Shown here: positions 1 through 64,000 of the stretch, in pieces
Position numbering within the stretch: position 1 is the stretch's first letter
Layout of the letters: every line of letters begins with the position of its first letter
Assembly (NCBI RefSeq): GCF_028368995.1
Contig: NZ_JAQNDL010000001.1
Location: forward strand, 320,001 to 384,000
Origin: Nannocystis bainbridge
Lineage (GTDB): Bacteria > Myxococcota_A > Polyangia > Nannocystales > Nannocystaceae
Reading direction: 5' to 3'
Length of the DNA: 64,000 nt
Made by a program: the position numbers and the translations under genes
Notes under the pieces: generated by a model
The model's database searches: none
What the model was told of the DNA's origin: nothing
Seen by the model: the letters and a program-made list of their open reading frames with translations, nothing else

Positions 1-1446
1 GACTACCTGCGCCCCAAGTACGGCGACTACCAGGTCGTCTTCGATCACCCCGTCGGCCCCGGCGCCAGCCTCACCCTCAGGCTGCTCGGCGCCAGCGACG
101 TCATCCGCTTCAACTCGCCCGCCGCTGCCGGCGGCGGCGTCGCCCTCAGCGCCGGCTTTCACCGCATCGACCTCGTCTACAAGAAGCGCCACGGCCCGTG
201 GGACTTCCTGCTCTCGCCGGCGCTGCGCCTCGACTCCGGCGGGATCGAGACCGCCACCGATCTGCGCCGCCGCTTCGACGTCGTCGGCCTCCTGCGCGCC
301 GAGGCCACCACCCGCCCGTCGCGGCGGTTCCAGCTGACCTTCGGCGCCGACACCCAGCTCGATCGCCACCGCGTCCGCAGCCACGTCGAGCCGCTGTTCG
401 GCCGCGGCGAGACCTTCGACGACGTCGCCCGCGGCTTCACGTCCGCCAGCGGCGCCTACGTCACCCCGCTCCTCGCGCTCGGCCGCTTCAGCCTCTCACC
501 TGGCCTTCGGGCCAGCCTGTTCACCGGGACAGGTGAGTCCAAGTTCTCCGTCGACCCGCGGCTGCACGCGCGCTGGGCCCCACACCCGCGCGTCAACGTC
601 CAGATCGGCGCCGGTCGCTACTCGCAGGCGTCGTTCTTGCCGCTGCCGACGGCCCCCTTCGTGGGCAACTTCAGCGCCGTCGACGCGCTCGGCCTCGACG
701 GCCGGATCGTCCTGCCCGCGGCGATCCGCTACCTCGACCCGCGCATCGACGTCGACCCCCGCAGCCGCCTCGGCCTCATGCAGGCGATCCAGCTCAGCGC
801 CAGCGTCCACCTCCGCCTCACCGCCGGCCTCGGCCTCGACGTCACCGGCTTCTGGCGCCGCGATCGCAACCACATCCCGCGCGCCGTCAATCCGTTCGGT
901 CAGGCGGTCGAGGACCGCGGCGCGGTCACCCACGGCCTCGAGGTCATGTTGCGCCACGACCTCACCCGCCGCCTCTTCGGCTGGGTCGCCTACACCCTCA
1001 TGCAGGCGCGCGTCGGTAGCTTCGACGCCCACGACCGCCTCACCGTGCGCGCCGCCAACGACTTCGATCAGCGGCACAACCTCGTCGCCCTGCTCGGCGT
1101 CAAGTTGCCGCGCCGCTGGCAGATCGCCGGCCGCTTCCGCGTCGTCACCGGCCTCCCGTTCACCCCCGTCGTCGGCGGCATCAAGTACGACGGCGCCTTC
1201 CCCTACACCTCCCCCGTCCACGGCGCCTACAACAGCGTCCGCATGCCCGTGTTCCACCAGCTCGACCTGCGCATCGACAAGACCTGGGTCCGCCCGCGCA
1301 GCATCGTCTCGGCTTACCTCGACGTGCAGAACATCTACAACCGCCAGAACGCCGAGGGCCTGTGGTACCTCACCGATTACTCGGGCACCCAGACCGTCGT
1401 CGGCGTCCCGATCTTGCCGGTGTTCGGCGTGCGCCTCGAGTACTGA
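1..1446 (+). CDS. TonB-dependent receptor, C-terminal part (5' truncated by window edge)
   Basis: Frame 1 reads open from base 1 (DYLRPKYGDYQ...). Beta-barrel-like alternation, FDQRHNL, HQLDLRIDK, YLDVQNIYN and a terminal strand GVRLEY, typical of myxobacterial TBDRs. Confidence 0.85.
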   Translation, partial: DYLRPKYGDYQVVFDHPVGPGASLTLRLLGASDVIRFNSPAAAGGGVALSAGFHRIDLVYKKRHGPWDFLLSPALRLDSGGIETATDLRRRFDVVGLLRAEATTRPSRRFQLTFGADTQLDRHRVRSHVEPLFGRGETFDDVARGFTSASGAYVTPLLALGRFSLSPGLRASLFTGTGESKFSVDPRLHARWAPHPRVNVQIGAGRYSQASFLPLPTAPFVGNFSAVDALGLDGRIVLPAAIRYLDPRIDVDPRSRLGLMQAIQLSASVHLRLTAGLGLDVTGFWRRDRNHIPRAVNPFGQAVEDRGAVTHGLEVMLRHDLTRRLFGWVAYTLMQARVGSFDAHDRLTVRAANDFDQRHNLVALLGVKLPRRWQIAGRFRVVTGLPFTPVVGGIKYDGAFPYTSPVHGAYNSVRMPVFHQLDLRIDKTWVRPRSIVSAYLDVQNIYNRQNAEGLWYLTDYSGTQTVVGVPILPVFGVRLEY

Positions 1447-1449
1447 CGC

Positions 1450-2424
1450 TCACGGCGCCGGCTGCTGCTCGAAGCAGTACAGCCGCGCCCCCAGGTCGCA
1501 CGCCACCTCCGGACAATTCTCGGTCCACTGCGAGTCCGACAGCGTGCACTCGCCGACCACCGCCGTCCCGATCGGCGGCCCTATCCAACCGTTGCAGTCG
1601 GCCCCCTGCGCCGCCCCCATCGTGTCCGTCGCCGTCCACACCGGGCACGCGCCGCAGTTGGGCACCAGCACCGGCACCATCAGCCCGTGCTCGTCGACGT
1701 CGATCGCCGCTCCCAGAGCGCCGTCGATCAGCTCATCCCAGTGCTTGGCGACCAGCGAGCCGTCGAGCCGGAGCCACGGCCGCGTCCCGTGGGCCAGGCG
1801 GGTCGCCGCCGGGTGCTTCACGCTGCTCAGCCAGGCGACGTACGCACCCCCGAGCCCCGCCTCCTTCGCCCGCGTCGTGCACAGCGCGTCGGCCCCTTCG
1901 GTGCCCTTGAAGTCGTTCACCATCACCGGCTCGGCGGTGACGAACACGTGGAAGAACGTGCGCTTGCAATCGGTGCACGCCTCGCCGCCGTCGCACTCCT
2001 CGTTCGGCTGCACGATCGCGTCGCCGCAGACCTCGAACTTGCATGCGTTCGAGCAGCCGTCGCCCTCCACCATATTGCCGTCGTCGCACTCCTCCCCCTT
2101 GCCGAGCACGCTGTCGCCGCAGACATCCCCCGCCGTGTCGCTCGTGGTGTCGGGTCCGGTCGTCGTGCTCGACGACGCCGTCGCGGTCGCGAGCGGCCCC
2201 GTCGTCAATTCCATCGTCGTCGAATCCGTCGAGGTCGTCGGCTCGCCGGTGCCCGTCGTGATCGGGCTCATCGTCGTCATCGTGCCCGCGGTCCCCGTCG
2301 TCAGCGTCTCGCTGCCGGCCGCCGTGCCAGTGCCCGTCGTCGGCTCACTCCCGCTCGGCGAGAAGCACCCGGAGACCAGCATGAGCACCAGCGAGGCGAC
2401 GAGCGGACGGACCATCGCCACCAT
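1450..2424 (-). CDS. Lipoprotein with Thr-rich linker, myxobacterial Cys-rich (DUF4215-like) repeats and a C-terminal DUF1554-like domain
   Basis: Lipobox LVSGC; CGDSVLGKGEECDDGN..GDGCSNAC repeat; GADALC, YVAWLS and RLYCFEQ motifs. Confidence 0.75.
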   Translation of the reverse strand: MVAMVRPLVASLVLMLVSGCFSPSGSEPTTGTGTAAGSETLTTGTAGTMTTMSPITTGTGEPTTSTDSTTMELTTGPLATATASSSTTTGPDTTSDTAGDVCGDSVLGKGEECDDGNMVEGDGCSNACKFEVCGDAIVQPNEECDGGEACTDCKRTFFHVFVTAEPVMVNDFKGTEGADALCTTRAKEAGLGGAYVAWLSSVKHPAATRLAHGTRPWLRLDGSLVAKHWDELIDGALGAAIDVDEHGLMVPVLVPNCGACPVWTATDTMGAAQGADCNGWIGPPIGTAVVGECTLSDSQWTENCPEVACDLGARLYCFEQQPAP

Positions 2425-2779
2425 TGTCGAAGAAACCGCCGCGCGGCGTCAAAGCAGGCGCAAACCGCCTCGCCGCGGCCCTCAGCCCCCGGCGCCCGCG
2501 GCTGCCTCCGCTTCTGCGATCGCTGGCCGGCAGCCCCGAGGAGGCCCGGTCCGTCGCGGCCGCTCGCGGTCGCTCGCAGCCTCGTCCTCGAGCGCGCCCA
2601 TCGAAGTCACCACCACCGCGCGCGTCCACGAGTCTCGGACCCGAACACGGCTCATCCATCCGCCTGTCTCTTCGGCCATCCCCAATCACATGTCCTCAAA
2701 GACATCTCGCGCTCGACGTGCGCGATCGCGCTGACCTGCGAGGTTGTCGTCGTCGAACACGCGGTGGTACCGTGACGCG

Positions 2780-3379
2780 ATGGAGCACGAGAGCACGAGG
2801 GTCCGTTCGCGGGCGTGGTGGGCCGTCGTCTCGCTGTCGTTGTGGCTGCACGACCCGGCCGCGCGCGCCGACGTCGTCGACGAGCCGCCGCCCAACTGCC
2901 CGGCCGGCACCCAGGCCAACACCTGCCACAGCGGCCCGTTCTGCGCCCCGATCAAGTGCTCGACCGACGCCGAGTGCACCGGCGGCGCCACCTGTCAGGA
3001 CACCAAGGGCTGCATCGGCAGCATCGATTGCGGCGGCGGCGACAGCATGCCCGTCCCCACGCTCACGCTCTCGGCCCTTTGCCCGGACAGCAGCATCTGC
3101 GGCCCCGGCGAGACCTGCGAGGCGATCAAGCTGTGCCTGCCCGTGGTCGAACCGACCACCGGCGCCAGCTCGGACACCGGCCCGACCGCGAGCGGCACCG
3201 CCGCGAGCGATGGCAGCGCGAGCGGCCCGGCCACCAGCGACGCCACCGGCGACACCACCGGCGGCAGCAAGGGCGGCTGCGGCGGCTGCAGCACCGATCC
3301 GGGGACCGGCTCCTCCGCGCTCGCGCTGCTCGGGCTCGCGTGGCTCCTGCGGCGGCGACGCGACCGGGGCGTGCCATGA
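2780..3379 (+). CDS. Cys-rich secreted protein with MYXO-CTERM sorting signal
   Basis: Signal peptide ending ARA-D; C-terminus GGCGGC...ALALLGLAWLLRRRR. Confidence 0.8.
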   Translation: MEHESTRVRSRAWWAVVSLSLWLHDPAARADVVDEPPPNCPAGTQANTCHSGPFCAPIKCSTDAECTGGATCQDTKGCIGSIDCGGGDSMPVPTLTLSALCPDSSICGPGETCEAIKLCLPVVEPTTGASSDTGPTASGTAASDGSASGPATSDATGDTTGGSKGGCGGCSTDPGTGSSALALLGLAWLLRRRRDRGVP

Positions 3380-4119
3380 CGTTCACTGGCACGCCCCGCG
3401 TCGCGACAGCTTCGGCGTCGCCCCACGAACGCCACAGCGAGCGCTCACCCCATCCTCGTCTGAATCGCCCGCCTCTCCTCGCCGCGCTCGTGCTCGTCGC
3501 CTGCGCCCCGCGCGAACCCCCGGCCCCGGTCCCCGCACCCGCGCCTACGCCCGTCACCGCACCCGTCACCACGCCCGCTCCCTCCGCATCGCCCCCCGCT
3601 CCGCCCGAGCCCGCGATCGAGTCGCCTACACCCGTCGAGTCGAAGCCGAGCGAACCGCTGACGCCGAGCAAGACCTGGCCGTTCGTCGTCTGGGATCGCG
3701 CCGAGGCCTTCACCTTCAACCACCTCCTCTACGGCCCCGGCATCCCGCTGCGGGTCTGGGACGCCACCTCCGGCTGGAGCCCCAAGATCGTCGATCGCAA
3801 GCCGGTCACCCCGGAGCAGGCCTCACACGCGGTCGAGTGGGTCGTCGCCACCCGCGGCGATCTCGAGGTCTCGAAGTGCGCCTTCCCCCGTCACGCGGTC
3901 GTGCTCTACGCCGGCGACACCCCTGTCGGCAGCGTCAACGTCTGCTTCGAGTGCGGCGACATCCTGGTCTGGCCCGCCTTCGAGGCGCCCGCCACCGGCC
4001 CCGCCGCCGAACGCCGGCACAGCCAGCAGATGAAGGCCTACAAGCGCGTCTTCCCGCAGTGGCAGCGGTTCTTCCGCGACGAGCTCGGCTTCCCGCTCAC
4101 CCCGCCGCTACAAAATTGA
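3376..4119 (+). CDS. Hypothetical lipoprotein
   Basis: ATG overlaps the upstream TGA; LVLVAC lipobox, Pro-rich linker, then a globular domain with CAFPRH..CFEC. Confidence 0.7.
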   Translation: MTFTGTPRVATASASPHERHSERSPHPRLNRPPLLAALVLVACAPREPPAPVPAPAPTPVTAPVTTPAPSASPPAPPEPAIESPTPVESKPSEPLTPSKTWPFVVWDRAEAFTFNHLLYGPGIPLRVWDATSGWSPKIVDRKPVTPEQASHAVEWVVATRGDLEVSKCAFPRHAVVLYAGDTPVGSVNVCFECGDILVWPAFEAPATGPAAERRHSQQMKAYKRVFPQWQRFFRDELGFPLTPPLQN

Positions 4120-4121
4120 CA

Positions 4122-4260
4122 TGTCCCGCGGGACAGCCTCACGACATGTCCCGAAAGACATCCTCGTGCACCCTCGCCCCGAAGTGCTCGAGGCCGATCG
4201 GACATGCCCCTGCGGACATGCCCCTCACGACATGCCCGATCGAGCATGTCCCTGGCGACA
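4122..4260. repeat. Array of 14-bp TGYCC-N4-GGACA units
   Basis: Units at 4122 and 4147, then four in tandem at 4205-4260 (tgcccctgcggaca tgcccctcacgaca tgcccgatcgagca tgtccctggcgaca). Confidence 0.9.
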
Positions 4261-4271
4261 TACCCGCGCGT

Positions 4272-5357
4272 TCACTTCAGCCCGCGCTGGGCCGCCCGCT
4301 TCGGCAGCGCCTTCGGCTCGGCCTGCAGCGCCCGCTCGAGCCCCTCGAGGGCGGCCCCGACGACGCCTGTCCCCGCGGACAGGTTGGCCGTCTCGACCAC
4401 CACCGTCACCAGTTGGTCGCCGGGCCGCCCGCTCTCGGACGGCACCCCTTTGCCGCGCAGTCGCAGCTTCGCCCCCGTCGCCACCCCGGGCGGCAGCTCG
4501 AGCAGCGCCGAGCCCGTCAGCGTCGGCACCGGCACCTTGCCGCCGCGGGCCGCCTCGAACGGGCTCACGAACAGCTCGCAGTGGATGTCCTGGCCCTCGC
4601 GGCGCAGCCACGCGTGCGGGCGCACGCTGACCGTCACGCGCAGGTTGCCGGGCCCGCCGCCGAACTGACCCGGCTCGCCCTGATTTTGGATCACCTTCTC
4701 GGCCCCGCCCTCGGTCCCCGCCGGCAGCCGGACCTTGAACGACCGCGCCTCACGCCTGGCCCCACGGCCGCGGCACGTCTCGCACGGATCGAGCTGGATC
4801 ATCCCCGTCCCGGTGCAGCGGCCGCAGGTCGTGTGGCGGGCCAGGAAGCCCTCGCCCTTGACCTCGCCGCGGCCGTGGCACAGCGGGCAGCCGCTCGGCG
4901 GGCGCCCGCCCGGCTTCGAGCCGGTGCCACCACAACTGGCGCACGACCCCAGCGCCTCGAACTGGATCTCGTGCTCCGACCCCAGCGCCGCCTCGGCCAG
5001 GTCGACCGTCAGCGTGTAGCGGACATCGCGGCCGCGCCGACGCTCGCGGCGCTGACGACCGAACACATCGCCGACCACCGCCGCCAGCAGGTCGCGCGCC
5101 GTCTGCATCGTCACCGGTTGATCGAACAGCCCGACCGGCAGGTGCCGCTGCCCGTCGTACCTGGCCCTCTGGACAGGATCGCTCAGCACCGCGTACGCCG
5201 TGCTGATCGCCCGGAAGCGGTCCTCCGCCTCGATGTCGCCGGGGTGGCGATCGGGGTGGCTGGCCAGCGCCAGGCGGCGGTAGTTGTGCTTGATCTCGTC
5301 GAGCGTGGCGTCGGATGCCACGCCGAGCACCGCGTAGTGGTCTTGGTGCTGCGCCAT
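4272..5357 (-). CDS. dnaJ: Chaperone DnaJ
   Basis: J domain with HPD, four CxxCxGxG zinc-finger repeats, C-terminal LRLRGKG..GD motif; follows dnaK. Confidence 0.92.
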   Translation of the reverse strand: MAQHQDHYAVLGVASDATLDEIKHNYRRLALASHPDRHPGDIEAEDRFRAISTAYAVLSDPVQRARYDGQRHLPVGLFDQPVTMQTARDLLAAVVGDVFGRQRRERRRGRDVRYTLTVDLAEAALGSEHEIQFEALGSCASCGGTGSKPGGRPPSGCPLCHGRGEVKGEGFLARHTTCGRCTGTGMIQLDPCETCRGRGARREARSFKVRLPAGTEGGAEKVIQNQGEPGQFGGGPGNLRVTVSVRPHAWLRREGQDIHCELFVSPFEAARGGKVPVPTLTGSALLELPPGVATGAKLRLRGKGVPSESGRPGDQLVTVVVETANLSAGTGVVGAALEGLERALQAEPKALPKRAAQRGLK

Positions 5358-5376
5358 GAATTTCTCGGTCCCGAGC

Positions 5377-7212
5377 TCAGGAGCTCCCGGTGGATTCGCT
5401 GCCGAGCAGCGCCGCGTAGATCTGCTGCGAGGAGCGCTCGAGGGTCAAGAGGGCCGCCTCGATCGCCGTCGCCGGCGCCGCGGTGGCGAGCAATTCGCGC
5501 AGCGTGGCGACCTCGACCGTGAGCGCCGCCCGCTGCGGCGCCTGCAGCCCCGGCAGCCCCTCGGCCGCCCGCTCGCACGCGTAGGCCAGCGCCTCCGCGC
5601 GATTTCGCAGCAGCGCCGCGTCTTTGCGGACCGCGTCGGCCTGGCGGGCCGCCGCCGCCTCGCGCGCCAGCAGCTCGACCTGCGCGCGGGTCAGCCCGGC
5701 CGCCGGCTGCACCGTCGTCGCCACCTCCGCTTCGGACCCGAGCTCACGCGCCGACACGTGCAAGATCCCGTCGGCGTCGACCTCGAACATCACCTTGATC
5801 TGCGGCAGCCCCCGCGGCGCCTCGGCGATCCCCGACAGCCGCAGGCGGGCCAGCGATTGGTTGTCGGCCGCCATCTCGCGCAGCCCCTGTTGTACGTGCA
5901 CGTCGACCGCCGTCTGACCGTCGATCGTCGTCCCGAACACCTCCGCGCGGCGGGTCGGCACCGTCGTGTTGCGCGGGATCAGCGGCGTGAACACCCCGCC
6001 TTGCGTCTCGACCCCGATGTCGAGCGGCACCACGTCGAGCAGCAGCACCTCCTCGACCTCGCCTGCCAGCACCGCGCCCTGGATCGCCGCGCCCACCGCC
6101 ACCACCTCGTCCGGGTTCGGCGACGTGTTGGGCGCGCGGCCGAAGAACTCCGCCACCGCCTCGACCACCCGCGGCATCCGCGTCTGCCCGCCGACCAGGA
6201 TCACCTCGTCGACCTCACGCGCGCGCAGCTTCGCGTCGGCCAGCGCCCGGCGGCACGGCTCCAGCGTGCGCTGGATCAGCGGCCGCACCAGCCGCTCGAG
6301 CTCGAGCCGCGACAGGCTCGCCTGCAGGTGCAGCGGCCGGCCCGCGGCCGAGGCGATGAACGGCAGCTCGATGTCCGTCGCCAGCGACCAGCTCAGCTCG
6401 TGCTTGGCCCGCTGCGCCGCCTCCTGCAGCTTCACCAGCGCCGGCCGGTCGCGCCGCAGATCGATCCCGTGCTCGCGCTTGAAGCCCTCGGCCAGGTGGT
6501 CGACCAGCGCCGCGTCGAAGTCCTCGCCGCCGAGCAGCGTGTCGCCCGCGGTCGCCAGCACCTCGAACACCCCGCTGCGCAGCTCGAGCAAGGACAGGTC
6601 GAACGTCCCGCCGCCGAGGTCGTACACCGCCACGATCTTCGGCGGCCTGTCCTTTCGGTCAGCCAGCCCGTACGCCAGGGCCGCCGCCGTCGGCTCGTTC
6701 ACGATCCGCTCGACCCGGAGCCCCGCGATCGTCCCCGCGTCGCGGGTCGCCTGTCGTTGCGCGTCGTCGAAGTAAGCCGGCACCGTGATCACCGCACGGG
6801 TCACCGGCTGACCGATCGCCGCCTCGGCCGCGTCGCGCAGCGCCGACAGCACGTGCGCGCCGACCTCCGCCGGCGCGATCGTACGGCCTCCCACCTCGAT
6901 CCACGCGTCGCCTTGCTCGCCGGGCACCACGTCGTACGTCAGCCGCGCTCGCAGGCCCGCGACCGCCGCGAAGCTGCGACCGATCAGCCGCTTGGCCGCG
7001 TGGATCGTCGTCGCCGGGCTGACCGCTGCTTGCCGCCGCGCCAGCGCGCCGACCAGGACCTCCTGGCCGGCGAACGCCACCACGCTCGGCGTCGTGCGGC
7101 TGCCCTCGGCGTTCACCAGCACGCGGACCTCGCCGCCGTCCATCACCGCGGCGCACGAGTTGGTGGTGCCGAGGTCGATGCCGAGGATCGGGCTCGGTCG
7201 CGGACCGGCCAT
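5377..7212 (-). CDS. dnaK: Hsp70 chaperone DnaK (divergent paralogue-like)
   Basis: [49 protein letters not shown] and LLLDV linker. Confidence 0.92.
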
Positions 7213-7218
7213 CGGCTG

Positions 7219-7779
7219 CTACGACGCTTGGCCTTCGGCCTTGCCGCCGGTCGAGCCGGGGCCCGCGATCACCACGCGAGCCGGGCGCAGCAGGCGGTCG
7301 CCCTGGCGGAAGCCCTTCTCCCACTCGCGCGCCACCACTCCCGGCGGGAACTCGGGCGTATCGATCTGCTGCAGCGCCTCGTGGATCGCCGGGTCGAACG
7401 GGTGGCCGACGCTCGGCACCGGCTCGACGCCGAAGCGGCCGAGGGCGCTCATGAAGTCGTTGACGACCATCTGGATGCCCTTGTGGAGCTGCTCGTTGCC
7501 GCGCGCCAGCTCGAGCGCCCGCCCGAGGTTGTCGACCGTCGGCAGGAACGCGTTCAGCAGGTTCTGCTGGGCCCGGAACACGTTGTCGTCGATCTCGCGG
7601 CGCGTCCGCTTCTTGTAGTTCTCGAGCTCGGCCAGCGCGCGCAGCCACTTGTCCTTGAGGTCGGCCTTCTCGGCCTCGGCCTGCTCGACCCGCTCTTCCG
7701 GAGTGACGACCAACTCGGCCTCCACGGGCGCGCCGTTGCCGTTGTCGCCCGCGTTCTCTTCCTGTGGATCCTGGCTCAT
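7219..7779 (-). CDS. grpE: Nucleotide exchange factor GrpE
   Basis: LRALAELENYKKR, FDPAIHEA and KGF..GDRLLRPARV. Confidence 0.95.
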   Translation of the reverse strand: MSQDPQEENAGDNGNGAPVEAELVVTPEERVEQAEAEKADLKDKWLRALAELENYKKRTRREIDDNVFRAQQNLLNAFLPTVDNLGRALELARGNEQLHKGIQMVVNDFMSALGRFGVEPVPSVGHPFDPAIHEALQQIDTPEFPPGVVAREWEKGFRQGDRLLRPARVVIAGPGSTGGKAEGQAS

Positions 7780-7866
7780 GCGGCTCCCGCTTTAAGGCTG
7801 GCTGGCGCGCGAGACAAGCCCGAATCGCGACCTCGTATTCTTCGACCGCGAACCACCAGTGAGGGA

Positions 7867-8934
7867 TCACTCGCTGGTGCGCGCCGCCAGCGCTTGCGCC
7901 GCGTACTCTACCAGAGGGATCGCCGCCTCGTAGTCCATGCGGTCCGAGCCCAGCAGCGCGACCGCGGCCGTGCGCCCGTCCTCGACCGGCTGGACCCGGC
8001 AACCGATGAGGCTCATCCCCGACAGCACGCACGGCCCTGTCGGCCCCAGCCCTGCCAGCGTCGGCCGCAGCTCCGCGGCCACGTGGACCTCCGCGCGCGC
8101 CTGCTCGAGCGTGTGCTCCGGCAGCAGCTGACACAGCAGCTCGGCGAGCCCGTGATAGTCGTCGAACAGCGCCAGCACCTGCGCCAGGGTTTGGTCGCTC
8201 TGGCCCGCCAGCAGCCGTTGCCCGGCGATCTGCACCCACAACGGATCGAGCGCCGCCGCCGTGCACAGCCACAGCCCGATGCGCAGGCTCTCGGCCAGCA
8301 GGCGATCGACGCGCGCCTCGTGTTCGGCCCACAGCCGCGACAGCTCCGCCCGCGCCTCGGCCAGCGTCTTGCCGACGCACAGCCCGCGCAGCCGCTCTTG
8401 CAGCCGCAGCAGACCTCCGCCCTCGGCGAAGCGGGCGTCGATCGTCACCGGGTGCAGCCGCGTGTGCATCCCCGCCAGCGTCAGCGCCACCATCGCCCGG
8501 CAGCCCTGCACCGGCACCAGGTCGACCTGCAGCACCTTGCCGCCGCGGTCCTCGCTGACGAACGTGACCGCCACGCAGCTCGCCACCTCGCTCAGCACCT
8601 GCGCCGCCACCCGCATGCTCTCGGCCCCGTGGACCGGCTCCGACAGCGACACGTCGACCGCTCGCCGCAGCTCCGCCCGCAGCGGCGGCGGCCGCACCAG
8701 CGAGCGCACGTACAGCCGCATCGCCAGCGGCGTCGGCAGGCGCCCGGCCGACTGGTGCGGCTGCGCCACGTAGCCGGCCTCCTCGAGCGCCACCAGCTCG
8801 TTGCGGATCGTCGCCGCCGACCACTCGAGCCCGTGGGCCTGCACCAGCGCCCCCGACGCCACAGCGCGCCCGGTGACGATGTACTCGCGGCACACGGCGA
8901 ACAGGATCCGCTGGCGTCTGGGGCTCAGCTCCAC
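7867..8934 (-). CDS. hrcA: Heat-inducible transcription repressor HrcA
   Basis: SAATIRNEL..LEEAGY..QPHQSAGRLPT winged-helix motif, C-terminal RMDY; first gene of the grpE-dnaK-dnaJ run. Confidence 0.9.
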   Translation of the reverse strand: MELSPRRQRILFAVCREYIVTGRAVASGALVQAHGLEWSAATIRNELVALEEAGYVAQPHQSAGRLPTPLAMRLYVRSLVRPPPLRAELRRAVDVSLSEPVHGAESMRVAAQVLSEVASCVAVTFVSEDRGGKVLQVDLVPVQGCRAMVALTLAGMHTRLHPVTIDARFAEGGGLLRLQERLRGLCVGKTLAEARAELSRLWAEHEARVDRLLAESLRIGLWLCTAAALDPLWVQIAGQRLLAGQSDQTLAQVLALFDDYHGLAELLCQLLPEHTLEQARAEVHVAAELRPTLAGLGPTGPCVLSGMSLIGCRVQPVEDGRTAAVALLGSDRMDYEAAIPLVEYAAQALAARTSE

Positions 8935-9075
8935 TCGATCCGCATTTACCTCGTCTCGCCCCCGGACGCCAGCAGGCGCGCGCGTGCCCCCCGCAAACCC
9001 GCGCCGACCGCTGTCACCCGCGCCGCCGCGCCCGAACCCCTCGCCCGCCCCGGCCCGCGCGTCCCCTCACCCCAA

Positions 9076-9420
9076 GCCCGAAATCATTCGCCCGTCTCGG
9101 ACTCGCGCCCTCACCCCGCCCCGCGAGCCCGAAATCAGTCGCCCGTCTCCGACTCGCCCGTCATCCCCCCGCGAGCCCGTAATCACGCGTCCGCCCCGAC
9201 TCGCGCCCTTCTCGCCCGAAATCAGTCGCCCGTCTCCGACTCGCACCCATCCCCCCACTCGCAATCACTCGCCCGCCCCACCCGCGCCCCGCTCGGCCGA
9301 AATCAGTCGCCATCACGGATTCACCCCTCACCCCGCTCGCTCGCAATCATTCGCCCACCCCCGACCCGCGCCCCTTCACTCACCGCCTCGCCCGAAATCA
9401 TTCCTCCGCCCCCGCCTCGC
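9076..9420. repeat. Degenerate array of about 8 copies of a ~31-bp unit (GCCCGAAATCAGTCGCCCGTCTCCGACTCGC)
   Basis: Copies start near 9076, 9127, 9175, 9214, 9257, 9295, 9339 and 9390, separated by short C-rich linkers. Confidence 0.85.
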
Positions 9421-9425
9421 GCCCC

Positions 9426-10442
9426 TCACTTCGCCGCCTTCGCAGCCCGCTTGCCGCTCCTCGCGCGCTCGCGCGTGACCCTCGCCTGCGCCGCCTTCGC
9501 GCCCTTCCCTGGCCTCCGCCCCTCGCTCGCCTTCACCGGCTCGCTCGCCGAGGCCGCGCACAGCGTCGCCAGCCGGTCGACGATCCACTGGTGCGCCGGC
9601 CCGAGGATCGTGTCCGCGCGGTGGATCGCCGCCAGGTGCAGCGTGTGCTCGTCGTCGGCCCACGCCGCCGGGCGAATCGCCACCAGCCGGCCGGCCGCCA
9701 GATCGTCCTCCACCATCGCCGCCGGCAGGTTGCCCCAGCCGAGGCCCGCGCGCAGCAGCGCCTGCTTCGTGTGAAGGTCGGCCACCCGCCAGGTCCGCGG
9801 CGAAAGCACCGCCTGATCGGGCACCCCCGCCTGCCCGCGCTCCGACAGCACCACCTGCACGTGCTCGCCCAGGCGCGCGCCCGCGATCTTGCCGCGCAGG
9901 CGCGCCAGCGGGTGCTCCGCGGCCACCACCGCGATCATCCGGATCGGCGCCAGCGGCCGCCGCTCGAGCCCCGGGGCCACGGCGATCGGCGCAGTCACCC
10001 CGAGCGTCGCCGCCCCCGCCAGCACGCGCGCGGACACGTCGGACATCGTCTCGGTGTCGACGCGCAGCGCCACCGTCGGGAACGCCGCCGCGAATTCGCG
10101 GCACAGCGCCACCAGCACCTGCAGCGGGAACAACGCGTCCACGCACAGCGACACCGCCGGCTCGAGCCCGCGCGCGATCCCGGCTGCCAGCCCGCGCAGC
10201 GCATCGACCTCGCCCGCCACCCGCCGCGCCGCCGCCAGGATCGCCTGGCCCGGCTCGGTCAGCCGCGGCACCCGCGTCGAGCGGTCGAACACCGCCACGT
10301 CGAGCTGGCGCTCGAGGTTGGCGACCGCCTGGCTGACCGCCGACTGGACCCGCCGCAGCCGCCGCGCCGCCGCCGAGAAGCTCCCGGCCTCCGCCACCGC
10401 CATCAGCACCCGTAACTGGTCGAGCGTGACCTCGCCGATCAT
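9426..10442 (-). CDS. LysR family transcriptional regulator
   Basis: TLDQLRVL..VAEAGSFSAAARRL..VQSAVS HTH; divergent from pirin. Confidence 0.93.
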   Translation of the reverse strand: MIGEVTLDQLRVLMAVAEAGSFSAAARRLRRVQSAVSQAVANLERQLDVAVFDRSTRVPRLTEPGQAILAAARRVAGEVDALRGLAAGIARGLEPAVSLCVDALFPLQVLVALCREFAAAFPTVALRVDTETMSDVSARVLAGAATLGVTAPIAVAPGLERRPLAPIRMIAVVAAEHPLARLRGKIAGARLGEHVQVVLSERGQAGVPDQAVLSPRTWRVADLHTKQALLRAGLGWGNLPAAMVEDDLAAGRLVAIRPAAWADDEHTLHLAAIHRADTILGPAHQWIVDRLATLCAASASEPVKASEGRRPGKGAKAAQARVTRERARSGKRAAKAAK

Positions 10443-10451
10443 CCGCGAAGT

Positions 10452-10466
10452 ATCGCAGAAACTGAT
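10452..10466. promoter_or_regulatory. Putative LysR binding box ATC-N9-GAT
   Basis: ATCGCAGAAACTGAT in the short AT-rich spacer between divergent lysR and pirin; fits the T-N11-A LTTR pattern. Confidence 0.55.
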
Positions 10467-10527
10467 GGAAGGCATCACATCTTCAGCGATTTACAGCATA
10501 AAAACCCGCGTCATGATGGGGCACGTC

Positions 10528-11226
10528 ATGCTCACCCAACGCCTCGCCGACTCTCGCGGCCACGCCGAACACGGCTGGCTCGACTCCCATCACACCTTCT
10601 CGTTCGCCGACTACTACGACCCGGCGCACATGGGCTTCCGCAACCTCCGCGTCATCAACGAGGACCGCGTCGAGCCCGGCCGCGGCTTCGGCACCCACCC
10701 GCACCGCGACATGGAGATCCTGTCCTACGTGCTCGAGGGCGGCCTCGAGCACCGCGACTCGATGGGCACCGGCTCGGTCATCCGCCCCGGCGACGTGCAG
10801 GTGATGAGCGCGGGCACCGGCGTCTCGCACAGCGAGTTCAACGCCTCGCACACCGAGCCCGTGCATTTCCTGCAGATCTGGCTGCTCCCCGAGCGCCGCG
10901 GCCTGAAGCCCGGCTACCAGCAGCGCAGCTTCGGCGCGGCCGACAAGGACGGCCGCCTGCGCCTGGTCGCCAGCCCGGACGGCCGCGACGACAGCGTCAC
11001 TATCCACACCGACGCCAGCATCTACGCCGGTGTGTTCGCCGCCGGCCAGCGCGCCGAGCACCCGCTCGCGTCCGGCCGCCACGCCTGGGTCCACGTCGCC
11101 CGGGGCACCGTCCGCGTCAACGGCCACGACCTCAAGGCCGGCGACGCCCTCGCCCTCTCGAACGAACCCACCGTCACCGTCGAGGGCACCAGCAGCGGCG
11201 AAGTCCTGGTCTTCGACCTCGGCTAA
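10528..11226 (+). CDS. Pirin family protein (YhhW-like)
   Basis: HGWLDSHHTFSFADYYDP, GFGTHPHRDMEI, MSAGTGVSHSE and FLQIW. Confidence 0.95.
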   Translation: MLTQRLADSRGHAEHGWLDSHHTFSFADYYDPAHMGFRNLRVINEDRVEPGRGFGTHPHRDMEILSYVLEGGLEHRDSMGTGSVIRPGDVQVMSAGTGVSHSEFNASHTEPVHFLQIWLLPERRGLKPGYQQRSFGAADKDGRLRLVASPDGRDDSVTIHTDASIYAGVFAAGQRAEHPLASGRHAWVHVARGTVRVNGHDLKAGDALALSNEPTVTVEGTSSGEVLVFDLG

Positions 11227-11231
11227 CCGAA

Positions 11232-11273
11232 TGTCCGTGAGGACATGCTCCACAGAGCATGTCCTCACGGACA
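11232..11273. repeat. Array of three 14-bp units
   Basis: tgtccgtgaggaca tgctccacagagca tgtcctcacggaca, 5 bp after the pirin stop. Confidence 0.9.
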
Positions 11274-11483
11274 GCTTTATATTTCGCTTTCCAGCACCCG
11301 GCGAGAACTCCGGGCGAGGAATCCCGAGCAAGGCTCCGAGCGAGGAACTCCGGGTGAGAAGCGCCGCGAGCTCCCAGCGTGGCAGTGGACGCGCGAGGCA
11401 CCGGCGCCGCCGAAGTCGGCGGTCACGAGCACCCACGTCAGATCGCCCCCCTGCGCGCGTAGAGTCCGCGAGAGGCTCCCCGC

Positions 11484-12155
11484 ATGCGGAATTGGCTCGC
11501 GCTCGCCCTCCTCGGCTTCCTCGTCCTCGGCGCCTGGTGGTTCACGCGCACGGCTCCACGTGCGGGCGAAGCCGTGGTCCGGGCCGATACACCGGCCCAG
11601 CCGATCGCCGAGGCTGCGCAGCGGCGGACCCTGCTCGACGACCCCGCGCCCGCGCGAGCTCATCGCCTGCGCGAAGGCACCGCCCGGCGCGAGGCCATGC
11701 AGCGCCAGATCGTCGCCGCCATGGCCGCGCGCGACGCCGCGGCAGGCCCCCCGCGCACCGCCGGCGATCCCGCTCGCGGCGGCCTGGCGCGCGCGCAGCC
11801 GACCGAGGACGCCCCCGCCGGCGCCATCGTCGACCGCACCGGCAACCACGCCTACCTCACTCGCGTGCTGAGCCAGGACCTCATGCCGCTGGTCGACGAG
11901 TGCCACGCGCTCGTCCGCGAGGCGCACCCCGATCTCGCCGGCATGCTCGTGCTCGACCTCGAGCTCCTCGGCGACGAGGACATCGGCGGCGTCATCAACA
12001 CCCTCGAGCCCGGCAAGGGCAACGAGATCGCCGAGCCGGCCCTGCTCGAGTGCGTACGCGAGTCGCTGCTCGCCACCACCCTGCCCCCGCCCGAACAGGG
12101 CGGCCGCGACGCCGTCTCGCTGTCGATGCGCTTCGACCCACCGACGAGCGAGTGA
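11484..12155 (+). CDS. Membrane-anchored hypothetical protein with an AgmX/PglI C-terminal-like domain
   Basis: N-terminal TM helix; C-terminal ECH..GMLVLDL..ECVRE..LPPP.GG..SMRF pattern. Confidence 0.6.
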   Translation: MRNWLALALLGFLVLGAWWFTRTAPRAGEAVVRADTPAQPIAEAAQRRTLLDDPAPARAHRLREGTARREAMQRQIVAAMAARDAAAGPPRTAGDPARGGLARAQPTEDAPAGAIVDRTGNHAYLTRVLSQDLMPLVDECHALVREAHPDLAGMLVLDLELLGDEDIGGVINTLEPGKGNEIAEPALLECVRESLLATTLPPPEQGGRDAVSLSMRFDPPTSE

Positions 12156-12266
12156 AGACCGCGCCGCCCTGCACCGGCGCGCCTCTCCCCGCCGCCCCGG
12201 AGCACCGAGGCCCGCACGCCGCTGACATGACCGCGAGACCATGCCCATGCACCCGCCGCGTCGTGA

Positions 12267-12294
12267 TGTCCGAACGGTCATGTCCCAAAGGACA
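12267..12294. repeat. Two 14-bp units
   Basis: tgtccgaacggtca tgtcccaaaggaca, next to the hemW stop. Confidence 0.8.
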
Positions 12295-12300
12295 TGACCA

Positions 12301-13479
12301 TCACGCCAGCAGGTCGGCTGCCACCGCGTCGTGCCAGTACCAGCGGCCCGGCGCGATCCGCAGCACCTGCCCCTCCGCCGCCCACTCGAGGTTCCCGCGC
12401 GCCACTTGGCGGCGCGTGCGGTGCTCGATCCACCCGCGCGTCACCGCAGGGAACCGGCGCAGGTACGCCCCCACGTCGAGCCCCCGGAGGTCGCGCAGGC
12501 CCGTCCACAGCCCCTCGATCGCCGCCGCCTCCGGCGTCAGGCGCTCCGCCTCCGCCGGCGTGCCCGGGTCCGCCAGCCACGTCGGCAGCCCGCGCACATT
12601 GCCGCGGCGCAGCACCGACCCGTCGGCGAAGTAGCGGGCCGAGTGGGCCGACGGCCCGAGCCCGAGGTAGTCCTGCCACGTCCAGTACAGCAGGTTGTGC
12701 TGTGCCTCCGCGCCTGCGCGCGCATAGCTGGCCACCTCGTAGTGCTGCAGCCCCGCCGAGGTCAGCGCCTGCTCGGCCGCGGCCAGCATGTCGGCCTGGT
12801 GATCGCTGTCGGGCAGGCGTCGCTTGCCGCGGCGGACCAGCGTCGGCCACGGCGTATCGGCCTCGATCGTCAGCGCGTACACCGACACGTGCTCCGCGCC
12901 CGCCTGCGTCAGCCGGGCCACATCGGCCTGCACGCCCGCCGCCGTCTGCCCTGGCCAGCCCACGATCAGATCGGCGCTCACCCGCAGCCCCGCCTCCACC
13001 GCCGCTGCGATCGAAGCCAGCGCCTGCTCCGGCGAGTGGACCCGCCCGAGCGTGCGCAGCCCCTCCGCCTCGGTGCTCTGCGTCCCCAGCGACACCCGCG
13101 TGCCGCCGATCGCCCGCACCGCCGCGTACAGCGAGGGGTCACCGTGCTCGGGGTTCACCTCGACCGTGAACTCGCGCGCCCCGGCCCCCGGGAACCGGCG
13201 CGCCAGCCACTCGCCCAGTTGCGCCAGCCCGGCCGGCCCGAGCAGGCTCGGTGTCCCGCCGCCGAGGTACACCGTCGACCATGGCGCATCGGCCAGGTCC
13301 GAATCGCCAGGTCCTTCGGGACATGTCCATTCCGCCAGCTCTTGCCCCCGCCCGCTCGCCTCGCGCTCGAGCCCGGCGATGAACCCCGCGACGTCCGGCG
13401 TGCGTCCGACCTGGAAGTCGAAGTCGCAGTACGGGCAGGCCCGGGCGCAGAACGGCACGTGGACGTAGATCCCCCGCAT
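12301..13479 (-). CDS. hemW: Radical SAM heme chaperone HemW
   Basis: IYVHVPFCARACPYCDF (CxxxCxxC), YLGGGTPS, and the HNLLYW motif that distinguishes HemW from HemN. Confidence 0.88.
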   Translation of the reverse strand: MRGIYVHVPFCARACPYCDFDFQVGRTPDVAGFIAGLEREASGRGQELAEWTCPEGPGDSDLADAPWSTVYLGGGTPSLLGPAGLAQLGEWLARRFPGAGAREFTVEVNPEHGDPSLYAAVRAIGGTRVSLGTQSTEAEGLRTLGRVHSPEQALASIAAAVEAGLRVSADLIVGWPGQTAAGVQADVARLTQAGAEHVSVYALTIEADTPWPTLVRRGKRRLPDSDHQADMLAAAEQALTSAGLQHYEVASYARAGAEAQHNLLYWTWQDYLGLGPSAHSARYFADGSVLRRGNVRGLPTWLADPGTPAEAERLTPEAAAIEGLWTGLRDLRGLDVGAYLRRFPAVTRGWIEHRTRRQVARGNLEWAAEGQVLRIAPGRWYWHDAVAADLLA

Positions 13480-13644
13480 CGACGCCCTCCTCATGACCCC
13501 GCCGGCGCGCGCCGTCCAGCGACCGCGCGCGCACGGCCGCCCGCCGCGGGTCTGCCCGGCCACCGATCCCTCGGGACCCGCGCCCGCGAGCCCGCCGCCG
13601 CGCAGCAGCCCGGGCCGGCTCGCCGACCCCCCCGGGCCCGCACC

Positions 13645-13728
13645 TGGCTCCAAGAACATGCACTCTCGGCCATGCCCGGGCGGACATGTCCCTTCGGGCA
13701 TGCCCGAGAGGACCTGCGCGAACGGCCA
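13645..13728. repeat. Array of six 14-bp units
   Basis: tggctccaagaaca tgcactctcggcca tgcccgggcggaca tgtcccttcgggca tgcccgagaggacc tgcgcgaacggcca. Confidence 0.9.
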
Positions 13729-13734
13729 GCCGGG

Positions 13735-14448
13735 CTACACGTCGGAGACGAGCGCGGCGAAGTCGGCGCCGTGGGGAACATCGTCGTAGAGCTCGACCCC
13801 GCCGTCGGCGCGGAAGCGGGCCGCCACGCCGCGCCACCACCAGTGGGGCAGCGTCTCGAGGTCGACGCCGGCCGAGCGGAGCAGGCTGGCCTGGGCCTCG
13901 ACGGTCTCGAGGCTGGACGGGTGGAACGGCTGGCCGAGGCCGCGCATCTGCAGGCCGAGGCGGCGCGACGAGCGGAGCGGCGTCGCCTCCTCGAGCCACT
14001 CTTGCGCCGACACGAAGGCGCGGCGGGCGATGCCGATGTCGGGGAACTCGAAGATGTGGCCGTGGACCACCAGCTCCTCGCCGAGCAGCACCGCCAGGCG
14101 GGCCGAGTACATCGACAGCAGCTGCTCGTAGACCGCCAGCGAGCTGCCCATGCGCGAGACCGCGTCGGCGCGGACCAGTGCCACCACCTCTTCGGCGCTG
14201 GCGTAGGCGAACGACACGTTGTGCGACTGCAGCAGACCGATGCCCGCGCGCACCGTGAGGCGGGCGAGCTCCGAGTCGAGCGGGTCGTTGGCGCGGGCGC
14301 GCATCTCGAGCAGGCGCGCCACGCCCTCGGGGCGCGGCGCGAACTGCATCACCAGACGGAACCCCGGCATCGGCTCGTGATCGCCGAGTACACGGAAGGC
14401 GGAGAACTTACCCCAGGTGTGATTGCCTTGGACCTCGACGCTCTGCAT
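13735..14448 (-). CDS. Divergent Thg1-like (tRNA-His guanylyltransferase fold) protein
   Basis: DPLD (cf. PFD), FAYASAEEV (cf. AYxQSDEIS) and GVDLETLPHWWWRGV (cf. GINxxxLPxWxxRG); length fits bacterial TLPs. Confidence 0.6.
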   Translation of the reverse strand: MQSVEVQGNHTWGKFSAFRVLGDHEPMPGFRLVMQFAPRPEGVARLLEMRARANDPLDSELARLTVRAGIGLLQSHNVSFAYASAEEVVALVRADAVSRMGSSLAVYEQLLSMYSARLAVLLGEELVVHGHIFEFPDIGIARRAFVSAQEWLEEATPLRSSRRLGLQMRGLGQPFHPSSLETVEAQASLLRSAGVDLETLPHWWWRGVAARFRADGGVELYDDVPHGADFAALVSDV

Positions 14449-14516
14449 CGGCTATCTCGTCTCGCCCGTCGCCCGCTTCGTGTGTCGCTGCTGTCTCTGG
14501 CCGGCGGATGGCCCGC

Positions 14517-16091
14517 CTACCTCATCGAGAACATCGTGTACGCGACGTAGCCGAGCCCACCGAGCCCGAACAGCACGAGGATCCACGTGATGGCCGCGCT
14601 GCCCTGCTTGGTCTGCTCGGCCATGATGCCGTGCCCGAAGCTGGTGCTCGTCGCGCCCGGATCGACCACCGGGATCGACACCGTCGACATCGCCGGGCTC
14701 TGCTTGGTCGCCATCGAGCGGCCCGCGGACAGCGAGCGGTTGGCCCCCGTCGGCGCGCGGCGCGGGCCGGAGCCGGTGCTCTGGCCGGCGCTCGGCGTCA
14801 GCGTCTTGTGGCGGCTCGACGGCGTCTTGCGATGGTTGCGGCGCGCGCCGGCCACCGCCGCCGCCTCGGACGCCGCGCGCTGGCTGCGGGTCGTCGGCGC
14901 CGAGCCGGTCGGCGGCTTCTGCTGCGCCTGCTGCTGCTGCTGCTGCGCGACCTGCTGCAGCCGCTGCGCCTCGGCGAGCACCGCGTCGAGGTTGCCGATC
15001 GTCATCGACTTCTTGCTGCGCGTGTCGGACTGCGCCGGCTTGGCCCAGTCGGGCGCGTCGTCGCGGTTGTCCTGCTGCGAGTCGAGGCGGTCGAACTGGT
15101 CGAAGTCGAGGGCCTCGTCGGCGAGGTCGTCGTAGAGGTCGTCGTAGTTGACCTCGGCCGGCGCGCCCTCGCCGAACATCTCGGCCATGTAGTTGGAGAG
15201 GATGCGCGGCGTGCTGCGGATGCCCGACTCTTCCGTGAACCGCTCGAGGTCACGGAACATGTGGTCGCAGTTCTGGTAGCGCTCGGCCGGGTCGACCTCG
15301 AGCGCCTTCATGATGATCGCCTCGAGCGCCGGCGGGAACTCGGGGTCGACGAACGTCGGCGCCGGGATGTCGCCCTCGACGATGCGATTGGCGACCTCCT
15401 CGGCGGCGCCGCGGAACAGTCGCCGGCCGAGGCACATCTCGTAGAGCACCACGCCGAGCGCGAAGATGTCGGCGCGGGCGTCGATCGGGTGGCCGAGCAC
15501 CTGCTCCGGGGCCATGTAGGCCAGCTTGCCGGCGAACTGACCCTCGCCGCCCTGCACGCTCGCGCGCGTGGCCGCGATGCCGAAGTCGACGATCTTGCAG
15601 GTGCCGTCGTAGCCGACGTGGATGTTGGTCGGGTTGATGTCGCGGTGACACAGCCCGAGCAGGCGCCCGCGGTCGTCGGCGCGCGAGTGGACGTAATACA
15701 GCCCCTCGAGCCCCTGCATGATGATGCCGAGCGAGATCTCCAGCGGCAGCCGCAGCCCCGTCTTGGCCGACTTGCGCAGGACCGCGACCAGCTCCTGACC
15801 CTTCAGGAGCTCCATGGCGATGAAGTACTCGCCTCCCATCTCGCCGAGGTCGTAGGTGTGCACCACGTTCTGGTGCGTCAGCGTGGCGGCGACCCGGGCC
15901 TCGTCGAGGAACATCCGCACGACGTTCGGCCGTTCGGCGAACTCCTCGCGCAGCCGCTTGATCACCAGCTCCTTGGCGAACCCCTCGATGCCGGAGTACG
16001 TGGCCCGATAGATCTCGGCCATGCCGCCGGTAGCGATGTGCTCGACCAGCACATACTTGTCGCCGAAGGGCGTTGGCTCAATGTTGCTCAA
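14517..16091 (-). CDS. Membrane-anchored Ser/Thr protein kinase
   Basis: IATGGMAEIY, LVIKR, HRDINPTN, DFG and YMAPE; poly-Q linker; C-terminal TM helix; TTG start. Confidence 0.93.
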   Translation of the reverse strand: MSNIEPTPFGDKYVLVEHIATGGMAEIYRATYSGIEGFAKELVIKRLREEFAERPNVVRMFLDEARVAATLTHQNVVHTYDLGEMGGEYFIAMELLKGQELVAVLRKSAKTGLRLPLEISLGIIMQGLEGLYYVHSRADDRGRLLGLCHRDINPTNIHVGYDGTCKIVDFGIAATRASVQGGEGQFAGKLAYMAPEQVLGHPIDARADIFALGVVLYEMCLGRRLFRGAAEEVANRIVEGDIPAPTFVDPEFPPALEAIIMKALEVDPAERYQNCDHMFRDLERFTEESGIRSTPRILSNYMAEMFGEGAPAEVNYDDLYDDLADEALDFDQFDRLDSQQDNRDDAPDWAKPAQSDTRSKKSMTIGNLDAVLAEAQRLQQVAQQQQQQAQQKPPTGSAPTTRSQRAASEAAAVAGARRNHRKTPSSRHKTLTPSAGQSTGSGPRRAPTGANRSLSAGRSMATKQSPAMSTVSIPVVDPGATSTSFGHGIMAEQTKQGSAAITWILVLFGLGGLGYVAYTMFSMR

Positions 16092-16320
16092 GGCGGCCCC
16101 AGATTAACGGATCTGCGATCTGTCGCCAAGCCCCGGCGGCCGCCCGCGCCGTCAGGCCACGGCGTCGCCGATAAAGCCGCGGCCTTGCGGCGAAATCCCG
16201 GCGGCGGCGGCCCGGACCCGGCGGGCCGCGCCGCGGGGGCCCGCGGTTGCGCCCGGGCCGCAACCGGGATCGCGCACGCTCGCGGGTGGGCGGGTGCCCA
16301 CCTGTCGGGGCGGTCCGGCG

Positions 16321-17370
16321 TCAGTCTCGTTCGGGCTTCAAGTCGCGCTGCATCAGCGCCGCCACGGCCCGCCGCACGCTCATGCCCTCGTAGAGGATCG
16401 CGTGCATGATCTGGGTGATCGGCATCTCGACCTGCTCGCGCTGGGCCAGGCGATGGGCGCTGAGCGTGTTGTTGACGCCCTCGGCGACCATCCCCATCTC
16501 GTCGAGGATCTCCTGCAACGCCCGACCCTGCCCGAGCGCCAGCCCGACCCTGCGATTGCGCGACAGACCGCCAGTGCAGGTGAGCACGAGGTCGCCGAGC
16601 CCGGCGAGCCCCGACAGCGTGACGGGGTCGGCGCCGAGGGCGATGCACAGCCGGCCGATCTCCGCCAGCCCGCGCGTGATCAGAGCCGCGCGCGCGTTCT
16701 GTCCCAGGCCCGCGCCGTCGCACACGCCGGCCGCCAGCGCGATCACGTTCTTGAACGCCCCGCCGAGCTCGACCCCGACGACGTCGTCCGTCACGTAGAC
16801 CCGCAGCCCGTCGCCGCTCATCCACTGCTGGATCGCCGCCGCCGCCGCCGCGTCGGCGCTGGCGATCACCACCGCCGTCGGCAGCCCGCGCGCCACCTCG
16901 GCGGCGAAGCTCGGCCCGCCGAGCACCGCCATCCGCTCCGCATGTTCTTTGGGCAATGTCCCCGAGACCACGTCGGCCATGGTCTGCAAGCTGTCGATCT
17001 CGACCCCCTTGGCGGCCACCAGGTAGTACGGCCGCGGCCCCGCCTCGCCCGCCCCCGCCAGCGCCGCGCGCACCTGCTGCAGCGTGGCCCGCAGCCCATG
17101 GCTGGGGATCGCCAGGATCACGAAGCCCGCGCCCGCGAGCGCGCGCCCGAGGTCGTGCTCGACCGCGAGGTTGTCCGGGAACGGGAACTCGGCCAGGTAG
17201 CGGGCGTTGACGCGGGCGGCCGCCATCGCCTCCCAGTGCTCGACGCTGCGGGTCCACAGCCGCACCGACAGCCCGCGGCGAGCGCAGTGGAGGGCCAGCG
17301 CGGTGCCCCAGCTACCGGCGCCGAGCACGGCGACCGTCGGTGACGGGAGGGACCCGGGAGCGTTCGTCAT
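16321..17370 (-). CDS. gpsA: NAD(P)H-dependent glycerol-3-phosphate dehydrogenase
   Basis: GAGSWGTALA, GPSFA.EV, GVELGGAFKNVIA and GLGDLVLTC..SRN. Confidence 0.96.
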   Translation of the reverse strand: MTNAPGSLPSPTVAVLGAGSWGTALALHCARRGLSVRLWTRSVEHWEAMAAARVNARYLAEFPFPDNLAVEHDLGRALAGAGFVILAIPSHGLRATLQQVRAALAGAGEAGPRPYYLVAAKGVEIDSLQTMADVVSGTLPKEHAERMAVLGGPSFAAEVARGLPTAVVIASADAAAAAAIQQWMSGDGLRVYVTDDVVGVELGGAFKNVIALAAGVCDGAGLGQNARAALITRGLAEIGRLCIALGADPVTLSGLAGLGDLVLTCTGGLSRNRRVGLALGQGRALQEILDEMGMVAEGVNNTLSAHRLAQREQVEMPITQIMHAILYEGMSVRRAVAALMQRDLKPERD

Positions 17371-17397
17371 CGCCTCTGGTTTTACACCGCGCCCGCG

Positions 17398-17832
17398 TCA
17401 GCGCGCGACCGTCGGGAACGCCGCCCGCAGCTCCTCGGGCACGCGCGCCAGCGACTGGCCGGCGATCTTGACGAACACCCAGCGGGTCTCGGCGGTCGCC
17501 AGCACCGCCCTGTCGGCCGGGCGCACGATCTCGTAGCGGCGCAGCGAGTGGATCTTCCCCATCTCGGTCACCCACGTGCGGACGACCACGGCGTCGCCGA
17601 GGCGGGCCGGGCGGAGGTACTCGATAGCGTGCGCGCGCACCACCCACGTCGCACCGAGCTCGCGGTAGCGCGCGAACGGCCAGCCCAGCGCGACCGAGTG
17701 GGCCTTCGCGGCCGTCTGCGTCCACGCCAGGTAGTGGAGGTTGTTGACGTGGTCGAGCTCGTCGATCTCGTCCGGCGTGACGCCATGCGGGTGATCGAAC
17801 ACGCCCGGGATCGCCGTGAGGTCGGCCGTCAT
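17398..17832 (-). CDS. Acyl-CoA thioesterase (4HBT/YbgC hot-dog fold)
   Basis: IDELDHVNNLHYL and IEYLRPA.LGD. Confidence 0.88.
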   Translation of the reverse strand: MTADLTAIPGVFDHPHGVTPDEIDELDHVNNLHYLAWTQTAAKAHSVALGWPFARYRELGATWVVRAHAIEYLRPARLGDAVVVRTWVTEMGKIHSLRRYEIVRPADRAVLATAETRWVFVKIAGQSLARVPEELRAAFPTVAR

Positions 17833-18104
17833 GCGGCGCGAGTAGAGCACGGCCCGCGGCGCGGGCGCGAGCCGCTCAGCGCGGCGCGCCTTCGGCTGCG
17901 GGCCGCTGCGGGCTCAGCACCTGCGTCGTCGCGTGGTGCGAGGCGATCCCGCCGGGCACCCGCCGGATCGCGTCGACGTCGAACACCTTCTGCGCCGCCG
18001 GTCGCGGCCCCGCCTGTACCCCACCCATGGCGCGAAGCTAGCTGCGCGGCGGCTCCGCGCGCAAGGTCGGCTGGTGGAGGCAGAGCGCCCTCGCTCGCGC
18101 CTGC

Positions 18105-19112
18105 GTGCTAGCGTCGGCCTCGACCTCGCCGCCGATGCTCCCGCCGCTGTACGGCCGCTGGATCTCCGACCTGCTCGGAGGGCCATTACCCGAAGAACAG
18201 GCCGCGACCTGCGGCGACTGCGTGCAGTGTCACAGCCACGTGCCCGAGGGCTACCGGTTCGCCGACGCCACCAAGTGCTGCACCTACGTCCCGGCGCTGC
18301 CCAACTTCCTCGTCGGCGGCGGGCTCAAGGCCGGCTCGCTCGCGGGGCGTGAGCGCCTGCTGCGACGCATGGTCGCGCAGCCGGACAGCATCACCCCGCA
18401 CGGGCTCGACGCCACCGAGGACGAGCGCGGCCGCTACCGCGACATCCTCGCTGCCGAGCAATTCGGCCGCGACCCGTCCCTGTTCTGCCCCTACTACATC
18501 GACGAGGCCGGCGGCCTGTGCGGCGTGTGGCGCAATCGCAACGGCATCTGCGCCACCTGGTACTGCAAGCACGATCGCGGCGCCGCCGGCCAGCGGTTCT
18601 GGCAGGCGCTCGAGGTCCTGCTCACCGCCGTCGAGCGCGAGCTCAGCCACTGGTGCGCCTGCACGATCTTGTTCGAGGAGACCCCGCAGGTCGAAGACGG
18701 CGAGTCGGCGTGGAGCTGGTGGTCGGGCCGCGAGGCCGAGTTCTTCCGCCGCGCCGCCGAGCTGGTCGAGGCCCTCGAATGGTCGCAGGTCGAGGCCCAG
18801 ATCGGCGCCGCGATCGAGACCCAGCTCGGCGAGCTGCTGGCCGCCCACGCCGCGCTCGCCGGCCCGCTGCCTGACTCCCTGCAGCTCGGCACGATCCGCG
18901 TCTCGCACCGCGGCGACGAGCGCAGCCGCGTCGTCACCTACCTCGACACCGACGCCCTCGAGCTGCCGACCGCCCTGCTCGACCTCCTGCCCCGCTTCGA
19001 CGGCCGCCCCACCGGCGCCGTGCTCGCCGAGCTGCGCGCCCTCGGCGTCGAGGTCTCCCCGGCCCTGCTGCGCATGCTGGTCGACTTCGAGCTGCTCACC
19101 GACGCGGCCTGA
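18105..19112 (+). CDS. Cys-cluster protein (YkgJ/CxxCxxCC-like, putative metal-binding)
   Basis: CGDCVQC, TKCCTY, CPYY..GLCGVW..R..ICATWYC; alternative ATG at 18135. Confidence 0.6.
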   Translation: MLASASTSPPMLPPLYGRWISDLLGGPLPEEQAATCGDCVQCHSHVPEGYRFADATKCCTYVPALPNFLVGGGLKAGSLAGRERLLRRMVAQPDSITPHGLDATEDERGRYRDILAAEQFGRDPSLFCPYYIDEAGGLCGVWRNRNGICATWYCKHDRGAAGQRFWQALEVLLTAVERELSHWCACTILFEETPQVEDGESAWSWWSGREAEFFRRAAELVEALEWSQVEAQIGAAIETQLGELLAAHAALAGPLPDSLQLGTIRVSHRGDERSRVVTYLDTDALELPTALLDLLPRFDGRPTGAVLAELRALGVEVSPALLRMLVDFELLTDAA

Positions 19113-19165
19113 ACATTCGGACATGCGCGATGAGACATGCCTGAAAAGGCATGCACTTTTGGACA
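19110..19165. repeat. Array of four 14-bp units beginning at the stop codon
   Basis: tgaacattcggaca tgcgcgatgagaca tgcctgaaaaggca tgcacttttggaca. Confidence 0.88.
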
Positions 19166-19522
19166 TACGGTCTGCGGCACCCTCGTGACCTGCGCACGCG
19201 CTCCCCCGAATGATCGCCGTCGCTGACCTTTGCGGCCCACCATCGGACCCGCGCGATCGATCCCTCCCGGCGGCATGAGAGGTTCGGGCCGACCTGGACC
19301 TCGCTCATCGCTGCACGAGGTTTCCCCTCTCTGCCCGCCGCGCCCGCCTGTCGGGACCGCGGCGCATGCGGCGACCGCTCCCCCGGACTGGGCCCCGGCT
19401 CTCGAGCGCCTCTCGTCCCTGGCGCGCATCACCGCCGTCGCCAGGCCAGCATCGAAGACCTTCCGCCGCCACCTCTTCGCGGCGGTGACCGCGACGCGCG
19501 GATCTGTTAGGATGCGCGCGCT

Positions 19523-20167
19523 GTGGCGCTGTCCCTCCGGACATCCTCACCTGTCCTCCTCGCCGGCCTCCTCGCCTGCGGGGACGCTGGCGAGCCCGCG
19601 ACCCCGGTCGTCGCCAGCACCGGCGACGTACCGGCTGACCCCGTGGCCCCGGCCGACCCCCCGCCGGCGCCCGACCCCTTCGCCGCCGAGGGCATCGAGG
19701 CTGCGCGCCCGGGGCTGCGCTTCGGCTGGCCGGTCGAGAGCCCGCACATCACCTCGTACTTCGGCTGGCGCACCAACCCGATGACGGGCGTCGGCACCAA
19801 GCTGCACCGCGGCCTCGACCTGCGCGGCGGGATCGGCGACCTGATCCTCAGCATCGGTCCTGGCGTGGTCCAGTTCGCCGGTCAGGACCTGCTGCTCGGC
19901 AACCTCGTGATCATCGACCACGGCCTCGGCGTCACCTCCTACTACGGGCACATGCACGACATCCTGGTCCACGTCGGCCTGCCCGTCGATCGTGGCACCG
20001 CCCTCGGCCTCGTCGGCAACACTGGCCGCAGCGAGGCCCCGCACCTGCACCTCACCGTCAAGATCGGCGCCCTCGCCGTCGACCCGCTGTGGCTGATCGG
20101 CGCCCCGCTCCACGGCTACCCCGGCCTGCCCGCGCTCGCCGAGGCCGACACCGACGCCGAGTACTAG
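19523..20167 (+). CDS. M23 family metallopeptidase lipoprotein
   Basis: LLAC lipobox; HRGLD, YGH and GNTGRS..PHLH. Confidence 0.92.
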   Translation: MALSLRTSSPVLLAGLLACGDAGEPATPVVASTGDVPADPVAPADPPPAPDPFAAEGIEAARPGLRFGWPVESPHITSYFGWRTNPMTGVGTKLHRGLDLRGGIGDLILSIGPGVVQFAGQDLLLGNLVIIDHGLGVTSYYGHMHDILVHVGLPVDRGTALGLVGNTGRSEAPHLHLTVKIGALAVDPLWLIGAPLHGYPGLPALAEADTDAEY

Positions 20168-20234
20168 CTCTCGGGACATGCCCTCCGGCGCATGTCCAGA
20201 CGGACATGCACTTATGGACATGTCTTGAGAACCA
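20165..20234. repeat. Array of five 14-bp units beginning at the stop codon
   Basis: tagctctcgggaca tgccctccggcgca tgtccagacggaca tgcacttatggaca tgtcttgagaacca. Confidence 0.88.
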
Positions 20235-20449
20235 CCTGTGCCCGCTGACCGCGCGGACACGGCGCGCCACACCTCGTCCGAAGGCGCGCCGGAGGTTCGT
20301 TCGCCGAGCTCGCGCATCGGCGCCAGCTCGACGGCCGCGGTTCCACTCCCGGGAAACGGACCAGGGCCGACTCGCCGAACGCCCGCATCAGCGCGAACCC
20401 GGGGGCGCCCTCATTGAACACGCGCCCCGGCGCCAGCCCACGTCGCGCT

Positions 20450-22075
20450 TCACTCGCCGAACACGCGCACCAGCGACATGTTCTCCGGGACATGCGCCTC
20501 GAGCCATGTCCGGACATGCACCCGGCTCGCCCGCCAGAACTCCGCCAGCGTCGTCCCGGCCGCCCCGTCGAGCCGCTGGATCAGCCCCACGAACCCGCGG
20601 ATCGCCGGCGCCAGGGTCGGCACGCGCAGCGGGTCCGAGCCGTGGCGCGGCGCGATCGCCCCGACGTCGAAGTTGCGCGTGCGGGCCAGCGCCGGCGCCA
20701 CCGGGTCGCGCGGCTCGATCAGCAGGTACAGGTCGCCCTGCCCCGGCGCCGCCGCCCGCTCGCGCAGATGCACGCACACGAACCCGAGCCGCTCGGGTCC
20801 GGCCTCCTCGAGCGCCACGCCCGGACCGGCAGCGCGGGCCGTCTGGCGCGCCGTCGCCTCGTCGCGCACCTCGTCCAGCGCCAGGTTCTGCACCAGCCCG
20901 CTCGTCAGCACCACGAACGCCTTCTGCGGCTTCAGCTCGGTGTCGCGGGTCAGCAAGATCCGCTTCGACTCCCAGAAGTAATCGTCGCGGTAGAGGTTCT
21001 GCTGGTAGTAGAAGCGGACCATCCGCAGCAGGTCGCCGAACATCTCGCGGTGGTGCGCCTGATACTTCGCGCGCGCCCCCGCCTCGTCGGCTCCGCCCTG
21101 CAGCAGCGCGATCGCCGTGCGCCCCGCGTGCCACGCCGAGTGCAGCGCCAGCAGCACCCCCGTCGAAAGCACCGGGTCGATGAACCCGGCCGCGTCGCCG
21201 ATCTGGATCCACCCGGGACCTGTCACTTCGGACATGCGGTAGCTCCAGTCGCGCTCGTGGCGGACCGGCGTCGCCCGCGTCGCCGCCGGCCCGAGCACCG
21301 GCGCCAGCTCGCCCGCCGCCGCCAGCAGCGCGTCGAAATCGCGGCGCGGCGCCCCGCGGGCCTCGCCGGCGTCGAGCTGCACCACCCCCACGCTCGCCTT
21401 GCCGCCGCCGATCGGGAAGAACCACCACCACTGATCGGCCTCGGCCAAAAACAGCGCCTGCTCGTGGCGCGGCGGCGGCACCCCGGCGCAGCCCGTGAAG
21501 TGGGCCCACATCGCCTGGTGCTTGAGCCCGCCGATCTCCTCGCGGCGATCCTTCGCCCGCCCGAGCAGCATCGACTGCCCGGTCGCGTCGATCACCAGCC
21601 GCGCCCGCGTCTCGTGCGTCGCGCCGGCCCGCTCCCACGTCACCCCGACCAGCCGCTCGCCCTCCCACACCAGCGAGCGCGCGGCCGCCCGGTCGAGCAC
21701 CACCGCCCCCGCGCGGGTCGCCGCCGCGAACAGGATCGCGTCGAAGCGCGAGCGCTCGACCAGCCACGCGTGTTCGTACGCGTCGCTGTCGTGGAACCAC
21801 AGGTCCCAGCGCGGCGTCTTGCCCCACCCCCACAGCGTGCTGCCGGTCTTGCGCCCGAAGCCCGCCGCCTCGACCTCGGCCAGCGCGTCGATCTCGGCCA
21901 GGATCGGGATGATCCCCGGCAGCAAGCTCTCGCCCACGTGTGCCCGCGGGTGCGTGCCCGCCTCGAGCAGCAGCACGCGCAGCCCCGCCTTCGCCATCAC
22001 CGCCGCCGCCGTGCTGCCCGCCGGCCCGCCGCCGATCACCAGCACGTCGACCGCGTCGAGCTCACCCGCCGTCAC
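20450..22075 (-). CDS. FAD-dependent halogenase-like oxidoreductase
   Basis: GGGPAGS, HVGESLLP, GFGRKTG, WWWFFP (cf. WxWxIP) and GDAAGFIDPVLSTGV. Confidence 0.8.
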   Translation of the reverse strand: MTAGELDAVDVLVIGGGPAGSTAAAVMAKAGLRVLLLEAGTHPRAHVGESLLPGIIPILAEIDALAEVEAAGFGRKTGSTLWGWGKTPRWDLWFHDSDAYEHAWLVERSRFDAILFAAATRAGAVVLDRAAARSLVWEGERLVGVTWERAGATHETRARLVIDATGQSMLLGRAKDRREEIGGLKHQAMWAHFTGCAGVPPPRHEQALFLAEADQWWWFFPIGGGKASVGVVQLDAGEARGAPRRDFDALLAAAGELAPVLGPAATRATPVRHERDWSYRMSEVTGPGWIQIGDAAGFIDPVLSTGVLLALHSAWHAGRTAIALLQGGADEAGARAKYQAHHREMFGDLLRMVRFYYQQNLYRDDYFWESKRILLTRDTELKPQKAFVVLTSGLVQNLALDEVRDEATARQTARAAGPGVALEEAGPERLGFVCVHLRERAAAPGQGDLYLLIEPRDPVAPALARTRNFDVGAIAPRHGSDPLRVPTLAPAIRGFVGLIQRLDGAAGTTLAEFWRASRVHVRTWLEAHVPENMSLVRVFGE

Positions 22076-22104
22076 GCGCACCTCGCCGGGACATCGCCAT
22101 GACA

Positions 22105-22219
22105 TGTGCATCGGGACATGTCCTCTCCGACATGTCATCGCCCGTGCGCAGACCCATCGGGCGTGTCCACCCTCGGATGTCCGCCAGGACATGCCCTTCG
22201 GAACATGTCCTCTCCGACA
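22105..22219. repeat. Two blocks of 14-bp units
   Basis: Two units at 22105-22132 and four at 22164-22219. Confidence 0.88.
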
Positions 22220-22249
22220 TCCCGTCGGCCGGCCCCGACACCTTCGCGC

Positions 22250-24076
22250 TCACGCTTCTCGCGCCCCGCGGTACAGGAAGAAGCAGATCGCCAGCACCAG
22301 CGCCAGCGTCGCCAGCTCGCCGAGCTCGCCGCCGAGCCACGGCTGCGCCTTCTTCGGCACCAGCCCCGCGACCACCAGGCCGGCCACCAGCACGCCCGCC
22401 AGGCCCTCGCCAGCGACCACGCCCGCGGCCGCCAGGATCCCGCCGCGGGCCTCGCCCTCCGCCGGTCGGCCGCGCTCCGACAGCGCGCGCACGCAGCCGC
22501 CGAGGAAGATCGGCAGCATCGAAGCGATCGGCAGGTACACCCCGATCGCGAACGCCAGGCCCGACACCCCGCACAGCATCGCCGCCCCGGAGATCCCCGC
22601 CCCCGTGGCGACCAGGCCCCACGGCAGCTCCCCGCTCAGCACGCCCTCGATGATCGTCTTCATCAGCGTCGCCTGCGGCGCCGCCAGCTCCTTGCCGCCG
22701 AAGCCGTAGCTCGACAGCAGCAGCACCGTCCCGGCCACCACCCAGCACGCGCACGCCGCCCCGATCAGCTGCCCCAGCTGCTGCCACGCCGGCGTCGCCC
22801 CGACCAGGTAGCCGGTCTTCAGGTCCTGCGAGATGTCGCCGGCCTTCGAGGTCGCCACCGCCACCACTGTCCCGACCGTCAGCACCGCCGCTCGCGCCCC
22901 GAGGTCGTCCCAGCCGAACGCCGCGAACACGGCCGCCGTGCCGAGCAGCGTCACCAGCGTGATCCCCGACGTCGGCTGCGACGACACCCCGACGATGCCG
23001 ACGATGCGGGCCGCCACCGCCACCGACAGCAGCCCGAACACCGCCACCCCGAGCGCGCACACCAGCCGGGCGACGAACCCGAGGTCGCCGGCGATGAGCC
23101 CCGGCACCAGCGCCACCGCGGCGATCACCACCGCGATGGCCGCGGCGATGAACCAGCCCGGCAGGTCGCGGTCGGTCGCCGCGACCGCGCCCTTCTCGCC
23201 TGTCTCTTTGCGCATGCCCCTGGCGACCGACACGAACGCGCCCGCCATCATCGGCATGTTGCGCAGCACCGTCAGGATCCCCGCCGTCGCCACCGCCCCC
23301 GCGCCGATGTAGCGGATGTACTGGCGCCAGATCTGCGACGCGTCCATCTGCGCGATCGTCAGCTCGCGCTCCGGGTACAGCGGCTCGGGCAGGCCGGCGC
23401 CGATCCACGCGATCAGCGGGATCAGGGCCAGCGACGACACCACCGCCCCTGCCACCACCACCGCCGCCTGGCGGTAGCCGAGGATGAAACCGACCGCCAG
23501 CAGCGCCGGCGCGAACTCCAGCGCCACCTCGGCCTTCGGCAGCAGCGGCACCGCCGCGCCCGCCTCGCTCGGCACCGCGAACAGCAATGCCACGAGCAGC
23601 TTCATGCCCGCGCCCACCGCCATGCCGCGGAAGATCCACGCGCTCCCGGTCGCGCTCGAAGTCGTCGCCCGCAGCACCTCCGCGCACGCGCGGCCCTCGG
23701 GGTACGGCAGCTCGCCGTGGCCGTCGACGATCAGCATGCGCCGCAGTGGGATCATCGCTGCCAGGCCGAGCACCCCGCCGAGCAGGGCCAGCAGCGCGAT
23801 CTGCCAGAACGGCGGCGCCAGGCCCCACAGGAACAGCGCCGGGATGGTGAAGATCGTGCCGGTCGCCAGCGACGTCGAAGCCGAGCCGATCGTCTGCGAC
23901 AGGTTGGCCTCGAGCAGGCTCGCCCGCCCGCGCAGCAGCGCCACCGTCATCACCGACGCCGGGATCGACGCCGACACCGTCATGCCGACCTTGAGCCCGA
24001 GGTAGGCGTTGGCCGCCCCGAACACCACGCCGAGCGCGATCCCGGTGACGACCGCACGGACCGTGAACTCGCGCAT
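22250..24076 (-). CDS. OPT/YSL family oligopeptide transporter
   Basis: NAYLGLKVGMTVSASIP, LPYPEG.ACA, QDLKTGYLVGATP..QQ and APQATLM. Confidence 0.94.
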   Translation of the reverse strand: MREFTVRAVVTGIALGVVFGAANAYLGLKVGMTVSASIPASVMTVALLRGRASLLEANLSQTIGSASTSLATGTIFTIPALFLWGLAPPFWQIALLALLGGVLGLAAMIPLRRMLIVDGHGELPYPEGRACAEVLRATTSSATGSAWIFRGMAVGAGMKLLVALLFAVPSEAGAAVPLLPKAEVALEFAPALLAVGFILGYRQAAVVVAGAVVSSLALIPLIAWIGAGLPEPLYPERELTIAQMDASQIWRQYIRYIGAGAVATAGILTVLRNMPMMAGAFVSVARGMRKETGEKGAVAATDRDLPGWFIAAAIAVVIAAVALVPGLIAGDLGFVARLVCALGVAVFGLLSVAVAARIVGIVGVSSQPTSGITLVTLLGTAAVFAAFGWDDLGARAAVLTVGTVVAVATSKAGDISQDLKTGYLVGATPAWQQLGQLIGAACACWVVAGTVLLLSSYGFGGKELAAPQATLMKTIIEGVLSGELPWGLVATGAGISGAAMLCGVSGLAFAIGVYLPIASMLPIFLGGCVRALSERGRPAEGEARGGILAAAGVVAGEGLAGVLVAGLVVAGLVPKKAQPWLGGELGELATLALVLAICFFLYRGAREA

Positions 24077-24309
24077 GGAGGGCTGTGGGCTCGGATCGGC
24101 AGTCACGGCGAGCCTCAGCAATACCAGACGTCCCGACACCGACGAAAGCGGCCCTCGCCTGGATCCGGGTGCCGCGGCCCCTGGTCGCCGGTGCTTCATG
24201 AAGCGGCGGACAGGCTCCTGCTCGGAGCCGCTGACGCTCTGCGAGCACGCCGAGCGCCGGGGCTCACGTCTGCGGCGACGGCGAGCCCGCAAACATCCGT
24301 CAGCCGGCC

Positions 24310-24981
24310 TCACAGCCCCGAGAAGAAGCTGCGTGGGTCCTCGCCGCGGCGGTCCCGGGCCCAGCGGAGCCGCTGGCGCCGCCACTGCGTCAGGTCGGTC
24401 CGCTGCGGCGCTCGCCAGTGGCCCTCGTGAGCCCGCTGCAGCAGCGGGGCGATCGCCAGCGGGTACTCGATCGGCGTCCGGCAGACCCACGCCATACCTG
24501 TCCCGAAGGCCAGACGCAGCTCCCACAGCGCCGCCGCCCGCCGCGACTCGCCGAGCCACGGCGCCGGCTCGTCGACCCGCACGCACAGCCCGCGCAGGCG
24601 GTCGCGCAGCAGCAGCGGCGCCCCCGGCCACACCTCGAAGATCCCCGCCTGCGTCGTCGCCAGCAGCCGGTACAGCGGCGTCGGCTCGAGCCCCGGCACC
24701 CGCCCCGTCGCCGCCCGCCACGCCCACGTGTCGCCGGGCGCCGCCCCCGGCGGCTCCGCGTCGCACAGCGCCCAGTCGACGCGCGCCGCCGACAGCGCCT
24801 CGTGGCCGCTGTCGAGCGACGTGTGCACCCCGATCTCGCGGTCCCACCGCTCGAGCAGCGGCGCCGCACGCCGGGCCCCGTCGCGCCCGCCGAACACCCG
24901 CTCGCCGAGCTCGTCGAGCGCCGCCGACAGCCGCGCCCGCCCCATGTCCTCGGGCACAGGCCCGCTCACCCCCGCCTCCAT
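24310..24981 (-). CDS. Hypothetical protein
   Basis: Co-directional ORF filling the gap between carA and the OPT gene, with protein-like composition (GIFEVW..LLLRDRL). Confidence 0.6.
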   Translation of the reverse strand: MEAGVSGPVPEDMGRARLSAALDELGERVFGGRDGARRAAPLLERWDREIGVHTSLDSGHEALSAARVDWALCDAEPPGAAPGDTWAWRAATGRVPGLEPTPLYRLLATTQAGIFEVWPGAPLLLRDRLRGLCVRVDEPAPWLGESRRAAALWELRLAFGTGMAWVCRTPIEYPLAIAPLLQRAHEGHWRAPQRTDLTQWRRQRLRWARDRRGEDPRSFFSGL

Positions 24982-25036
24982 GGCCTGTCCCTCGGGACAG
25001 ACTCATCCACGCGCCCGCCCGCGCTCACGCCACGCC

Positions 25037-25120
25037 TGCCCCTCGGGACATGTCCTTTTGAGCCTGTCCCTCGGGTCATGCCCATGCGAACATGTCCTCG
25101 CGGACCTGTCCGCACGGGCT
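25037..25120. repeat. Array of six 14-bp units
   Basis: tgcccctcgggaca tgtccttttgagcc tgtccctcgggtca tgcccatgcgaaca tgtcctcgcggacc tgtccgcacgggct, abutting the carA stop. Confidence 0.9.
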
Positions 25121-26310
25121 CACTGCGCGCGCTCGCGGCGGAGGCGACGGACCTGGGCGACGAAGTTCGCCAGCAGGTCGGTCGCGTCGTTGGGGCCCGG
25201 GCCCGCCTCCGGGTGGTACTGGACCGAGCCGATCGGGCGTCCGCGCACCCGCAGGCCGGCGCAGGTGCCGTCGAACAGGTTCAGGTGGGTCAGCGCCGCC
25301 CCGGCCCCGAGCGACTCGAGGTCGACCGCGAAGCCGTGGTTCTGCGACGTGATCGCCACCTTCTTGTCGTCCTCGTTGCGGACCGGGTGGTTGCCGCCGT
25401 GGTGGCCGAACTTCATCTTGAACGTGCGGCCGCCGAGCGCCAGCGCCAGCAGCTGATGGCCGAGGCACACCCCGAACACCGGCGGCAGCCCCTGCGCCGC
25501 CAGCAGCCCGCGCAGCTCGGCGATCACCGCCGTCGCCGCCGCCGGGTCGCCGGGCCCGTTGCTGAGCAGGATCCCGTCGGGCCGCAGCGCCAGCACCGCG
25601 GACGCCGAGGTATTCGCCGGCACCACCGTCACCCGCGCGCCCGCGTCGCGCAGGCGGCGGAGGATGCTGAGCTTGATCCCGTAGTCCCACACCACCACGT
25701 GCACGTCGGCCGCCGGCGCCGCGTGCTGCCAGCTCGGCTGGTCCCACGCGTACGTCTTCGTCGTCGTCACCCGGCCCGTCAGGTCCTGGCCCTCCATCGA
25801 CGGCGCCGAGCGGGCCAGCGCCAGCAACTTTTCGACGTCGTCGGTCTCGCTCGACAGCGCCGCCATCACCGCGCCGCGGTCGCGCAGGTGGCGGGTCAGC
25901 GCCCGCGTATCGACCTCGGCCAGCCCCGGCAGGCGCTTGCGCGCCAGGTAGCTGCCCAGGTCCTCCTGCGCGCGCCAGCTCGAGACCACCGGCGACAGCG
26001 CGCGCACGATCAGGCCGGCGCAGCCGTGCCCGCGCGACTCCTCGTCGTCCGCGTTGACGCCGGTGTTGCCGACCTCCGCCACCGTCAGGCACACCAACTG
26101 CCCGGTGTACGACGGGTCGGTGACGATCTCCTGGTAGCCCGTCATCGAAGTGTTGAACACCACCTCGCCGACCACGGTCGTCGCGGCGCCGAAGCCGAGC
26201 CCGCGGAACACCCGGCCGTCGGCCAGGACCAGCGCGCCCGGACGCGCGGCGGGCCCTCCGGCGGTGAGCGGGCGGGCGGCGAGGTCGGGACGGGCTGTCG
26301 CTTGGGTCAT
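25120..26310 (-). CDS. carA: Carbamoyl-phosphate synthase small subunit
   Basis: GEVVFNTSMTGYQE..TDPSY, SNGPGDP, GVCLGHQ, TSQNHGF and QYHPE. Confidence 0.97.
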   Translation of the reverse strand: MTQATARPDLAARPLTAGGPAARPGALVLADGRVFRGLGFGAATTVVGEVVFNTSMTGYQEIVTDPSYTGQLVCLTVAEVGNTGVNADDEESRGHGCAGLIVRALSPVVSSWRAQEDLGSYLARKRLPGLAEVDTRALTRHLRDRGAVMAALSSETDDVEKLLALARSAPSMEGQDLTGRVTTTKTYAWDQPSWQHAAPAADVHVVVWDYGIKLSILRRLRDAGARVTVVPANTSASAVLALRPDGILLSNGPGDPAAATAVIAELRGLLAAQGLPPVFGVCLGHQLLALALGGRTFKMKFGHHGGNHPVRNEDDKKVAITSQNHGFAVDLESLGAGAALTHLNLFDGTCAGLRVRGRPIGSVQYHPEAGPGPNDATDLLANFVAQVRRLRRERAQ

Positions 26311-26329
26311 GGTCCTCCAGACATGTTCT

Positions 26330-27334
26330 TCAGAGCAGCTCGACCCCGCAGGCGCGGGCCAGCACCGCCATGCGGACCGCCACGCCGAGGGTGACCTGGC
26401 GGAGGATCCGGCTGTGTGGGCCGTCGGCGACCGCGTCGGCGATCTCGACGCCGCGGTTGATCGGCCCCGGGTGCATCACGATCGCCCCGGGCGCGAGCAG
26501 GCCGAGGCGCGCGGGCGTCAGCCCCCAGGCCGCGTGATAGCTCGCCGCGTCCGGGATCGCCACGTCGGCGCCGAGGCGCTCGCGCTGGATCCGTAGCATC
26601 ACCGCCACGTCGGCCCCGCGCAGCGCCTCGTCGAGGCTCGGCGCCGCCGTCGCCCCCAGGCGCGCGGCCAGCTCGGGCGGCGCCAGGTCGCCGGGTCCCG
26701 CGACCACGCACTCGGCCCCGAGCGTGCGGAACAGCTGCAGGTCCGAGTGGGCCACCCGGCCGTGGCGGACATCGCCGCAGACCGCCACGCGCAGCCCGCT
26801 CATCGCCCCCTGGCTCGGCGCCCGGCCGAACGCCTCGAGGATCGTCAGCGCGTCGAGCAGCGCCTGCGTCGGGTGCTCGTTGACGCCGTCGCCGGCGTTG
26901 ACGACGCGGGCGCGCATGACCTCGGTCCACGCGCGCGGCACCCCGTCGCGGCGGTCGCGGACCACCACCGCGTCGAAGCCCATCGCGTCGAGGTTCTCCA
27001 GCGCGTCGCGCTCCGTCTCGCCCTTGCTGGCCGAGCTGGCGGCGTCTTGCACGAAGTGCACGACCTCGGCGCCGAGCCGGCGCGCCGCGACCTCGAAGCT
27101 GAGGCGGGTGCGCGTGCTCGGCTCGGAGAACACGCTCAAGATCTGGGCCCCGCGCAGGATCGGCAGCTCGCGCGCCCCGCCGCCCTCGGCCAGCGGCAGC
27201 ACGCGGGTGGCGGCGGCCAGCACGGCGCAGGCCTCGGCCGGCGACAGGTCGGCGATCTCGCACAGGTCGCGGCCGGGACGACGACCCCGCCGCGTTGCCG
27301 CGCCCCCGTCGCCGCTGTCGCCTGCGCGGTGCAT
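26330..27334 (-). CDS. pyrB: Aspartate carbamoyltransferase catalytic subunit
   Basis: EPSTRTRLSFE, SKGET, NAGDG..EHPTQALLD and MHPGPINRGVEI. Confidence 0.96.
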   Translation of the reverse strand: MHRAGDSGDGGAATRRGRRPGRDLCEIADLSPAEACAVLAAATRVLPLAEGGGARELPILRGAQILSVFSEPSTRTRLSFEVAARRLGAEVVHFVQDAASSASKGETERDALENLDAMGFDAVVVRDRRDGVPRAWTEVMRARVVNAGDGVNEHPTQALLDALTILEAFGRAPSQGAMSGLRVAVCGDVRHGRVAHSDLQLFRTLGAECVVAGPGDLAPPELAARLGATAAPSLDEALRGADVAVMLRIQRERLGADVAIPDAASYHAAWGLTPARLGLLAPGAIVMHPGPINRGVEIADAVADGPHSRILRQVTLGVAVRMAVLARACGVELL

Positions 27335-27466
27335 CGTTTCTACCTGGCGCGGAGGGATAGCGCCGGCCCGCGCTTCGCGTCAACCCGCGCCTCCCCTCGC
27401 GCCCGGACCGCGGCGGTGCCCTGGCTCACCTGCCTGTCACTCCTGGTACCCTGCGACCAGGGCCCC

Positions 27467-28285
27467 ATGGACCGCGAACCCTCCGTCACCAGCGCCGCCG
27501 TCCTCCTCATCGGCAACGAGCTCCTCAGCGGCAAGATCCGCGACCAGAACGGCCACGAGCTGGCGAAGATGATGCGCCGGCGAGGGATCCGCCTGGTCGA
27601 GATGTGCACCGTCGAGGACGACCTCGGCGCCATCGGCGAGGCCTTGCTGCGCCTGCTCGCCCGCGTGCCGCTGGTGTTCACCAGCGGCGGCGTCGGCCCC
27701 ACCCACGACGACGTGACGATGGAGGCGATCGCCCGCGCCATCGGTCGCCCGCTGCGACGCGACCCCGACATGGAGCGGACCCTGCGCGCCCACTTCGGCG
27801 AGCGCATCACCGACGCCGCGCTGAAGATGGCCGACCTGCCCGAGGGCACCGCCTTGACCGCCGCGCGCGGCTGGCCGGTGATGCGGATCGACCTGCCCCC
27901 CGGTGCGCAGGCGAGTGCGCGGCGGATCTACGTGTTGCCCGGCATCCCCGAGCTGTGCCGGGCCAAGATCGAAGCGCTCGAGAAGATCCCCGGCGAGCTG
28001 CCCGACGCTGGCGGTTGGGCGCTGGAGACCCTGCACACGGAGATGGACGAGTCCGACCTGGCGGCCAGCTTGAACCGGGTCGTGGCCGCCTATCCGGAGG
28101 TCGAGATCGGGTCCTATCCGCGCTGGCTCAGCGGTGACGACGGGCGGCTGCGCTGCGTCGTGCGCGTGACCTTTGAGGCCATCGGCGAGCACAGCGGGCG
28201 AGCGGGCGCCGCCCGGGACGCCCTCGCGGTGGCGCTCGGTGACGCGGCCGTCTTGGCGGTCCCGGCGGACGGCGCGCTGTTGTGA
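27467..28285 (+). CDS. CinA-like molybdopterin-binding domain protein
   Basis: IGNELLSGKIRDQN, TSGGVGPTHDDVT, LPGIP and IGSYP. Confidence 0.88.
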   Translation: MDREPSVTSAAVLLIGNELLSGKIRDQNGHELAKMMRRRGIRLVEMCTVEDDLGAIGEALLRLLARVPLVFTSGGVGPTHDDVTMEAIARAIGRPLRRDPDMERTLRAHFGERITDAALKMADLPEGTALTAARGWPVMRIDLPPGAQASARRIYVLPGIPELCRAKIEALEKIPGELPDAGGWALETLHTEMDESDLAASLNRVVAAYPEVEIGSYPRWLSGDDGRLRCVVRVTFEAIGEHSGRAGAARDALAVALGDAAVLAVPADGALL

Positions 28286-28324
28286 ACATCCCTCCGCCGA
28301 AAGTTCCGTGCTAGCTTCCGGGCC

Positions 28325-28843
28325 ATGCGCCGCAGCCTGACCGCGCTCTTCTTCACCAGCGCATTGCTGGCCGTCTCTGGGTGCAGCCAGCCCAAGAAGG
28401 ACATCCTGGCGCTCCCCGCGGCGTACGACCCGCAGGGCGCCGACCTCACCTTTAACAAGAAGAACCTGGAGAGCTTCAACACGATGAAGCCCCAGGAGCG
28501 GGCGGACTTCGTCAAGGCGCTGCAGGACAAGCCCGGCAGCTTCCGCGGCCAGGCGGTCACCGAGGCGGGCAACGGCCTCGCGGCCGGCGTCGAGGGCTCC
28601 GAGCACGGCCCGTGGGAGACCTTCGCCCACGTCACCGAGCCGGTGCTGTTCGAGATCACGATCGATTACCGCATCTTCTCGACCGAGGAGCTGGGCCGGC
28701 CGCTGGGTCGCAACCTCCCGATCTCCTTCACCGGTACGCTCGTCGACCTGCGTTACGACGCCGAGTCGAAGCCGCGCAAGCTGACCATCCAGGTCAAGGC
28801 CGACGCGATGGCGCTGATCACCGACAAGACCCCCGCGAGCTGA
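28325..28843 (+). CDS. Hypothetical lipoprotein
   Basis: Signal peptide with AVSGC lipobox; strong GC3 codon bias. Confidence 0.75.
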   Translation: MRRSLTALFFTSALLAVSGCSQPKKDILALPAAYDPQGADLTFNKKNLESFNTMKPQERADFVKALQDKPGSFRGQAVTEAGNGLAAGVEGSEHGPWETFAHVTEPVLFEITIDYRIFSTEELGRPLGRNLPISFTGTLVDLRYDAESKPRKLTIQVKADAMALITDKTPAS

Positions 28844-28853
28844 GCGAGCGCCC

Positions 28854-29828
28854 TTGTTAGACTCTGTCGGCTCACCCCTGACCTGGGTCGCGTTCCTCGT
28901 CGGCATCCTCGTCCTGCTGGCGATCGACCTCGGTCTCTTCAACCGCAAGCCGCGCCGCATCTCGATGCGCGAGGCGCTGATGTGGTCGTGCATCTGGGTG
29001 CTGCTCAGCCTGGCCTTCAACGGCTGGGTCTGGCACGCCTTCGGCGACGAGAAGGCGCTCGAGTTCCTCAGCGCCTACCTGATCGAGAAGGCGCTCTCGG
29101 TCGACAACATCTTCGTGTTCATCGTCCTGTTCCGCTACATGCGGGTCCAGCAGGAGTACATGCACCGGATCCTGTTCGCCGGGATCCTCGGCGCGCTGAT
29201 CCTGCGCGGCATCTTCATCCTCGCCGGCCTGGCGCTGATCGAGATGTTCACCTTCTCGCTGTACCTGTTCGGCGGCTTCCTGGTGTTCACCGGCCTGCGC
29301 CTGCTGTTCGTGCGCGAGGGCGGGGGCGACGGCGAAGAGGCCGGCCAGGACAACTTCGTCAAGCGCTGGGCCGAGAAGTTCTTCCGCGTCACCAAGGACT
29401 TCCAGGGCCCGCGCTTCTTCGTCACCAAGGACGGCAAGCGCTACGTGACGACCCTGTTCGTCACCCTGCTGATGGTCGAGACCGCCGACGTCGTGTTCGC
29501 GCTCGACTCGATCCCCGCCATCTTCGGCATCAGCACCGACCCGTTCATCGTCTTCACCAGCAACGTGTGCGCGGTGATGGGCCTGCGGGCCATGTTCTTC
29601 CTGCTGGAGAACGTGATCGACCGCTTCTGGCTGCTCAAGTACGGCCTCGGCCTGGTGCTCTCGTTCGTCGGCGTCAAGATGCTGCTCGGCGTCGGCTACG
29701 CCCCCTACGTCGAGCCGTTCCACATCCCGATCGGCATCTCGCTCGGCGTCGTCTCGGCCCTGATCGGCGGCACCATCGTCCTGAGCCTGCTGTTCCCGCC
29801 CAGCCACCCGCCCGAGGCGAAGTCGTAG
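28854..29828 (+). CDS. TerC/Alx family membrane protein
   Basis: EKALSVDNIFVF, DVVFALDSIPAI and FTSN..AVMGLRAM. Confidence 0.95.
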   Translation: MLDSVGSPLTWVAFLVGILVLLAIDLGLFNRKPRRISMREALMWSCIWVLLSLAFNGWVWHAFGDEKALEFLSAYLIEKALSVDNIFVFIVLFRYMRVQQEYMHRILFAGILGALILRGIFILAGLALIEMFTFSLYLFGGFLVFTGLRLLFVREGGGDGEEAGQDNFVKRWAEKFFRVTKDFQGPRFFVTKDGKRYVTTLFVTLLMVETADVVFALDSIPAIFGISTDPFIVFTSNVCAVMGLRAMFFLLENVIDRFWLLKYGLGLVLSFVGVKMLLGVGYAPYVEPFHIPIGISLGVVSALIGGTIVLSLLFPPSHPPEAKS

Positions 29829-29830
29829 CC

Positions 29831-29872
29831 TGACCGCGGGGACATGCGCGAAGGGACATGTCCCTTCGCGCA
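29831..29872. repeat. Array of three 14-bp units containing a long perfect palindrome
   Basis: tgaccgcggggaca tgcgcgaagggaca tgtcccttcgcgca; ACATGCGCGAAGGGACATGTCCCTTCGCGCATGT is self-complementary. Confidence 0.88.
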
Positions 29873-30209
29873 TGTGAATGCGGCGCGCCGACCCGGCTCC
29901 TCGTGCTGCCGACTCGCGGCGGTGGGTTCGCGCGGCCCCGGCCGCTGCGACGGAAATCGCTCAGAGCCCGCGACCCGCGCTGTCGCCCTCCGTCCTCGCG
30001 GCCCCTCACGCACCCTTGCGATCCCCGGGGCGCGGGAACGCAGGTTCAAGCCGCGGCAGACGACGCGACCCTCGCTGGCGACCTCTGCCCTCGCTACCCA
30101 CGAGTGATTCTGCCCTCGCGGCCGCCCGGACCCGCCGCGCTCACGCTCCTTCGCGGACCTGCGGCGCGGCGCCCCGGAACGGCCGCCCGCCCGCGGTGTC
30201 TCATCGGCC

Positions 30210-31994
30210 ATGCCGTCCGCCGCGCTCGCGCTCGTCCTCGCCCTCGCGCCCGCCGCCGCATCGACAGGTACTTTGGGACAGGCCGCCTGGGACAGCGCCG
30301 CCATGAGCGCCCGCGACATGGTCGATCGCGCCGGCCTGGTCCGGCCGGGTCAAAAGACTCGCGGCGAGTTGGTCGCCGCCGCCGGCCTCTCGCGCGCCGA
30401 CGTCGTCCGTGTCCTGGGGGACATGTTCACCGCCTGCGGCGGCGCCGCCTGCCCGGCCCTGCAGAGTGACGAGCCGGCCCGGATCCTGCTCGACACCCTC
30501 GGCGAGATCGGCGTGTTGGCCGACGCGCCGCTGCTCCTGCGCCTCGACGCGGTCAGCATCTACCAGGCCGAGCGGAGCCTCGAGGCGATCCTCACCCGCG
30601 CCATGGCCGACGCCATCCCGAAGGCCCGCTGCGCCCCTCCGACCCGCAGCGAGCTCGCCACTGCCCGCCTCGCGCTGGCCGACTTCGCCGTCCTCCGCCG
30701 CCACGGCGACGTGCTTCAGGGCGACGCGCCGACCCCCGCCGAGCTCGACGACCTCGCCTACTTCTTCGCCGCCGTCGCCGACACCGGCCCCGAGGTCGGC
30801 CGCACGCGCGAGGCTGGCGGCGCGCGCAAGCCGGCAGCGCCCGACCCCGAGAGCGATCGCCTCGCCGCCGCCGTCGCTGACGCCAAGACCCGCGGCGACG
30901 TCGCTGGCCTCGTGCAGCACGGCCGCGCCTACCTGGCTCGCCTCGGCTTCCCGGGCCCGCTCGACAGCAGCGCCGAGACCCACTGGGCGTGGGGCGGCGC
31001 CCGCTACTCCTACGTCTTCCGCGACCTCGCCCTCGGCGCCGAGCTGCTCGGCGACCCGACTCTCGCCGGTGAGCTCTACCGCCGCGCCAACCCCGGCGGC
31101 GGCATGTGCGGCACTAGCGTCTCTTACCGCTGGAGCGAGCAGGTCCGCGGCGCCATCCGCAGCGCCGAGCGGACCGGCGACTGCCGCGTCGCCATGGCCG
31201 AGCGGCTGCTCGACGTGGATGGCCCGAGGGACATGTACCCAAAGCCAGCCCCTGCCAGCATCGACTACGGCCCGGCCCGCCTGGCCGAGGCCGGCTTCGA
31301 CGTGGCCCGGCTGTACCGCGGCGCCATCCTCACCGCCGGTCGCGACGGCGAGCCCGCGGAGGTCCGCGCCGCGCTCGAGCGGGCGCCCGAGCCGCTGCGC
31401 AGCGCCGCCCTGGCTCGCCTGGCCCGCCGCGGCCCCGAGGCCTGGGAGGCCCGCGTCCACGCCCTCGAGGGCCTGGCCGACGTCGTCGGTCGCCCCGCCG
31501 TCGCCGAGCTCGAGCGGATGCTGCCGCTGCTCGCCGACGGTCCGCGCCAGCGCGCGCTCGAAGCCATCGGCGAGCTCGCCGACCGCCCCGCGTGGGACCC
31601 GTGCGACCCCGACGAGGCCGGCATCTACTTCAGCAGCTACAGCAGCCAGTGGTCGCGCCACGTCACCAGCCTCGGCGACAGCTGCGACACCGTCCTGCGC
31701 CTGCACGAGGCGGGCCCGCTGGCCCTCTCGCTCACCGCCTGGCTCGCCGACGCCAACCCCGACACCCGCGAGGCCGCCGCCGCCGCGCTCGGCAAGATCG
31801 GCCACCGCGCCGCCCTCCCGGCCCTGCGCGCCAGCAAACGCGACCGCTTCTACCCGGACGACTCGAAGCGCTGCGACGACGGAAATTGCCACATCTACTT
31901 CCCGGTCCGCGAGGCCGCCGCCGAGGCGATCGTCGCCATCCGCGAGCGCAGCGTCCACGACGCCCGCTGGCGCCGCAACGACGCCCACCGCTGA
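30210..31994 (+). CDS. Secreted helical protein with a C-terminal HEAT repeat
   Basis: Signal peptide; LADANPDTREAAAAALGKIG..ALPAL and VREAAAEAI. Confidence 0.7.
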   Translation: MPSAALALVLALAPAAASTGTLGQAAWDSAAMSARDMVDRAGLVRPGQKTRGELVAAAGLSRADVVRVLGDMFTACGGAACPALQSDEPARILLDTLGEIGVLADAPLLLRLDAVSIYQAERSLEAILTRAMADAIPKARCAPPTRSELATARLALADFAVLRRHGDVLQGDAPTPAELDDLAYFFAAVADTGPEVGRTREAGGARKPAAPDPESDRLAAAVADAKTRGDVAGLVQHGRAYLARLGFPGPLDSSAETHWAWGGARYSYVFRDLALGAELLGDPTLAGELYRRANPGGGMCGTSVSYRWSEQVRGAIRSAERTGDCRVAMAERLLDVDGPRDMYPKPAPASIDYGPARLAEAGFDVARLYRGAILTAGRDGEPAEVRAALERAPEPLRSAALARLARRGPEAWEARVHALEGLADVVGRPAVAELERMLPLLADGPRQRALEAIGELADRPAWDPCDPDEAGIYFSSYSSQWSRHVTSLGDSCDTVLRLHEAGPLALSLTAWLADANPDTREAAAAALGKIGHRAALPALRASKRDRFYPDDSKRCDDGNCHIYFPVREAAAEAIVAIRERSVHDARWRRNDAHR

Positions 31995-31999
31995 GCGCA

Positions 32000-32083
32000 T
32001 GTCCCTTTCGCCATGTCCTTACAGGCATGCCCTAAAATACATGCCCGTAAGCACATGTCCTCCAGGGCATGCCCCAAAGTTCT
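32000..32083. repeat. Array of six 14-bp units
   Basis: tgtccctttcgcca tgtccttacaggca tgccctaaaataca tgcccgtaagcaca tgtcctccagggca tgccccaaagttct. Confidence 0.9.
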
Positions 32084-32118
32084 AGCCGCCGATCACCCGC
32101 GGGCCGGCGGCCCCTTTT

Positions 32119-33804
32119 TTAAAGACCTTCGAGGTGGGCCCGCTGGACGATCCGCGCGTCGAGCGTCACATAGCCGCGCGGGCCGGCGCACAGGCGCACC
32201 GGGCTGAGGTCGACCAGCTCGAGGCGGCCCTCGCTGTCGACGCTGGCGACCCCGAAGTGGCGGACCAGCGCGTCGAGGCGGAGGAACAGCCCCGCCAGCT
32301 CGCGCAGCCCCGGGTCGTCCTTGCGGCGCAGCGGCACCCCCGCGACGATCGCCTGGGCGAACAGCATCGCCTCCGCCGGATCGAGCGGCGACAGCCGCAG
32401 CACCACCTCGTGGTGGCCCGCCAGCGCGCGCCCGAACAGCGCCGTCTCGCCGCTCTGCAGCGCCACCGCCCCGCAGTGGATCTCGAGCCCCTCGCCGATC
32501 TGCTCGGCCACCAGCACGCCGTCGAGGTGGGCCGTCGGCGCCCGCTCCTCGACGTTGGCCACGACCGTCGCGTAGGCCCGGCGGACCGCCGCCGAGGTCG
32601 TGAGATCGAGGACCACCGCCCCGAGCTCCTGCTTGCGCCGCAGGTCGGGGCTGACCGCCTTGAGCACCACCGGGAACCCGATCTGCTCGGCGAACTGGGC
32701 CGCGCCGCTGGCCGAGCCGGCCACCGCCTGGCGCGTCACCTCGATGCCGAAGCCGCGCAGCACCACCTTGCTCTCGTGCTCCGACAGCGCCTGCCCGGCC
32801 GAGCGCAGCACCTCCTCCGCGCGGGCCAGCGCCGCCGGATCGATCACCGGCGTCGGTTCGTCGGCGGCCGCGCGGACCAGCGCCTCGGCGCGCTCGCGGC
32901 GGAGCAATGCCCGCTGGGCCAGGAACGCGTCGGTCGTCGCGCTCGCCGGCCCGCGCAGGCGCAGGCCCGGGTGCGGCGCCGCCATCCCCGGGTCGTCGGC
33001 CTGCAGCGGCAGCGCCCGCTGCGCCTGGCGCCACAGCGCCGCCTGCGAGGCTGCCTCTTCGGACATGCCCTCGGCGACATGCCCCGAAGGACCTGTCCCC
33101 GGCGACATGCTCTGCGCGTCGAGCAGCAGCGCCAGCACCCCCGGGCTCGGGAACACCGGCCCCGTCAGCCGCTCGAGCGCGTGGGCGGCCGCCACCTGGC
33201 CGAGCGACGGGTGGCGCGGCTGATCGATCCGCGGCGCCTCGACCCCGAGCGGCACCACCACCTGGCGCGCCCCGGCGGTGCCGGCCCAGCGGGCCCAACC
33301 CGCGTGCAGGCTCGCCACTGGCACCATGCCCGCGACACGGCAGCCGGCCAGCTCGGGCGCCGCCAACCACTCGGACAGCCACGCCAGCGCCGGGCACAGC
33401 GACAGCCGCGGCTGCACCCCGGCGGCCACGAACGCGGCCCGCAGCCCCGCCAGCGCCCCCGCCTCGGGCCCGACCAGCACCAGCTCGCCGGCCTCCACCA
33501 TCACCTGCGCCGCCGGCCCGAGCACGCGCGACGTCAGCCCGACCGGCAGCTCCGGCCCCGTGATCACCAGCAGCGCCGGCGGCCGCTCGCGCAGCGCTCG
33601 CAGCAGCGTCGGCGACGGCTCGCGCGCGACCACCACCACCGCGCCCTGCTCGCGAACCCGCCGGGCCAGCGCCGCCTCGCCGAGCACCTCGCCGGCGCCG
33701 ACGAACGCGGCCCCGACGTCCTCGCCGACCAGCGCCTCGCCGGCCAGCAGCGCCCGCAGGGCCGACCTGGCCGGAGAGACAGATCGATCGGGAGCCGTCA
33801 CCAA
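32119..33804 (-). CDS. Protein with a C-terminal acetate-CoA ligase (ADP-forming) beta-type ATP-grasp domain
   Basis: LSEHESKVVL..FGI, IGFPVVLKAVSPD, GVLVAEQ and DLSPV..TLDARI. Confidence 0.75.
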   Translation of the reverse strand: MVTAPDRSVSPARSALRALLAGEALVGEDVGAAFVGAGEVLGEAALARRVREQGAVVVVAREPSPTLLRALRERPPALLVITGPELPVGLTSRVLGPAAQVMVEAGELVLVGPEAGALAGLRAAFVAAGVQPRLSLCPALAWLSEWLAAPELAGCRVAGMVPVASLHAGWARWAGTAGARQVVVPLGVEAPRIDQPRHPSLGQVAAAHALERLTGPVFPSPGVLALLLDAQSMSPGTGPSGHVAEGMSEEAASQAALWRQAQRALPLQADDPGMAAPHPGLRLRGPASATTDAFLAQRALLRRERAEALVRAAADEPTPVIDPAALARAEEVLRSAGQALSEHESKVVLRGFGIEVTRQAVAGSASGAAQFAEQIGFPVVLKAVSPDLRRKQELGAVVLDLTTSAAVRRAYATVVANVEERAPTAHLDGVLVAEQIGEGLEIHCGAVALQSGETALFGRALAGHHEVVLRLSPLDPAEAMLFAQAIVAGVPLRRKDDPGLRELAGLFLRLDALVRHFGVASVDSEGRLELVDLSPVRLCAGPRGYVTLDARIVQRAHLEGL

Positions 33805-33814
33805 GGCGCGCCCG

Positions 33815-34621
33815 TCACACGATGACCGGCTTCCACAGCTCGCTGTGGAGCTGCTTGACCGCCTCCGGCCACGCGCCGGGCAGGACCCAATCGGCGCGGG
33901 TCCAGGTGGCGTCGATCTCGGCGTTCTCGCCGGGGAACAGGATCAAACGGGCGCCCGGGCCACGCGCGGCCAACGTCGGCGGCACCGGCTGGTCGGTCCC
34001 GCCGAGCCACAGCAGCGTGCCCGAGGTGTGCTGGTCGAGGTACTCCGGCCCGGCCGGCTTGGCGCCGATCGACGCCAGGGCCGCGCGCGCGGCCTGATCG
34101 AGGTCTTCGCGGGCGAAGTACCGCAGCGGGCCGCGGCCGCTGTGCTGCTCGAGGCGGGCGACCCACTCGGGCAGGTCGACCAGGCTCGCCTCGTTGTCGT
34201 ACTCGGCGTCGATGATCGCGGGCAGCTCGTACCACGGCAGCGCGCCGGCCACGATCGCCGTCACCGAAGCCAGCCGCTCCCACTCGACCTCGGGCTCTTG
34301 CAGCCACAGCGCCTCGGCCCCGCCGAGCGACTCCGCCGCGGCCAGGCCCTCGTCGGTGTGCGGCACGAACACCAGCAGCGGGTGCAGCCGGTCTTGCAGC
34401 GGCCGCAAGCCCGCCGGGCCGAGGAACGTCAGCCCGTCGGCGCCGAACCGGCTCACCGCGCCGATGACGAACTGGTCGGCGCGTCCGGCGTCGCCGGGGC
34501 AGACCGCGCTGACGGTGGCGCCGCGCTCGCTGCCGATGTCACGGGCGAGGCACAGGGCCGCGGCGCTGGCCGGATGGATCCCCTGCGGGGTGCGCTGGGC
34601 GTAGACCAGGATATGAGCCAT
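33815..34621 (-). CDS. Hypothetical protein resembling a degenerate ETF alpha subunit
   Basis: N-terminus MAHILVYA..HPAS..AL.LAR..VSAV..FGAD resembles EtfA domain I; C-terminus A.I..RADWVLPG.W.EAV.QL resembles the EtfA end. Confidence 0.5.
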   Translation of the reverse strand: MAHILVYAQRTPQGIHPASAAALCLARDIGSERGATVSAVCPGDAGRADQFVIGAVSRFGADGLTFLGPAGLRPLQDRLHPLLVFVPHTDEGLAAAESLGGAEALWLQEPEVEWERLASVTAIVAGALPWYELPAIIDAEYDNEASLVDLPEWVARLEQHSGRGPLRYFAREDLDQAARAALASIGAKPAGPEYLDQHTSGTLLWLGGTDQPVPPTLAARGPGARLILFPGENAEIDATWTRADWVLPGAWPEAVKQLHSELWKPVIV

Positions 34622-35133
34622 TAGTCGAGACCGTGCTTCCGTTTGATGAGCTCGAGCTGCTTTTGGTACTCGATCTCGAACGTCGAGGTGTTCTCGGTGA
34701 GGTGCTTGAGGTGGCGCCGCACCTCGCGGTCGAGGTCATCGTCGGCCTGCATGTGGCGGCGGAGGATCTCTTTGAGCTTCTTCCGGATCACCGCATCGTC
34801 GGCGTAGATCTCGGACACGAACTTGCTCTGCATGAACAGCTCGAGCAGCTGGTTCGCGATCCAGTTCAACGCCTCTTCCCCGATCCCGAAGTCCTGCTCC
34901 TCCGCCATCGAGCGCTTGAGCTTGAACAGGTCGGAGTACGCCAGCTTCTTCCGCTCGAGCTCGTCCTTGGCGCGGTCGGTGAGCTCGCGGTCCTTGCGTA
35001 GGTACTCCTTGAGGATCGACTCGACATCGCGTTTGAACTCATCGCGGTCGCTGACCTCGAGGTCGCCCGCGTCGACCAGGGTCTTGTTCACGGCTTCGAC
35101 GATGGTCGAGATCTTACTTGCATAAAGACGCAT
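34621..35133 (-). CDS. DUF507 family protein
   Basis: MRLY..KI, EYLR.DR.L, DD..IR and DREVR..LK pattern recognised from Myxococcota proteins. Confidence 0.75.
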   Translation of the reverse strand: MRLYASKISTIVEAVNKTLVDAGDLEVSDRDEFKRDVESILKEYLRKDRELTDRAKDELERKKLAYSDLFKLKRSMAEEQDFGIGEEALNWIANQLLELFMQSKFVSEIYADDAVIRKKLKEILRRHMQADDDLDREVRRHLKHLTENTSTFEIEYQKQLELIKRKHGLD

Positions 35134-35195
35134 GGGGTGAGGCGAGGATAGGCGCAGCTTTTCCGAGCGTCCAGGGTGCGGTACCAACCACGGGC

Positions 35196-35660
35196 GTGCA
35201 GCCCCGCCTCATCGTCGCCGCCGGCCTGGTCTGGCTCGGCCCCCACCGCCTCCTCGTCCAGCGCCGACCGGCCGGCGCCCGCCACGGCGCCGGCGCCCTC
35301 GAGCTCCCGGGCGGGAAAGTCGAGCCCGGTGAGCCCCCGCGCGCCGCGCTGCGGCGTGAGCTCGTCGAGGAATGGGGCCCTGCCGCCGCCGCGCTGGCGA
35401 TCGGCCCCGTCGCCGAGGTCCTGCACCACGTCTACCCCGGCCCTGGCCCGGAGGTCCTGCTGATCGTCTACCACGTCGACGCCAGCCCCTGGCTGGGCAC
35501 CGACTGGCACGCAGCGCTCCGCCTCGAGGCCGACGCCGCCGTCGTCGCCCACGAGCTCGCAGCCCTGCCCGTGCACGAATTCCTGGCCGCCGACCGCGAA
35601 TTCGTCACCGACGTGCGCGACGGCCGGGTCGAGCCCCCGACCCTCCCCATCCATCCCTGA
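35196..35660 (+). CDS. NUDIX hydrolase (MutT/NudG-like)
   Basis: Nudix box GGKVEPGEPPRAALRRELVEEWG; FLAAD. Confidence 0.9.
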   Translation: MQPRLIVAAGLVWLGPHRLLVQRRPAGARHGAGALELPGGKVEPGEPPRAALRRELVEEWGPAAAALAIGPVAEVLHHVYPGPGPEVLLIVYHVDASPWLGTDWHAALRLEADAAVVAHELAALPVHEFLAADREFVTDVRDGRVEPPTLPIHP

Positions 35661-36138
35661 GCGACCTCTCGCTTCCCCCGGCGTCCCCGAGCCGGGCGCC
35701 CGGCGAATTCCGCCCGTACCCCCGCCGCAGGAGCTTCGCTCGGTCGCTCCCCGAAGCGTTCCGACGCGATCCCACGGGCCCGAGCGACCTGTCCGGAGAG
35801 ACAGCTTCATCGCGCGAAGCCCGCTCATCACCTGTCCTTGCGGCCATCCTCGCCGGGCCGGCCGCGGGCGAGCGGCGGAAGGCTCACAGGATCACCGTGC
35901 GTCGGCCGGCTGGCGATCCCTCGCCCGCCGGCGCGCGCCCCCACGAGCCCGCGCGAGGCCCGCCCCGAACCACGGTTCGCCGCCCGCCGCCCGCGCGAGG
36001 CCTCCGGCGATCTCGCTCACAACCTGTCTCTTCGGCCAGCCCCGCCTCGGCGCGTGACGGCGCCCGCTCGCCGCCTTTTCGCCCCGTCGCCGCCGCGGCG
36101 GGTGACGGCCGCCCGGCCGCGGCGTATGGTCGAAGGCG

Positions 36139-36504
36139 ATGCCCGCGCCCCGCGATTTCTCCGAGTTTTGGCCGTTCTACCTCGGCGAGCACCGCCACCC
36201 CGTCAACCGCGCGCTGCACTACGTCGGCACCAGCAGCGCCTGGCTCTTCGTGGCCTGGATGGCCTGGACGGGCCGCTGGAGCCTGTTCCCGCTGGCTCTG
36301 GTGATCGGCTACGGCCCGGCGTGGATCGGTCACTTCTTCATCGAGCACAACAAGCCGGCCAGCTTCAAGTATCCGCTGTGGTCCCTGTTCGGCGACATGA
36401 AGATGCTGCGCCTCCGCCTCACCGGCCGCATGCGCGGCGAGATGATCCGCCTGTTCGGCAGCACCGCCCCGGCCCCCGACGCCCCCCAGCGCGCCCGCAC
36501 CTGA
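36139..36504 (+). CDS. DUF962 (Mpo1-like) membrane protein
   Basis: FWPFYLGEH..NRALHYVGT and AWIGHFFIEHNKPASFKYPLWS. Confidence 0.93.
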   Translation: MPAPRDFSEFWPFYLGEHRHPVNRALHYVGTSSAWLFVAWMAWTGRWSLFPLALVIGYGPAWIGHFFIEHNKPASFKYPLWSLFGDMKMLRLRLTGRMRGEMIRLFGSTAPAPDAPQRART

Positions 36505-36687
36505 GCCCCTGCGTCCCTGTCCCGAAGGACAGGCGATCCGCGCCGTCAGGCACCTGTCCCGAAGGACAGCCCGGGTATCACGCCCCGCTCCGGGGACCGC
36601 GGCTCGCTCGCCGCTGGCCCTCGCTCATCTCCCGCGCCTCTGTCCTTTGCGACACCTGATCCCCGCGCCCGCTCGCCCCCCGTCCTG

Positions 36688-37797
36688 ATGCCTTCGCTCC
36701 CGATCACCCTCGAGGCCGCCCTGCGCGACGCGCGGTCGCCCGATCCGACGTCTCGCAGCGTCGCCGTGCGTCACCTCGCCGCCGCCCTCCTGGCCGAGCT
36801 CGGCGACCCCTCGCCCGCCCTCGACCTGGCGCGTGGCCACGCGCTCGGCGAGGCCGTCGTCGCCGCCCTGACCGCCGCGCTCGACGATCCGCAGGTGCCC
36901 GTCCGGGCCATGGCCGCGACCGGCCTCGGTCAGCTCGGCGAGCCTGCCGTCATCGCCCGCATCGACCCCTGGCTGCAGGACCCCGACCCCGGGCCCGACG
37001 CTGGTTACCTGCGCGAGTGCGCCGCCATCACCTGCGTGCTCCTCGGCCTCGCCTCGGCCCCCGAGCACCTCGTCAGGGCCGACGACGGCGAGGGCACCCG
37101 CCCCACCGAGGCCCCGCCGGCCGCGCCGCATCCCTTGCGTCCTCCGGGACATGTCCCGAGCGACCTGTCCCGAGTCACCTACGAGGCCGCGCTCGCGCGC
37201 ATCACCGCGGCCCTCCGCGCCCCCGCGCCCGACCTGCGGTTCCAGGCCGCCGGTGGCCTCGTCGAGCTCGCCGGTCGCGCCGCCGAGCCGGCCCTGTGCG
37301 CCGCCCTCGACGGCGAGAGCCACCCGCACGTCCGCCTCGCCCTCGTCAGCGCCCTCGCCGAGCTCGACCCGCCGGGGTCCGAGGCCTGCGCCCGCCTCGC
37401 CGCCGTGGTCGCCGATCCCGGCGCCGCCGTCGAGCTCGCCTTCGCCGCCGCGCTCGGCCTCGCCGCCGCCCGCGACCCGAGCGGCGGCCCGCCCCTCGTG
37501 CTCGGTCTCCAGCGCTCCGGCGACCGCGCCCGCGCGCTCGAGGGCCTCGCCGCGCTCGGGCTCGCCGCCCCGCCGGCCGCCGTCCCGCTGGCCCTCAAGC
37601 TCGCCCGCGCCTGGCTCACCCCGTCCGTCATGCGCGTGCGCGCCGCCTACGCCCTGGTCCGCATGGCCCCCGAGACCGGCCAGCCGCTGTTGGACGAGTT
37701 CGCCCGCAGCCGCCGCCCCGCCGTCCAGGAGGCCGTCGCCGACGCCCGCGCCGCCCTCGCGCAGCTGACTCTTCAGGACATGTCCAAGCGGACATAG
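36688..37797 (+). CDS. HEAT repeat protein
   Basis: ALDDPQVPVRAMAATGLGQLG, LRFQAAGGL and VRLALVSAL. Confidence 0.75.
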   Translation: MPSLPITLEAALRDARSPDPTSRSVAVRHLAAALLAELGDPSPALDLARGHALGEAVVAALTAALDDPQVPVRAMAATGLGQLGEPAVIARIDPWLQDPDPGPDAGYLRECAAITCVLLGLASAPEHLVRADDGEGTRPTEAPPAAPHPLRPPGHVPSDLSRVTYEAALARITAALRAPAPDLRFQAAGGLVELAGRAAEPALCAALDGESHPHVRLALVSALAELDPPGSEACARLAAVVADPGAAVELAFAAALGLAAARDPSGGPPLVLGLQRSGDRARALEGLAALGLAAPPAAVPLALKLARAWLTPSVMRVRAAYALVRMAPETGQPLLDEFARSRRPAVQEAVADARAALAQLTLQDMSKRT

Positions 37798-37850
37798 TCT
37801 TTAATACATGTCCAAACGGGCATGCCTCGAAGGACATGCACGAGCGGACG
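37781..37850. repeat. Array of five 14-bp units overlapping the stop codon
   Basis: tgtccaagcggaca tagtctttaataca tgtccaaacgggca tgcctcgaaggaca tgcacgagcggacg. Confidence 0.88.
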
Positions 37851-38016
37851 ACACGCGGGGCTCCGACGCTCCCTCTCGAAGTTCTCACCATGAAGCGACG
37901 GAGCGACCCCGGGTCACGCTCGCTCGGTCCCCTCACAGCGCCCTCGCCGAGGCCATCGACCGCACGTGGCGCGCTCCCCCGCTGCGACTGAAACGCCCTC
38001 TCTCGCCCGGCGACGC

Positions 38017-38091
38017 CCCATCCCGATCCGCCTGCGCCCCGGCAGCTCCGAGCTGTACTTGATGACGCAGATCCGCGACGAGGCCCACCGC
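38017..38091 (+). pseudogene. Short uvrC-like fragment
   Basis: Translates to PIPIRLRPGSSELYLMTQIRDEAHR, matching the conserved UvrC IRDEAHRFA region; no flanking UvrC sequence recognised. Confidence 0.65.
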
Positions 38092-38185
38092 CCACCGCCC
38101 GCCGCGGGTTCGGCGCGTCCCTGCTGCGTTCGACCCTGCGATCCAGCGCACACCGCCCGGCCGCCCGCTTTGCGACCCTCGGCCC

Positions 38186-40180
38186 GTGACCCTGGCCACG
38201 GCACCCGATCCCCGCAGCGACCTCGCCCACGCCTACGAGCTCGCCGTGCAGCACCTCCGCGGCGTCCAGGCCAAGAAGGGCGCCGTCGGCGGCGAAGTCA
38301 TCTGGAACCCGATGCTCGTGTGCCAGTACGTGATGGCGTGTCACGTCCTCGGGCGCCCGATCGCCCCCGAGCGGCAGCGGCGGATCCGCCTCGCCCTCGA
38401 GCGCCAGGTGCGGGCCGACGGCGGCTGGGGCATGCACCCCGACAGCGACAGCTGGCTGTTCCACACCACTCTCGGCTACGTCACCCTGCGCCTGCTCGGC
38501 CACCCGCCCGAAGACCCGCTGGCCGCCGGCGCGCTGCGGTGGATCCGGGCCCACGGCGGCGTGACGAAGAACCCGACCTGGGGCCGGATCTGGCTGGCCC
38601 TGCTCGGCCTCTACCCGTGGCAGAGCGTGCAGCCGATCCTGCCCGAGATGTGGCTCCTGCCCGAGGCCACGCCGGTCCACCCGCGCCGCCTCTACTGCCA
38701 CATGCGCCTGATCTACCTCGGGCTCAGCTACCTCTACGGCGCCCGCGTCCAGGCCCCGATGTCACCTGTCCTTCGGGACATCCGCGACGAGCTCTACGAC
38801 GGCGCCTACGAGCGCGCCCCGTTCCGCGCCCACCGCGACGACATCGCCAGCACCGACCTCTACGAAGCGCCGGGCGCCGGCCTGCGCGTCGCCTTCGCCG
38901 CCATGCGGGCGCTCGACCGCGTCGCGCCCGGCGTCGTCCGCAAGAAGGCCCTCGCCCGCGCCATCGAGCACGTCCTGTTCGAGCTGCGCAGCACCGGCCA
39001 CGTATGCCTCAGCCCCGTCAACGGCCTGCTGTTCAACCTCGCCCTGCACCACCATGACCCGCGCCACCCCGACGCCGACCAGGCCTTCCGCGGCCTCGAG
39101 TACTGGTTCTGGGAGGACGACGTCGAGGGCGCGCGGATCTGCGGCGCCCGCAGCGACATCTGGGACACCTCCTTCCTGCTGCAGGCGCTGTGCGAGGGCC
39201 CGCAGAGCGCCACCGGCGAGGCGCTCGGCCGCGACGCCGCCGCCTGGCTGGCGACCGCGCAGATCCGCGGCGACATCCCCGGCGGCGCCGAGCACTTCCG
39301 CGAGCCCGCCGACGGCGGCTGGGGCTTCGCCGACGAGCGTCACCCGTGGCCCGTCAGCGACTGCACCGCCGAGGCGCTCGAGGCCCTGATCCACTGCGCC
39401 GACCACCGCCTCGCCGAGCCGCTCCCGCGCGAGCGCCAGCTGGCCGCCCTGCGGTTCGTCCTCCGCCGCCAGAACGAGGACGGCGGGTTCGGCTCGTACG
39501 AGCCGCGCCGCGGCAGCCTCGTGCTCAAGCACTTCAACCCCGCCGAGATCTACGGCAACTGCATGCTCGAGTACTCGTACTCCGAGTGCACCGCCAGCTG
39601 CGTCCGCGGCCTCGCCCTCGCCCGCGCGCGCCTCGGCGACGCCATCCCGCCCGGCCTGCTCGCCGACGTCGAGACCGCGATCGAGCGCGGCGTCTCGTTC
39701 CTGCTCGGCGCCCAGCACCCCGACGGCGGCTGGCTCGGCTTCTGGGGCATCAACTTCACCTACGGCACCTTCTTCGCGGTGCACGCCCTGCTCGCCGCCG
39801 GGCTGCCGCGCCACCACCCTGCGATCCGCCGCGCCGTCGCCTGGCTGGTGCGCCGCCAGCGGCCCGACGGCGGCTGGGGCGAGAGCTTCGAGGGCCTGCT
39901 CGACGGCCGCGACGTCCAGCTCCCGCCGCACGAGCCGAGCCTGGCCGCCCAGACCGCCTGGGCCGCCCTCACGCTCATGGCCGCCGAGACCCCCGACGAG
40001 GCCCCGGCGATCGAGCGCGCGATCGTTTACCTGCACGCCCGCCAGCAGCCCGACGGCAGCTGGCCGCACGAGCGCGCCAGCGGGGTCTTCTTTAATACGG
40101 CCGTGCTCGACTACGACCTCTACCGCCAGATCTTCCCCGCCTGGGCCCTGGCCCGCCGCCTCGGCCGCGCGGCCGAGTGA
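38186..40180 (+). CDS. 2,3-oxidosqualene cyclase (OSC-type triterpene cyclase)
   Basis: Catalytic VSDCTAE (OSC type, not the DxDDTA of SHC); QW repeats QxxDGGWG, QNEDGGF and QQPDGSW; YCHMRLIY; WGINFTYGT. Confidence 0.9.
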   Translation: MTLATAPDPRSDLAHAYELAVQHLRGVQAKKGAVGGEVIWNPMLVCQYVMACHVLGRPIAPERQRRIRLALERQVRADGGWGMHPDSDSWLFHTTLGYVTLRLLGHPPEDPLAAGALRWIRAHGGVTKNPTWGRIWLALLGLYPWQSVQPILPEMWLLPEATPVHPRRLYCHMRLIYLGLSYLYGARVQAPMSPVLRDIRDELYDGAYERAPFRAHRDDIASTDLYEAPGAGLRVAFAAMRALDRVAPGVVRKKALARAIEHVLFELRSTGHVCLSPVNGLLFNLALHHHDPRHPDADQAFRGLEYWFWEDDVEGARICGARSDIWDTSFLLQALCEGPQSATGEALGRDAAAWLATAQIRGDIPGGAEHFREPADGGWGFADERHPWPVSDCTAEALEALIHCADHRLAEPLPRERQLAALRFVLRRQNEDGGFGSYEPRRGSLVLKHFNPAEIYGNCMLEYSYSECTASCVRGLALARARLGDAIPPGLLADVETAIERGVSFLLGAQHPDGGWLGFWGINFTYGTFFAVHALLAAGLPRHHPAIRRAVAWLVRRQRPDGGWGESFEGLLDGRDVQLPPHEPSLAAQTAWAALTLMAAETPDEAPAIERAIVYLHARQQPDGSWPHERASGVFFNTAVLDYDLYRQIFPAWALARRLGRAAE

Positions 40181-40197
40181 GACCGCGCCGACGAGCA

Positions 40198-40462
40198 TGT
40201 CCATCAGGACATGCTCGTTTCGACATGTCCCTGAGGACCGCCTGCATCTCGTCGCTCCCGCTGACGAAGCCGCGGCGGTCTGCCTCGAGAAAGCGAGCGA
40301 TCAGGCGACAACTGCTGCGCGTTCGACGGCATGGGGCTCGCACCGCAGCGCCGGTTCAAGCGAGTGGACCTCGCTCGGGCAGTCGCGTCACATGCTCGTT
40401 CGAACATGACCCTTCGGACATGCTCGTTCGAACATCCCCCGGCGAACATGCCCCCGCGGACA
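40198..40462. repeat. Two blocks of 14-bp units between convergent genes
   Basis: Three units at 40198-40239 and five at 40393-40462. Confidence 0.88.
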
Positions 40463-40479
40463 TGTCCCCCCGCCCCGGC

Positions 40480-41028
40480 TCAGAACGCCAGCAGCGCCTC
40501 GACCCGCAGCGGCGCCAGCCGCTCGCGGCCCTTCAAGAAGGGCAGCTCGATCAGGAACAGGCTCGCCACCACCTCGCCGCCGAGCCCCGTGACCAGCCTC
40601 GCCGCCGCGCCCGCCGTGCCGCCCGTGGCCAGCAGGTCATCGATCAGCAGCACCCGGTCGCCGGGCTCGATCGCGTCGGCGTGCATGTGCAGCGTGCCTT
40701 CGCCGTACTCGAGCGCGTACGCCTGCGTCACCGTGGCGGCCGGCAGCTTGCCCGGCTTGCGCGCCGGCACGAAGCCGACCCCGAGCGCGTGCGCGATCGG
40801 CATGCCGAACAGGAACCCGCGCGACTCGACGCCGACGATTCGATCGATCGAGCCGGCCAGGTCGGCCACCGCGTCCAGATGGAGGCGCAGCGCCGCGGCC
40901 ATCGCCGCCGGCTCGCGCAGCACCGGGGTGATGTCGCGGAACAGGATCCCCGGCGACGGGAAGTCCGGCACCGCGCGGATCAGGCTGCCGACGTCGCGCA
41001 GCGCCGCCGCGCGCTCGGCCTCGGACAT
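40480..41028 (-). CDS. apt: Adenine phosphoribosyltransferase
   Basis: PDFPSPGILFRDIT, ESRGF, RKPGKLP, YALEYG and IDDLLATGGT. Confidence 0.97.
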   Translation of the reverse strand: MSEAERAAALRDVGSLIRAVPDFPSPGILFRDITPVLREPAAMAAALRLHLDAVADLAGSIDRIVGVESRGFLFGMPIAHALGVGFVPARKPGKLPAATVTQAYALEYGEGTLHMHADAIEPGDRVLLIDDLLATGGTAGAAARLVTGLGGEVVASLFLIELPFLKGRERLAPLRVEALLAF

Positions 41029-41078
41029 GCGAAAATCGGGGCTCTCGCGCATCGTCTCGCTCTCCCTGCTCGCTCGCT

Positions 41079-41888
41079 CTACGGCTCGCCCCGCGGATCG
41101 ACCTTCACGGTCGCGCCGGACAGCATCGCTTGCCACGGTGAAAGGTCGGGCGCCGTGATGTCGAGGACCAGCGGGGTCACCGACACGAACCCGCGCTTGA
41201 CCGCCCACGTGTCCTCGCCCTCGTGCTCGCCGGCGTCGCGCGGCGGTCCGCCGATCCAGAAGTAGGCCATCCCGCGCGGGTCCTGGCGGCGCTCGACCTG
41301 CTCGACGTAGGGCCGCGCGCCGAGCCGCGTGACGACGATCGGCAGGCCCTCGGCGAGCGTCTCCGGCGGCCCCTCCGGCGGCGGCGCGCTGTGGGAGATC
41401 CACGGGATGTTGACGTTCAGCAGGCTCATCGACGGCTGCGCCAGCAGCTTGCGGGCCAGCGTGCGCACCACCGGGATCGCCACCCGCGGCGACTCGCGCG
41501 CGTGGACCGACACCGCCATCGCCGACGCCCCGCGGATGAACCCCTCGGCGGCGCCCCCGACCGTGCCCGAATAAAACACGTCGGAGCCGAGGTTGAAGCC
41601 CGGGTTCACCCCCGACACCACCAGCGCCGGCCGGCGCTCGCACAGGTGCAGCGACGCCAGGTACACGCAGTCGACCGGCGTGCCGTTGACGCGGTGCCAG
41701 CCCGGCCGGACCTCGTCGACGCGCAGGTGCGAGTGCAGCGTGATCGCGTGCGACGAGCCGCTGCGCTCGGTCTCCGGCGCGCACACCACGACGTCGCCGA
41801 GCGGCGCGACCGCCTCGGCCAGGGCCAAGATCCCCGGCGCGAGGATGCCGTCGTCGTTGGTGACCAGGATCAGCGGCCGTTCCGACAC
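41079..41888 (-). CDS. surE: 5'/3'-nucleotidase SurE
   Basis: [19 protein letters not shown] and [17 protein letters not shown]. Confidence 0.96.
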
Positions 41889-41962
41889 GCCGCGCCTTGT
41901 AGCACAGACGGGCCGCTCGCCCGGACGCGAAACCGCCGCGCCCCGGCCGCGAGCCCGCGCGG

Positions 41963-42001
41963 AAAAAATAAAGAGCCGGCAGGGAAACCCTGTCGGCTCT
42001 T
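41963..42001 (-). terminator. Intrinsic terminator downstream of tRNA-Pro
   Basis: On the minus strand, the hairpin AAGAGCCGACAGGG-TTT-CCCTGCCGGCTCTT is followed by a T-rich tract. Confidence 0.8.
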
Positions 42002-42008
42002 CTCGTTT

Positions 42009-42085
<77 letters not shown>

Positions 42086-42199
42086 ACGGAGCGCCGGTAT
42101 ACGCGCTTTGGACCGCCCGGGCAAGCCTTCTGTGACGCCGCCGCGCCCGGCAAACTCACGCGGGCCCGACCGCCGCCTTTTTCGCGGCGGATCTCGCAA

Positions 42200-42814
42200 T
42201 CATAGCGGCTCGCGGCCGGTGCGCTGCAGCAACGGCTGGGCCTCGCCGGCCGCCGCCGCCTCGTCGATGAGGGCCCGGGCGCCCCCGCGGGTGCGGATGA
42301 ACTCGACCGGGTCGGCCGCCGAGCTGACCGACTCCGTGTTCTCGACCCACGCGATCATCTCGTCGAGCGACTCCCGCAGCACCGCCAGCGACTGCGACGC
42401 CAGGTAGCGGCTCGACGGCGGCGCCATCTCGACCGCGTCGCCGCCGAGGCGCAGCTGCTGGCGCGCACCCGCGATCGTGAACTTCTTCGCGTACAGCAGG
42501 TGCTTGATCTTCAGCAGCGTCTCGACGTCGCGGCGCCGGTACACCCGCTGCTGCGTGCGCGACTTCTGCGGGCGGATGACCTTGAACTCCGTCTCCCAGT
42601 AGCGGAGCACGTAGGCCGGCACGCCGACGATCTGCGCCACCTCGCCGATCTTGAAGTAGAGCTTGTCCGAGCCCAGATCGGGCCCCGTCGCCGCGCCGGC
42701 CTTCTTGGCCCGCGCGCGCGGGCGCGTCGGCTTCGCCGGGGCCTCGCTCGCGCCGCCGCCCTCGCCCGCCTTGCGCCGGCCCGTCTGCCCCGCGTCCTCG
42801 TCTGCCTCGCTCAT
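42200..42814 (-). CDS. MerR family transcriptional regulator
   Basis: KLYFKIGEVA..VLRYWETEF..R.YRR.D..KFTIAGAR; usual ihfA-merR-tRNA-Pro order. Confidence 0.93.
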   Translation of the reverse strand: MSEADEDAGQTGRRKAGEGGGASEAPAKPTRPRARAKKAGAATGPDLGSDKLYFKIGEVAQIVGVPAYVLRYWETEFKVIRPQKSRTQQRVYRRRDVETLLKIKHLLYAKKFTIAGARQQLRLGGDAVEMAPPSSRYLASQSLAVLRESLDEMIAWVENTESVSSAADPVEFIRTRGGARALIDEAAAAGEAQPLLQRTGREPL

Positions 42815-42824
42815 CGCCGCCTCG

Positions 42825-43103
42825 CTACGCGTTGAGCGCGGCCTTCAGCACGTTGCTCGGCTTGAACGTCAGCACCCTGCGGGCATCGATCGTGATCTGC
42901 ACGCCGGTCTGCGGGTTGCGGCCCGGGCGGGGGTTCTTGGCGCGGACGACGAAGTTGCCGAACCCCGAGATCTTGATCTTCTCGCCCTCCGCGAGCGTGT
43001 TCTTCATCAGCTCGAACACCACCTCGACCACGTCGGCGGCCTCCTTCTTGGAGAAGCCGCCGACCTCTTCGCATACGCGCTCGATGATGTCCGCCTTCGT
43101 CAT
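42825..43103 (-). CDS. ihfA: Integration host factor subunit alpha
   Basis: MTKADI, KISGFGNF, RPGRNPQTG and RRVLTFKPS. Confidence 0.93.
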   Translation of the reverse strand: MTKADIIERVCEEVGGFSKKEAADVVEVVFELMKNTLAEGEKIKISGFGNFVVRAKNPRPGRNPQTGVQITIDARRVLTFKPSNVLKAALNA

Positions 43104-43593
43104 CGCCGCGGATCTTTGGCAAAATTCGGCCGCCGCGCAAGCCCGCCGGCCGCGCCTTGGACCTAGCTTTGCGCGCGAGAAAAACTCAACTGCCGCGCTT
43201 GTTTGCAGCATCACAGGTCGAGCAACACGGCCCTCGCTCGTGCCCCGGACCCGACCCGCCGTTCACGACGCGCCCCGTCCGACGCCTCGCAGAACACTGC
43301 TCACGCCGACAGTCTGTGGCGATCGCGGAATCCGAGCGCCGCGGCCTCACGCTACGCGCGCTGCCCCGGCCGACCTCCACGGGCCGCCGCGACCCTCGCC
43401 CTCGGCTCCGCGGCTCGTGTGGAGCGCCCCACGAACGCCCGCGACGTCAGGCCCACGCGATCCTGAACGCGCGACGACCGGCTGGTGTCGGCCTCGCGGG
43501 CCGTTGACGATCAGTGGTTATCGGCCGCGCGCCCCGGCGCTCCACGACCGATGCGGGTGTAGGCCGCGCGGCCTGGCGCTACACTCCCTCCAA

Positions 43594-44568
43594 TTGTCCC
43601 TCGCCTCGCTGCGCGCGCGTCCTTCGGCGATCGGCCTGCTCGTCTGGTCGCTCGTGGTCTGCGTGCGCCTCGGCGATCTCGGCGACGAGGCCACCCTCGC
43701 CGAGGTCATCGTCCTGTTCGTCGTCCTCGTCGCCGTCCCGCGGGCCCTGCTTTTTACTGCCTCGGAGGACATGTCCCCGAGGACATACGCCAATCCGACC
43801 CGCCTCGCTCGCATCGCCGGCCTCGCCGGCCTCGTCGCCGCCGTCCCGGCCCTCGCCCCTGACCTCGGACCTCGCGCCGCCGCCGGGCTCACCGCGCCCT
43901 GGCTGCTCGTGTGCGGCTTCGCGGCTCTTCACGGCCTCCTGCGCCTCCACGTCCGCCGCAGCCTCGCCCCCGCCGAGCTCGCCCTCGACCTCGCCCTCTT
44001 GCTGCTGCCCGTCGCCGCGGTGTGGTTGCTCGTCTACCGCGGCGACCTCGTCCTCGGCGGCTTCGGGGGCCTCGCCGCCGTGCTCACGGCCGGCCACTTT
44101 CACGCCGCCGGCTTCGGCGCGCTCGTCATGGTCGGCCTGCTCGGCCGCGGCCTCGGCGACCTGCGCGACTGGACCCGCCCCGTCTACCGCCTCGCCGCCG
44201 CCCTCCTTATTTTCGCCTTCCCCCTGCTCGCGGTCGGCATCGGCGCCGGCGCCCGGCCGATCGAGCTGGCCGGCTCCGGCCTCTACGTCCTCGGCCTCCC
44301 GCTGCTCGCCGGCCTGCAGCTCATCGCCGCCGTGCGCCTGCGCGACCGGCCGGCCTGGGCACGCGTTCTCCTGTGCGTGTCCTCCGGGGCGCTCCTGCTG
44401 AGCACCACCCTCGCCGGCATGTTCGCCGCCCAGGGCTTCTACGGCGCCGCCGTCCCGATCCTCACGATGCTGCGCGCCCACGGCCTCGTCAACGCGATCG
44501 GCTTCCTCGGCCTCGGCCTGCTCGCCTGGTCCGGCCTGCACCGCGCGACCGGCCCGCAACCCGCCTGA
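43594..44568 (+). CDS. YndJ-like integral membrane protein
   Basis: Multiple TM helices, LTAGHFHAAGF and HGLVNAIGF; start uncertain. Confidence 0.8.
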   Translation: MSLASLRARPSAIGLLVWSLVVCVRLGDLGDEATLAEVIVLFVVLVAVPRALLFTASEDMSPRTYANPTRLARIAGLAGLVAAVPALAPDLGPRAAAGLTAPWLLVCGFAALHGLLRLHVRRSLAPAELALDLALLLLPVAAVWLLVYRGDLVLGGFGGLAAVLTAGHFHAAGFGALVMVGLLGRGLGDLRDWTRPVYRLAAALLIFAFPLLAVGIGAGARPIELAGSGLYVLGLPLLAGLQLIAAVRLRDRPAWARVLLCVSSGALLLSTTLAGMFAAQGFYGAAVPILTMLRAHGLVNAIGFLGLGLLAWSGLHRATGPQPA

Positions 44569-44584
44569 CCTGAAGGACATCCCG

Positions 44585-45085
44585 CCTGTCCACAAGGACA
44601 GATGGCGTGAACGTTCGAGTCCTGCCCGTCCTCGAGACGGATGGCACGGGCGCTCCAGTTATTCCTGTCCGCAAGGACAGGCGGCACGAGCGATCGAGCT
44701 CTGACGGTCCCCGAGATCAGGTGACACGGACGCTCCAGTGATTCCTGTCCGCAAGGACAGGCGGCACGGGCGCTCGAGTTCTGACGGTCCCCAAGATCAG
44801 GTGACACGACCACTCCAGTTATTCCTGTCTGAAAGGACGGGCTTCCCTGGCGCTCGTGCCGCCTATCCGTCAGGACAGGCAGCACGAGCACGATGCCGCC
44901 CGTCCCCGAGATCAGGTGACCAGTCGCTTCGTGGAAGTCACACCGGAATCGCTACAGCTACCCGATGGGCCGGGGCGCTCCAATTCTTCCTGTCCGAAAA
45001 GCACAGGCTATGCCGACGCTCAGTCTGCCTGTCCGCAAGGACAGGCAGCACGAGCGCTCGGCTTCTGCCTGTCCCCCGAGGACGT
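44585..45085. repeat. BIME/REP-like array with 80-bp period, built on CCTGTCC-GCAA-GGACAGG hairpins
   Basis: Hairpin copies at 44585, 44664, 44744 and 44824, more at about 44862, 44989, 45028 and 45068, alternating with GTCCCCGAGATCAGG. Confidence 0.88.
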
Positions 45086-45095
45086 GCAGCGCCCC

Positions 45096-46637
45096 CTACT
45101 GCGGGATGATCGCCTTGCACACCCCCGCGTCGCACACGAGCGGCGGGCAGCAGTCGTCGTCGACCATGCACGGCCCGCAGGTCCCGTCGCCCGTGCACGC
45201 GGGCGTCGGGTTGGCGCAGTCGTGGCAGTCGCCGCAGCCCTCGCCGGGCGGATCGCAGCCCTCGAGGTCGAGGATCGCCTGGTCGTAGTGGACCACCAGC
45301 GGGCTCGCCAGCTGCAGCCCGCCGACGAACAGCGAGCCCCAGATCTCCGACATGTTGTTGGCCGTGAACACCGCGTTCGGCTGGTAGAGGTTGGCCCCGA
45401 GCGTGAAGTTGCTGGCGAACTTGAATGCCCCGCCGACGTAGATCCGCGTCGCCGCCGGCCGCTTCGGATCGCCGATCGTCGCCACATTATTAAAATTGGC
45501 GTTGCCGGCGATGAACAGGTCGAGCTCCGCCTCGGGCCCGAGCGTGATGTGGAACGCCCCCGCGTTCTGCACGTCGCCCGCGATCGCGATCACCGTGCGC
45601 CCGGTCAGCGTGATGTCGAGCGTGCTGTTGCTGTCGATCCCCGTGAAGAAGTAGCGGCCGCACGGCAGCTCGACCGATTTCGGCTGCGGCAGCCCGACCA
45701 GCTCGTCGGGCGCGATCGGCAGCGCGTCGTTGTCGTTGGCCTGCATGTAGCCGCCCACGATCGCCGGCACGTCGATCAGGTCCTCGCAGTCGCACGGCGT
45801 CTTGACCTCGACCTGCTCCTTGATCGTCGCCCCCAGCACCTTGGCCCCGTTGTTGGCCTTGTTGGGGCGGATGTGCAGGTCGCCGTCGATCGTCAGCGTC
45901 ATGTTCTGCGCGAACAGGTTGCCCTCGGTGAACAGGTCGGCGGCCACGTGCGACGGCGAGCCGGCCGTGAGGTCGTCGCTACACTTCAGCTGCTGCGCGA
46001 CCTCGTGGGCGTTGAAGGTCTGGATCTTGCCATCGACCCACAGCGACCCGCCGATGTCGACCATCGACGCCGCGCTGTACGGCCCGTTGACGCCGACCGA
46101 GCCGCCGTCCATCGGCACCATGTTCGGATCGTTGCTGTCGAACGAGTCGGTCTTCAGGCTGTTGTTCGCGGTCAGGCCGCTGCACGAGCAGATTGCGAAC
46201 AGGAACGTCTTCTTGCCGAGGTCGCCCGTGCACGTCACCTCGTCGCCCGGCAGCAAGATCCCGCCCTCGCCCGCGCAGAAGTCGACCGGCCCGGTCGTCC
46301 CGCTCGTGCTCGTCGACTCGCCCGTCGTCTCGCCCGTCGTCGCGCTCGTCGTGCCCGTCGTGCTCGTGCTCGTGCCTGGATCCGTCGAAGTCATCGGCTC
46401 GCCCGTGGTCGGCCCGGTCACCGAGGTCCCGGTCGACTCGCTGACGCCGCTCACCGTCGACCCCGTGGTCGGCACGTCCGTACTCGTGCTGCCGGTGCTG
46501 CCGGTCGCCGTGACGGTCGCGCCCATCATCGTCGTCCCCACGCTGAGCCCCGTCCCGGTCCCGCCGCTGTCCCCGTCGGAGCCTCCGCACGCCGCCAGCA
46601 CCATCGCCACCCACAACCTCGCGCCGCGTCTTGTCAT
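45096..46637 (-). CDS. Thr-rich, Cys-rich lipoprotein with a probable beta-solenoid domain
   Basis: VLAAC lipobox, long Thr/Ser/Gly linker, YQPNA..WGSLFV motif and a Cys-rich C-terminus. Confidence 0.75.
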   Translation of the reverse strand: MTRRGARLWVAMVLAACGGSDGDSGGTGTGLSVGTTMMGATVTATGSTGSTSTDVPTTGSTVSGVSESTGTSVTGPTTGEPMTSTDPGTSTSTTGTTSATTGETTGESTSTSGTTGPVDFCAGEGGILLPGDEVTCTGDLGKKTFLFAICSCSGLTANNSLKTDSFDSNDPNMVPMDGGSVGVNGPYSAASMVDIGGSLWVDGKIQTFNAHEVAQQLKCSDDLTAGSPSHVAADLFTEGNLFAQNMTLTIDGDLHIRPNKANNGAKVLGATIKEQVEVKTPCDCEDLIDVPAIVGGYMQANDNDALPIAPDELVGLPQPKSVELPCGRYFFTGIDSNSTLDITLTGRTVIAIAGDVQNAGAFHITLGPEAELDLFIAGNANFNNVATIGDPKRPAATRIYVGGAFKFASNFTLGANLYQPNAVFTANNMSEIWGSLFVGGLQLASPLVVHYDQAILDLEGCDPPGEGCGDCHDCANPTPACTGDGTCGPCMVDDDCCPPLVCDAGVCKAIIPQ

Positions 46638-47229
46638 CGGCGCCGAGACTATCGAGGCCTGCCGGCGCGCCGCAATGTAAGTCTCCGAGCCCGGCGTGCG
46701 ACACGTGGTCCTGTGAATGCCGCCATCGCAGCGCCCCGCTGCGGACCGGCCTGCCGCGGAGGAGTTCGCGCGCCGACCGCCCGACGTGCGCGCCCGGCAA
46801 CCCCGGAGAAACGCGTCAAACTGCGCGCTACGGCCGATTCGGTCGAACACGAGTCCCTTCCGCGGCAGCGCGACGCCAGCGAAGCGCCCGCGGCGAGGGC
46901 CGCAGATTGTGCAGAGTCGAACCCCTCGCTCGAGCGATTGCGCCGGGACCCGCGAATCATCGGTCTCGTGTCCTCGCCAGGCCAAAAATCATTCATCCAT
47001 CGCCACGAGCGAACGCCACCATACGAGCCCGCGCGCACAGTCCGACGCCGGTCGACGAAGCGTTCATGCTCCTCGCATACGGATCGCTACCTGCCCAGAT
47101 TTTTTCATCCGCTTCGACCACCCGGCGCCACGAGAGCGCCCCAGCCGGCGCCACCCTCGGCCGAGCTTCGCTGCGAGATCTGCAGCCTCACCACCTGCCT
47201 CCTTCGCCATGTCGCTTTCGACATGTCCT

Positions 47230-48915
47230 TCAAGGCAGACGAATTCGCTGGCTCGGCGCCGCCCCGCCCGCGCGCGGCGGCTCCCACACCTTCTGCACGT
47301 AGCGCAGGTTGGCGGCCGAGCGCGGGTGTCGCGGCAGCGCCTGCGTCGCGGCCACCAGCCCGAGCCCCGCGATCGTCCCGACCAGCGCCGCGATTCGGCC
47401 GCGCCGACCGAGCGCGCGCGGCGTCGCCAGCACCAGCAGCCCGACCAGCCCGGCGCCCACCACCCAGCCGATCCCGAGCCCCGGCAGCCCGAGCCACCCG
47501 GTCGCGGTGTACGGCGCCGCGCCGGCCCGCCACAGCGGCAGCAGCACCTCGGGCACAGGCTGATTCACGTTCGTCAGGTCGAAATGCGGCCACAGGTTGG
47601 CCGCCAGCCCGTTGACCACCAGCGACCAGCTCGCCAGCGCCGCCGCCACCCCGAGGCCCAGCGTGCCTGCCCAGCCGCGCGGCGGACCGGCCAGCGTGCG
47701 CGCGGCCACGGCGGCCCAGCCGAGCGCCAGCGCCGGCAGCACCACCACCATATACCGCGGCCCGACCCGCCAGCCGCCCTCGAAGTTGAGGCTCACGCAC
47801 GCCAGCAGCACCGCCGCGAGCGCCCCTCCTTCGACCCTGGCCTTCAGGACATGCTCCTTGTCCCATGTCCCGCGGGCCAGCTGCCACAGCCCCCACGCCG
47901 CCAGCGGCCACAGCGGCGCCCAGCCGCACAGCCCCGCCGACAGCGACAGCACATGCGTCTCGATCGCCCGCCAGCTCGGCCCGACCAGCCCGAGCAGGCC
48001 CTCGCCGTGCTTCGCGGCGAACTCCGCCGTCGCGCTGTGGTGGTAGCCGGTCTTGAGCGGCCCGCCGAACACCGCCGCGTGATAGGCCATCAGCAGCCCC
48101 GCCGGCACCGCCGCCCCGGCCGCCGCCCCGGCCGCCGTCGCCCACGCGCGCGCCCGCACCAGCCCGAACACCAGCCCAGCCGCCGCCAGCCCGGCGAACG
48201 CCGCCGTGTACTCGACCAGCACCGCCGCGCCCGCCAGCGCGCCGCCGAGCGCCGCCAGCCCCGGGCGCGTCTGCTCGCGCGCCCGCACCAGCAGCAGCAG
48301 CCCCGCCCACAGCAGGCACGCCGCCAGCTGATGCCCGTACAGCAGGTGCGCGTACGCGGCCGCCGGGGTCGCCAGCGCGTACAGCCCGATCGCCAGGGCG
48401 GCGGCTCGCGCCCCGTAGGCCGGCGCCAGCGAGCGCCACAGCAGCCCGCACAGCACCAGCGTCGGCGCCACCCCGCCCAGCAGCCGCGCCCACCAGGTCA
48501 CCGCCCGCAGCGTCGGCCCGCGCGCACCTGTCTCTTCGGACATGCTCGACCGACCGCGCGAGCCTGTCCCTTCGGCCACATCCTCCGCCCGCGAGCCTGT
48601 CCCTTCGGCCACGTCCTCGCCTGCCCCTGCCGTCGCCCGCGCGAGCGCATACCCGAGCGCCGCGACCACGCTGGTCCCGGGCGGCTTGTTGGGGTACAGC
48701 GCCCCGTCCGGCGCGCGCGCGGCGTCGGGCCCCGGGTCGAGGCCGAGGCCGTCGATCCGCCACGACCCGCGCTCGACCAGCGACGCCGCCTGCAGCAGGC
48801 GCGGGCGCTCGTTGGCGTTGCGGGTCGCCTGGGCGTAGGGGAACGCGGCCAGCAGCAGCAGCGCCAGCCCGGCCAGCAGCGCCGCCCCGCCTTCAGGACA
48901 TGTTTTCGGGGACAT
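47230..48915 (-). CDS. Multi-pass membrane protein, probable GT-C (ArnT/PMT-like) glycosyltransferase
   Basis: NANERPR, YPNKPPG.S, YA.LLYGH, FGGPLKTGY and GGWRVGPRY with many TM helices; start uncertain because it lies in a repeat array. Confidence 0.65.
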   Translation of the reverse strand: MSPKTCPEGGAALLAGLALLLLAAFPYAQATRNANERPRLLQAASLVERGSWRIDGLGLDPGPDAARAPDGALYPNKPPGTSVVAALGYALARATAGAGEDVAEGTGSRAEDVAEGTGSRGRSSMSEETGARGPTLRAVTWWARLLGGVAPTLVLCGLLWRSLAPAYGARAAALAIGLYALATPAAAYAHLLYGHQLAACLLWAGLLLLVRAREQTRPGLAALGGALAGAAVLVEYTAAFAGLAAAGLVFGLVRARAWATAAGAAAGAAVPAGLLMAYHAAVFGGPLKTGYHHSATAEFAAKHGEGLLGLVGPSWRAIETHVLSLSAGLCGWAPLWPLAAWGLWQLARGTWDKEHVLKARVEGGALAAVLLACVSLNFEGGWRVGPRYMVVVLPALALGWAAVAARTLAGPPRGWAGTLGLGVAAALASWSLVVNGLAANLWPHFDLTNVNQPVPEVLLPLWRAGAAPYTATGWLGLPGLGIGWVVGAGLVGLLVLATPRALGRRGRIAALVGTIAGLGLVAATQALPRHPRSAANLRYVQKVWEPPRAGGAAPSQRIRLP

Positions 48916-48970
48916 GTCCCCCGGGACCTGCCCCTTCAGACCTGGCCGATCGGGCATGCCCGAAGCGCCC
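48901..48970. repeat. Array of five 14-bp units
   Basis: tgttttcggggaca tgtcccccgggacc tgccccttcagacc tggccgatcgggca tgcccgaagcgccc. Confidence 0.85.
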
Positions 48971-48972
48971 GC

Positions 48973-49674
48973 CTACTTCTTGCCCTCTTCGAGCTGCTTG
49001 GCCTGCATCTTGGCCTTGAGGGCCGCGAGCGCGTCGTCGAGCTCGTTCTTGGCGCCGAGGCCGTTCAGCTGGGCGTCGATCTGGGCCTCCTGGATCCGGC
49101 CGTCCATGTCCTCGGCGCTGACCTCGTTGAGGGCCTCGAGGCGGGCGATCTTGGTCTCGATCGCGTCCATGCGGGCGCCCGCGCCGGCGTCGCCGGGGAT
49201 CGTGCTGGTGCCGCCGCTCTGCTTGCTCGCGCGGGCCTGCGACATCAGCGTGCCGCGGCGGAGGTTCAGCGCCTTGAGCTTCGTCTTGGCCTCGCCGATG
49301 CCCTGGCGCAGGTCCTCGACCAGCTTGCGCTGCTGCACCAGCGCCTCGTCGGTGGCCGTCTTCTCCTGCGACAGCTCGCCCTTGCGCTGCAGCGCCGCGC
49401 GGGCCAGCGTCTCGTCGCCGATCGTGATCGCCTGCTCGGCCCGCCGCTGCCACGCCGCCTCGTCGCGCGTCAGCTGCTCGAGCTTCTTCTCCATCATCTT
49501 TTGGTCGACGATCGACTGCTTGAGGTCGAGCTCCGACTTGCGGATGTTCTCGGCCAGGTCGTCGAGCATCAGGGCCACTTCCTGGCCAGGGTCCGACACG
49601 GCCTCGACCGCGTCGTTCAGCGTGCTCTGGATGGCCTTCTTCAGGCGGCGGAACAGCCCCGGTTTCTCCGACAT
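48973..49674 (-). CDS. pspA: PspA/IM30 family protein
   Basis: GLFRRL..I...LN....DP, W..RAE.A...G.E.LAR.AL.RK, coiled coil, L.ALKAKM. Confidence 0.88.
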   Translation of the reverse strand: MSEKPGLFRRLKKAIQSTLNDAVEAVSDPGQEVALMLDDLAENIRKSELDLKQSIVDQKMMEKKLEQLTRDEAAWQRRAEQAITIGDETLARAALQRKGELSQEKTATDEALVQQRKLVEDLRQGIGEAKTKLKALNLRRGTLMSQARASKQSGGTSTIPGDAGAGARMDAIETKIARLEALNEVSAEDMDGRIQEAQIDAQLNGLGAKNELDDALAALKAKMQAKQLEEGKK

Positions 49675-49789
49675 GCGCGTCCTCGCGGGCGCCTCGCCCG
49701 CCTTCGATCGTCCGAGTCTAGCGCGCGGCCCGTCGCCTGTCGCGTCCGACCTTGCAAGCGCGCGCGTAACGGCCTATCAAGGCGCGCGG

Positions 49790-50962
49790 ATGGCAGGCGA
49801 CCCTCCACCCACGCCGGGGGCCGAGCCCGGGCCCGGCCTCGTCGGAGTCCTCGGCCACGCGCAGGCCCAGGGCGCCGTGGTGCGCGCGCTCGGGCGCGGT
49901 CAGCTGCACCATGCGCTCGTGCTCGTCGGCCCGCGCGGGGTCGGCAAGGCGACCTTCGCCCGCGGCCTCGGCTGCGCCCTCCTGTGCCCGCAGCGCCCCG
50001 GCCTCGGCTGCGGCGCCTGCCCCACCTGTCAGCGCGTGCTCGCCGGCAACCACCCCGACGTCGACTGGCTGGTGCCCGACAGCAAGGCCGGCCTGATCTC
50101 CGTCGACGCCGCCCGCGCCTGCCACGTGCGCCAGACCCACGCCCCCTACGAGGGCCGCGCGTATCTGGTCGTCGTCGATCCGGCCGACGCGCTCGGCGAG
50201 GCCGCCGGCAACGCCCTGCTCAAGACCATCGAGGAGCCGCGCCCCGGGGTCCACTTCGCCCTGCTCACCACCAACCTGCAGGGCATGCTGCCGACGATCC
50301 TCAGCCGCTCGCTGCCGGTCCGCCTCGGCCGCCTCGACGACGACATCGTCCGCAGCATCGTCGACCGCCGCGCCGCCGACGCGCCGCGCGAGCGCCACGA
50401 CATGGCCGTGCTGCTGGCCGAGGGCAGCGCCGGCGTGGCCCTCGAGCTGGCGTCCGACCCGTCGCTCGCGCGCAGCCTCGAGCTGGTCAAGCAGGCCATC
50501 CTGGCCGTGCGCGCCGGGCCCTCGGCGATCTTCGGCGGCGACGTCCACCCGCTGTGGCAGGCGTGGGCCGCAGCCACCGCCCCGAGCGAAGCTGTCCCCG
50601 AGGACAGCCCCGCCGAGCCCGAGCCCGAGGTCCCCGGCGCCAAGAAGAAGAAGGCCAGCAAAAAGGCCGCCAAGTCCGGCGAGGACGGCGAGAAGGCCGC
50701 CAGCAAGAAGGACGCGCCGGCCCTGCAGCGGGCCGCGGTGCGCCGCCTGGTCGAGCTGTGGATCCTCCACGTCCGCGAGCAGCTGCGCGGCCGCGCCGGC
50801 CTGCCGGGCCTGCCCCCGCCGCCGAACGTCGCGCCCGGCACCCTGGTGGCCGCCATCACCGCCCTGCAGCGCCTCGGCGCCCGCGTCGAGCGCATGGGCA
50901 ACGTCCGCCTGATGCTCGAGCAGGGCCTGCTCGAGCAGAGCGCCCTGCTGTCCGCGCCCTAG
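49790..50962 (+). CDS. holB: DNA polymerase III subunit delta'
   Basis: GPRGVGKAT, zinc module C..CGACPTC, GNHPD, NALLKTIEEP and LPTILSR. Confidence 0.88.
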   Translation: MAGDPPPTPGAEPGPGLVGVLGHAQAQGAVVRALGRGQLHHALVLVGPRGVGKATFARGLGCALLCPQRPGLGCGACPTCQRVLAGNHPDVDWLVPDSKAGLISVDAARACHVRQTHAPYEGRAYLVVVDPADALGEAAGNALLKTIEEPRPGVHFALLTTNLQGMLPTILSRSLPVRLGRLDDDIVRSIVDRRAADAPRERHDMAVLLAEGSAGVALELASDPSLARSLELVKQAILAVRAGPSAIFGGDVHPLWQAWAAATAPSEAVPEDSPAEPEPEVPGAKKKKASKKAAKSGEDGEKAASKKDAPALQRAAVRRLVELWILHVREQLRGRAGLPGLPPPPNVAPGTLVAAITALQRLGARVERMGNVRLMLEQGLLEQSALLSAP

Positions 50963-51029
50963 CCCCGAGGACATGTGCCCGGGGACATGCTCCCGGGGAC
51001 ATGCTCTCTACGACATGTCCTGAGATGGA
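50960..51029. repeat. Array of five 14-bp units beginning at the stop codon
   Basis: tagccccgaggaca tgtgcccggggaca tgctcccggggaca tgctctctacgaca tgtcctgagatgga. Confidence 0.88.
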
Positions 51030-51141
51030 GACTGACCGCGGCACTGGCCGAGGCCTCGCCTCCGCGTCCTGACCGTTCATCCATGCCCTTTGCGGCGCCT
51101 CGCGCGGCCGCCGACCGCGAGCGGACGCCAACGCGCCAGCG

Positions 51142-52320
51142 TCAAAGGAACACCATCAGCGCCTGTTGCAGGAACCCGCGGACCGCCTTGGTGGTCGCCA
51201 CCAGCGGCAAGGCCGGGAGCACGCCGAGGATCACCAGCCCGAGCGCGCCGCGGCGGCCGAGCGGGACCAGCCGGAGGGCGCCCACGACCTGGTGGCTGGC
51301 GGCCAGGTCGGCCAGCGACTGCACGTCGGCGGTGCCGAGCAACGATTCGTCGCTCGGCCGCTCCCCCGCGACCCACTTTTCCTCGAAGCGCTGCGTGTAG
51401 CGGCAGCCCAGCGCGCCGTGCTCGAACAGGCTGCGCGACTTGAGGCGCACGAGCGCGGGCGCGACCGCGAACAGCGGCCCGATCACGATCAGCAGCGTGA
51501 GCACCAGCAGCGCCAGGTAGCTCGAGTGGTAAAGCTCGAGCGTGGCGCCCTCGAACAGGATCCGCGTGGCGATCGTGCCGGACACCGCCGCGCTCGCGGC
51601 GAACACGAGGAACCCGAGCGGCAGCAGACCATCGCCGAGGAACCCGAGCCCGCCGGCGCGATCGGGGTGCGTGGCGGTGAGCCGCAGATCGAGCCGCGCG
51701 ACCCGGCGCAAGAAGCCGCCCCAGACGAACAGCCGGTGGATCCAGCGGTACAGCAGGAAGTGAAACAGCGGCAACGAGACCAGCGCGTACCACTGCCCCG
51801 CCCGCCCGAGCGCGTGCCCCGGTGACGGGGCCTTCCACGTCCCTTCCGGGCCGACGCCGAGGAACACGACGGCGACGGTGGTGAGGTACGCGGCCGCGAG
51901 CACGACGGTGGCCGCGGCCCGCGAGTCCCGGGAGCGCTGCGCCGCGACGAGCAGACCGGCGAACACGGGGCGATCCTCGCTGCGCACGAGGTCGGCGGCG
52001 AGGAACTGCGCGGTGCAGCGGTCGAGCCAGGCGCCGATCGGCAGCTCGGCGAGGAGCAGCACCGGCACCGCGAACAGGCAGCGCACGTGGGCGCCGAGAT
52101 CGTGGAGGAACGGCAAGCGGACACCACCCGTCAGGACGCCCTCCGTGCTGGCGAGCACGAGCAGCGGCAGCCACGCAATCGCGGCCGCGCCCGCGGCCAC
52201 GGCGAACGCGTGGTCGTCCAGCGGCGCGAGCCCGAGCCGGCGCAGCACCCTGTGGCCGGGCCCGCCGTCGACCCAGAACAGCGCCGAGACCTCGCCGGGG
52301 ACCTGCCGCGCTTCCCTCAC
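51142..52320 (-). CDS. Hypothetical membrane protein
   Basis: Hydrophobic segments with HPDRAGGLGFL and DVQSLADL motifs; start uncertain. Confidence 0.7.
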   Translation of the reverse strand: MREARQVPGEVSALFWVDGGPGHRVLRRLGLAPLDDHAFAVAAGAAAIAWLPLLVLASTEGVLTGGVRLPFLHDLGAHVRCLFAVPVLLLAELPIGAWLDRCTAQFLAADLVRSEDRPVFAGLLVAAQRSRDSRAAATVVLAAAYLTTVAVVFLGVGPEGTWKAPSPGHALGRAGQWYALVSLPLFHFLLYRWIHRLFVWGGFLRRVARLDLRLTATHPDRAGGLGFLGDGLLPLGFLVFAASAAVSGTIATRILFEGATLELYHSSYLALLVLTLLIVIGPLFAVAPALVRLKSRSLFEHGALGCRYTQRFEEKWVAGERPSDESLLGTADVQSLADLAASHQVVGALRLVPLGRRGALGLVILGVLPALPLVATTKAVRGFLQQALMVFL

Positions 52321-52514
52321 CTCGCCACAGCGTGCGCGTCGGGGGCCGCCCCGCGCCACACCGCCATCCCGCGAGCGCCTCGCGGGGTCCCGGCGAGCCG
52401 CGCCTGGATCGCCCCCGAGCGTTCGCGGCCGGCGCCCTATCGTTTCGCAGCGGTCGCCGCCCGCGCCGCGCCCGCCGGTCGCGTCCGTGCCGCGCGTCGG
52501 CCCCCGCTCACGCA

Positions 52515-52740
52515 TGCCCCTCGGGACATGTCGCCACGAACCTGCCCTTTCACGTCCGTGCCGCACCAGCTCGCTGGCGCCTGCCCCTCGGGACATGTCC
52601 CGACGAACCTGCCGCACGCACATGCCCTTTCGCGTCCGTGCCGCTCCGCTCGCGCCTGCCCATCGGGACATGTCCCAGCGCACCTGCCCCCACGGACATG
52701 CCCTTGAGAGCATGCCCGATCGGACATGCCCCATCGAACA
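52515..52740. repeat. Cluster of 14-bp units with a higher-order ~70-bp triplication
   Basis: TGCCCMTCGGGACATGTC at 52515, 52582 and 52657; six phased units at 52657-52740. Confidence 0.88.
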
Positions 52741-52743
52741 TGC

Positions 52744-53694
52744 TCAGTGCAGCAGCGTCGACACCACGCGCGCCCCTGGCCCGACCTGGTCGACCAGCCC
52801 GCTCCCGGGCACCCCGGCGTGCGTGAAGCTCTCCTCGAGGATGCCGAGCAGCGCCTCTGCGCGGCCGCGCGAGCCGGCCAGCGCGAACGTCGTCGGGCCC
52901 GAGCCGCTGATGCTGCAGGCCAGCGCGCCGGCCTCGCAGCAGGCGGCCTTGGCTTCGAGGTAGCCGGGGATGAGGCCGGCGCGGCACGGCTCGACCAACT
53001 CGTCGACGATCGCCTCGCCGAGCAGCGCCAGGTCGCCGACGTGCAGCGCGTGGACCAGCAGCCCGAGGCGGCTCGCCTGCTGCACCGTCGCCTGCAGCGG
53101 CACCTGGGCCGGCAGCACCGCGCGGGCCTCGGCCGTGCTGACCGAGCAGCCCGGGGTGTACACCGCCAGCCACAGGTCCGCGGGGCTCGGCAGCGCAATC
53201 AGGCGCAGCGGGTCGAGCTGCGGGATGAGCACCACGCCGCCGAGGATCGCCGGCGCCACGTTGTCGGGGTGGGCCGCGCCGCAGGCGACGCGCTCGCCCT
53301 CGCGGGCCAGGTCGACCAGCTGCGTCGGCTGCAGCCCGAGCCCGAGGGCCGCGTCGGCCGCCACCAGCGCCGCGCAGGCGCTCGCGCCCGACGATCCGAG
53401 CCCGCTGCCGAGCGGCAGGCCCTTGTGGACCTCGAGCTCGACCCCGGCGTCCGGCGCGTAGCGGCGCAGCAGCTCGGCCACGGCCACGCCCGCGGTGTTC
53501 TTGTCGGCGGTGCGCGGCAGCTTGCCGCCGTCGCCCTCGACCTTGACGATCGTCACGCCCGGCCCCTCGGCCCGGCGCGCGCGCACGCGGTCGCCGGGGC
53601 CGCGCAGGGCCAGGCCGAGGCAGTCGAAGCCGGGTCCGAGGTTCGACACCGTCGCGGGCGCGAACGCCTCGATCCATGGTCGCGGTCGTGACAT
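52744..53694 (-). CDS. thrB: Homoserine kinase
   Basis: PATVSNLGPGFDCLG, PLGSGLGSS, HPDNVAP and ISGSGPT. Confidence 0.96.
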   Translation of the reverse strand: MSRPRPWIEAFAPATVSNLGPGFDCLGLALRGPGDRVRARRAEGPGVTIVKVEGDGGKLPRTADKNTAGVAVAELLRRYAPDAGVELEVHKGLPLGSGLGSSGASACAALVAADAALGLGLQPTQLVDLAREGERVACGAAHPDNVAPAILGGVVLIPQLDPLRLIALPSPADLWLAVYTPGCSVSTAEARAVLPAQVPLQATVQQASRLGLLVHALHVGDLALLGEAIVDELVEPCRAGLIPGYLEAKAACCEAGALACSISGSGPTTFALAGSRGRAEALLGILEESFTHAGVPGSGLVDQVGPGARVVSTLLH

Positions 53695-53791
53695 GGCCAA
53701 AGAGTCAGGCTCAGGATCGGCGCCCAGTCAAGCGAGGTGGTTCAAGCCGAGGGGTGCAAGCGAGGTGGTTCGAGCCGCGCGCCGCGCTGGC

Positions 53792-54727
53792 TCAGCGGCG
53801 CAGCGCGTCGTCGATCCAGCCGACCACGGTGCCGCCGAACATGTACTCGTTGAAGTAGCGGCCGTTGACGAACACCGCCGGGGTGCCGGTGATCTCGAGC
53901 TTCTCGCCGTCGAGGCGGTCGGCCTCGACCAGGTCCTTGCCTTTGAGGGCGGCGAACTCGGTGTCGAACTGCTTCATGTCGAGGCCGATCTTCTGCGCGT
54001 ACTTGCGGATGTCGGCGTCGGACAGGGCCGTCTGGTTCTCGAACACGATGTCGTGCATCTCCCAGAACTTGCCCTGCGACTGGGCCGCGACCGTGGCGAT
54101 CGCGGCGACCTTGGCCCGCGGGTGGGCCGACAGCGGGAAGTGCTTGAACACCAGCTTGGCGCGGCCGCGGAACTGGTCGACCGCCTGGCGCAGCATCGGC
54201 GCCTCGGCGCGGCAGTGCGGGCACTCGAAGTCGGCGAACACCACCACCGTCACCGGCGCCCGCTCGTTGCCGTAGACCGGCCGGCCCTCGATGTCGATCT
54301 TGCGCGGCTGGAGCGCGCCGACGACGTACTCCATGTTGGCCTTGATGTCGCTCGGCGAGGCGCCCGAGGCCAGCGCGTCGGCGATGAACTGCGACACGCT
54401 GAGCGAGTCGCGGCAGGCGGCGTCGTCGCGCAGCGACACGGCCAGGCTGTGCGGCTTGCCGCAGGCCGACGGCTCGCTGTTCAGCAGCTGGAAGAAGCTG
54501 GTCTTCTGCGGCTCGGACAGGCGCGACAGGTCGACGCCCTTGGCCTCGGTGATCTCGCTGACGGGCGGCGGCGCGGCGTCGCTGGGCGGCGCGTCGGCCT
54601 TGGTGGTCGCGGCGACCGGCCCGCCCTTGTTCTCGGGGGTGCCCGCCTCGGGCACCGAGGTGCAGGCCGGGCTACAGGCCGAGAGGATGAAGAGCAGGGG
54701 TGCGAGCGAGCACTTGGAGCGGGTCAT
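53792..54727 (-). CDS. DsbA-like thioredoxin-fold lipoprotein
   Basis: DFECPHC, KHFPL..H, QGKFWEMHD and GTPAVFVNG. Confidence 0.9.
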   Translation of the reverse strand: MTRSKCSLAPLLFILSACSPACTSVPEAGTPENKGGPVAATTKADAPPSDAAPPPVSEITEAKGVDLSRLSEPQKTSFFQLLNSEPSACGKPHSLAVSLRDDAACRDSLSVSQFIADALASGASPSDIKANMEYVVGALQPRKIDIEGRPVYGNERAPVTVVVFADFECPHCRAEAPMLRQAVDQFRGRAKLVFKHFPLSAHPRAKVAAIATVAAQSQGKFWEMHDIVFENQTALSDADIRKYAQKIGLDMKQFDTEFAALKGKDLVEADRLDGEKLEITGTPAVFVNGRYFNEYMFGGTVVGWIDDALRR

Positions 54728-54932
54728 CGCGGACGATCCTGGCGGGCGCAGCCGGCGAGTTCGCCGCAAGGTCGCAGCGTCCGGCAGAATTGATCGCGCA
54801 ACGCTAACGCACGCATCGCGGGCCTGCAAGCGTCCCCGAGCGCCGCGGCCTTTTGTCCGGACATTTCGGACGGCGGCGGATGACCGCGGAGAAAGCTCCA
54901 CGTTCGGGGAAAAACTCACTCGTACGGACGCA

Positions 54933-54977
54933 TTGACACGGTTCTCGGCCCGGGCGATACAGCCTCGCGCAGGAGGA
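54933..54977 (+). promoter_or_regulatory. Possible sigma70-type promoter and RBS of etfB
   Basis: TTGACA at 54933, weak -10 candidate (GATACA) 17 bp later, AGGAGGA upstream of the TTG start. Confidence 0.35.
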
Positions 54978-54984
54978 GTCCCTT

Positions 54985-55803
54985 TTGAAAATTTTGGTCT
55001 GTGTCAAGCGGATCCCGGATCCCGACGAGAGCCTGAAATTCGCCGGCGGCGGGCTCGACTACTCTGCCTCGAAGTGGGTCCCGAACGCCTTCGACGAGTA
55101 CGCCATCGAGACCGCCCTCCGTCTCGCCGAAGTCGTCGGCGGCACGCAGCGGCTGGCCGAGGTGATCGTCCTGGGGATCGGCCCCGAGAGCCAGCGGCAG
55201 CAGCTCACGCAGTTCCTCGCCATGGGCGCCGACCGCGGCATCATCGTCGACGCCGACCCGGACAAGCTCGACACCGCCACCGTGTCCAAGCTGATCGCCG
55301 CGGTGTTCAAGAAGGAGGCCTGTGACCTCCTCGTCGCCGGCAAGCTGTCGCAGGACAACGAGGGCGGCCAGGTCCCGCAGCGCGTCGCCGGGCTGCTCGA
55401 TGTCCCGCAGGCCAGCTTCGCCGCGACCATCGAGTGGGACCAGGGCGCCAAGGTGCTGACGGTCGGCCGCGAGGTCGACGACGGCGTCGAGGTCAAGCGC
55501 GTGCCGCTGCCGGCGGTCGTCTCGGTCGACCTCCGCATCGTCCTGCCGAAGAGCGTCAAGAACGGCTCGACCCCGGCGACCCACGCCTACCAGGAGGGCC
55601 CGCGGCTCGCCTCGCTCAAGGGCATCACCATGGCCAAGCGCAAGCCGGTCGCCGTGCTGAAGCCGGCCGACCTCGGCGTCGCCGTCGGCGGCAACGAGCA
55701 GGTCGTCGGCATCGCCGCCCCGCCGGCGCGCAAGGCCGGTCAGAAGGTCAAGACGGTCGAGGAGCTGTTCGAGAAGCTCACGAAGGAAGCGAAGGTCATC
55801 TAA
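54985..55803 (+). CDS. etfB: Electron transfer flavoprotein beta subunit
   Basis: MKILVCVKRIPD, NAFDEYAIETALRL, AMGADRG and REVDDG. Confidence 0.95.
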   Translation: MKILVCVKRIPDPDESLKFAGGGLDYSASKWVPNAFDEYAIETALRLAEVVGGTQRLAEVIVLGIGPESQRQQLTQFLAMGADRGIIVDADPDKLDTATVSKLIAAVFKKEACDLLVAGKLSQDNEGGQVPQRVAGLLDVPQASFAATIEWDQGAKVLTVGREVDDGVEVKRVPLPAVVSVDLRIVLPKSVKNGSTPATHAYQEGPRLASLKGITMAKRKPVAVLKPADLGVAVGGNEQVVGIAAPPARKAGQKVKTVEELFEKLTKEAKVI

Positions 55804-55804
55804 C

Positions 55805-56779
55805 ATGAGCAACGTCCTCGTCATCCTCGAAACCGCCGGCGGACAGATCCGCCCGCACAGCCTGCCCGGCATCACCTGCGCGGCCGAGATCGCCCGCGCC
55901 ACGGGCAAGCCGCTGCACCTGCTGGTGCTCGGCGCCCAGCCCGACGCCGCCGCCCAGGCGATCGCCGCCGCCGGCTACGGCGCGGCCGCCGTCCACACCC
56001 TCGCCGCGCCGGCGCTCGAGCCGTTCACGGCCGAGGCGTGGGCCGACGCCATCGTCCACGCCGCGCGCACGCTCGGCGCCAGCATCATCGGCGGCACCGC
56101 CTCCTCGACGCTGCGCGACGCCCTGCCCCGCGCCGCCGCGATCCTCGACGCGCCGCTCGTCTCCGAGGTCGTCAAGGTCAAGTCGGGTGACACCTTCGTC
56201 CGCCCGATCTCGGCCGGCCGCGCCCTCCAGGACCAGAAGGTCAACGCCGGCACGTTCTTCTTCACCGCCCGCGGCACCGAGTTCGAGCACGCTCAGCCGA
56301 GCGGCGCCGTGCCCGTCCAGGCCGTCGCCCCCGCCGCGGTCAACGCCCGCGGCGCCGTCGTCCAGGGCGTGCAGAAGACCGAGTCGTCGCGCCCGCAGTT
56401 GACCGAGGCCAAGGTCATCGTGTCCGGCGGCCGCGGCATGCGCGAGGGCGCCAACTTCAAGTCCCTCGAGCAGCTCACCGACCTGCTCGGCGGCGCTCTC
56501 GGTGCCAGCCGCGCCGCGACCGACGCCGGCATGGTCCCCGCCGACCTGCAGGTCGGTCAGACCGGCAAGATCGTCGCCCCGGACCTCTACTTCGCAGTGG
56601 CGATCTCCGGCGCGATCCAGCACCTCGCCGGCATGAAGGGCTCGAAGACGATCGTCGCCATCAACAAGGACGCCGAGGCCCCGATCTTCCAGGTCGCCGA
56701 CTACGGCCTGGTCGGCAAGTGGGAAGAGGCGGTCCCGCGGCTCATCGAGCTGATCAAGGCCCGCAAGGGCGCGGCCTGA
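55805..56779 (+). CDS. etfA: Electron transfer flavoprotein alpha subunit
   Basis: [33 protein letters not shown] and AINKD.EAPIF. Confidence 0.96.
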
Positions 56780-56925
56780 GCTCGCAGCCTCGCTTCGACC
56801 GGCGCGGCCTCGCTCCTCACCCCTGCGGGTGAGGGCCGAGGCCGCCGGCGTTTCGGCGGCTCGCGGCGCCCCCGGGCGGCCTGCGTCCGGCCAGGACGCG
56901 AAGGGTGTTACGCTCCCGGCCCGCA

Positions 56926-58545
56926 ATGGGCAGCCAGACCGCATCGCGGCGGCAGACCGTGTACGCCCTCGCGATCGCCCTGGTCGCCGGCATCGTCCTG
57001 CTCGTCGTCTCGCAGGTCGCGCTGGCGTGGATGACCGGTGAGCCGCTGCAGCGGACCGCCGCCGTGGTCGCCGGCCTGGTCGCGCTGGTCCAGGTGCTCG
57101 CGGTCTACATGTCCGCGAGGACAGGCCTGGTCGAGACCGCCGGGCGCGACGCCGTGCGGGTGTTCGTCATCGCCCCGCCGGCCGCCCTCGTGGTCGCCGT
57201 CCCGCTGCTGTGGGGCAGCGTCTTGCAGACCACCAGCGTGCCGGCGCTGCTGCCCTCGCTCGGCCCGGTGCTCGCCGCCGTGTGGGGCGTCGCGCTCGCG
57301 CTCGCGCCCGCCTGCATGGCCGCCTACCAGCACCTCGGCGGCGACCCGCGGCCCGCCTCGCGCGACGAGTACCAGACTGCCCTCGCCGCCTGGTGCTCGC
57401 TGTTCGCCAGCGCAGTCAGCTCCGCGGGCGTCCTGGCGACCGGGCGGATCCTCGCCGCCGCCGCCCCCGAGGCCACCTCGCGCGAGCTGTGGCCCGCGCT
57501 CGGCCTCGCCGTCCTCACCGGTCTGTTCGCCCGCGCCGGCGGTCTGTTCGCCCGCGACACCGGCGGCGAGGTCCTCGCGCTCGCGCGCCGGCTCGACCGC
57601 GTCAACATCGACACCGCCGCCGGCAGCCGCCCGCTGGTCATCACCCGCGTCGATCGCCTCGGCGCCCTCCAGGCCGAGCTCGAGCGCCTGCGCCGCGACC
57701 TCGTCGGCGAGCACCGCCTCTACAAGGAGACCCTGCTGCAGACGCGCGAGGCCGCCGAGGCCAAGGCCGAATTTTTGGCCGCCGTCAGCCACGAGCTGCG
57801 GACCCCGCTCAACTCGATCTGCGGCTTCTCGCAGCTGCTGCTCGAGGGCCTCTCGACCCCGCTGTCCGACGAGCAGCGCGAGGACATCCGCCTGATCCGC
57901 ACCAGCGGCATGCAGCTGCTCGGCCTCATCAACGACATCCTCGACATCTCGATGATCGAGTCCGGCGAGCTGCGCCTCTACTTCGCCTCCGAAGATCCCG
58001 CCGACATGATCGACGAGGTCTGGCGCCAGCACCGGCCGCTCGTGCAGGAGACCGGCCTGGAGCTGCGCACCGAGGTCCCCGGCGACCTCCCGCGGGTCGT
58101 GTGCGACCGCCGGCGGATCTGCCAGATCTTGAACAACCTGCTGTCGAACGCCACCAAGTTCACCGAGAAGGGCTCGATCATCATCGCCGCCGCGTTCGAG
58201 CCGCTGCACGGGCGCGTGCTGATCCGCGTCACCGACACCGGCATCGGCATCGCCCCCGAGGACATGGAGAAGATCTTCCAGGAGTACCGCCAGGTCGGCA
58301 ACCTCGCCCAGCGCAAGAAGGGCACCGGCCTCGGCCTGGCGATCGCCCGCAGCATCGCCAACCACCACTCCGGCTCGCTCGAGGTCAGCTCCAGCCCCGG
58401 CCGCGGCTCGACCTTCACCCTCTCGCTGCCGCTGACCCCCCCGCGCAAGCCGACCTCGATCGACATGACCGAGGAGGCCGTGCGCGCCAGCCAGCGGTTC
58501 TGGAACCCGCGCAGCTCGTCGCAGAACGGGGAGGCCGACGCGTGA
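56926..58545 (+). CDS. Membrane sensor histidine kinase
   Basis: About 6 TM helices; H box [10 protein letters not shown] box [15 protein letters not shown] and GTGLGL. Confidence 0.94.
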
Positions 58546-58641
58546 GTCCGGCCGCGAGGACGGCGCCCCTGCCCCGTGGGGCCCGGCGAGCCGCAACCGG
58601 CCCGGCGCGTCGCGCGGACCTCGCTCGCTCGATGTTCCACC

Positions 58642-58733
58642 TGTCCGAAGAGACATCCACCACGTCGCCCGCGGCGAATCACATGTCCTCCGAGACATGT
58701 CCCTTCTCGCACCTCGACATGTCCGCAAAGACA
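58642..58733. repeat. Cluster of 14-bp units
   Basis: tgtccgaagagaca (58642), tgtcctccgagaca (58684) and tgtccgcaaagaca (58720). Confidence 0.8.
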
Positions 58734-58750
58734 GCCGCGGAGGCCCGCCC

Positions 58751-60850
58751 GTGACCGACCGCAGCGGCTCCGGCTCGCAGTGGGAGGGCAGCACCGAGGA
58801 CCTCGTCGGGTTCGCCCGCGAGCTCGACAGCCTCGCGCCCGGCTACCCGCGGGCCGGCCAGCCGACGCGGCTGCGAGCCGAGCGCGACGTGCTCGCCGGC
58901 GTCGCCGCGGCCTACACCATCGCCGTCGGCCTCGACCTCGCCTGGTCGCTGATCGTCTGGGACAGCCGCGGCGCCGCCGCTCCGTGGCCGCTGTTCGCCC
59001 TGCTCGTCCCCCACCTCTTCATCCTCACCGCCGCCCTCCTCACCGTCTACGGCGCCCTGCCGGCCGCCCGCTGGCTGCGGCCCGAGGAGCTCGGGCGCCC
59101 GGTCGCGATCAGCGGCGCCTGGCTGGTGCGCGGCTTCGGCTTCCTCGCCGTCCCGCTCTACCCCTTGCTCGACGCCCGCGAGCGCAACGAGCTGCTGCGC
59201 GTCGCCCCGCGCGCCGAGGTCGAACAGGCCGCGCTCGCGCTGCAGCGAGTCCCGCGGATCGTCGCGCGCGCGGTCTTCAGCGGCCTCCTCGTCATCGCCC
59301 TCAGCGACGCGCTGATCGCCCGCAACCCGCTGCAGTGGACCTGGTCGACCACGCTCGCGCACGCCTGCCTGTGGGCCGCGATCGCCGCTCCGCTGGCCGC
59401 CCTCGCCGCCAATTGGGCCCGCCGCTCGGTCCGCGGCGACATCCTCGCCTGCCCGCTGGCCCAGCTGCCGATCGCCGATCGCCCGCCCGCCATGACCCGG
59501 CGCCTGATCGGCTGGGCCGGCCTGTTGCTGCTCGCCGGCGTCACCGCCCCGCTGCTCGGCGCTCACCTGTGGCTGCACGCCCACGCCCGCGCCGACGCCA
59601 TCACCGCCGCCCAGCGCACCGCCGAGGCCCTGATCGAGGTCGCCGGGCCGGCCGACGAGGAGGACCTCGGCCGCCGCCTCGCCCAGGCCCCCGGCGCCAC
59701 CGTCTTCACCGCGCGCGGCGCCGCCTACGGCCCCGACCTGTCCATCAAGCCAGGTGACGACGGCCTCTTCGACGCCGACGGCGACGGCGAGTTCGACCGC
59801 TACGCCGTGCAGCGCGGCGGCGCCCGGGCGATCGTGCGGATGCGCAGCGCCAACGTCACCGACGTCGTCCCGTTCGCCCTCGCCGGCGGCCTCGCCCTGC
59901 TCGCCGGCCTGGTCGCCATCGGCCTGCACGCGCGCCGCAGCGAACGCGACCTCGCCCGCGTGCGCGCCCAGGTCGCCGAGGAGCCGGCCCCCGCACCTCA
60001 GGGCCCCGAGTGGCAGGCGCTCGCGCAGGCGATCGAGGCCCTGGTCGCGCGCATGAACGAGGCCACCATCGCCCGCTTCGTCGCGCTCGAAAAGGCCGAG
60101 GAGACCGACCGCCTGCGCAGCCAGTTCCTCGCCAACATGAGCCACGACCTGCGCTCGCCGCTCAACTCGATCCTCGGCTTCTCCTCGCTGCTCCTGCGCG
60201 GCGTCGACGGCACCCTCGACGGCGAGACCCGCGAGATGGTCGAGACCATCGCCGCCGCCGGCCGCGACCTCCTGCAGCAGATCGACGCCATCCTCGACAT
60301 GGCCCGCATCGAGGCGCGGCGGATCGAGAAGCAGGCCGAGCCCGTGCCGCTGGCCCCGCTGATCTCCAAGGCCGTGCAGCGGGCCCGCAACCGCGGCGGC
60401 GACCACGTCAACTACACCGTCGAGGCCGTGCCCGGCCTGCCGACCGCGTACATCGACCCGCGCCACCTCGTGCAGGCGCTCGAGAACCTGCTGCTGTTCG
60501 CCGGCAAGCGCCTCACCGGCGGCTCGCTCAACATCAAGCTGCGCCGCGGCGACCCCGACGCCCCGCTCGGCCTCCAGCTCCACGTCACCACCCCGCTCAA
60601 GCCCGCCAGCGAGCAGCAGATGGGACTCGCGCGCAAGGGCTTCCACCGCCTCCCCGGCCACCGCGGCCTCGGCCTCGAGCTGCCGATCGCCGACGCCCTG
60701 CTCAAGATCGAGGGCTGCCGCCTCGACGTCCGCGAGGTCGGTCAGGCCATGGTGTTCAAGATCCACCTGCCCGCCGCCGAGGCCCGCAGCCGCGTGCCGC
60801 TGATCGAGCGCGCCCAGCCAGCCGCCGACAGCACCGCCCCGCCGCAGTGA
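58751..60850 (+). CDS. Membrane histidine kinase-like protein with a degenerate ATPase domain
   Basis: H box SHDLRSPLNSI intact; N box reads ENLLLFA; no DxGxG box; G2 region reads GLGLEL. Confidence 0.82.
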   Translation: MTDRSGSGSQWEGSTEDLVGFARELDSLAPGYPRAGQPTRLRAERDVLAGVAAAYTIAVGLDLAWSLIVWDSRGAAAPWPLFALLVPHLFILTAALLTVYGALPAARWLRPEELGRPVAISGAWLVRGFGFLAVPLYPLLDARERNELLRVAPRAEVEQAALALQRVPRIVARAVFSGLLVIALSDALIARNPLQWTWSTTLAHACLWAAIAAPLAALAANWARRSVRGDILACPLAQLPIADRPPAMTRRLIGWAGLLLLAGVTAPLLGAHLWLHAHARADAITAAQRTAEALIEVAGPADEEDLGRRLAQAPGATVFTARGAAYGPDLSIKPGDDGLFDADGDGEFDRYAVQRGGARAIVRMRSANVTDVVPFALAGGLALLAGLVAIGLHARRSERDLARVRAQVAEEPAPAPQGPEWQALAQAIEALVARMNEATIARFVALEKAEETDRLRSQFLANMSHDLRSPLNSILGFSSLLLRGVDGTLDGETREMVETIAAAGRDLLQQIDAILDMARIEARRIEKQAEPVPLAPLISKAVQRARNRGGDHVNYTVEAVPGLPTAYIDPRHLVQALENLLLFAGKRLTGGSLNIKLRRGDPDAPLGLQLHVTTPLKPASEQQMGLARKGFHRLPGHRGLGLELPIADALLKIEGCRLDVREVGQAMVFKIHLPAAEARSRVPLIERAQPAADSTAPPQ

Positions 60851-61082
60851 CATGTCCCAGCGCGCGCAACGGTCTCCGCTGCACGGCGGAGCCCACCGCG
60901 GCGAAGAGAACGGTCCCCACGCCCGCGACGGAGTGCACCGGCCCGGCGGAGCCCACCGCGGGCACGTCGGAGCCCACCGCGAGCACGACGGTGCTCTCCG
61001 AGGGCCCGTTCGCGTCACCGACTGCCTGCCGCAGCCGGGCACTCGCCCGCACGCCCTCTCACGAGCTGCCGCGGCTCGACAC

Positions 61083-61166
61083 TGAGCCTTTGGAAATGCT
61101 CTAAAGGACATGTCCAAAAGATAATGTTCATTTCGACATGCCCTTCACGACATGCCCCAAGGGCCA
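61083..61166. repeat. Array of six 14-bp units
   Basis: tgagcctttggaaa tgctctaaaggaca tgtccaaaagataa tgttcatttcgaca tgcccttcacgaca tgccccaagggcca. Confidence 0.88.
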
Positions 61167-61337
61167 TCTCATTCCGTCCGCGCCGCGCGCCGCGCGGACG
61201 GCCGTCCGTCTCGGACACATCTCCGCGCGCCCGCGCGCACGCTCGCGCGATCACGCGCCGGAAATCGGCGCAGGCTTGCGCGTTGAGCCGCGCAGCGGCC
61301 CGCCTCTATACTGACCGGCGCTGTCTCGGCGAGGCCC

Positions 61338-62408
61338 GTGTCCCAGGAACACCCGCACACTGCCATCGCCCTTCACGCTGTCGGCCAGGAGCTGCGGCGT
61401 CAGGGCAAGTTCGAAGAGGCCCTCGATCACTACCATCGGGCGCTCGCGCTGCAGCGGACCGTCCTCGGGACCAAGCACCCGTACACCGCCAGCACCCTGT
61501 CGGCGATCGGCCAGATCCTGTTCACCCAGGGTCAGCACGTCGCCGCCCTCGATCACCACCGCCAGGCCTTCTCGATCAAGCGCGAGCTGCTCGGCGCGGG
61601 CCACATCTTCACCGCCAACTCCCTGTTCGACCTCGGCCTCGCGCTGTTCGCCGCCGGCCAGCGTGAAGAGGCGCTGGCCGCCTACACCCGGGCCCTCGCC
61701 GTCCAGCTGCGCGCCCTCGGGCCCGGCCACGCGCGCACGATCAGCACCCAGCAGGCGATCGGCGAGCTCCTGCTCGCCGAGGGTCACTTCGCCGACGCGC
61801 TCAGCCACCTCCACGCCGCGCTCACCGGCCTCGAGCAGATGCGCGCCGCCGCCGATCCTGCCGACATCGATCGCCGGCTGATCCCCGTGATCGTCGGCGT
61901 CGGTCAGGTGCTGTTCCAGCAGAACCAGTACGCCGAGTCGCTGGTCCACTACCAGCGCGCGCTCGGCCTCGCCGAGACCCATCGCGGGCCCAACCACGAG
62001 GACACTCTCGGCGTTCTCCACGACCTCGGCCGCGCCCGCGGTCGCGCCGGCGACGTCGAAGGCGCCCTCGATGCCTTCCAGCGCAACCTCGCCGGCCTGC
62101 GCGCGCTCTACGGCGAGAACCACGCCCGCGTCGCCGCCACCCTCAACGCCATCGGCCAGATCCACTACGGCCGCGGCGAGCACCGGGCCGCCCTCGACCA
62201 TTACCGCCAGGCCCTCGAGATCCGCCACCGCGTCCTCGGCTCCGAGCACTGGCTGACCGTCAGCTCGCGCTTCAACTGCGGCACCGCCCTGCGCGAGCTC
62301 GGCGACCCCGTCGGCGCCGTCGAGATGGGCCGCGCCGCCGAGGCCCTCGAGCGCCTCCTCGGCTCCGAGCACCCGCACGTGCAGTCGACCCGCTCCTGGC
62401 TGCGCTGA
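61338..62408 (+). CDS. Tetratricopeptide repeat protein (42-aa kinesin-light-chain-type repeats)
   Basis: Repeated AL..Y.RAL....LG..HP.TA motifs. Confidence 0.88.
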   Translation: MSQEHPHTAIALHAVGQELRRQGKFEEALDHYHRALALQRTVLGTKHPYTASTLSAIGQILFTQGQHVAALDHHRQAFSIKRELLGAGHIFTANSLFDLGLALFAAGQREEALAAYTRALAVQLRALGPGHARTISTQQAIGELLLAEGHFADALSHLHAALTGLEQMRAAADPADIDRRLIPVIVGVGQVLFQQNQYAESLVHYQRALGLAETHRGPNHEDTLGVLHDLGRARGRAGDVEGALDAFQRNLAGLRALYGENHARVAATLNAIGQIHYGRGEHRAALDHYRQALEIRHRVLGSEHWLTVSSRFNCGTALRELGDPVGAVEMGRAAEALERLLGSEHPHVQSTRSWLR

Positions 62409-62720
62409 GCCGGCCGCGCCCCGATGCACGGGGGTTCCGCCGACCTGTCCCGAGGGACACTCGGATCGCTGGCCGCGCCGTCGTGCTCCGCCTCGGCTTC
62501 ACCAGCCTCACTCCCCTCGCCGCTGACATGTCCCGGAGGACAGATTCATCCTCGCACCGCGCAGTTACTTCATTCGTAACCTCGCCAGACACCCGATCGC
62601 GTCGAGATGCTCTTCGAGACAGGTTGGTCGCGCCGAGCGCTCCTCCACTTCGAATCGCGCCGGCAGCCGGCCTACCGGCCCGCGGTTGACCCGCTCACCC
62701 GCGCGAAGTATCACCGGCAC

Positions 62721-63875
62721 ATGCCCCGCGTCCTGCGCCCGCTCTGCCTGCCGGTCCTGGTCGCGCTCGCGTCGGCCTGCTCGCGCCCGGCCGCGCCGGC
62801 CCGGCCCGACCCGCTGACCTTGCTGCCCGGCGACGCCAGCCTGGTCGCCCACGTCGACCTCGCGGCCCTGCGCGCCGCCCCGCTGTGGCAGCAGAACCGC
62901 GCCCTCCTCGACGCCGACCCCGACGCCCGCAAGACCCTCGACGCCCTCGCCGCCTGCCGCGTCCCGTTCGACGGCCTGCGCAGCCTCGACCTGGCCGTCG
63001 CCGCCAACGGGGTCGACGTCGCCGCCGTCGTCATCGGCGACGGCGTCGGCGACCGCGAGCGCATCACCTGTCTCGAAGGGCAGCTCCCCGATCGCGGCCT
63101 GCGGCTCGACGTCAGCGGCCCCGAGCCGGTCGTCGTCCTCGGCAGCGCGCGCGGACGGATCGTCGGCCCCGACGTCCTCGTGCTCGGCACGGCCGGCTGG
63201 GCGCAGCAGCTCGACGCCCTGCGCGCCGGCACCGGCACCAGCGCGGCCGCCGGCCCGCTGCAGCCGCTGCTCGCCCGCGTCGCCGCCGACCGCCCGATCT
63301 GGTTCGCCGGCCAGGTCCCCACCCGCGCCGCCGTCTCGCTCGCGCCGGCCCTGTCCGGCCTCGAGCAGGTCCGCGGCGCCCTCGACCTGCGCGATGGCCT
63401 CGGCGTCGAGCTCGCCCTCGGCATGCACAGCGAGGATGTCGCCGGCGCCACGCTGGCCGGGCTCAAGAAGCAATTCGAGGCCCTGCGCGGCGCCGGCCTC
63501 CCGCCCGCGATCCTGGACCGCGTCGGCCTCGGCCAGACGGGCCGCGAGGTCACGGTCGAGGTCCGCCTGGGCATGGCCGAGATCGCCGCCCTGCACACCC
63601 TCGCCGAGGCCCTGCGCCCCGCGCCCGCGCCCTCGCCGACGCCCGCCTCGTCGACCTCGCCGGCGCCCACGCCCTCGTCCGCTTCGTCGCCCTCGCCCGC
63701 GCCAACGCCCGCGCCCGCCGCATCGCCCTCGTCCGCACCCACGCCCTCGCCCGCGCCAACGCCCGCGCCCGCCATGCCGCCCGCGCCCGCCGCATCGCCC
63801 TCGCCCGCGCCCTCGTCCGCCCCGGCTCTCACGCGCGAGCCTCCAGTCACGCCCGCCCCGGCGCCCGCGCCCTGA
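62721..63875 (+). CDS. Hypothetical lipoprotein with Pro/Ala/Ser-rich C-terminal repeats
   Basis: LASAC lipobox, LLPGDA..V..VDL..LR motif, and tail of SPSPAPTPAPA repeats at about 63615-63870. Confidence 0.75.
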   Translation: MPRVLRPLCLPVLVALASACSRPAAPARPDPLTLLPGDASLVAHVDLAALRAAPLWQQNRALLDADPDARKTLDALAACRVPFDGLRSLDLAVAANGVDVAAVVIGDGVGDRERITCLEGQLPDRGLRLDVSGPEPVVVLGSARGRIVGPDVLVLGTAGWAQQLDALRAGTGTSAAAGPLQPLLARVAADRPIWFAGQVPTRAAVSLAPALSGLEQVRGALDLRDGLGVELALGMHSEDVAGATLAGLKKQFEALRGAGLPPAILDRVGLGQTGREVTVEVRLGMAEIAALHTLAEALRPAPAPSPTPASSTSPAPTPSSASSPSPAPTPAPAASPSSAPTPSPAPTPAPAMPPAPAASPSPAPSSAPALTREPPVTPAPAPAP

Positions 63876-64000
63876 AGCGTCCGTCTCGCTTACCGCGGCT
63901 CCAGGGCTCGCCTGTCGCGCGCGCAAGCCTTCGCCCTCGCTGCGCCGCGCCCGTCGACGCCCGCGCACCTTCGCGCCATACTCGCGACGTGCACGTCCGC

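What the first reader, a model, noticed from the sequence alone, without database searches (positions are those of the whole stretch)
4122..62542. Window-wide 14-bp palindromic unit TGYCC-N4-GGACA in strictly phased tandem arrays
Seen: more than 20 intergenic clusters, e.g. 4205, 11232, 12267, 13645, 19110, 20165, 22164, 25037, 29831, 32000, 37781, 40198, 40393, 48901, 50960, 52657 and 61083. Each is made of head-to-tail 14-bp units joined at CA|TG, giving GGACATGTCC junctions. Neighbouring units keep the length and the TG...CA ends but differ freely in the middle (tgtccttacaggca, tgccctaaaataca, tgcccgtaagcaca). Simple slippage would give near-identical copies, so this pattern does not look like slippage. 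The longest arrays all have six units (84 bp), at 13645, 25037, 32000, 52657 and 61083. Inference: 14 bp is about 4/3 of a helical turn, so successive dimer sites would rotate about 120 degrees and come back in phase every 42 bp. That would suit cooperative, filament-like loading of an abundant DNA-binding protein, such as a nucleoid organiser or a Noc/SlmA/MatP-like site-specific factor. Alternatives are a methylation-linked motif (every junction has CATG) or a new REP-like class added unit by unit. I do not recognise this as a described element, and no cognate gene is evident in the window.
Basis: partly seen in the sequence, partly recalled or inferred. Interest (0 to 1): 0.9.

Follow-up and report, generated by a model that had tools for sequence, protein, structure and literature searches.

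The report
Phased 14-bp palindrome arrays, gene ends
One genus of soil myxobacteria carries thousands of copies of a 14-letter DNA palindrome, lined up head to tail right behind about a fifth of its genes and kept unchanged even inside genes, which looks like the docking pattern of a still unknown DNA-binding protein.

Summary
TGTCC-N4-GGACA occurs 1,987 times in the 11-Mb genome. Every other spacer from 0 to 15 gives 19 or fewer. Units abut in strict 14-bp register.

It is not a nucleoid-region marker. Arrays sit directly after stop codons, in 437 of 876 convergent gaps of 60-300 bp and in 0 of 382 divergent gaps under 150 bp.

It also does not fit a classical REP:
- the two arms show no pairing covariation;
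- spacers show no strand bias;
- no RAYT gene was found;
- arrays are nearly all unique.

Arms are conserved between species while spacers drift. Single units inside genes are kept at synonymous sites: A/T third positions are identical in 22 of 22 and 19 of 21 cases, against 37-42% for isolated half-sites.

The motif is confined to the genus that public records label Nannocystis. I found no description of it.

Best reading: cooperative docking sites for an unidentified dimeric DNA-binding protein that marks the ends of transcription units. The protein and its function are inferred, not shown.

The parts
4191..4274 (.). 6-unit array in the convergent gap, ending at the stop of dnaJ (4272-5357, minus strand)
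11232..11273 (.). 3-unit array 6 bp after the stop of a pirin-type gene (9889-11226, plus strand). The outer units are reverse complements of each other.
12267..12308 (.). 3-unit array in a convergent gap
13645..13728 (.). 6-unit array just downstream of the stop of the minus-strand gene 13735-14448
19110..19165 (.). 4-unit array whose first unit begins with the TGA stop of gene 18240-19112 (plus strand)
20165..20220 (.). 4-unit array overlapping the stop of the M23 peptidase gene (19523-20167, plus strand)
22105..22219 (.). 2-unit plus 5-unit arrays downstream of the OPT transporter gene (22250-24076, minus strand). Relatives have arrays here too, but with different units.
25037..25120 (.). 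6-unit array abutting the stop of carA (25120-26310, minus strand). An orthologous multi-unit array lies at the same place in all five relatives compared, alignable unit by unit in four of them.
29831..29872. 3-unit array starting just behind the end of the TerC-family gene (28854-29828, plus strand). Its first three bases (TGA, 29831-29833) are also the stop of the overlapping open frame 28982-29833 listed.
32000..32083 (.). 6-unit array filling a convergent gap. Relatives have arrays here with non-alignable units.
33052..33107 (.). 4-unit array inside the predicted ATP-grasp gene 32119-33801 (minus strand), about residues 232-250. It has the same length in relative G005.
37767..37850 (.). 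2-unit plus 3-unit arrays at the end of the HEAT-repeat gene (36688-37797, plus strand)
40184..40239 (.). 4-unit array 4 bp after the stop of the squalene-hopene cyclase gene (38186-40180, plus strand)
40393..40476 (.). 6-unit array abutting the stop of the phosphoribosyltransferase gene (40480-41052, minus strand)
48887..48970 (.). 6-unit array. Its gene context is uncertain because the flanking gene starts are poorly called.
50960..51029 (.). 5-unit array overlapping the stop of the dnaX-like gene (49151-50962, plus strand), in a convergent gap
52515..52754 (.). Two 2-unit arrays and a 7-unit array (52657-52754) abutting the stop of the GHMP-kinase gene (52744-53649, minus strand)
61083..61166 (.). 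6-unit array 233 bp downstream of the histidine-kinase gene (58751-60850, plus strand)
37138..37179 (.). 3-unit array inside the HEAT-repeat gene, identical at all 42 positions in relative G005
57110..57123 (.). Example of a perfect single unit inside a gene (histidine kinase 56926-58545). Other perfect single units start at 4122, 4368, 19530, 24986, 30410, 36518, 36555, 38767, 44587, 44666, 44746, 45030, 50593, 62446 and 62529.

Best explanation
The 14-bp unit TGTCC-N4-GGACA is a recognition site on double-stranded DNA for a two-fold symmetric (dimeric), genus-specific DNA-binding protein that is still unidentified.

Each half-site is read by its sequence, and the four central bases are largely free. 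Where units abut, sharing the CA|TG junction, dimers would load side by side in strict 14-bp register, each turned about 120 degrees from the last. That makes a short cooperative protein coat of typically 5-6 dimers (70-84 bp).

These coats are placed at the 3' ends of transcription units, from the stop codon onward, and are kept out of promoter regions. I infer that they act as boundary elements that limit read-through or shield convergent genes, and possibly manage supercoiling. The transcribed copy of an array is also strongly self-complementary. Single sites inside genes are bound individually.

Shown: anatomy, placement, purifying selection on the arms, absence of hairpin covariation, and restriction to one genus.
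Inferred: the protein, its cooperativity and the boundary function.
For: 1. Strict spacer and strict phase. k=4 gives 1,987 copies against 19 or fewer for other spacers. Steps of 14 bp give 1,423 arrays of 3 or more units; other steps give 0-6.

2. Half-sites are conserved to a consensus, not to each other. Watson-Crick observed/expected is 0.99-1.01 for all five arm pairs in 6,192 array units, and compensated changes are 0.69-1.21 times expectation. The junction palindrome shows the same lack of covariation.

3. Symmetry with respect to transcription. On the sense strand, spacers TTCG and CGAA occur 112 and 111 times, and GNRA and its complement 137 and 128 times. Inside genes, the wobble-compatible variant is not preferred: 80 against 105.

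4. Selection on the arms.
- In same-length orthologous arrays, arms are 87.5% identical and spacers 70.5% (72 units, 19 comparisons).
- Over all positions, the identical fraction is 0.43-0.44 for arms, 0.30-0.31 for spacers, 0.26-0.27 for other intergenic DNA and 0.51-0.55 for coding DNA.
- In gene-internal perfect units, arm bases at third codon positions are identical in 74 of 76 and 68 of 72 cases, against a baseline of 84.5%.
- Arm A/T bases at third positions are identical in 22 of 22 and 19 of 21 cases. The figure is 32-49% for A/T third positions in general, and 13 of 35 and 16 of 38 in isolated half-sites.

5. Gene-internal units are about 20-fold over background: 653 deep-genic perfect units, against 23-33 genome-wide for spacers with the same codon phase (k=1, 7, 10, 13).

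6. Placement. Of 8,046 predicted genes, 1,509 have an array of 3 or more units within 300 bp after the stop. The distances peak at -3 (100 genes, where TGA is the start of the unit) and at +2 to +8. Arrays lie in 437 of 876 convergent gaps of 60-300 bp, 0 of 382 divergent gaps under 150 bp and 451 of 4,368 tandem gaps. In tandem gaps the median distance is 17 bp from the upstream stop and 164 bp from the next start.

7. Arrays are not copies of one another. Only 13 of 1,423 share four consecutive spacers with another array.

8. The spacer centre is A/T-enriched and symmetric, as in many dimer operators. That comparison is recalled, not tested here.

9. Arrays persist at the same place in relatives in 22 of 34 and 24 of 36 cases, although their spacers have turned over.
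Against: - No protein has been identified and nothing shows binding.
- Arrays that begin at the stop codon itself (100 genes) fit poorly with a hard polymerase roadblock, which would stall transcription before the stop is transcribed.
- Bound sites inside 653 genes would also lie in the path of transcription.
- Array regions are predicted to fold very stably as RNA: median z -4.25, with 93% below -2. Convergent gaps without arrays are also structured (median z -1.67), against 0.04 for divergent gaps. An RNA-level role at 3' ends is therefore not excluded.
- There is a small sense-strand excess of U-G-compatible over C-A variants in tandem gaps: 1,272 against 1,072.
- Lack of covariation is weaker evidence when both arms are held close to a self-complementary consensus.
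- Gene positions come from my own crude caller. The orthology samples are small, and the two relatives are not independent.
Confidence: 0.5

Rival explanations
1. RNA-level 3'-end module. The arrays are transcribed into runs of small hairpins, or longer composite hairpins, that end transcription or protect the 3' end of the mRNA. In this reading the genus builds its terminators from one repeated palindromic brick.
For: - Placement right after stop codons, with enrichment in convergent gaps and absence from promoter-only gaps.
- Very stable predicted folds (median z -4.25). Convergent gaps without arrays also carry structure (median z -1.67), against 0.04 for divergent gaps.
- Spacers two units apart are fully complementary in 4.3% of cases, against 1.2% for random pairs. 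This gives some three-unit long hairpins such as 11232-11273.
- A slight sense-strand excess of U-G over C-A variants: 1,272 against 1,072.
Against: - No covariation in any arm pair (observed/expected 0.99-1.01).
- Spacers show no tetraloop preference by strand.
- No T-run follows the arrays: TTTT occurs within 20 nt in 3.5% of 482 arrays.
- Gene-internal units are conserved by sequence, with no preference for the wobble-compatible variant (80 against 105).
- The sequence of the arms is conserved, not merely their ability to pair.
Confidence: 0.2
2. Motif kept by molecular drive rather than by a role at each site. Examples are a DNA-uptake recognition sequence, as for USS/DUS and as lately proposed for cyanobacterial HIP1, or a product of biased repair or methylation. 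Copies would pile up wherever they are tolerated: permissive codon phases and the free DNA behind genes.
For: - Genus-specific and hyper-abundant.
- Present in genes in preferred codon phases (379, 214 and 60) and conserved there.
- Rare in islands of lower GC that have normal gene sizes.
- HIP1 shows the same mix of over-representation and conservation inside and between reading frames (abstract of PMC5861425). It is now proposed to be an uptake signal (abstract of PMC13756078).
Against: - Drive alone does not explain the strict head-to-tail 14-bp register or the second mode at 5-6 units.
- No Vsr-type repair nuclease was found.
- CATG is not unusual outside arrays.
- Whether this genus takes up DNA naturally is unknown to me.
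Confidence: 0.15
3. REP/BIME-type selfish palindromic element. It would be spread as a single-strand hairpin by a dedicated transposase and tolerated only behind genes.
For: The element is extragenic, palindromic, clustered, lineage-specific and placed at 3' ends. Occasional duplications of one or three units are visible: spacers are identical at lag 1 in 3.3% and at lag 3 in 4.0% of cases, against 1.3% for random pairs.
Against: - No Y1 transposase (PF01797) in the 5-contig genome, which is 90.5% complete by marker genes. The search's control genomes did match.
- No hairpin covariation.
- Arrays are unique rather than families of near-identical copies: 13 of 1,423 share four spacers.
- There are 653 conserved copies inside genes, where a 14-bp insertion would shift the reading frame.
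- Many arrays stay at orthologous places across species.
Confidence: 0.1

Closest known systems
REP elements and their BIME clusters (Escherichia coli, Pseudomonas), with RAYT transposases
   Same: Short extragenic palindromes in hundreds to thousands of copies. They are lineage-specific, clustered in arrays, and lie behind genes and between convergent genes. In E. coli they are known to bind proteins such as gyrase and IHF (recalled, not checked here).
   Different: The unit here is 14 bp, against 20-40 bp. Units abut with no spacer and in one strict register. There is no arm covariation, no RAYT gene and no families of near-identical copies. Conserved copies also lie inside genes. A 2025 survey of REPs (PMC12306157) contains no occurrence of 'Myxococc' or 'Nannocystis' in its main text.
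HIP1 (GCGATCGC), the highly iterated palindrome of cyanobacteria
   Same: A hyper-abundant, lineage-restricted palindrome found in genes and between them. It is conserved, which argues for selection, and its function is unsettled, with nucleoid structure or DNA uptake proposed (abstracts).
   Different: HIP1 is a contiguous 8-mer tied to two methyltransferases. The abstracts I read mention no tandem arrays and no placement behind stop codons. The motif here is bipartite (5-N4-5) and forms arrays behind stop codons.
DNA uptake sequences (USS of Pasteurellaceae, DUS of Neisseriaceae); recalled, not checked here
   Same: Genus- or family-specific short motifs at about one per kilobase. They lie in genes in tolerated frames, and as inverted pairs that double as terminators behind genes.
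   Different: They are asymmetric 9-12-mers, with no fixed-spacer dyad and no arrays of 5-6 abutting units. Uptake has not been tested here.
Tandem operator boxes bound cooperatively by small dimers (MetJ met-boxes, omega-repressor heptads, ParR-parC iterons); recalled, not checked here
   Same: Short units placed head to tail without spacers, each bound by one dimer, with neighbouring dimers touching. This is the best mechanistic model for a phase-locked array.
   Different: Those arrays sit at one or a few promoters or partition sites. Here there are about 1,400 arrays per genome, placed at gene ends and excluded from promoters.
Repetitive sequence of Myxococcus xanthus between ops and tps (about 87-bp core; Fujitani and co-workers 1991); recalled only, paper not seen
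   Same: An intergenic repeat in another myxobacterium.
   Different: I could not retrieve the paper. The motif here was not found above 0-1 copies per genome outside the genus, in 400 genomes of the phylum.

Membership tests
REP/RAYT (REPIN) systems | A Y1 (IS200-like, PF01797) RAYT transposase gene in the genome, usually flanked by the repeats | tested here: not met
   No PF01797 match in the whole genome (5 contigs, 90.5% complete by marker genes). Six of 14 control genomes matched.
REP/RAYT (REPIN) systems | An imperfect palindrome that works as a hairpin, so that stem positions co-vary | tested here: not met
   Watson-Crick observed/expected is 0.99-1.01 for all five arm pairs in 6,192 units.
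REP/RAYT (REPIN) systems | Many near-identical copies from recent spread | tested here: not met
   13 of 1,423 arrays share four consecutive spacers with another array. These lie in duplicated regions near contig ends.
REP/RAYT (REPIN) systems | Extragenic placement, mostly behind genes | tested here: met
   However, 653 perfect single units are gene-internal.
Intrinsic (Rho-independent) terminators | A GC-rich hairpin followed by a run of T | tested here: not met
   TTTT occurs within 20 nt after the array in 3.5% of 482 arrays in tandem gaps. Predicted folding itself is strong.
Highly iterated palindromes (HIP1 type) | Over-representation by an order of magnitude or more | tested here: met
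   1,987 copies against 19 or fewer for other spacers.
Highly iterated palindromes (HIP1 type) | Conservation of sites within reading frames beyond what the protein requires | tested here: met
   Arm bases at third codon positions are identical in 74 of 76 and 68 of 72 cases, against a baseline of 84.5%. A/T third positions are identical in 22 of 22 and 19 of 21 cases, against 37-42% in isolated half-sites.
Highly iterated palindromes (HIP1 type) | Cognate orphan methyltransferases that modify the motif | not testable with these tools
   No methylation data are at hand. CATG is not avoided.
DNA uptake sequences (USS/DUS) | Preferential uptake of DNA that carries the motif | not testable with these tools
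   This needs transformation or uptake assays.
Regional chromosome-organiser sites (Noc NBS, SlmA SBS, MatP matS) | Sites confined to, or excluded from, the ori or ter region | tested here: not met
   Arrays lie on all five contigs with no gradient, and with no change across the GC-skew switch at C3:1.5 Mb. The only gaps are a few islands.
Microsatellite or slippage repeat | Near-identical adjacent units | tested here: not met
   Adjacent spacers are identical in 3.3% of 4,769 pairs.

The most novel reading that the evidence does not exclude
A dedicated, genus-specific DNA-binding protein polymerises as a three-fold screw of dimers on phase-locked 14-bp sites. In this way it marks about 1,500 transcription-unit ends per genome as protein-made boundaries, acting as terminators or insulators, or as barriers to supercoiling. 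This would be a bacterial counterpart of the repeated terminator-protein sites behind eukaryotic rRNA genes. The single sites kept inside genes would be secondary anchoring points of the same protein. No such genome-wide, sequence-coded marking of gene ends is known in bacteria.
Probability: 0.2. Interest if true: 0.85.

Novelty: new variant of a known kind. Interest (0 to 1): 0.72.

Why it matters
High-GC bacteria such as myxobacteria largely lack textbook terminators, and how they end transcription units is poorly understood.

Here one genus has written the same 14-bp word, in strict register, behind about a fifth of its genes. It keeps that word under purifying selection even at synonymous sites inside genes. 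That points to an abundant, still unnamed factor, a protein or possibly another kind of system, with thousands of genomic targets.

Finding it would give:
- a new DNA-binding specificity with a built-in cooperative array design;
- a handle on gene-end biology and chromosome organisation in a group mined for natural products;
- compact, orthogonal boundary parts for engineering these organisms.

It also offers a second, independent case beside cyanobacterial HIP1 for asking why genomes maintain hyper-abundant palindromes.

Tried and rejected
- **RNA evidence.** No RNA holder was listed for window 22300-32200. The seven runs listed hold only small shares, as contigs. I therefore did not lay reads, and transcript ends remain unknown.
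- **RAYT (PF01797) and Vsr (PF03852).** No match in the genome.
- **Cognate gene through promoter-side arrays.** I listed the 41 arrays that lie in divergent gaps. I fetched 14 of those gaps (9 of the 11 arrays with five or more units, plus 5 with small neighbouring genes) and scanned 27 flanking proteins. The only DNA-binding domains were a BlaI/Penicillinase_R-type repressor, an XRE helix-turn-helix protein and an NtrC-type activator. None stands out, and none was tested for a genus-specific distribution.
- **Window genes.** 44 proteins were scanned. They include an HU/IHF-type, a MerR-type and an HrcA-type protein, all ordinary.
- **Analogous arrays with another word in other genera of the family.** None in 200 kb of G024 or 42 kb of G022. 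This sample is small.
- **Whole-array mobility.** Rejected.
- **Changes in 14-bp steps between species.** Not seen in total gap lengths.
- **Three-unit (42-bp) super-period.** Only a weak signal: junction-type correlation is 0.32 at lag 3 against 0.15-0.18 at lags 1-2.
- **Earlier findings of this scan.** Nothing for this genome, this sequence or these words. One loosely related analogue was found.
- **Literature.** Six searches and two text look-ups found no description of the motif. Old subscription papers are outside the library.

Full report
**1. The observation**

Shuffles give 0.27 on average and 3 at most. Reading the named places shows runs such as tgcccctcgggaca|tgtccttttgagcc|tgtccctcgggtca|tgcccatgcgaaca|tgtcctcgcggacc|tgtccgcacgggct at 25037-25120.

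The window is G000:C1:320001-384000 of an 11.05-Mb genome in 5 contigs with 71.5% G+C.
- The looser TGYCC-N4-GGRCA gives 2,828.
- The junction GGACATGTCC occurs 956 times.
- Distances between perfect units peak at 14, 28, 42 and 56 bp.
- CATG-CATG distances peak at 14 (3,736), 28 (2,073), 42 (1,586) and 56 (751), over a background of about 100-300.

I chained units in 14-bp steps, with a seed of at least 9 of 10 fixed positions and neighbours of at least 7 of 10. The array sizes are: 1 unit, 3,847; 2 units, 1,365; 3 units, 604; 4 units, 186; 5 units, 319; 6 units, 204; 7 units, 75; 8 units, 28; 9 units, 5; 11 units, 1; 12 units, 1. Steps of 12, 13, 15 or 16 bp yield 0, 2, 2 and 6 arrays of three or more units.

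Six units is a mode and not a limit; the window itself has a 7-unit array at 52657-52754.

**2. Where the arrays lie**

I called genes with a simple codon-usage scorer of my own, which gave 8,046 genes covering 84% of the genome. This caller is crude. In the window, however, its calls agree with Pfam domains for dnaJ, carA, TerC, squalene-hopene cyclase, a GHMP kinase, pirin, an M23 peptidase, an OPT transporter and a phosphoribosyltransferase. Each of these has an array starting at its stop or within about 30 bp behind it, and seven of the nine within 6 bp.

Placement genome-wide:
- Of the 633 arrays of five or more units, 366 lie in convergent gaps, 197 in tandem gaps, 59 in genes and 11 in divergent gaps.
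- Counting gaps instead, arrays of three or more units are present in 546 of 1,425 convergent gaps, and in 437 of the 876 that are 60-300 bp long.
- They are present in 451 of 4,368 tandem gaps and 43 of 1,447 divergent gaps. None of the 382 divergent gaps under 150 bp has one.
- In short convergent gaps the array covers 83-86% of the gap.
- In tandem gaps arrays start a median of 17 bp after the upstream stop and end 164 bp before the next start.
- Of all genes, 1,509 have such an array within 300 bp behind the stop. The distance histogram peaks at -3 (100 genes), where the TGA stop is the first three bases of the first unit, and again at +2 to +8.

Density is spread over all contigs, with no gradient and no change at the GC-skew switch on C3. 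A few islands of lower G+C with normal gene sizes almost lack the motif. This is the placement of a gene-end element. It is not that of an ori- or ter-linked organiser site.

**3. Hairpin or DNA word?**

The unit consensus is symmetric: T .90, G .97, T/C .68/.20, C .82, C .79, four variable bases, then G .79, G .83, A/G .65/.22, C .97, A .91. The centre is enriched in A/T.

If the arms had to pair, in RNA or in single-stranded DNA, changes in one arm should be matched in the other. They are not.
- In 6,192 units from arrays, Watson-Crick pairs occur at 0.99-1.01 of the frequency expected from the column compositions, for all five arm pairs. Compensated changes occur at 0.69-1.21 of expectation.
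- The same holds across the junction. The one exception is a mild avoidance of the fully palindromic junction at positions 12|3, with observed/expected 0.88.
- Spacers show no preference by transcribed strand: TTCG 112 against CGAA 111, and GNRA 137 against its complement 128.
- No T-run follows the arrays.

Some evidence points the other way.
- Arrays are predicted to fold very stably as RNA, with median z -4.25. This is simply because the consensus is self-complementary.
- Convergent gaps without arrays are also structured (median z -1.67), whereas divergent gaps are not (0.04).
- In tandem gaps, U-G-compatible variants slightly outnumber C-A variants on the sense strand: 1,272 against 1,072.

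An RNA-level contribution at 3' ends therefore stays open. Even so, the thing that is conserved is the word, not the pairing.

**4. Selection**

The region around the window is syntenic in five same-genus genomes at 84-93% identity. I fetched 400 kb each from G005 and G010.

Arrays:
- Of 68 arrays of three or more units in the compared part of C1, 34 (G005) and 36 (G010) had both flanking anchors.
- Of those, 22 and 24 have an array of three or more units at the same place in the relative. Eight and six have none.
- Where the gap has the same length (9 and 10 cases, 72 units), arm positions are 87.5% identical and spacers 70.5%. Whole spacers are often replaced.
- Over all aligned and unaligned positions, the identical fraction is 0.43-0.44 for arms, 0.30-0.31 for spacers, 0.26-0.27 for other intergenic DNA and 0.51-0.55 for coding DNA.
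- Length differences between orthologous gaps are not multiples of 14, apart from one case in each relative.

Single units inside genes give the strongest result.
- 653 perfect units lie at least 30 bp inside predicted genes. Spacers with the same codon-phase relation (k=1, 7, 10, 13) give 23-33 copies in the whole genome.
- They are spread evenly along genes and prefer two codon phases: 379, 214 and 60.
- Of the 51 such units in the first 900 kb of C1, 20 (G005) and 19 (G010) are aligned. In these, arm bases at third codon positions are identical in 74 of 76 and 68 of 72 cases, against 84.5% for third positions overall.
- Arm A or T bases at third positions are identical in 22 of 22 and 19 of 21 cases. 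The figure is 32-49% for A/T third positions overall, and 13 of 35 and 16 of 38 for isolated half-sites in genes.
- In genes the RNA-compatible wobble variant is not favoured: 80 against 105.

The complete unit is thus under purifying selection at the DNA level, independent of the protein encoded.

**5. Not a mobile repeat of the usual kind**

- Only 13 of 1,423 arrays share four consecutive spacers with another array (shuffles give 0-2), and these lie in duplicated regions at contig ends. 92 share three consecutive spacers (shuffles give 30-48).
- Spacers are identical between neighbouring units in 3.3% of pairs and three units apart in 4.0%, against 1.3% for random pairs. Occasional duplications of one or three units therefore occur.
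- No Y1/RAYT transposase and no Vsr nuclease were found in the genome, which is 90.5% complete by marker genes.

**6. Distribution and literature**

- A 21-mer form of the pattern is present in 10 of 10 other genomes of the same genus, with 1 to 92 matches. It is present in 0 of 30 genomes of other genera of the family and class.
- A 19-mer form occurs 311 times in the window's genome and 0-1 times in each of 400 genomes sampled across the phylum.
- In the species-level genome collection, 78 loci were listed for a 24-mer form. Of these, 64 lie in records titled Nannocystis, 11 in records titled Nannocystaceae or Myxococcales MAGs, and 3 are single hits in unrelated records.
- 200 kb of another genus of the family (G024) and one 42-kb contig of a third genus (G022) show no comparable dominant dyad.
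- Full-text searches found nothing on this motif. The terms were Myxococcus with REP, Nannocystis with palindromic, intergenic repeat or repetitive, and myxobacteria with REP elements.
- A genome announcement for one species mentions only 'complex and large repetitive regions' (passage seen).
- The main text of a 2025 REP survey contains neither 'Myxococc' nor 'Nannocystis'.
- Subscription papers and old scans are outside the searched library. An early report of a Myxococcus xanthus repeat is known to me only from memory.

**7. Reading**

The combination points to recognition of double-stranded DNA by a two-fold symmetric binder, with neighbouring binders in contact. It consists of a fixed 5-N4-5 dyad, arms held to a consensus without covariation, free but A/T-rich centres, symmetry with respect to transcription, selection at synonymous sites, and abutting sites in one register. 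Recalled models for this are MetJ met-boxes, omega heptads and ParR iterons.

The placement suggests a role at the ends of transcription units. Which role is inferred: limiting read-through, shielding convergent genes or handling supercoils. A hard roadblock sits uneasily with arrays that start on the stop codon and with sites inside genes.

The rivals are:
- an RNA-level terminator or stabiliser brick;
- a motif kept by drive, such as uptake or repair, as discussed for HIP1 in the abstracts seen;
- a REP-like selfish element, which fails three of four defining tests.

The protein is unknown. The few DNA-binding genes next to promoter-side arrays are unremarkable.

**8. Verdict**

This is a real, very strong, genus-wide feature that I could not find described. 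It belongs to the broad class of hyper-abundant lineage-specific palindromes (REP/BIME, HIP1, USS/DUS). It differs from each of them in its bipartite unit, its strict head-to-tail register, its coupling to stop codons and its lack of hairpin covariation.

Noticed in passing
window 44585-45076: A local tandem repeat of 80 bp (40-bp sub-period, about 3-5 copies) in the gap between a YndJ-like gene and a DUF7305 gene. Each copy carries the long-stem form of the unit, CCTGTCC-GCAA-GGACAGG. BLAST finds the 80-bp unit nowhere else in the genome.
   Followed up: partly
G000:C1:1.1-1.3 Mb, C1:0.5-0.6 Mb, C5:0.4-0.5 Mb: Islands that almost lack the motif: 0-3 arrays and 2-11 perfect units per 100 kb, against about 13 and 28 on average. 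G+C is slightly lower (69-71%), GC skew is close to zero in C1:1.1-1.3 Mb only, and gene sizes are normal. They are probably acquired DNA.
   Followed up: partly
array junctions genome-wide (for example window 4205-4260, 52685-52740): Positions 12 and 3 across the junction are anti-correlated (Watson-Crick observed/expected 0.88). GGACATGCCC and GGGCATGTCC are preferred over the perfectly palindromic decamers, so the hexamers ACATGT and GCATGC are relatively avoided.
   Followed up: no
window 33052-33107 and 37138-37179: Arrays of 4 and 3 units lie inside predicted coding sequence (an ATP-grasp protein and a HEAT-repeat protein). Both keep their length in relative G005, and the second is identical there at all 42 positions. 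Three units make 42 bp, or 14 codons, so in-frame arrays are possible.
   Followed up: partly
window 9075-9439: Overlapping tandem repeats of 51 and 87 bp, unrelated to the 14-bp unit, in the long gap upstream of the hrcA-grpE-dnaK-dnaJ cluster.
   Followed up: no
window 63618-63812: An 18/36/54-bp tandem repeat (about 11 copies of 18 bp) inside the predicted gene 62607-63875, which has no Pfam match. It is presumably a low-complexity Ala/Pro-rich coding repeat.
   Followed up: no
whole genome: CTAG is strongly under-represented (observed/expected 0.13), while TCGA (1.94), GTAC (1.68) and AGCT (1.67) are over-represented relative to a first-order model.
   Followed up: no
same-genus genomes G002, G004, G006: Motif density varies about ten-fold within the genus: 5, 1 and 15 matches to the 21-mer pattern in 6.6, 4.5 and 5.3 Mb, against 59-134 in the 11-13-Mb genomes. 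This contrast could be used to look for the cognate gene.
   Followed up: no
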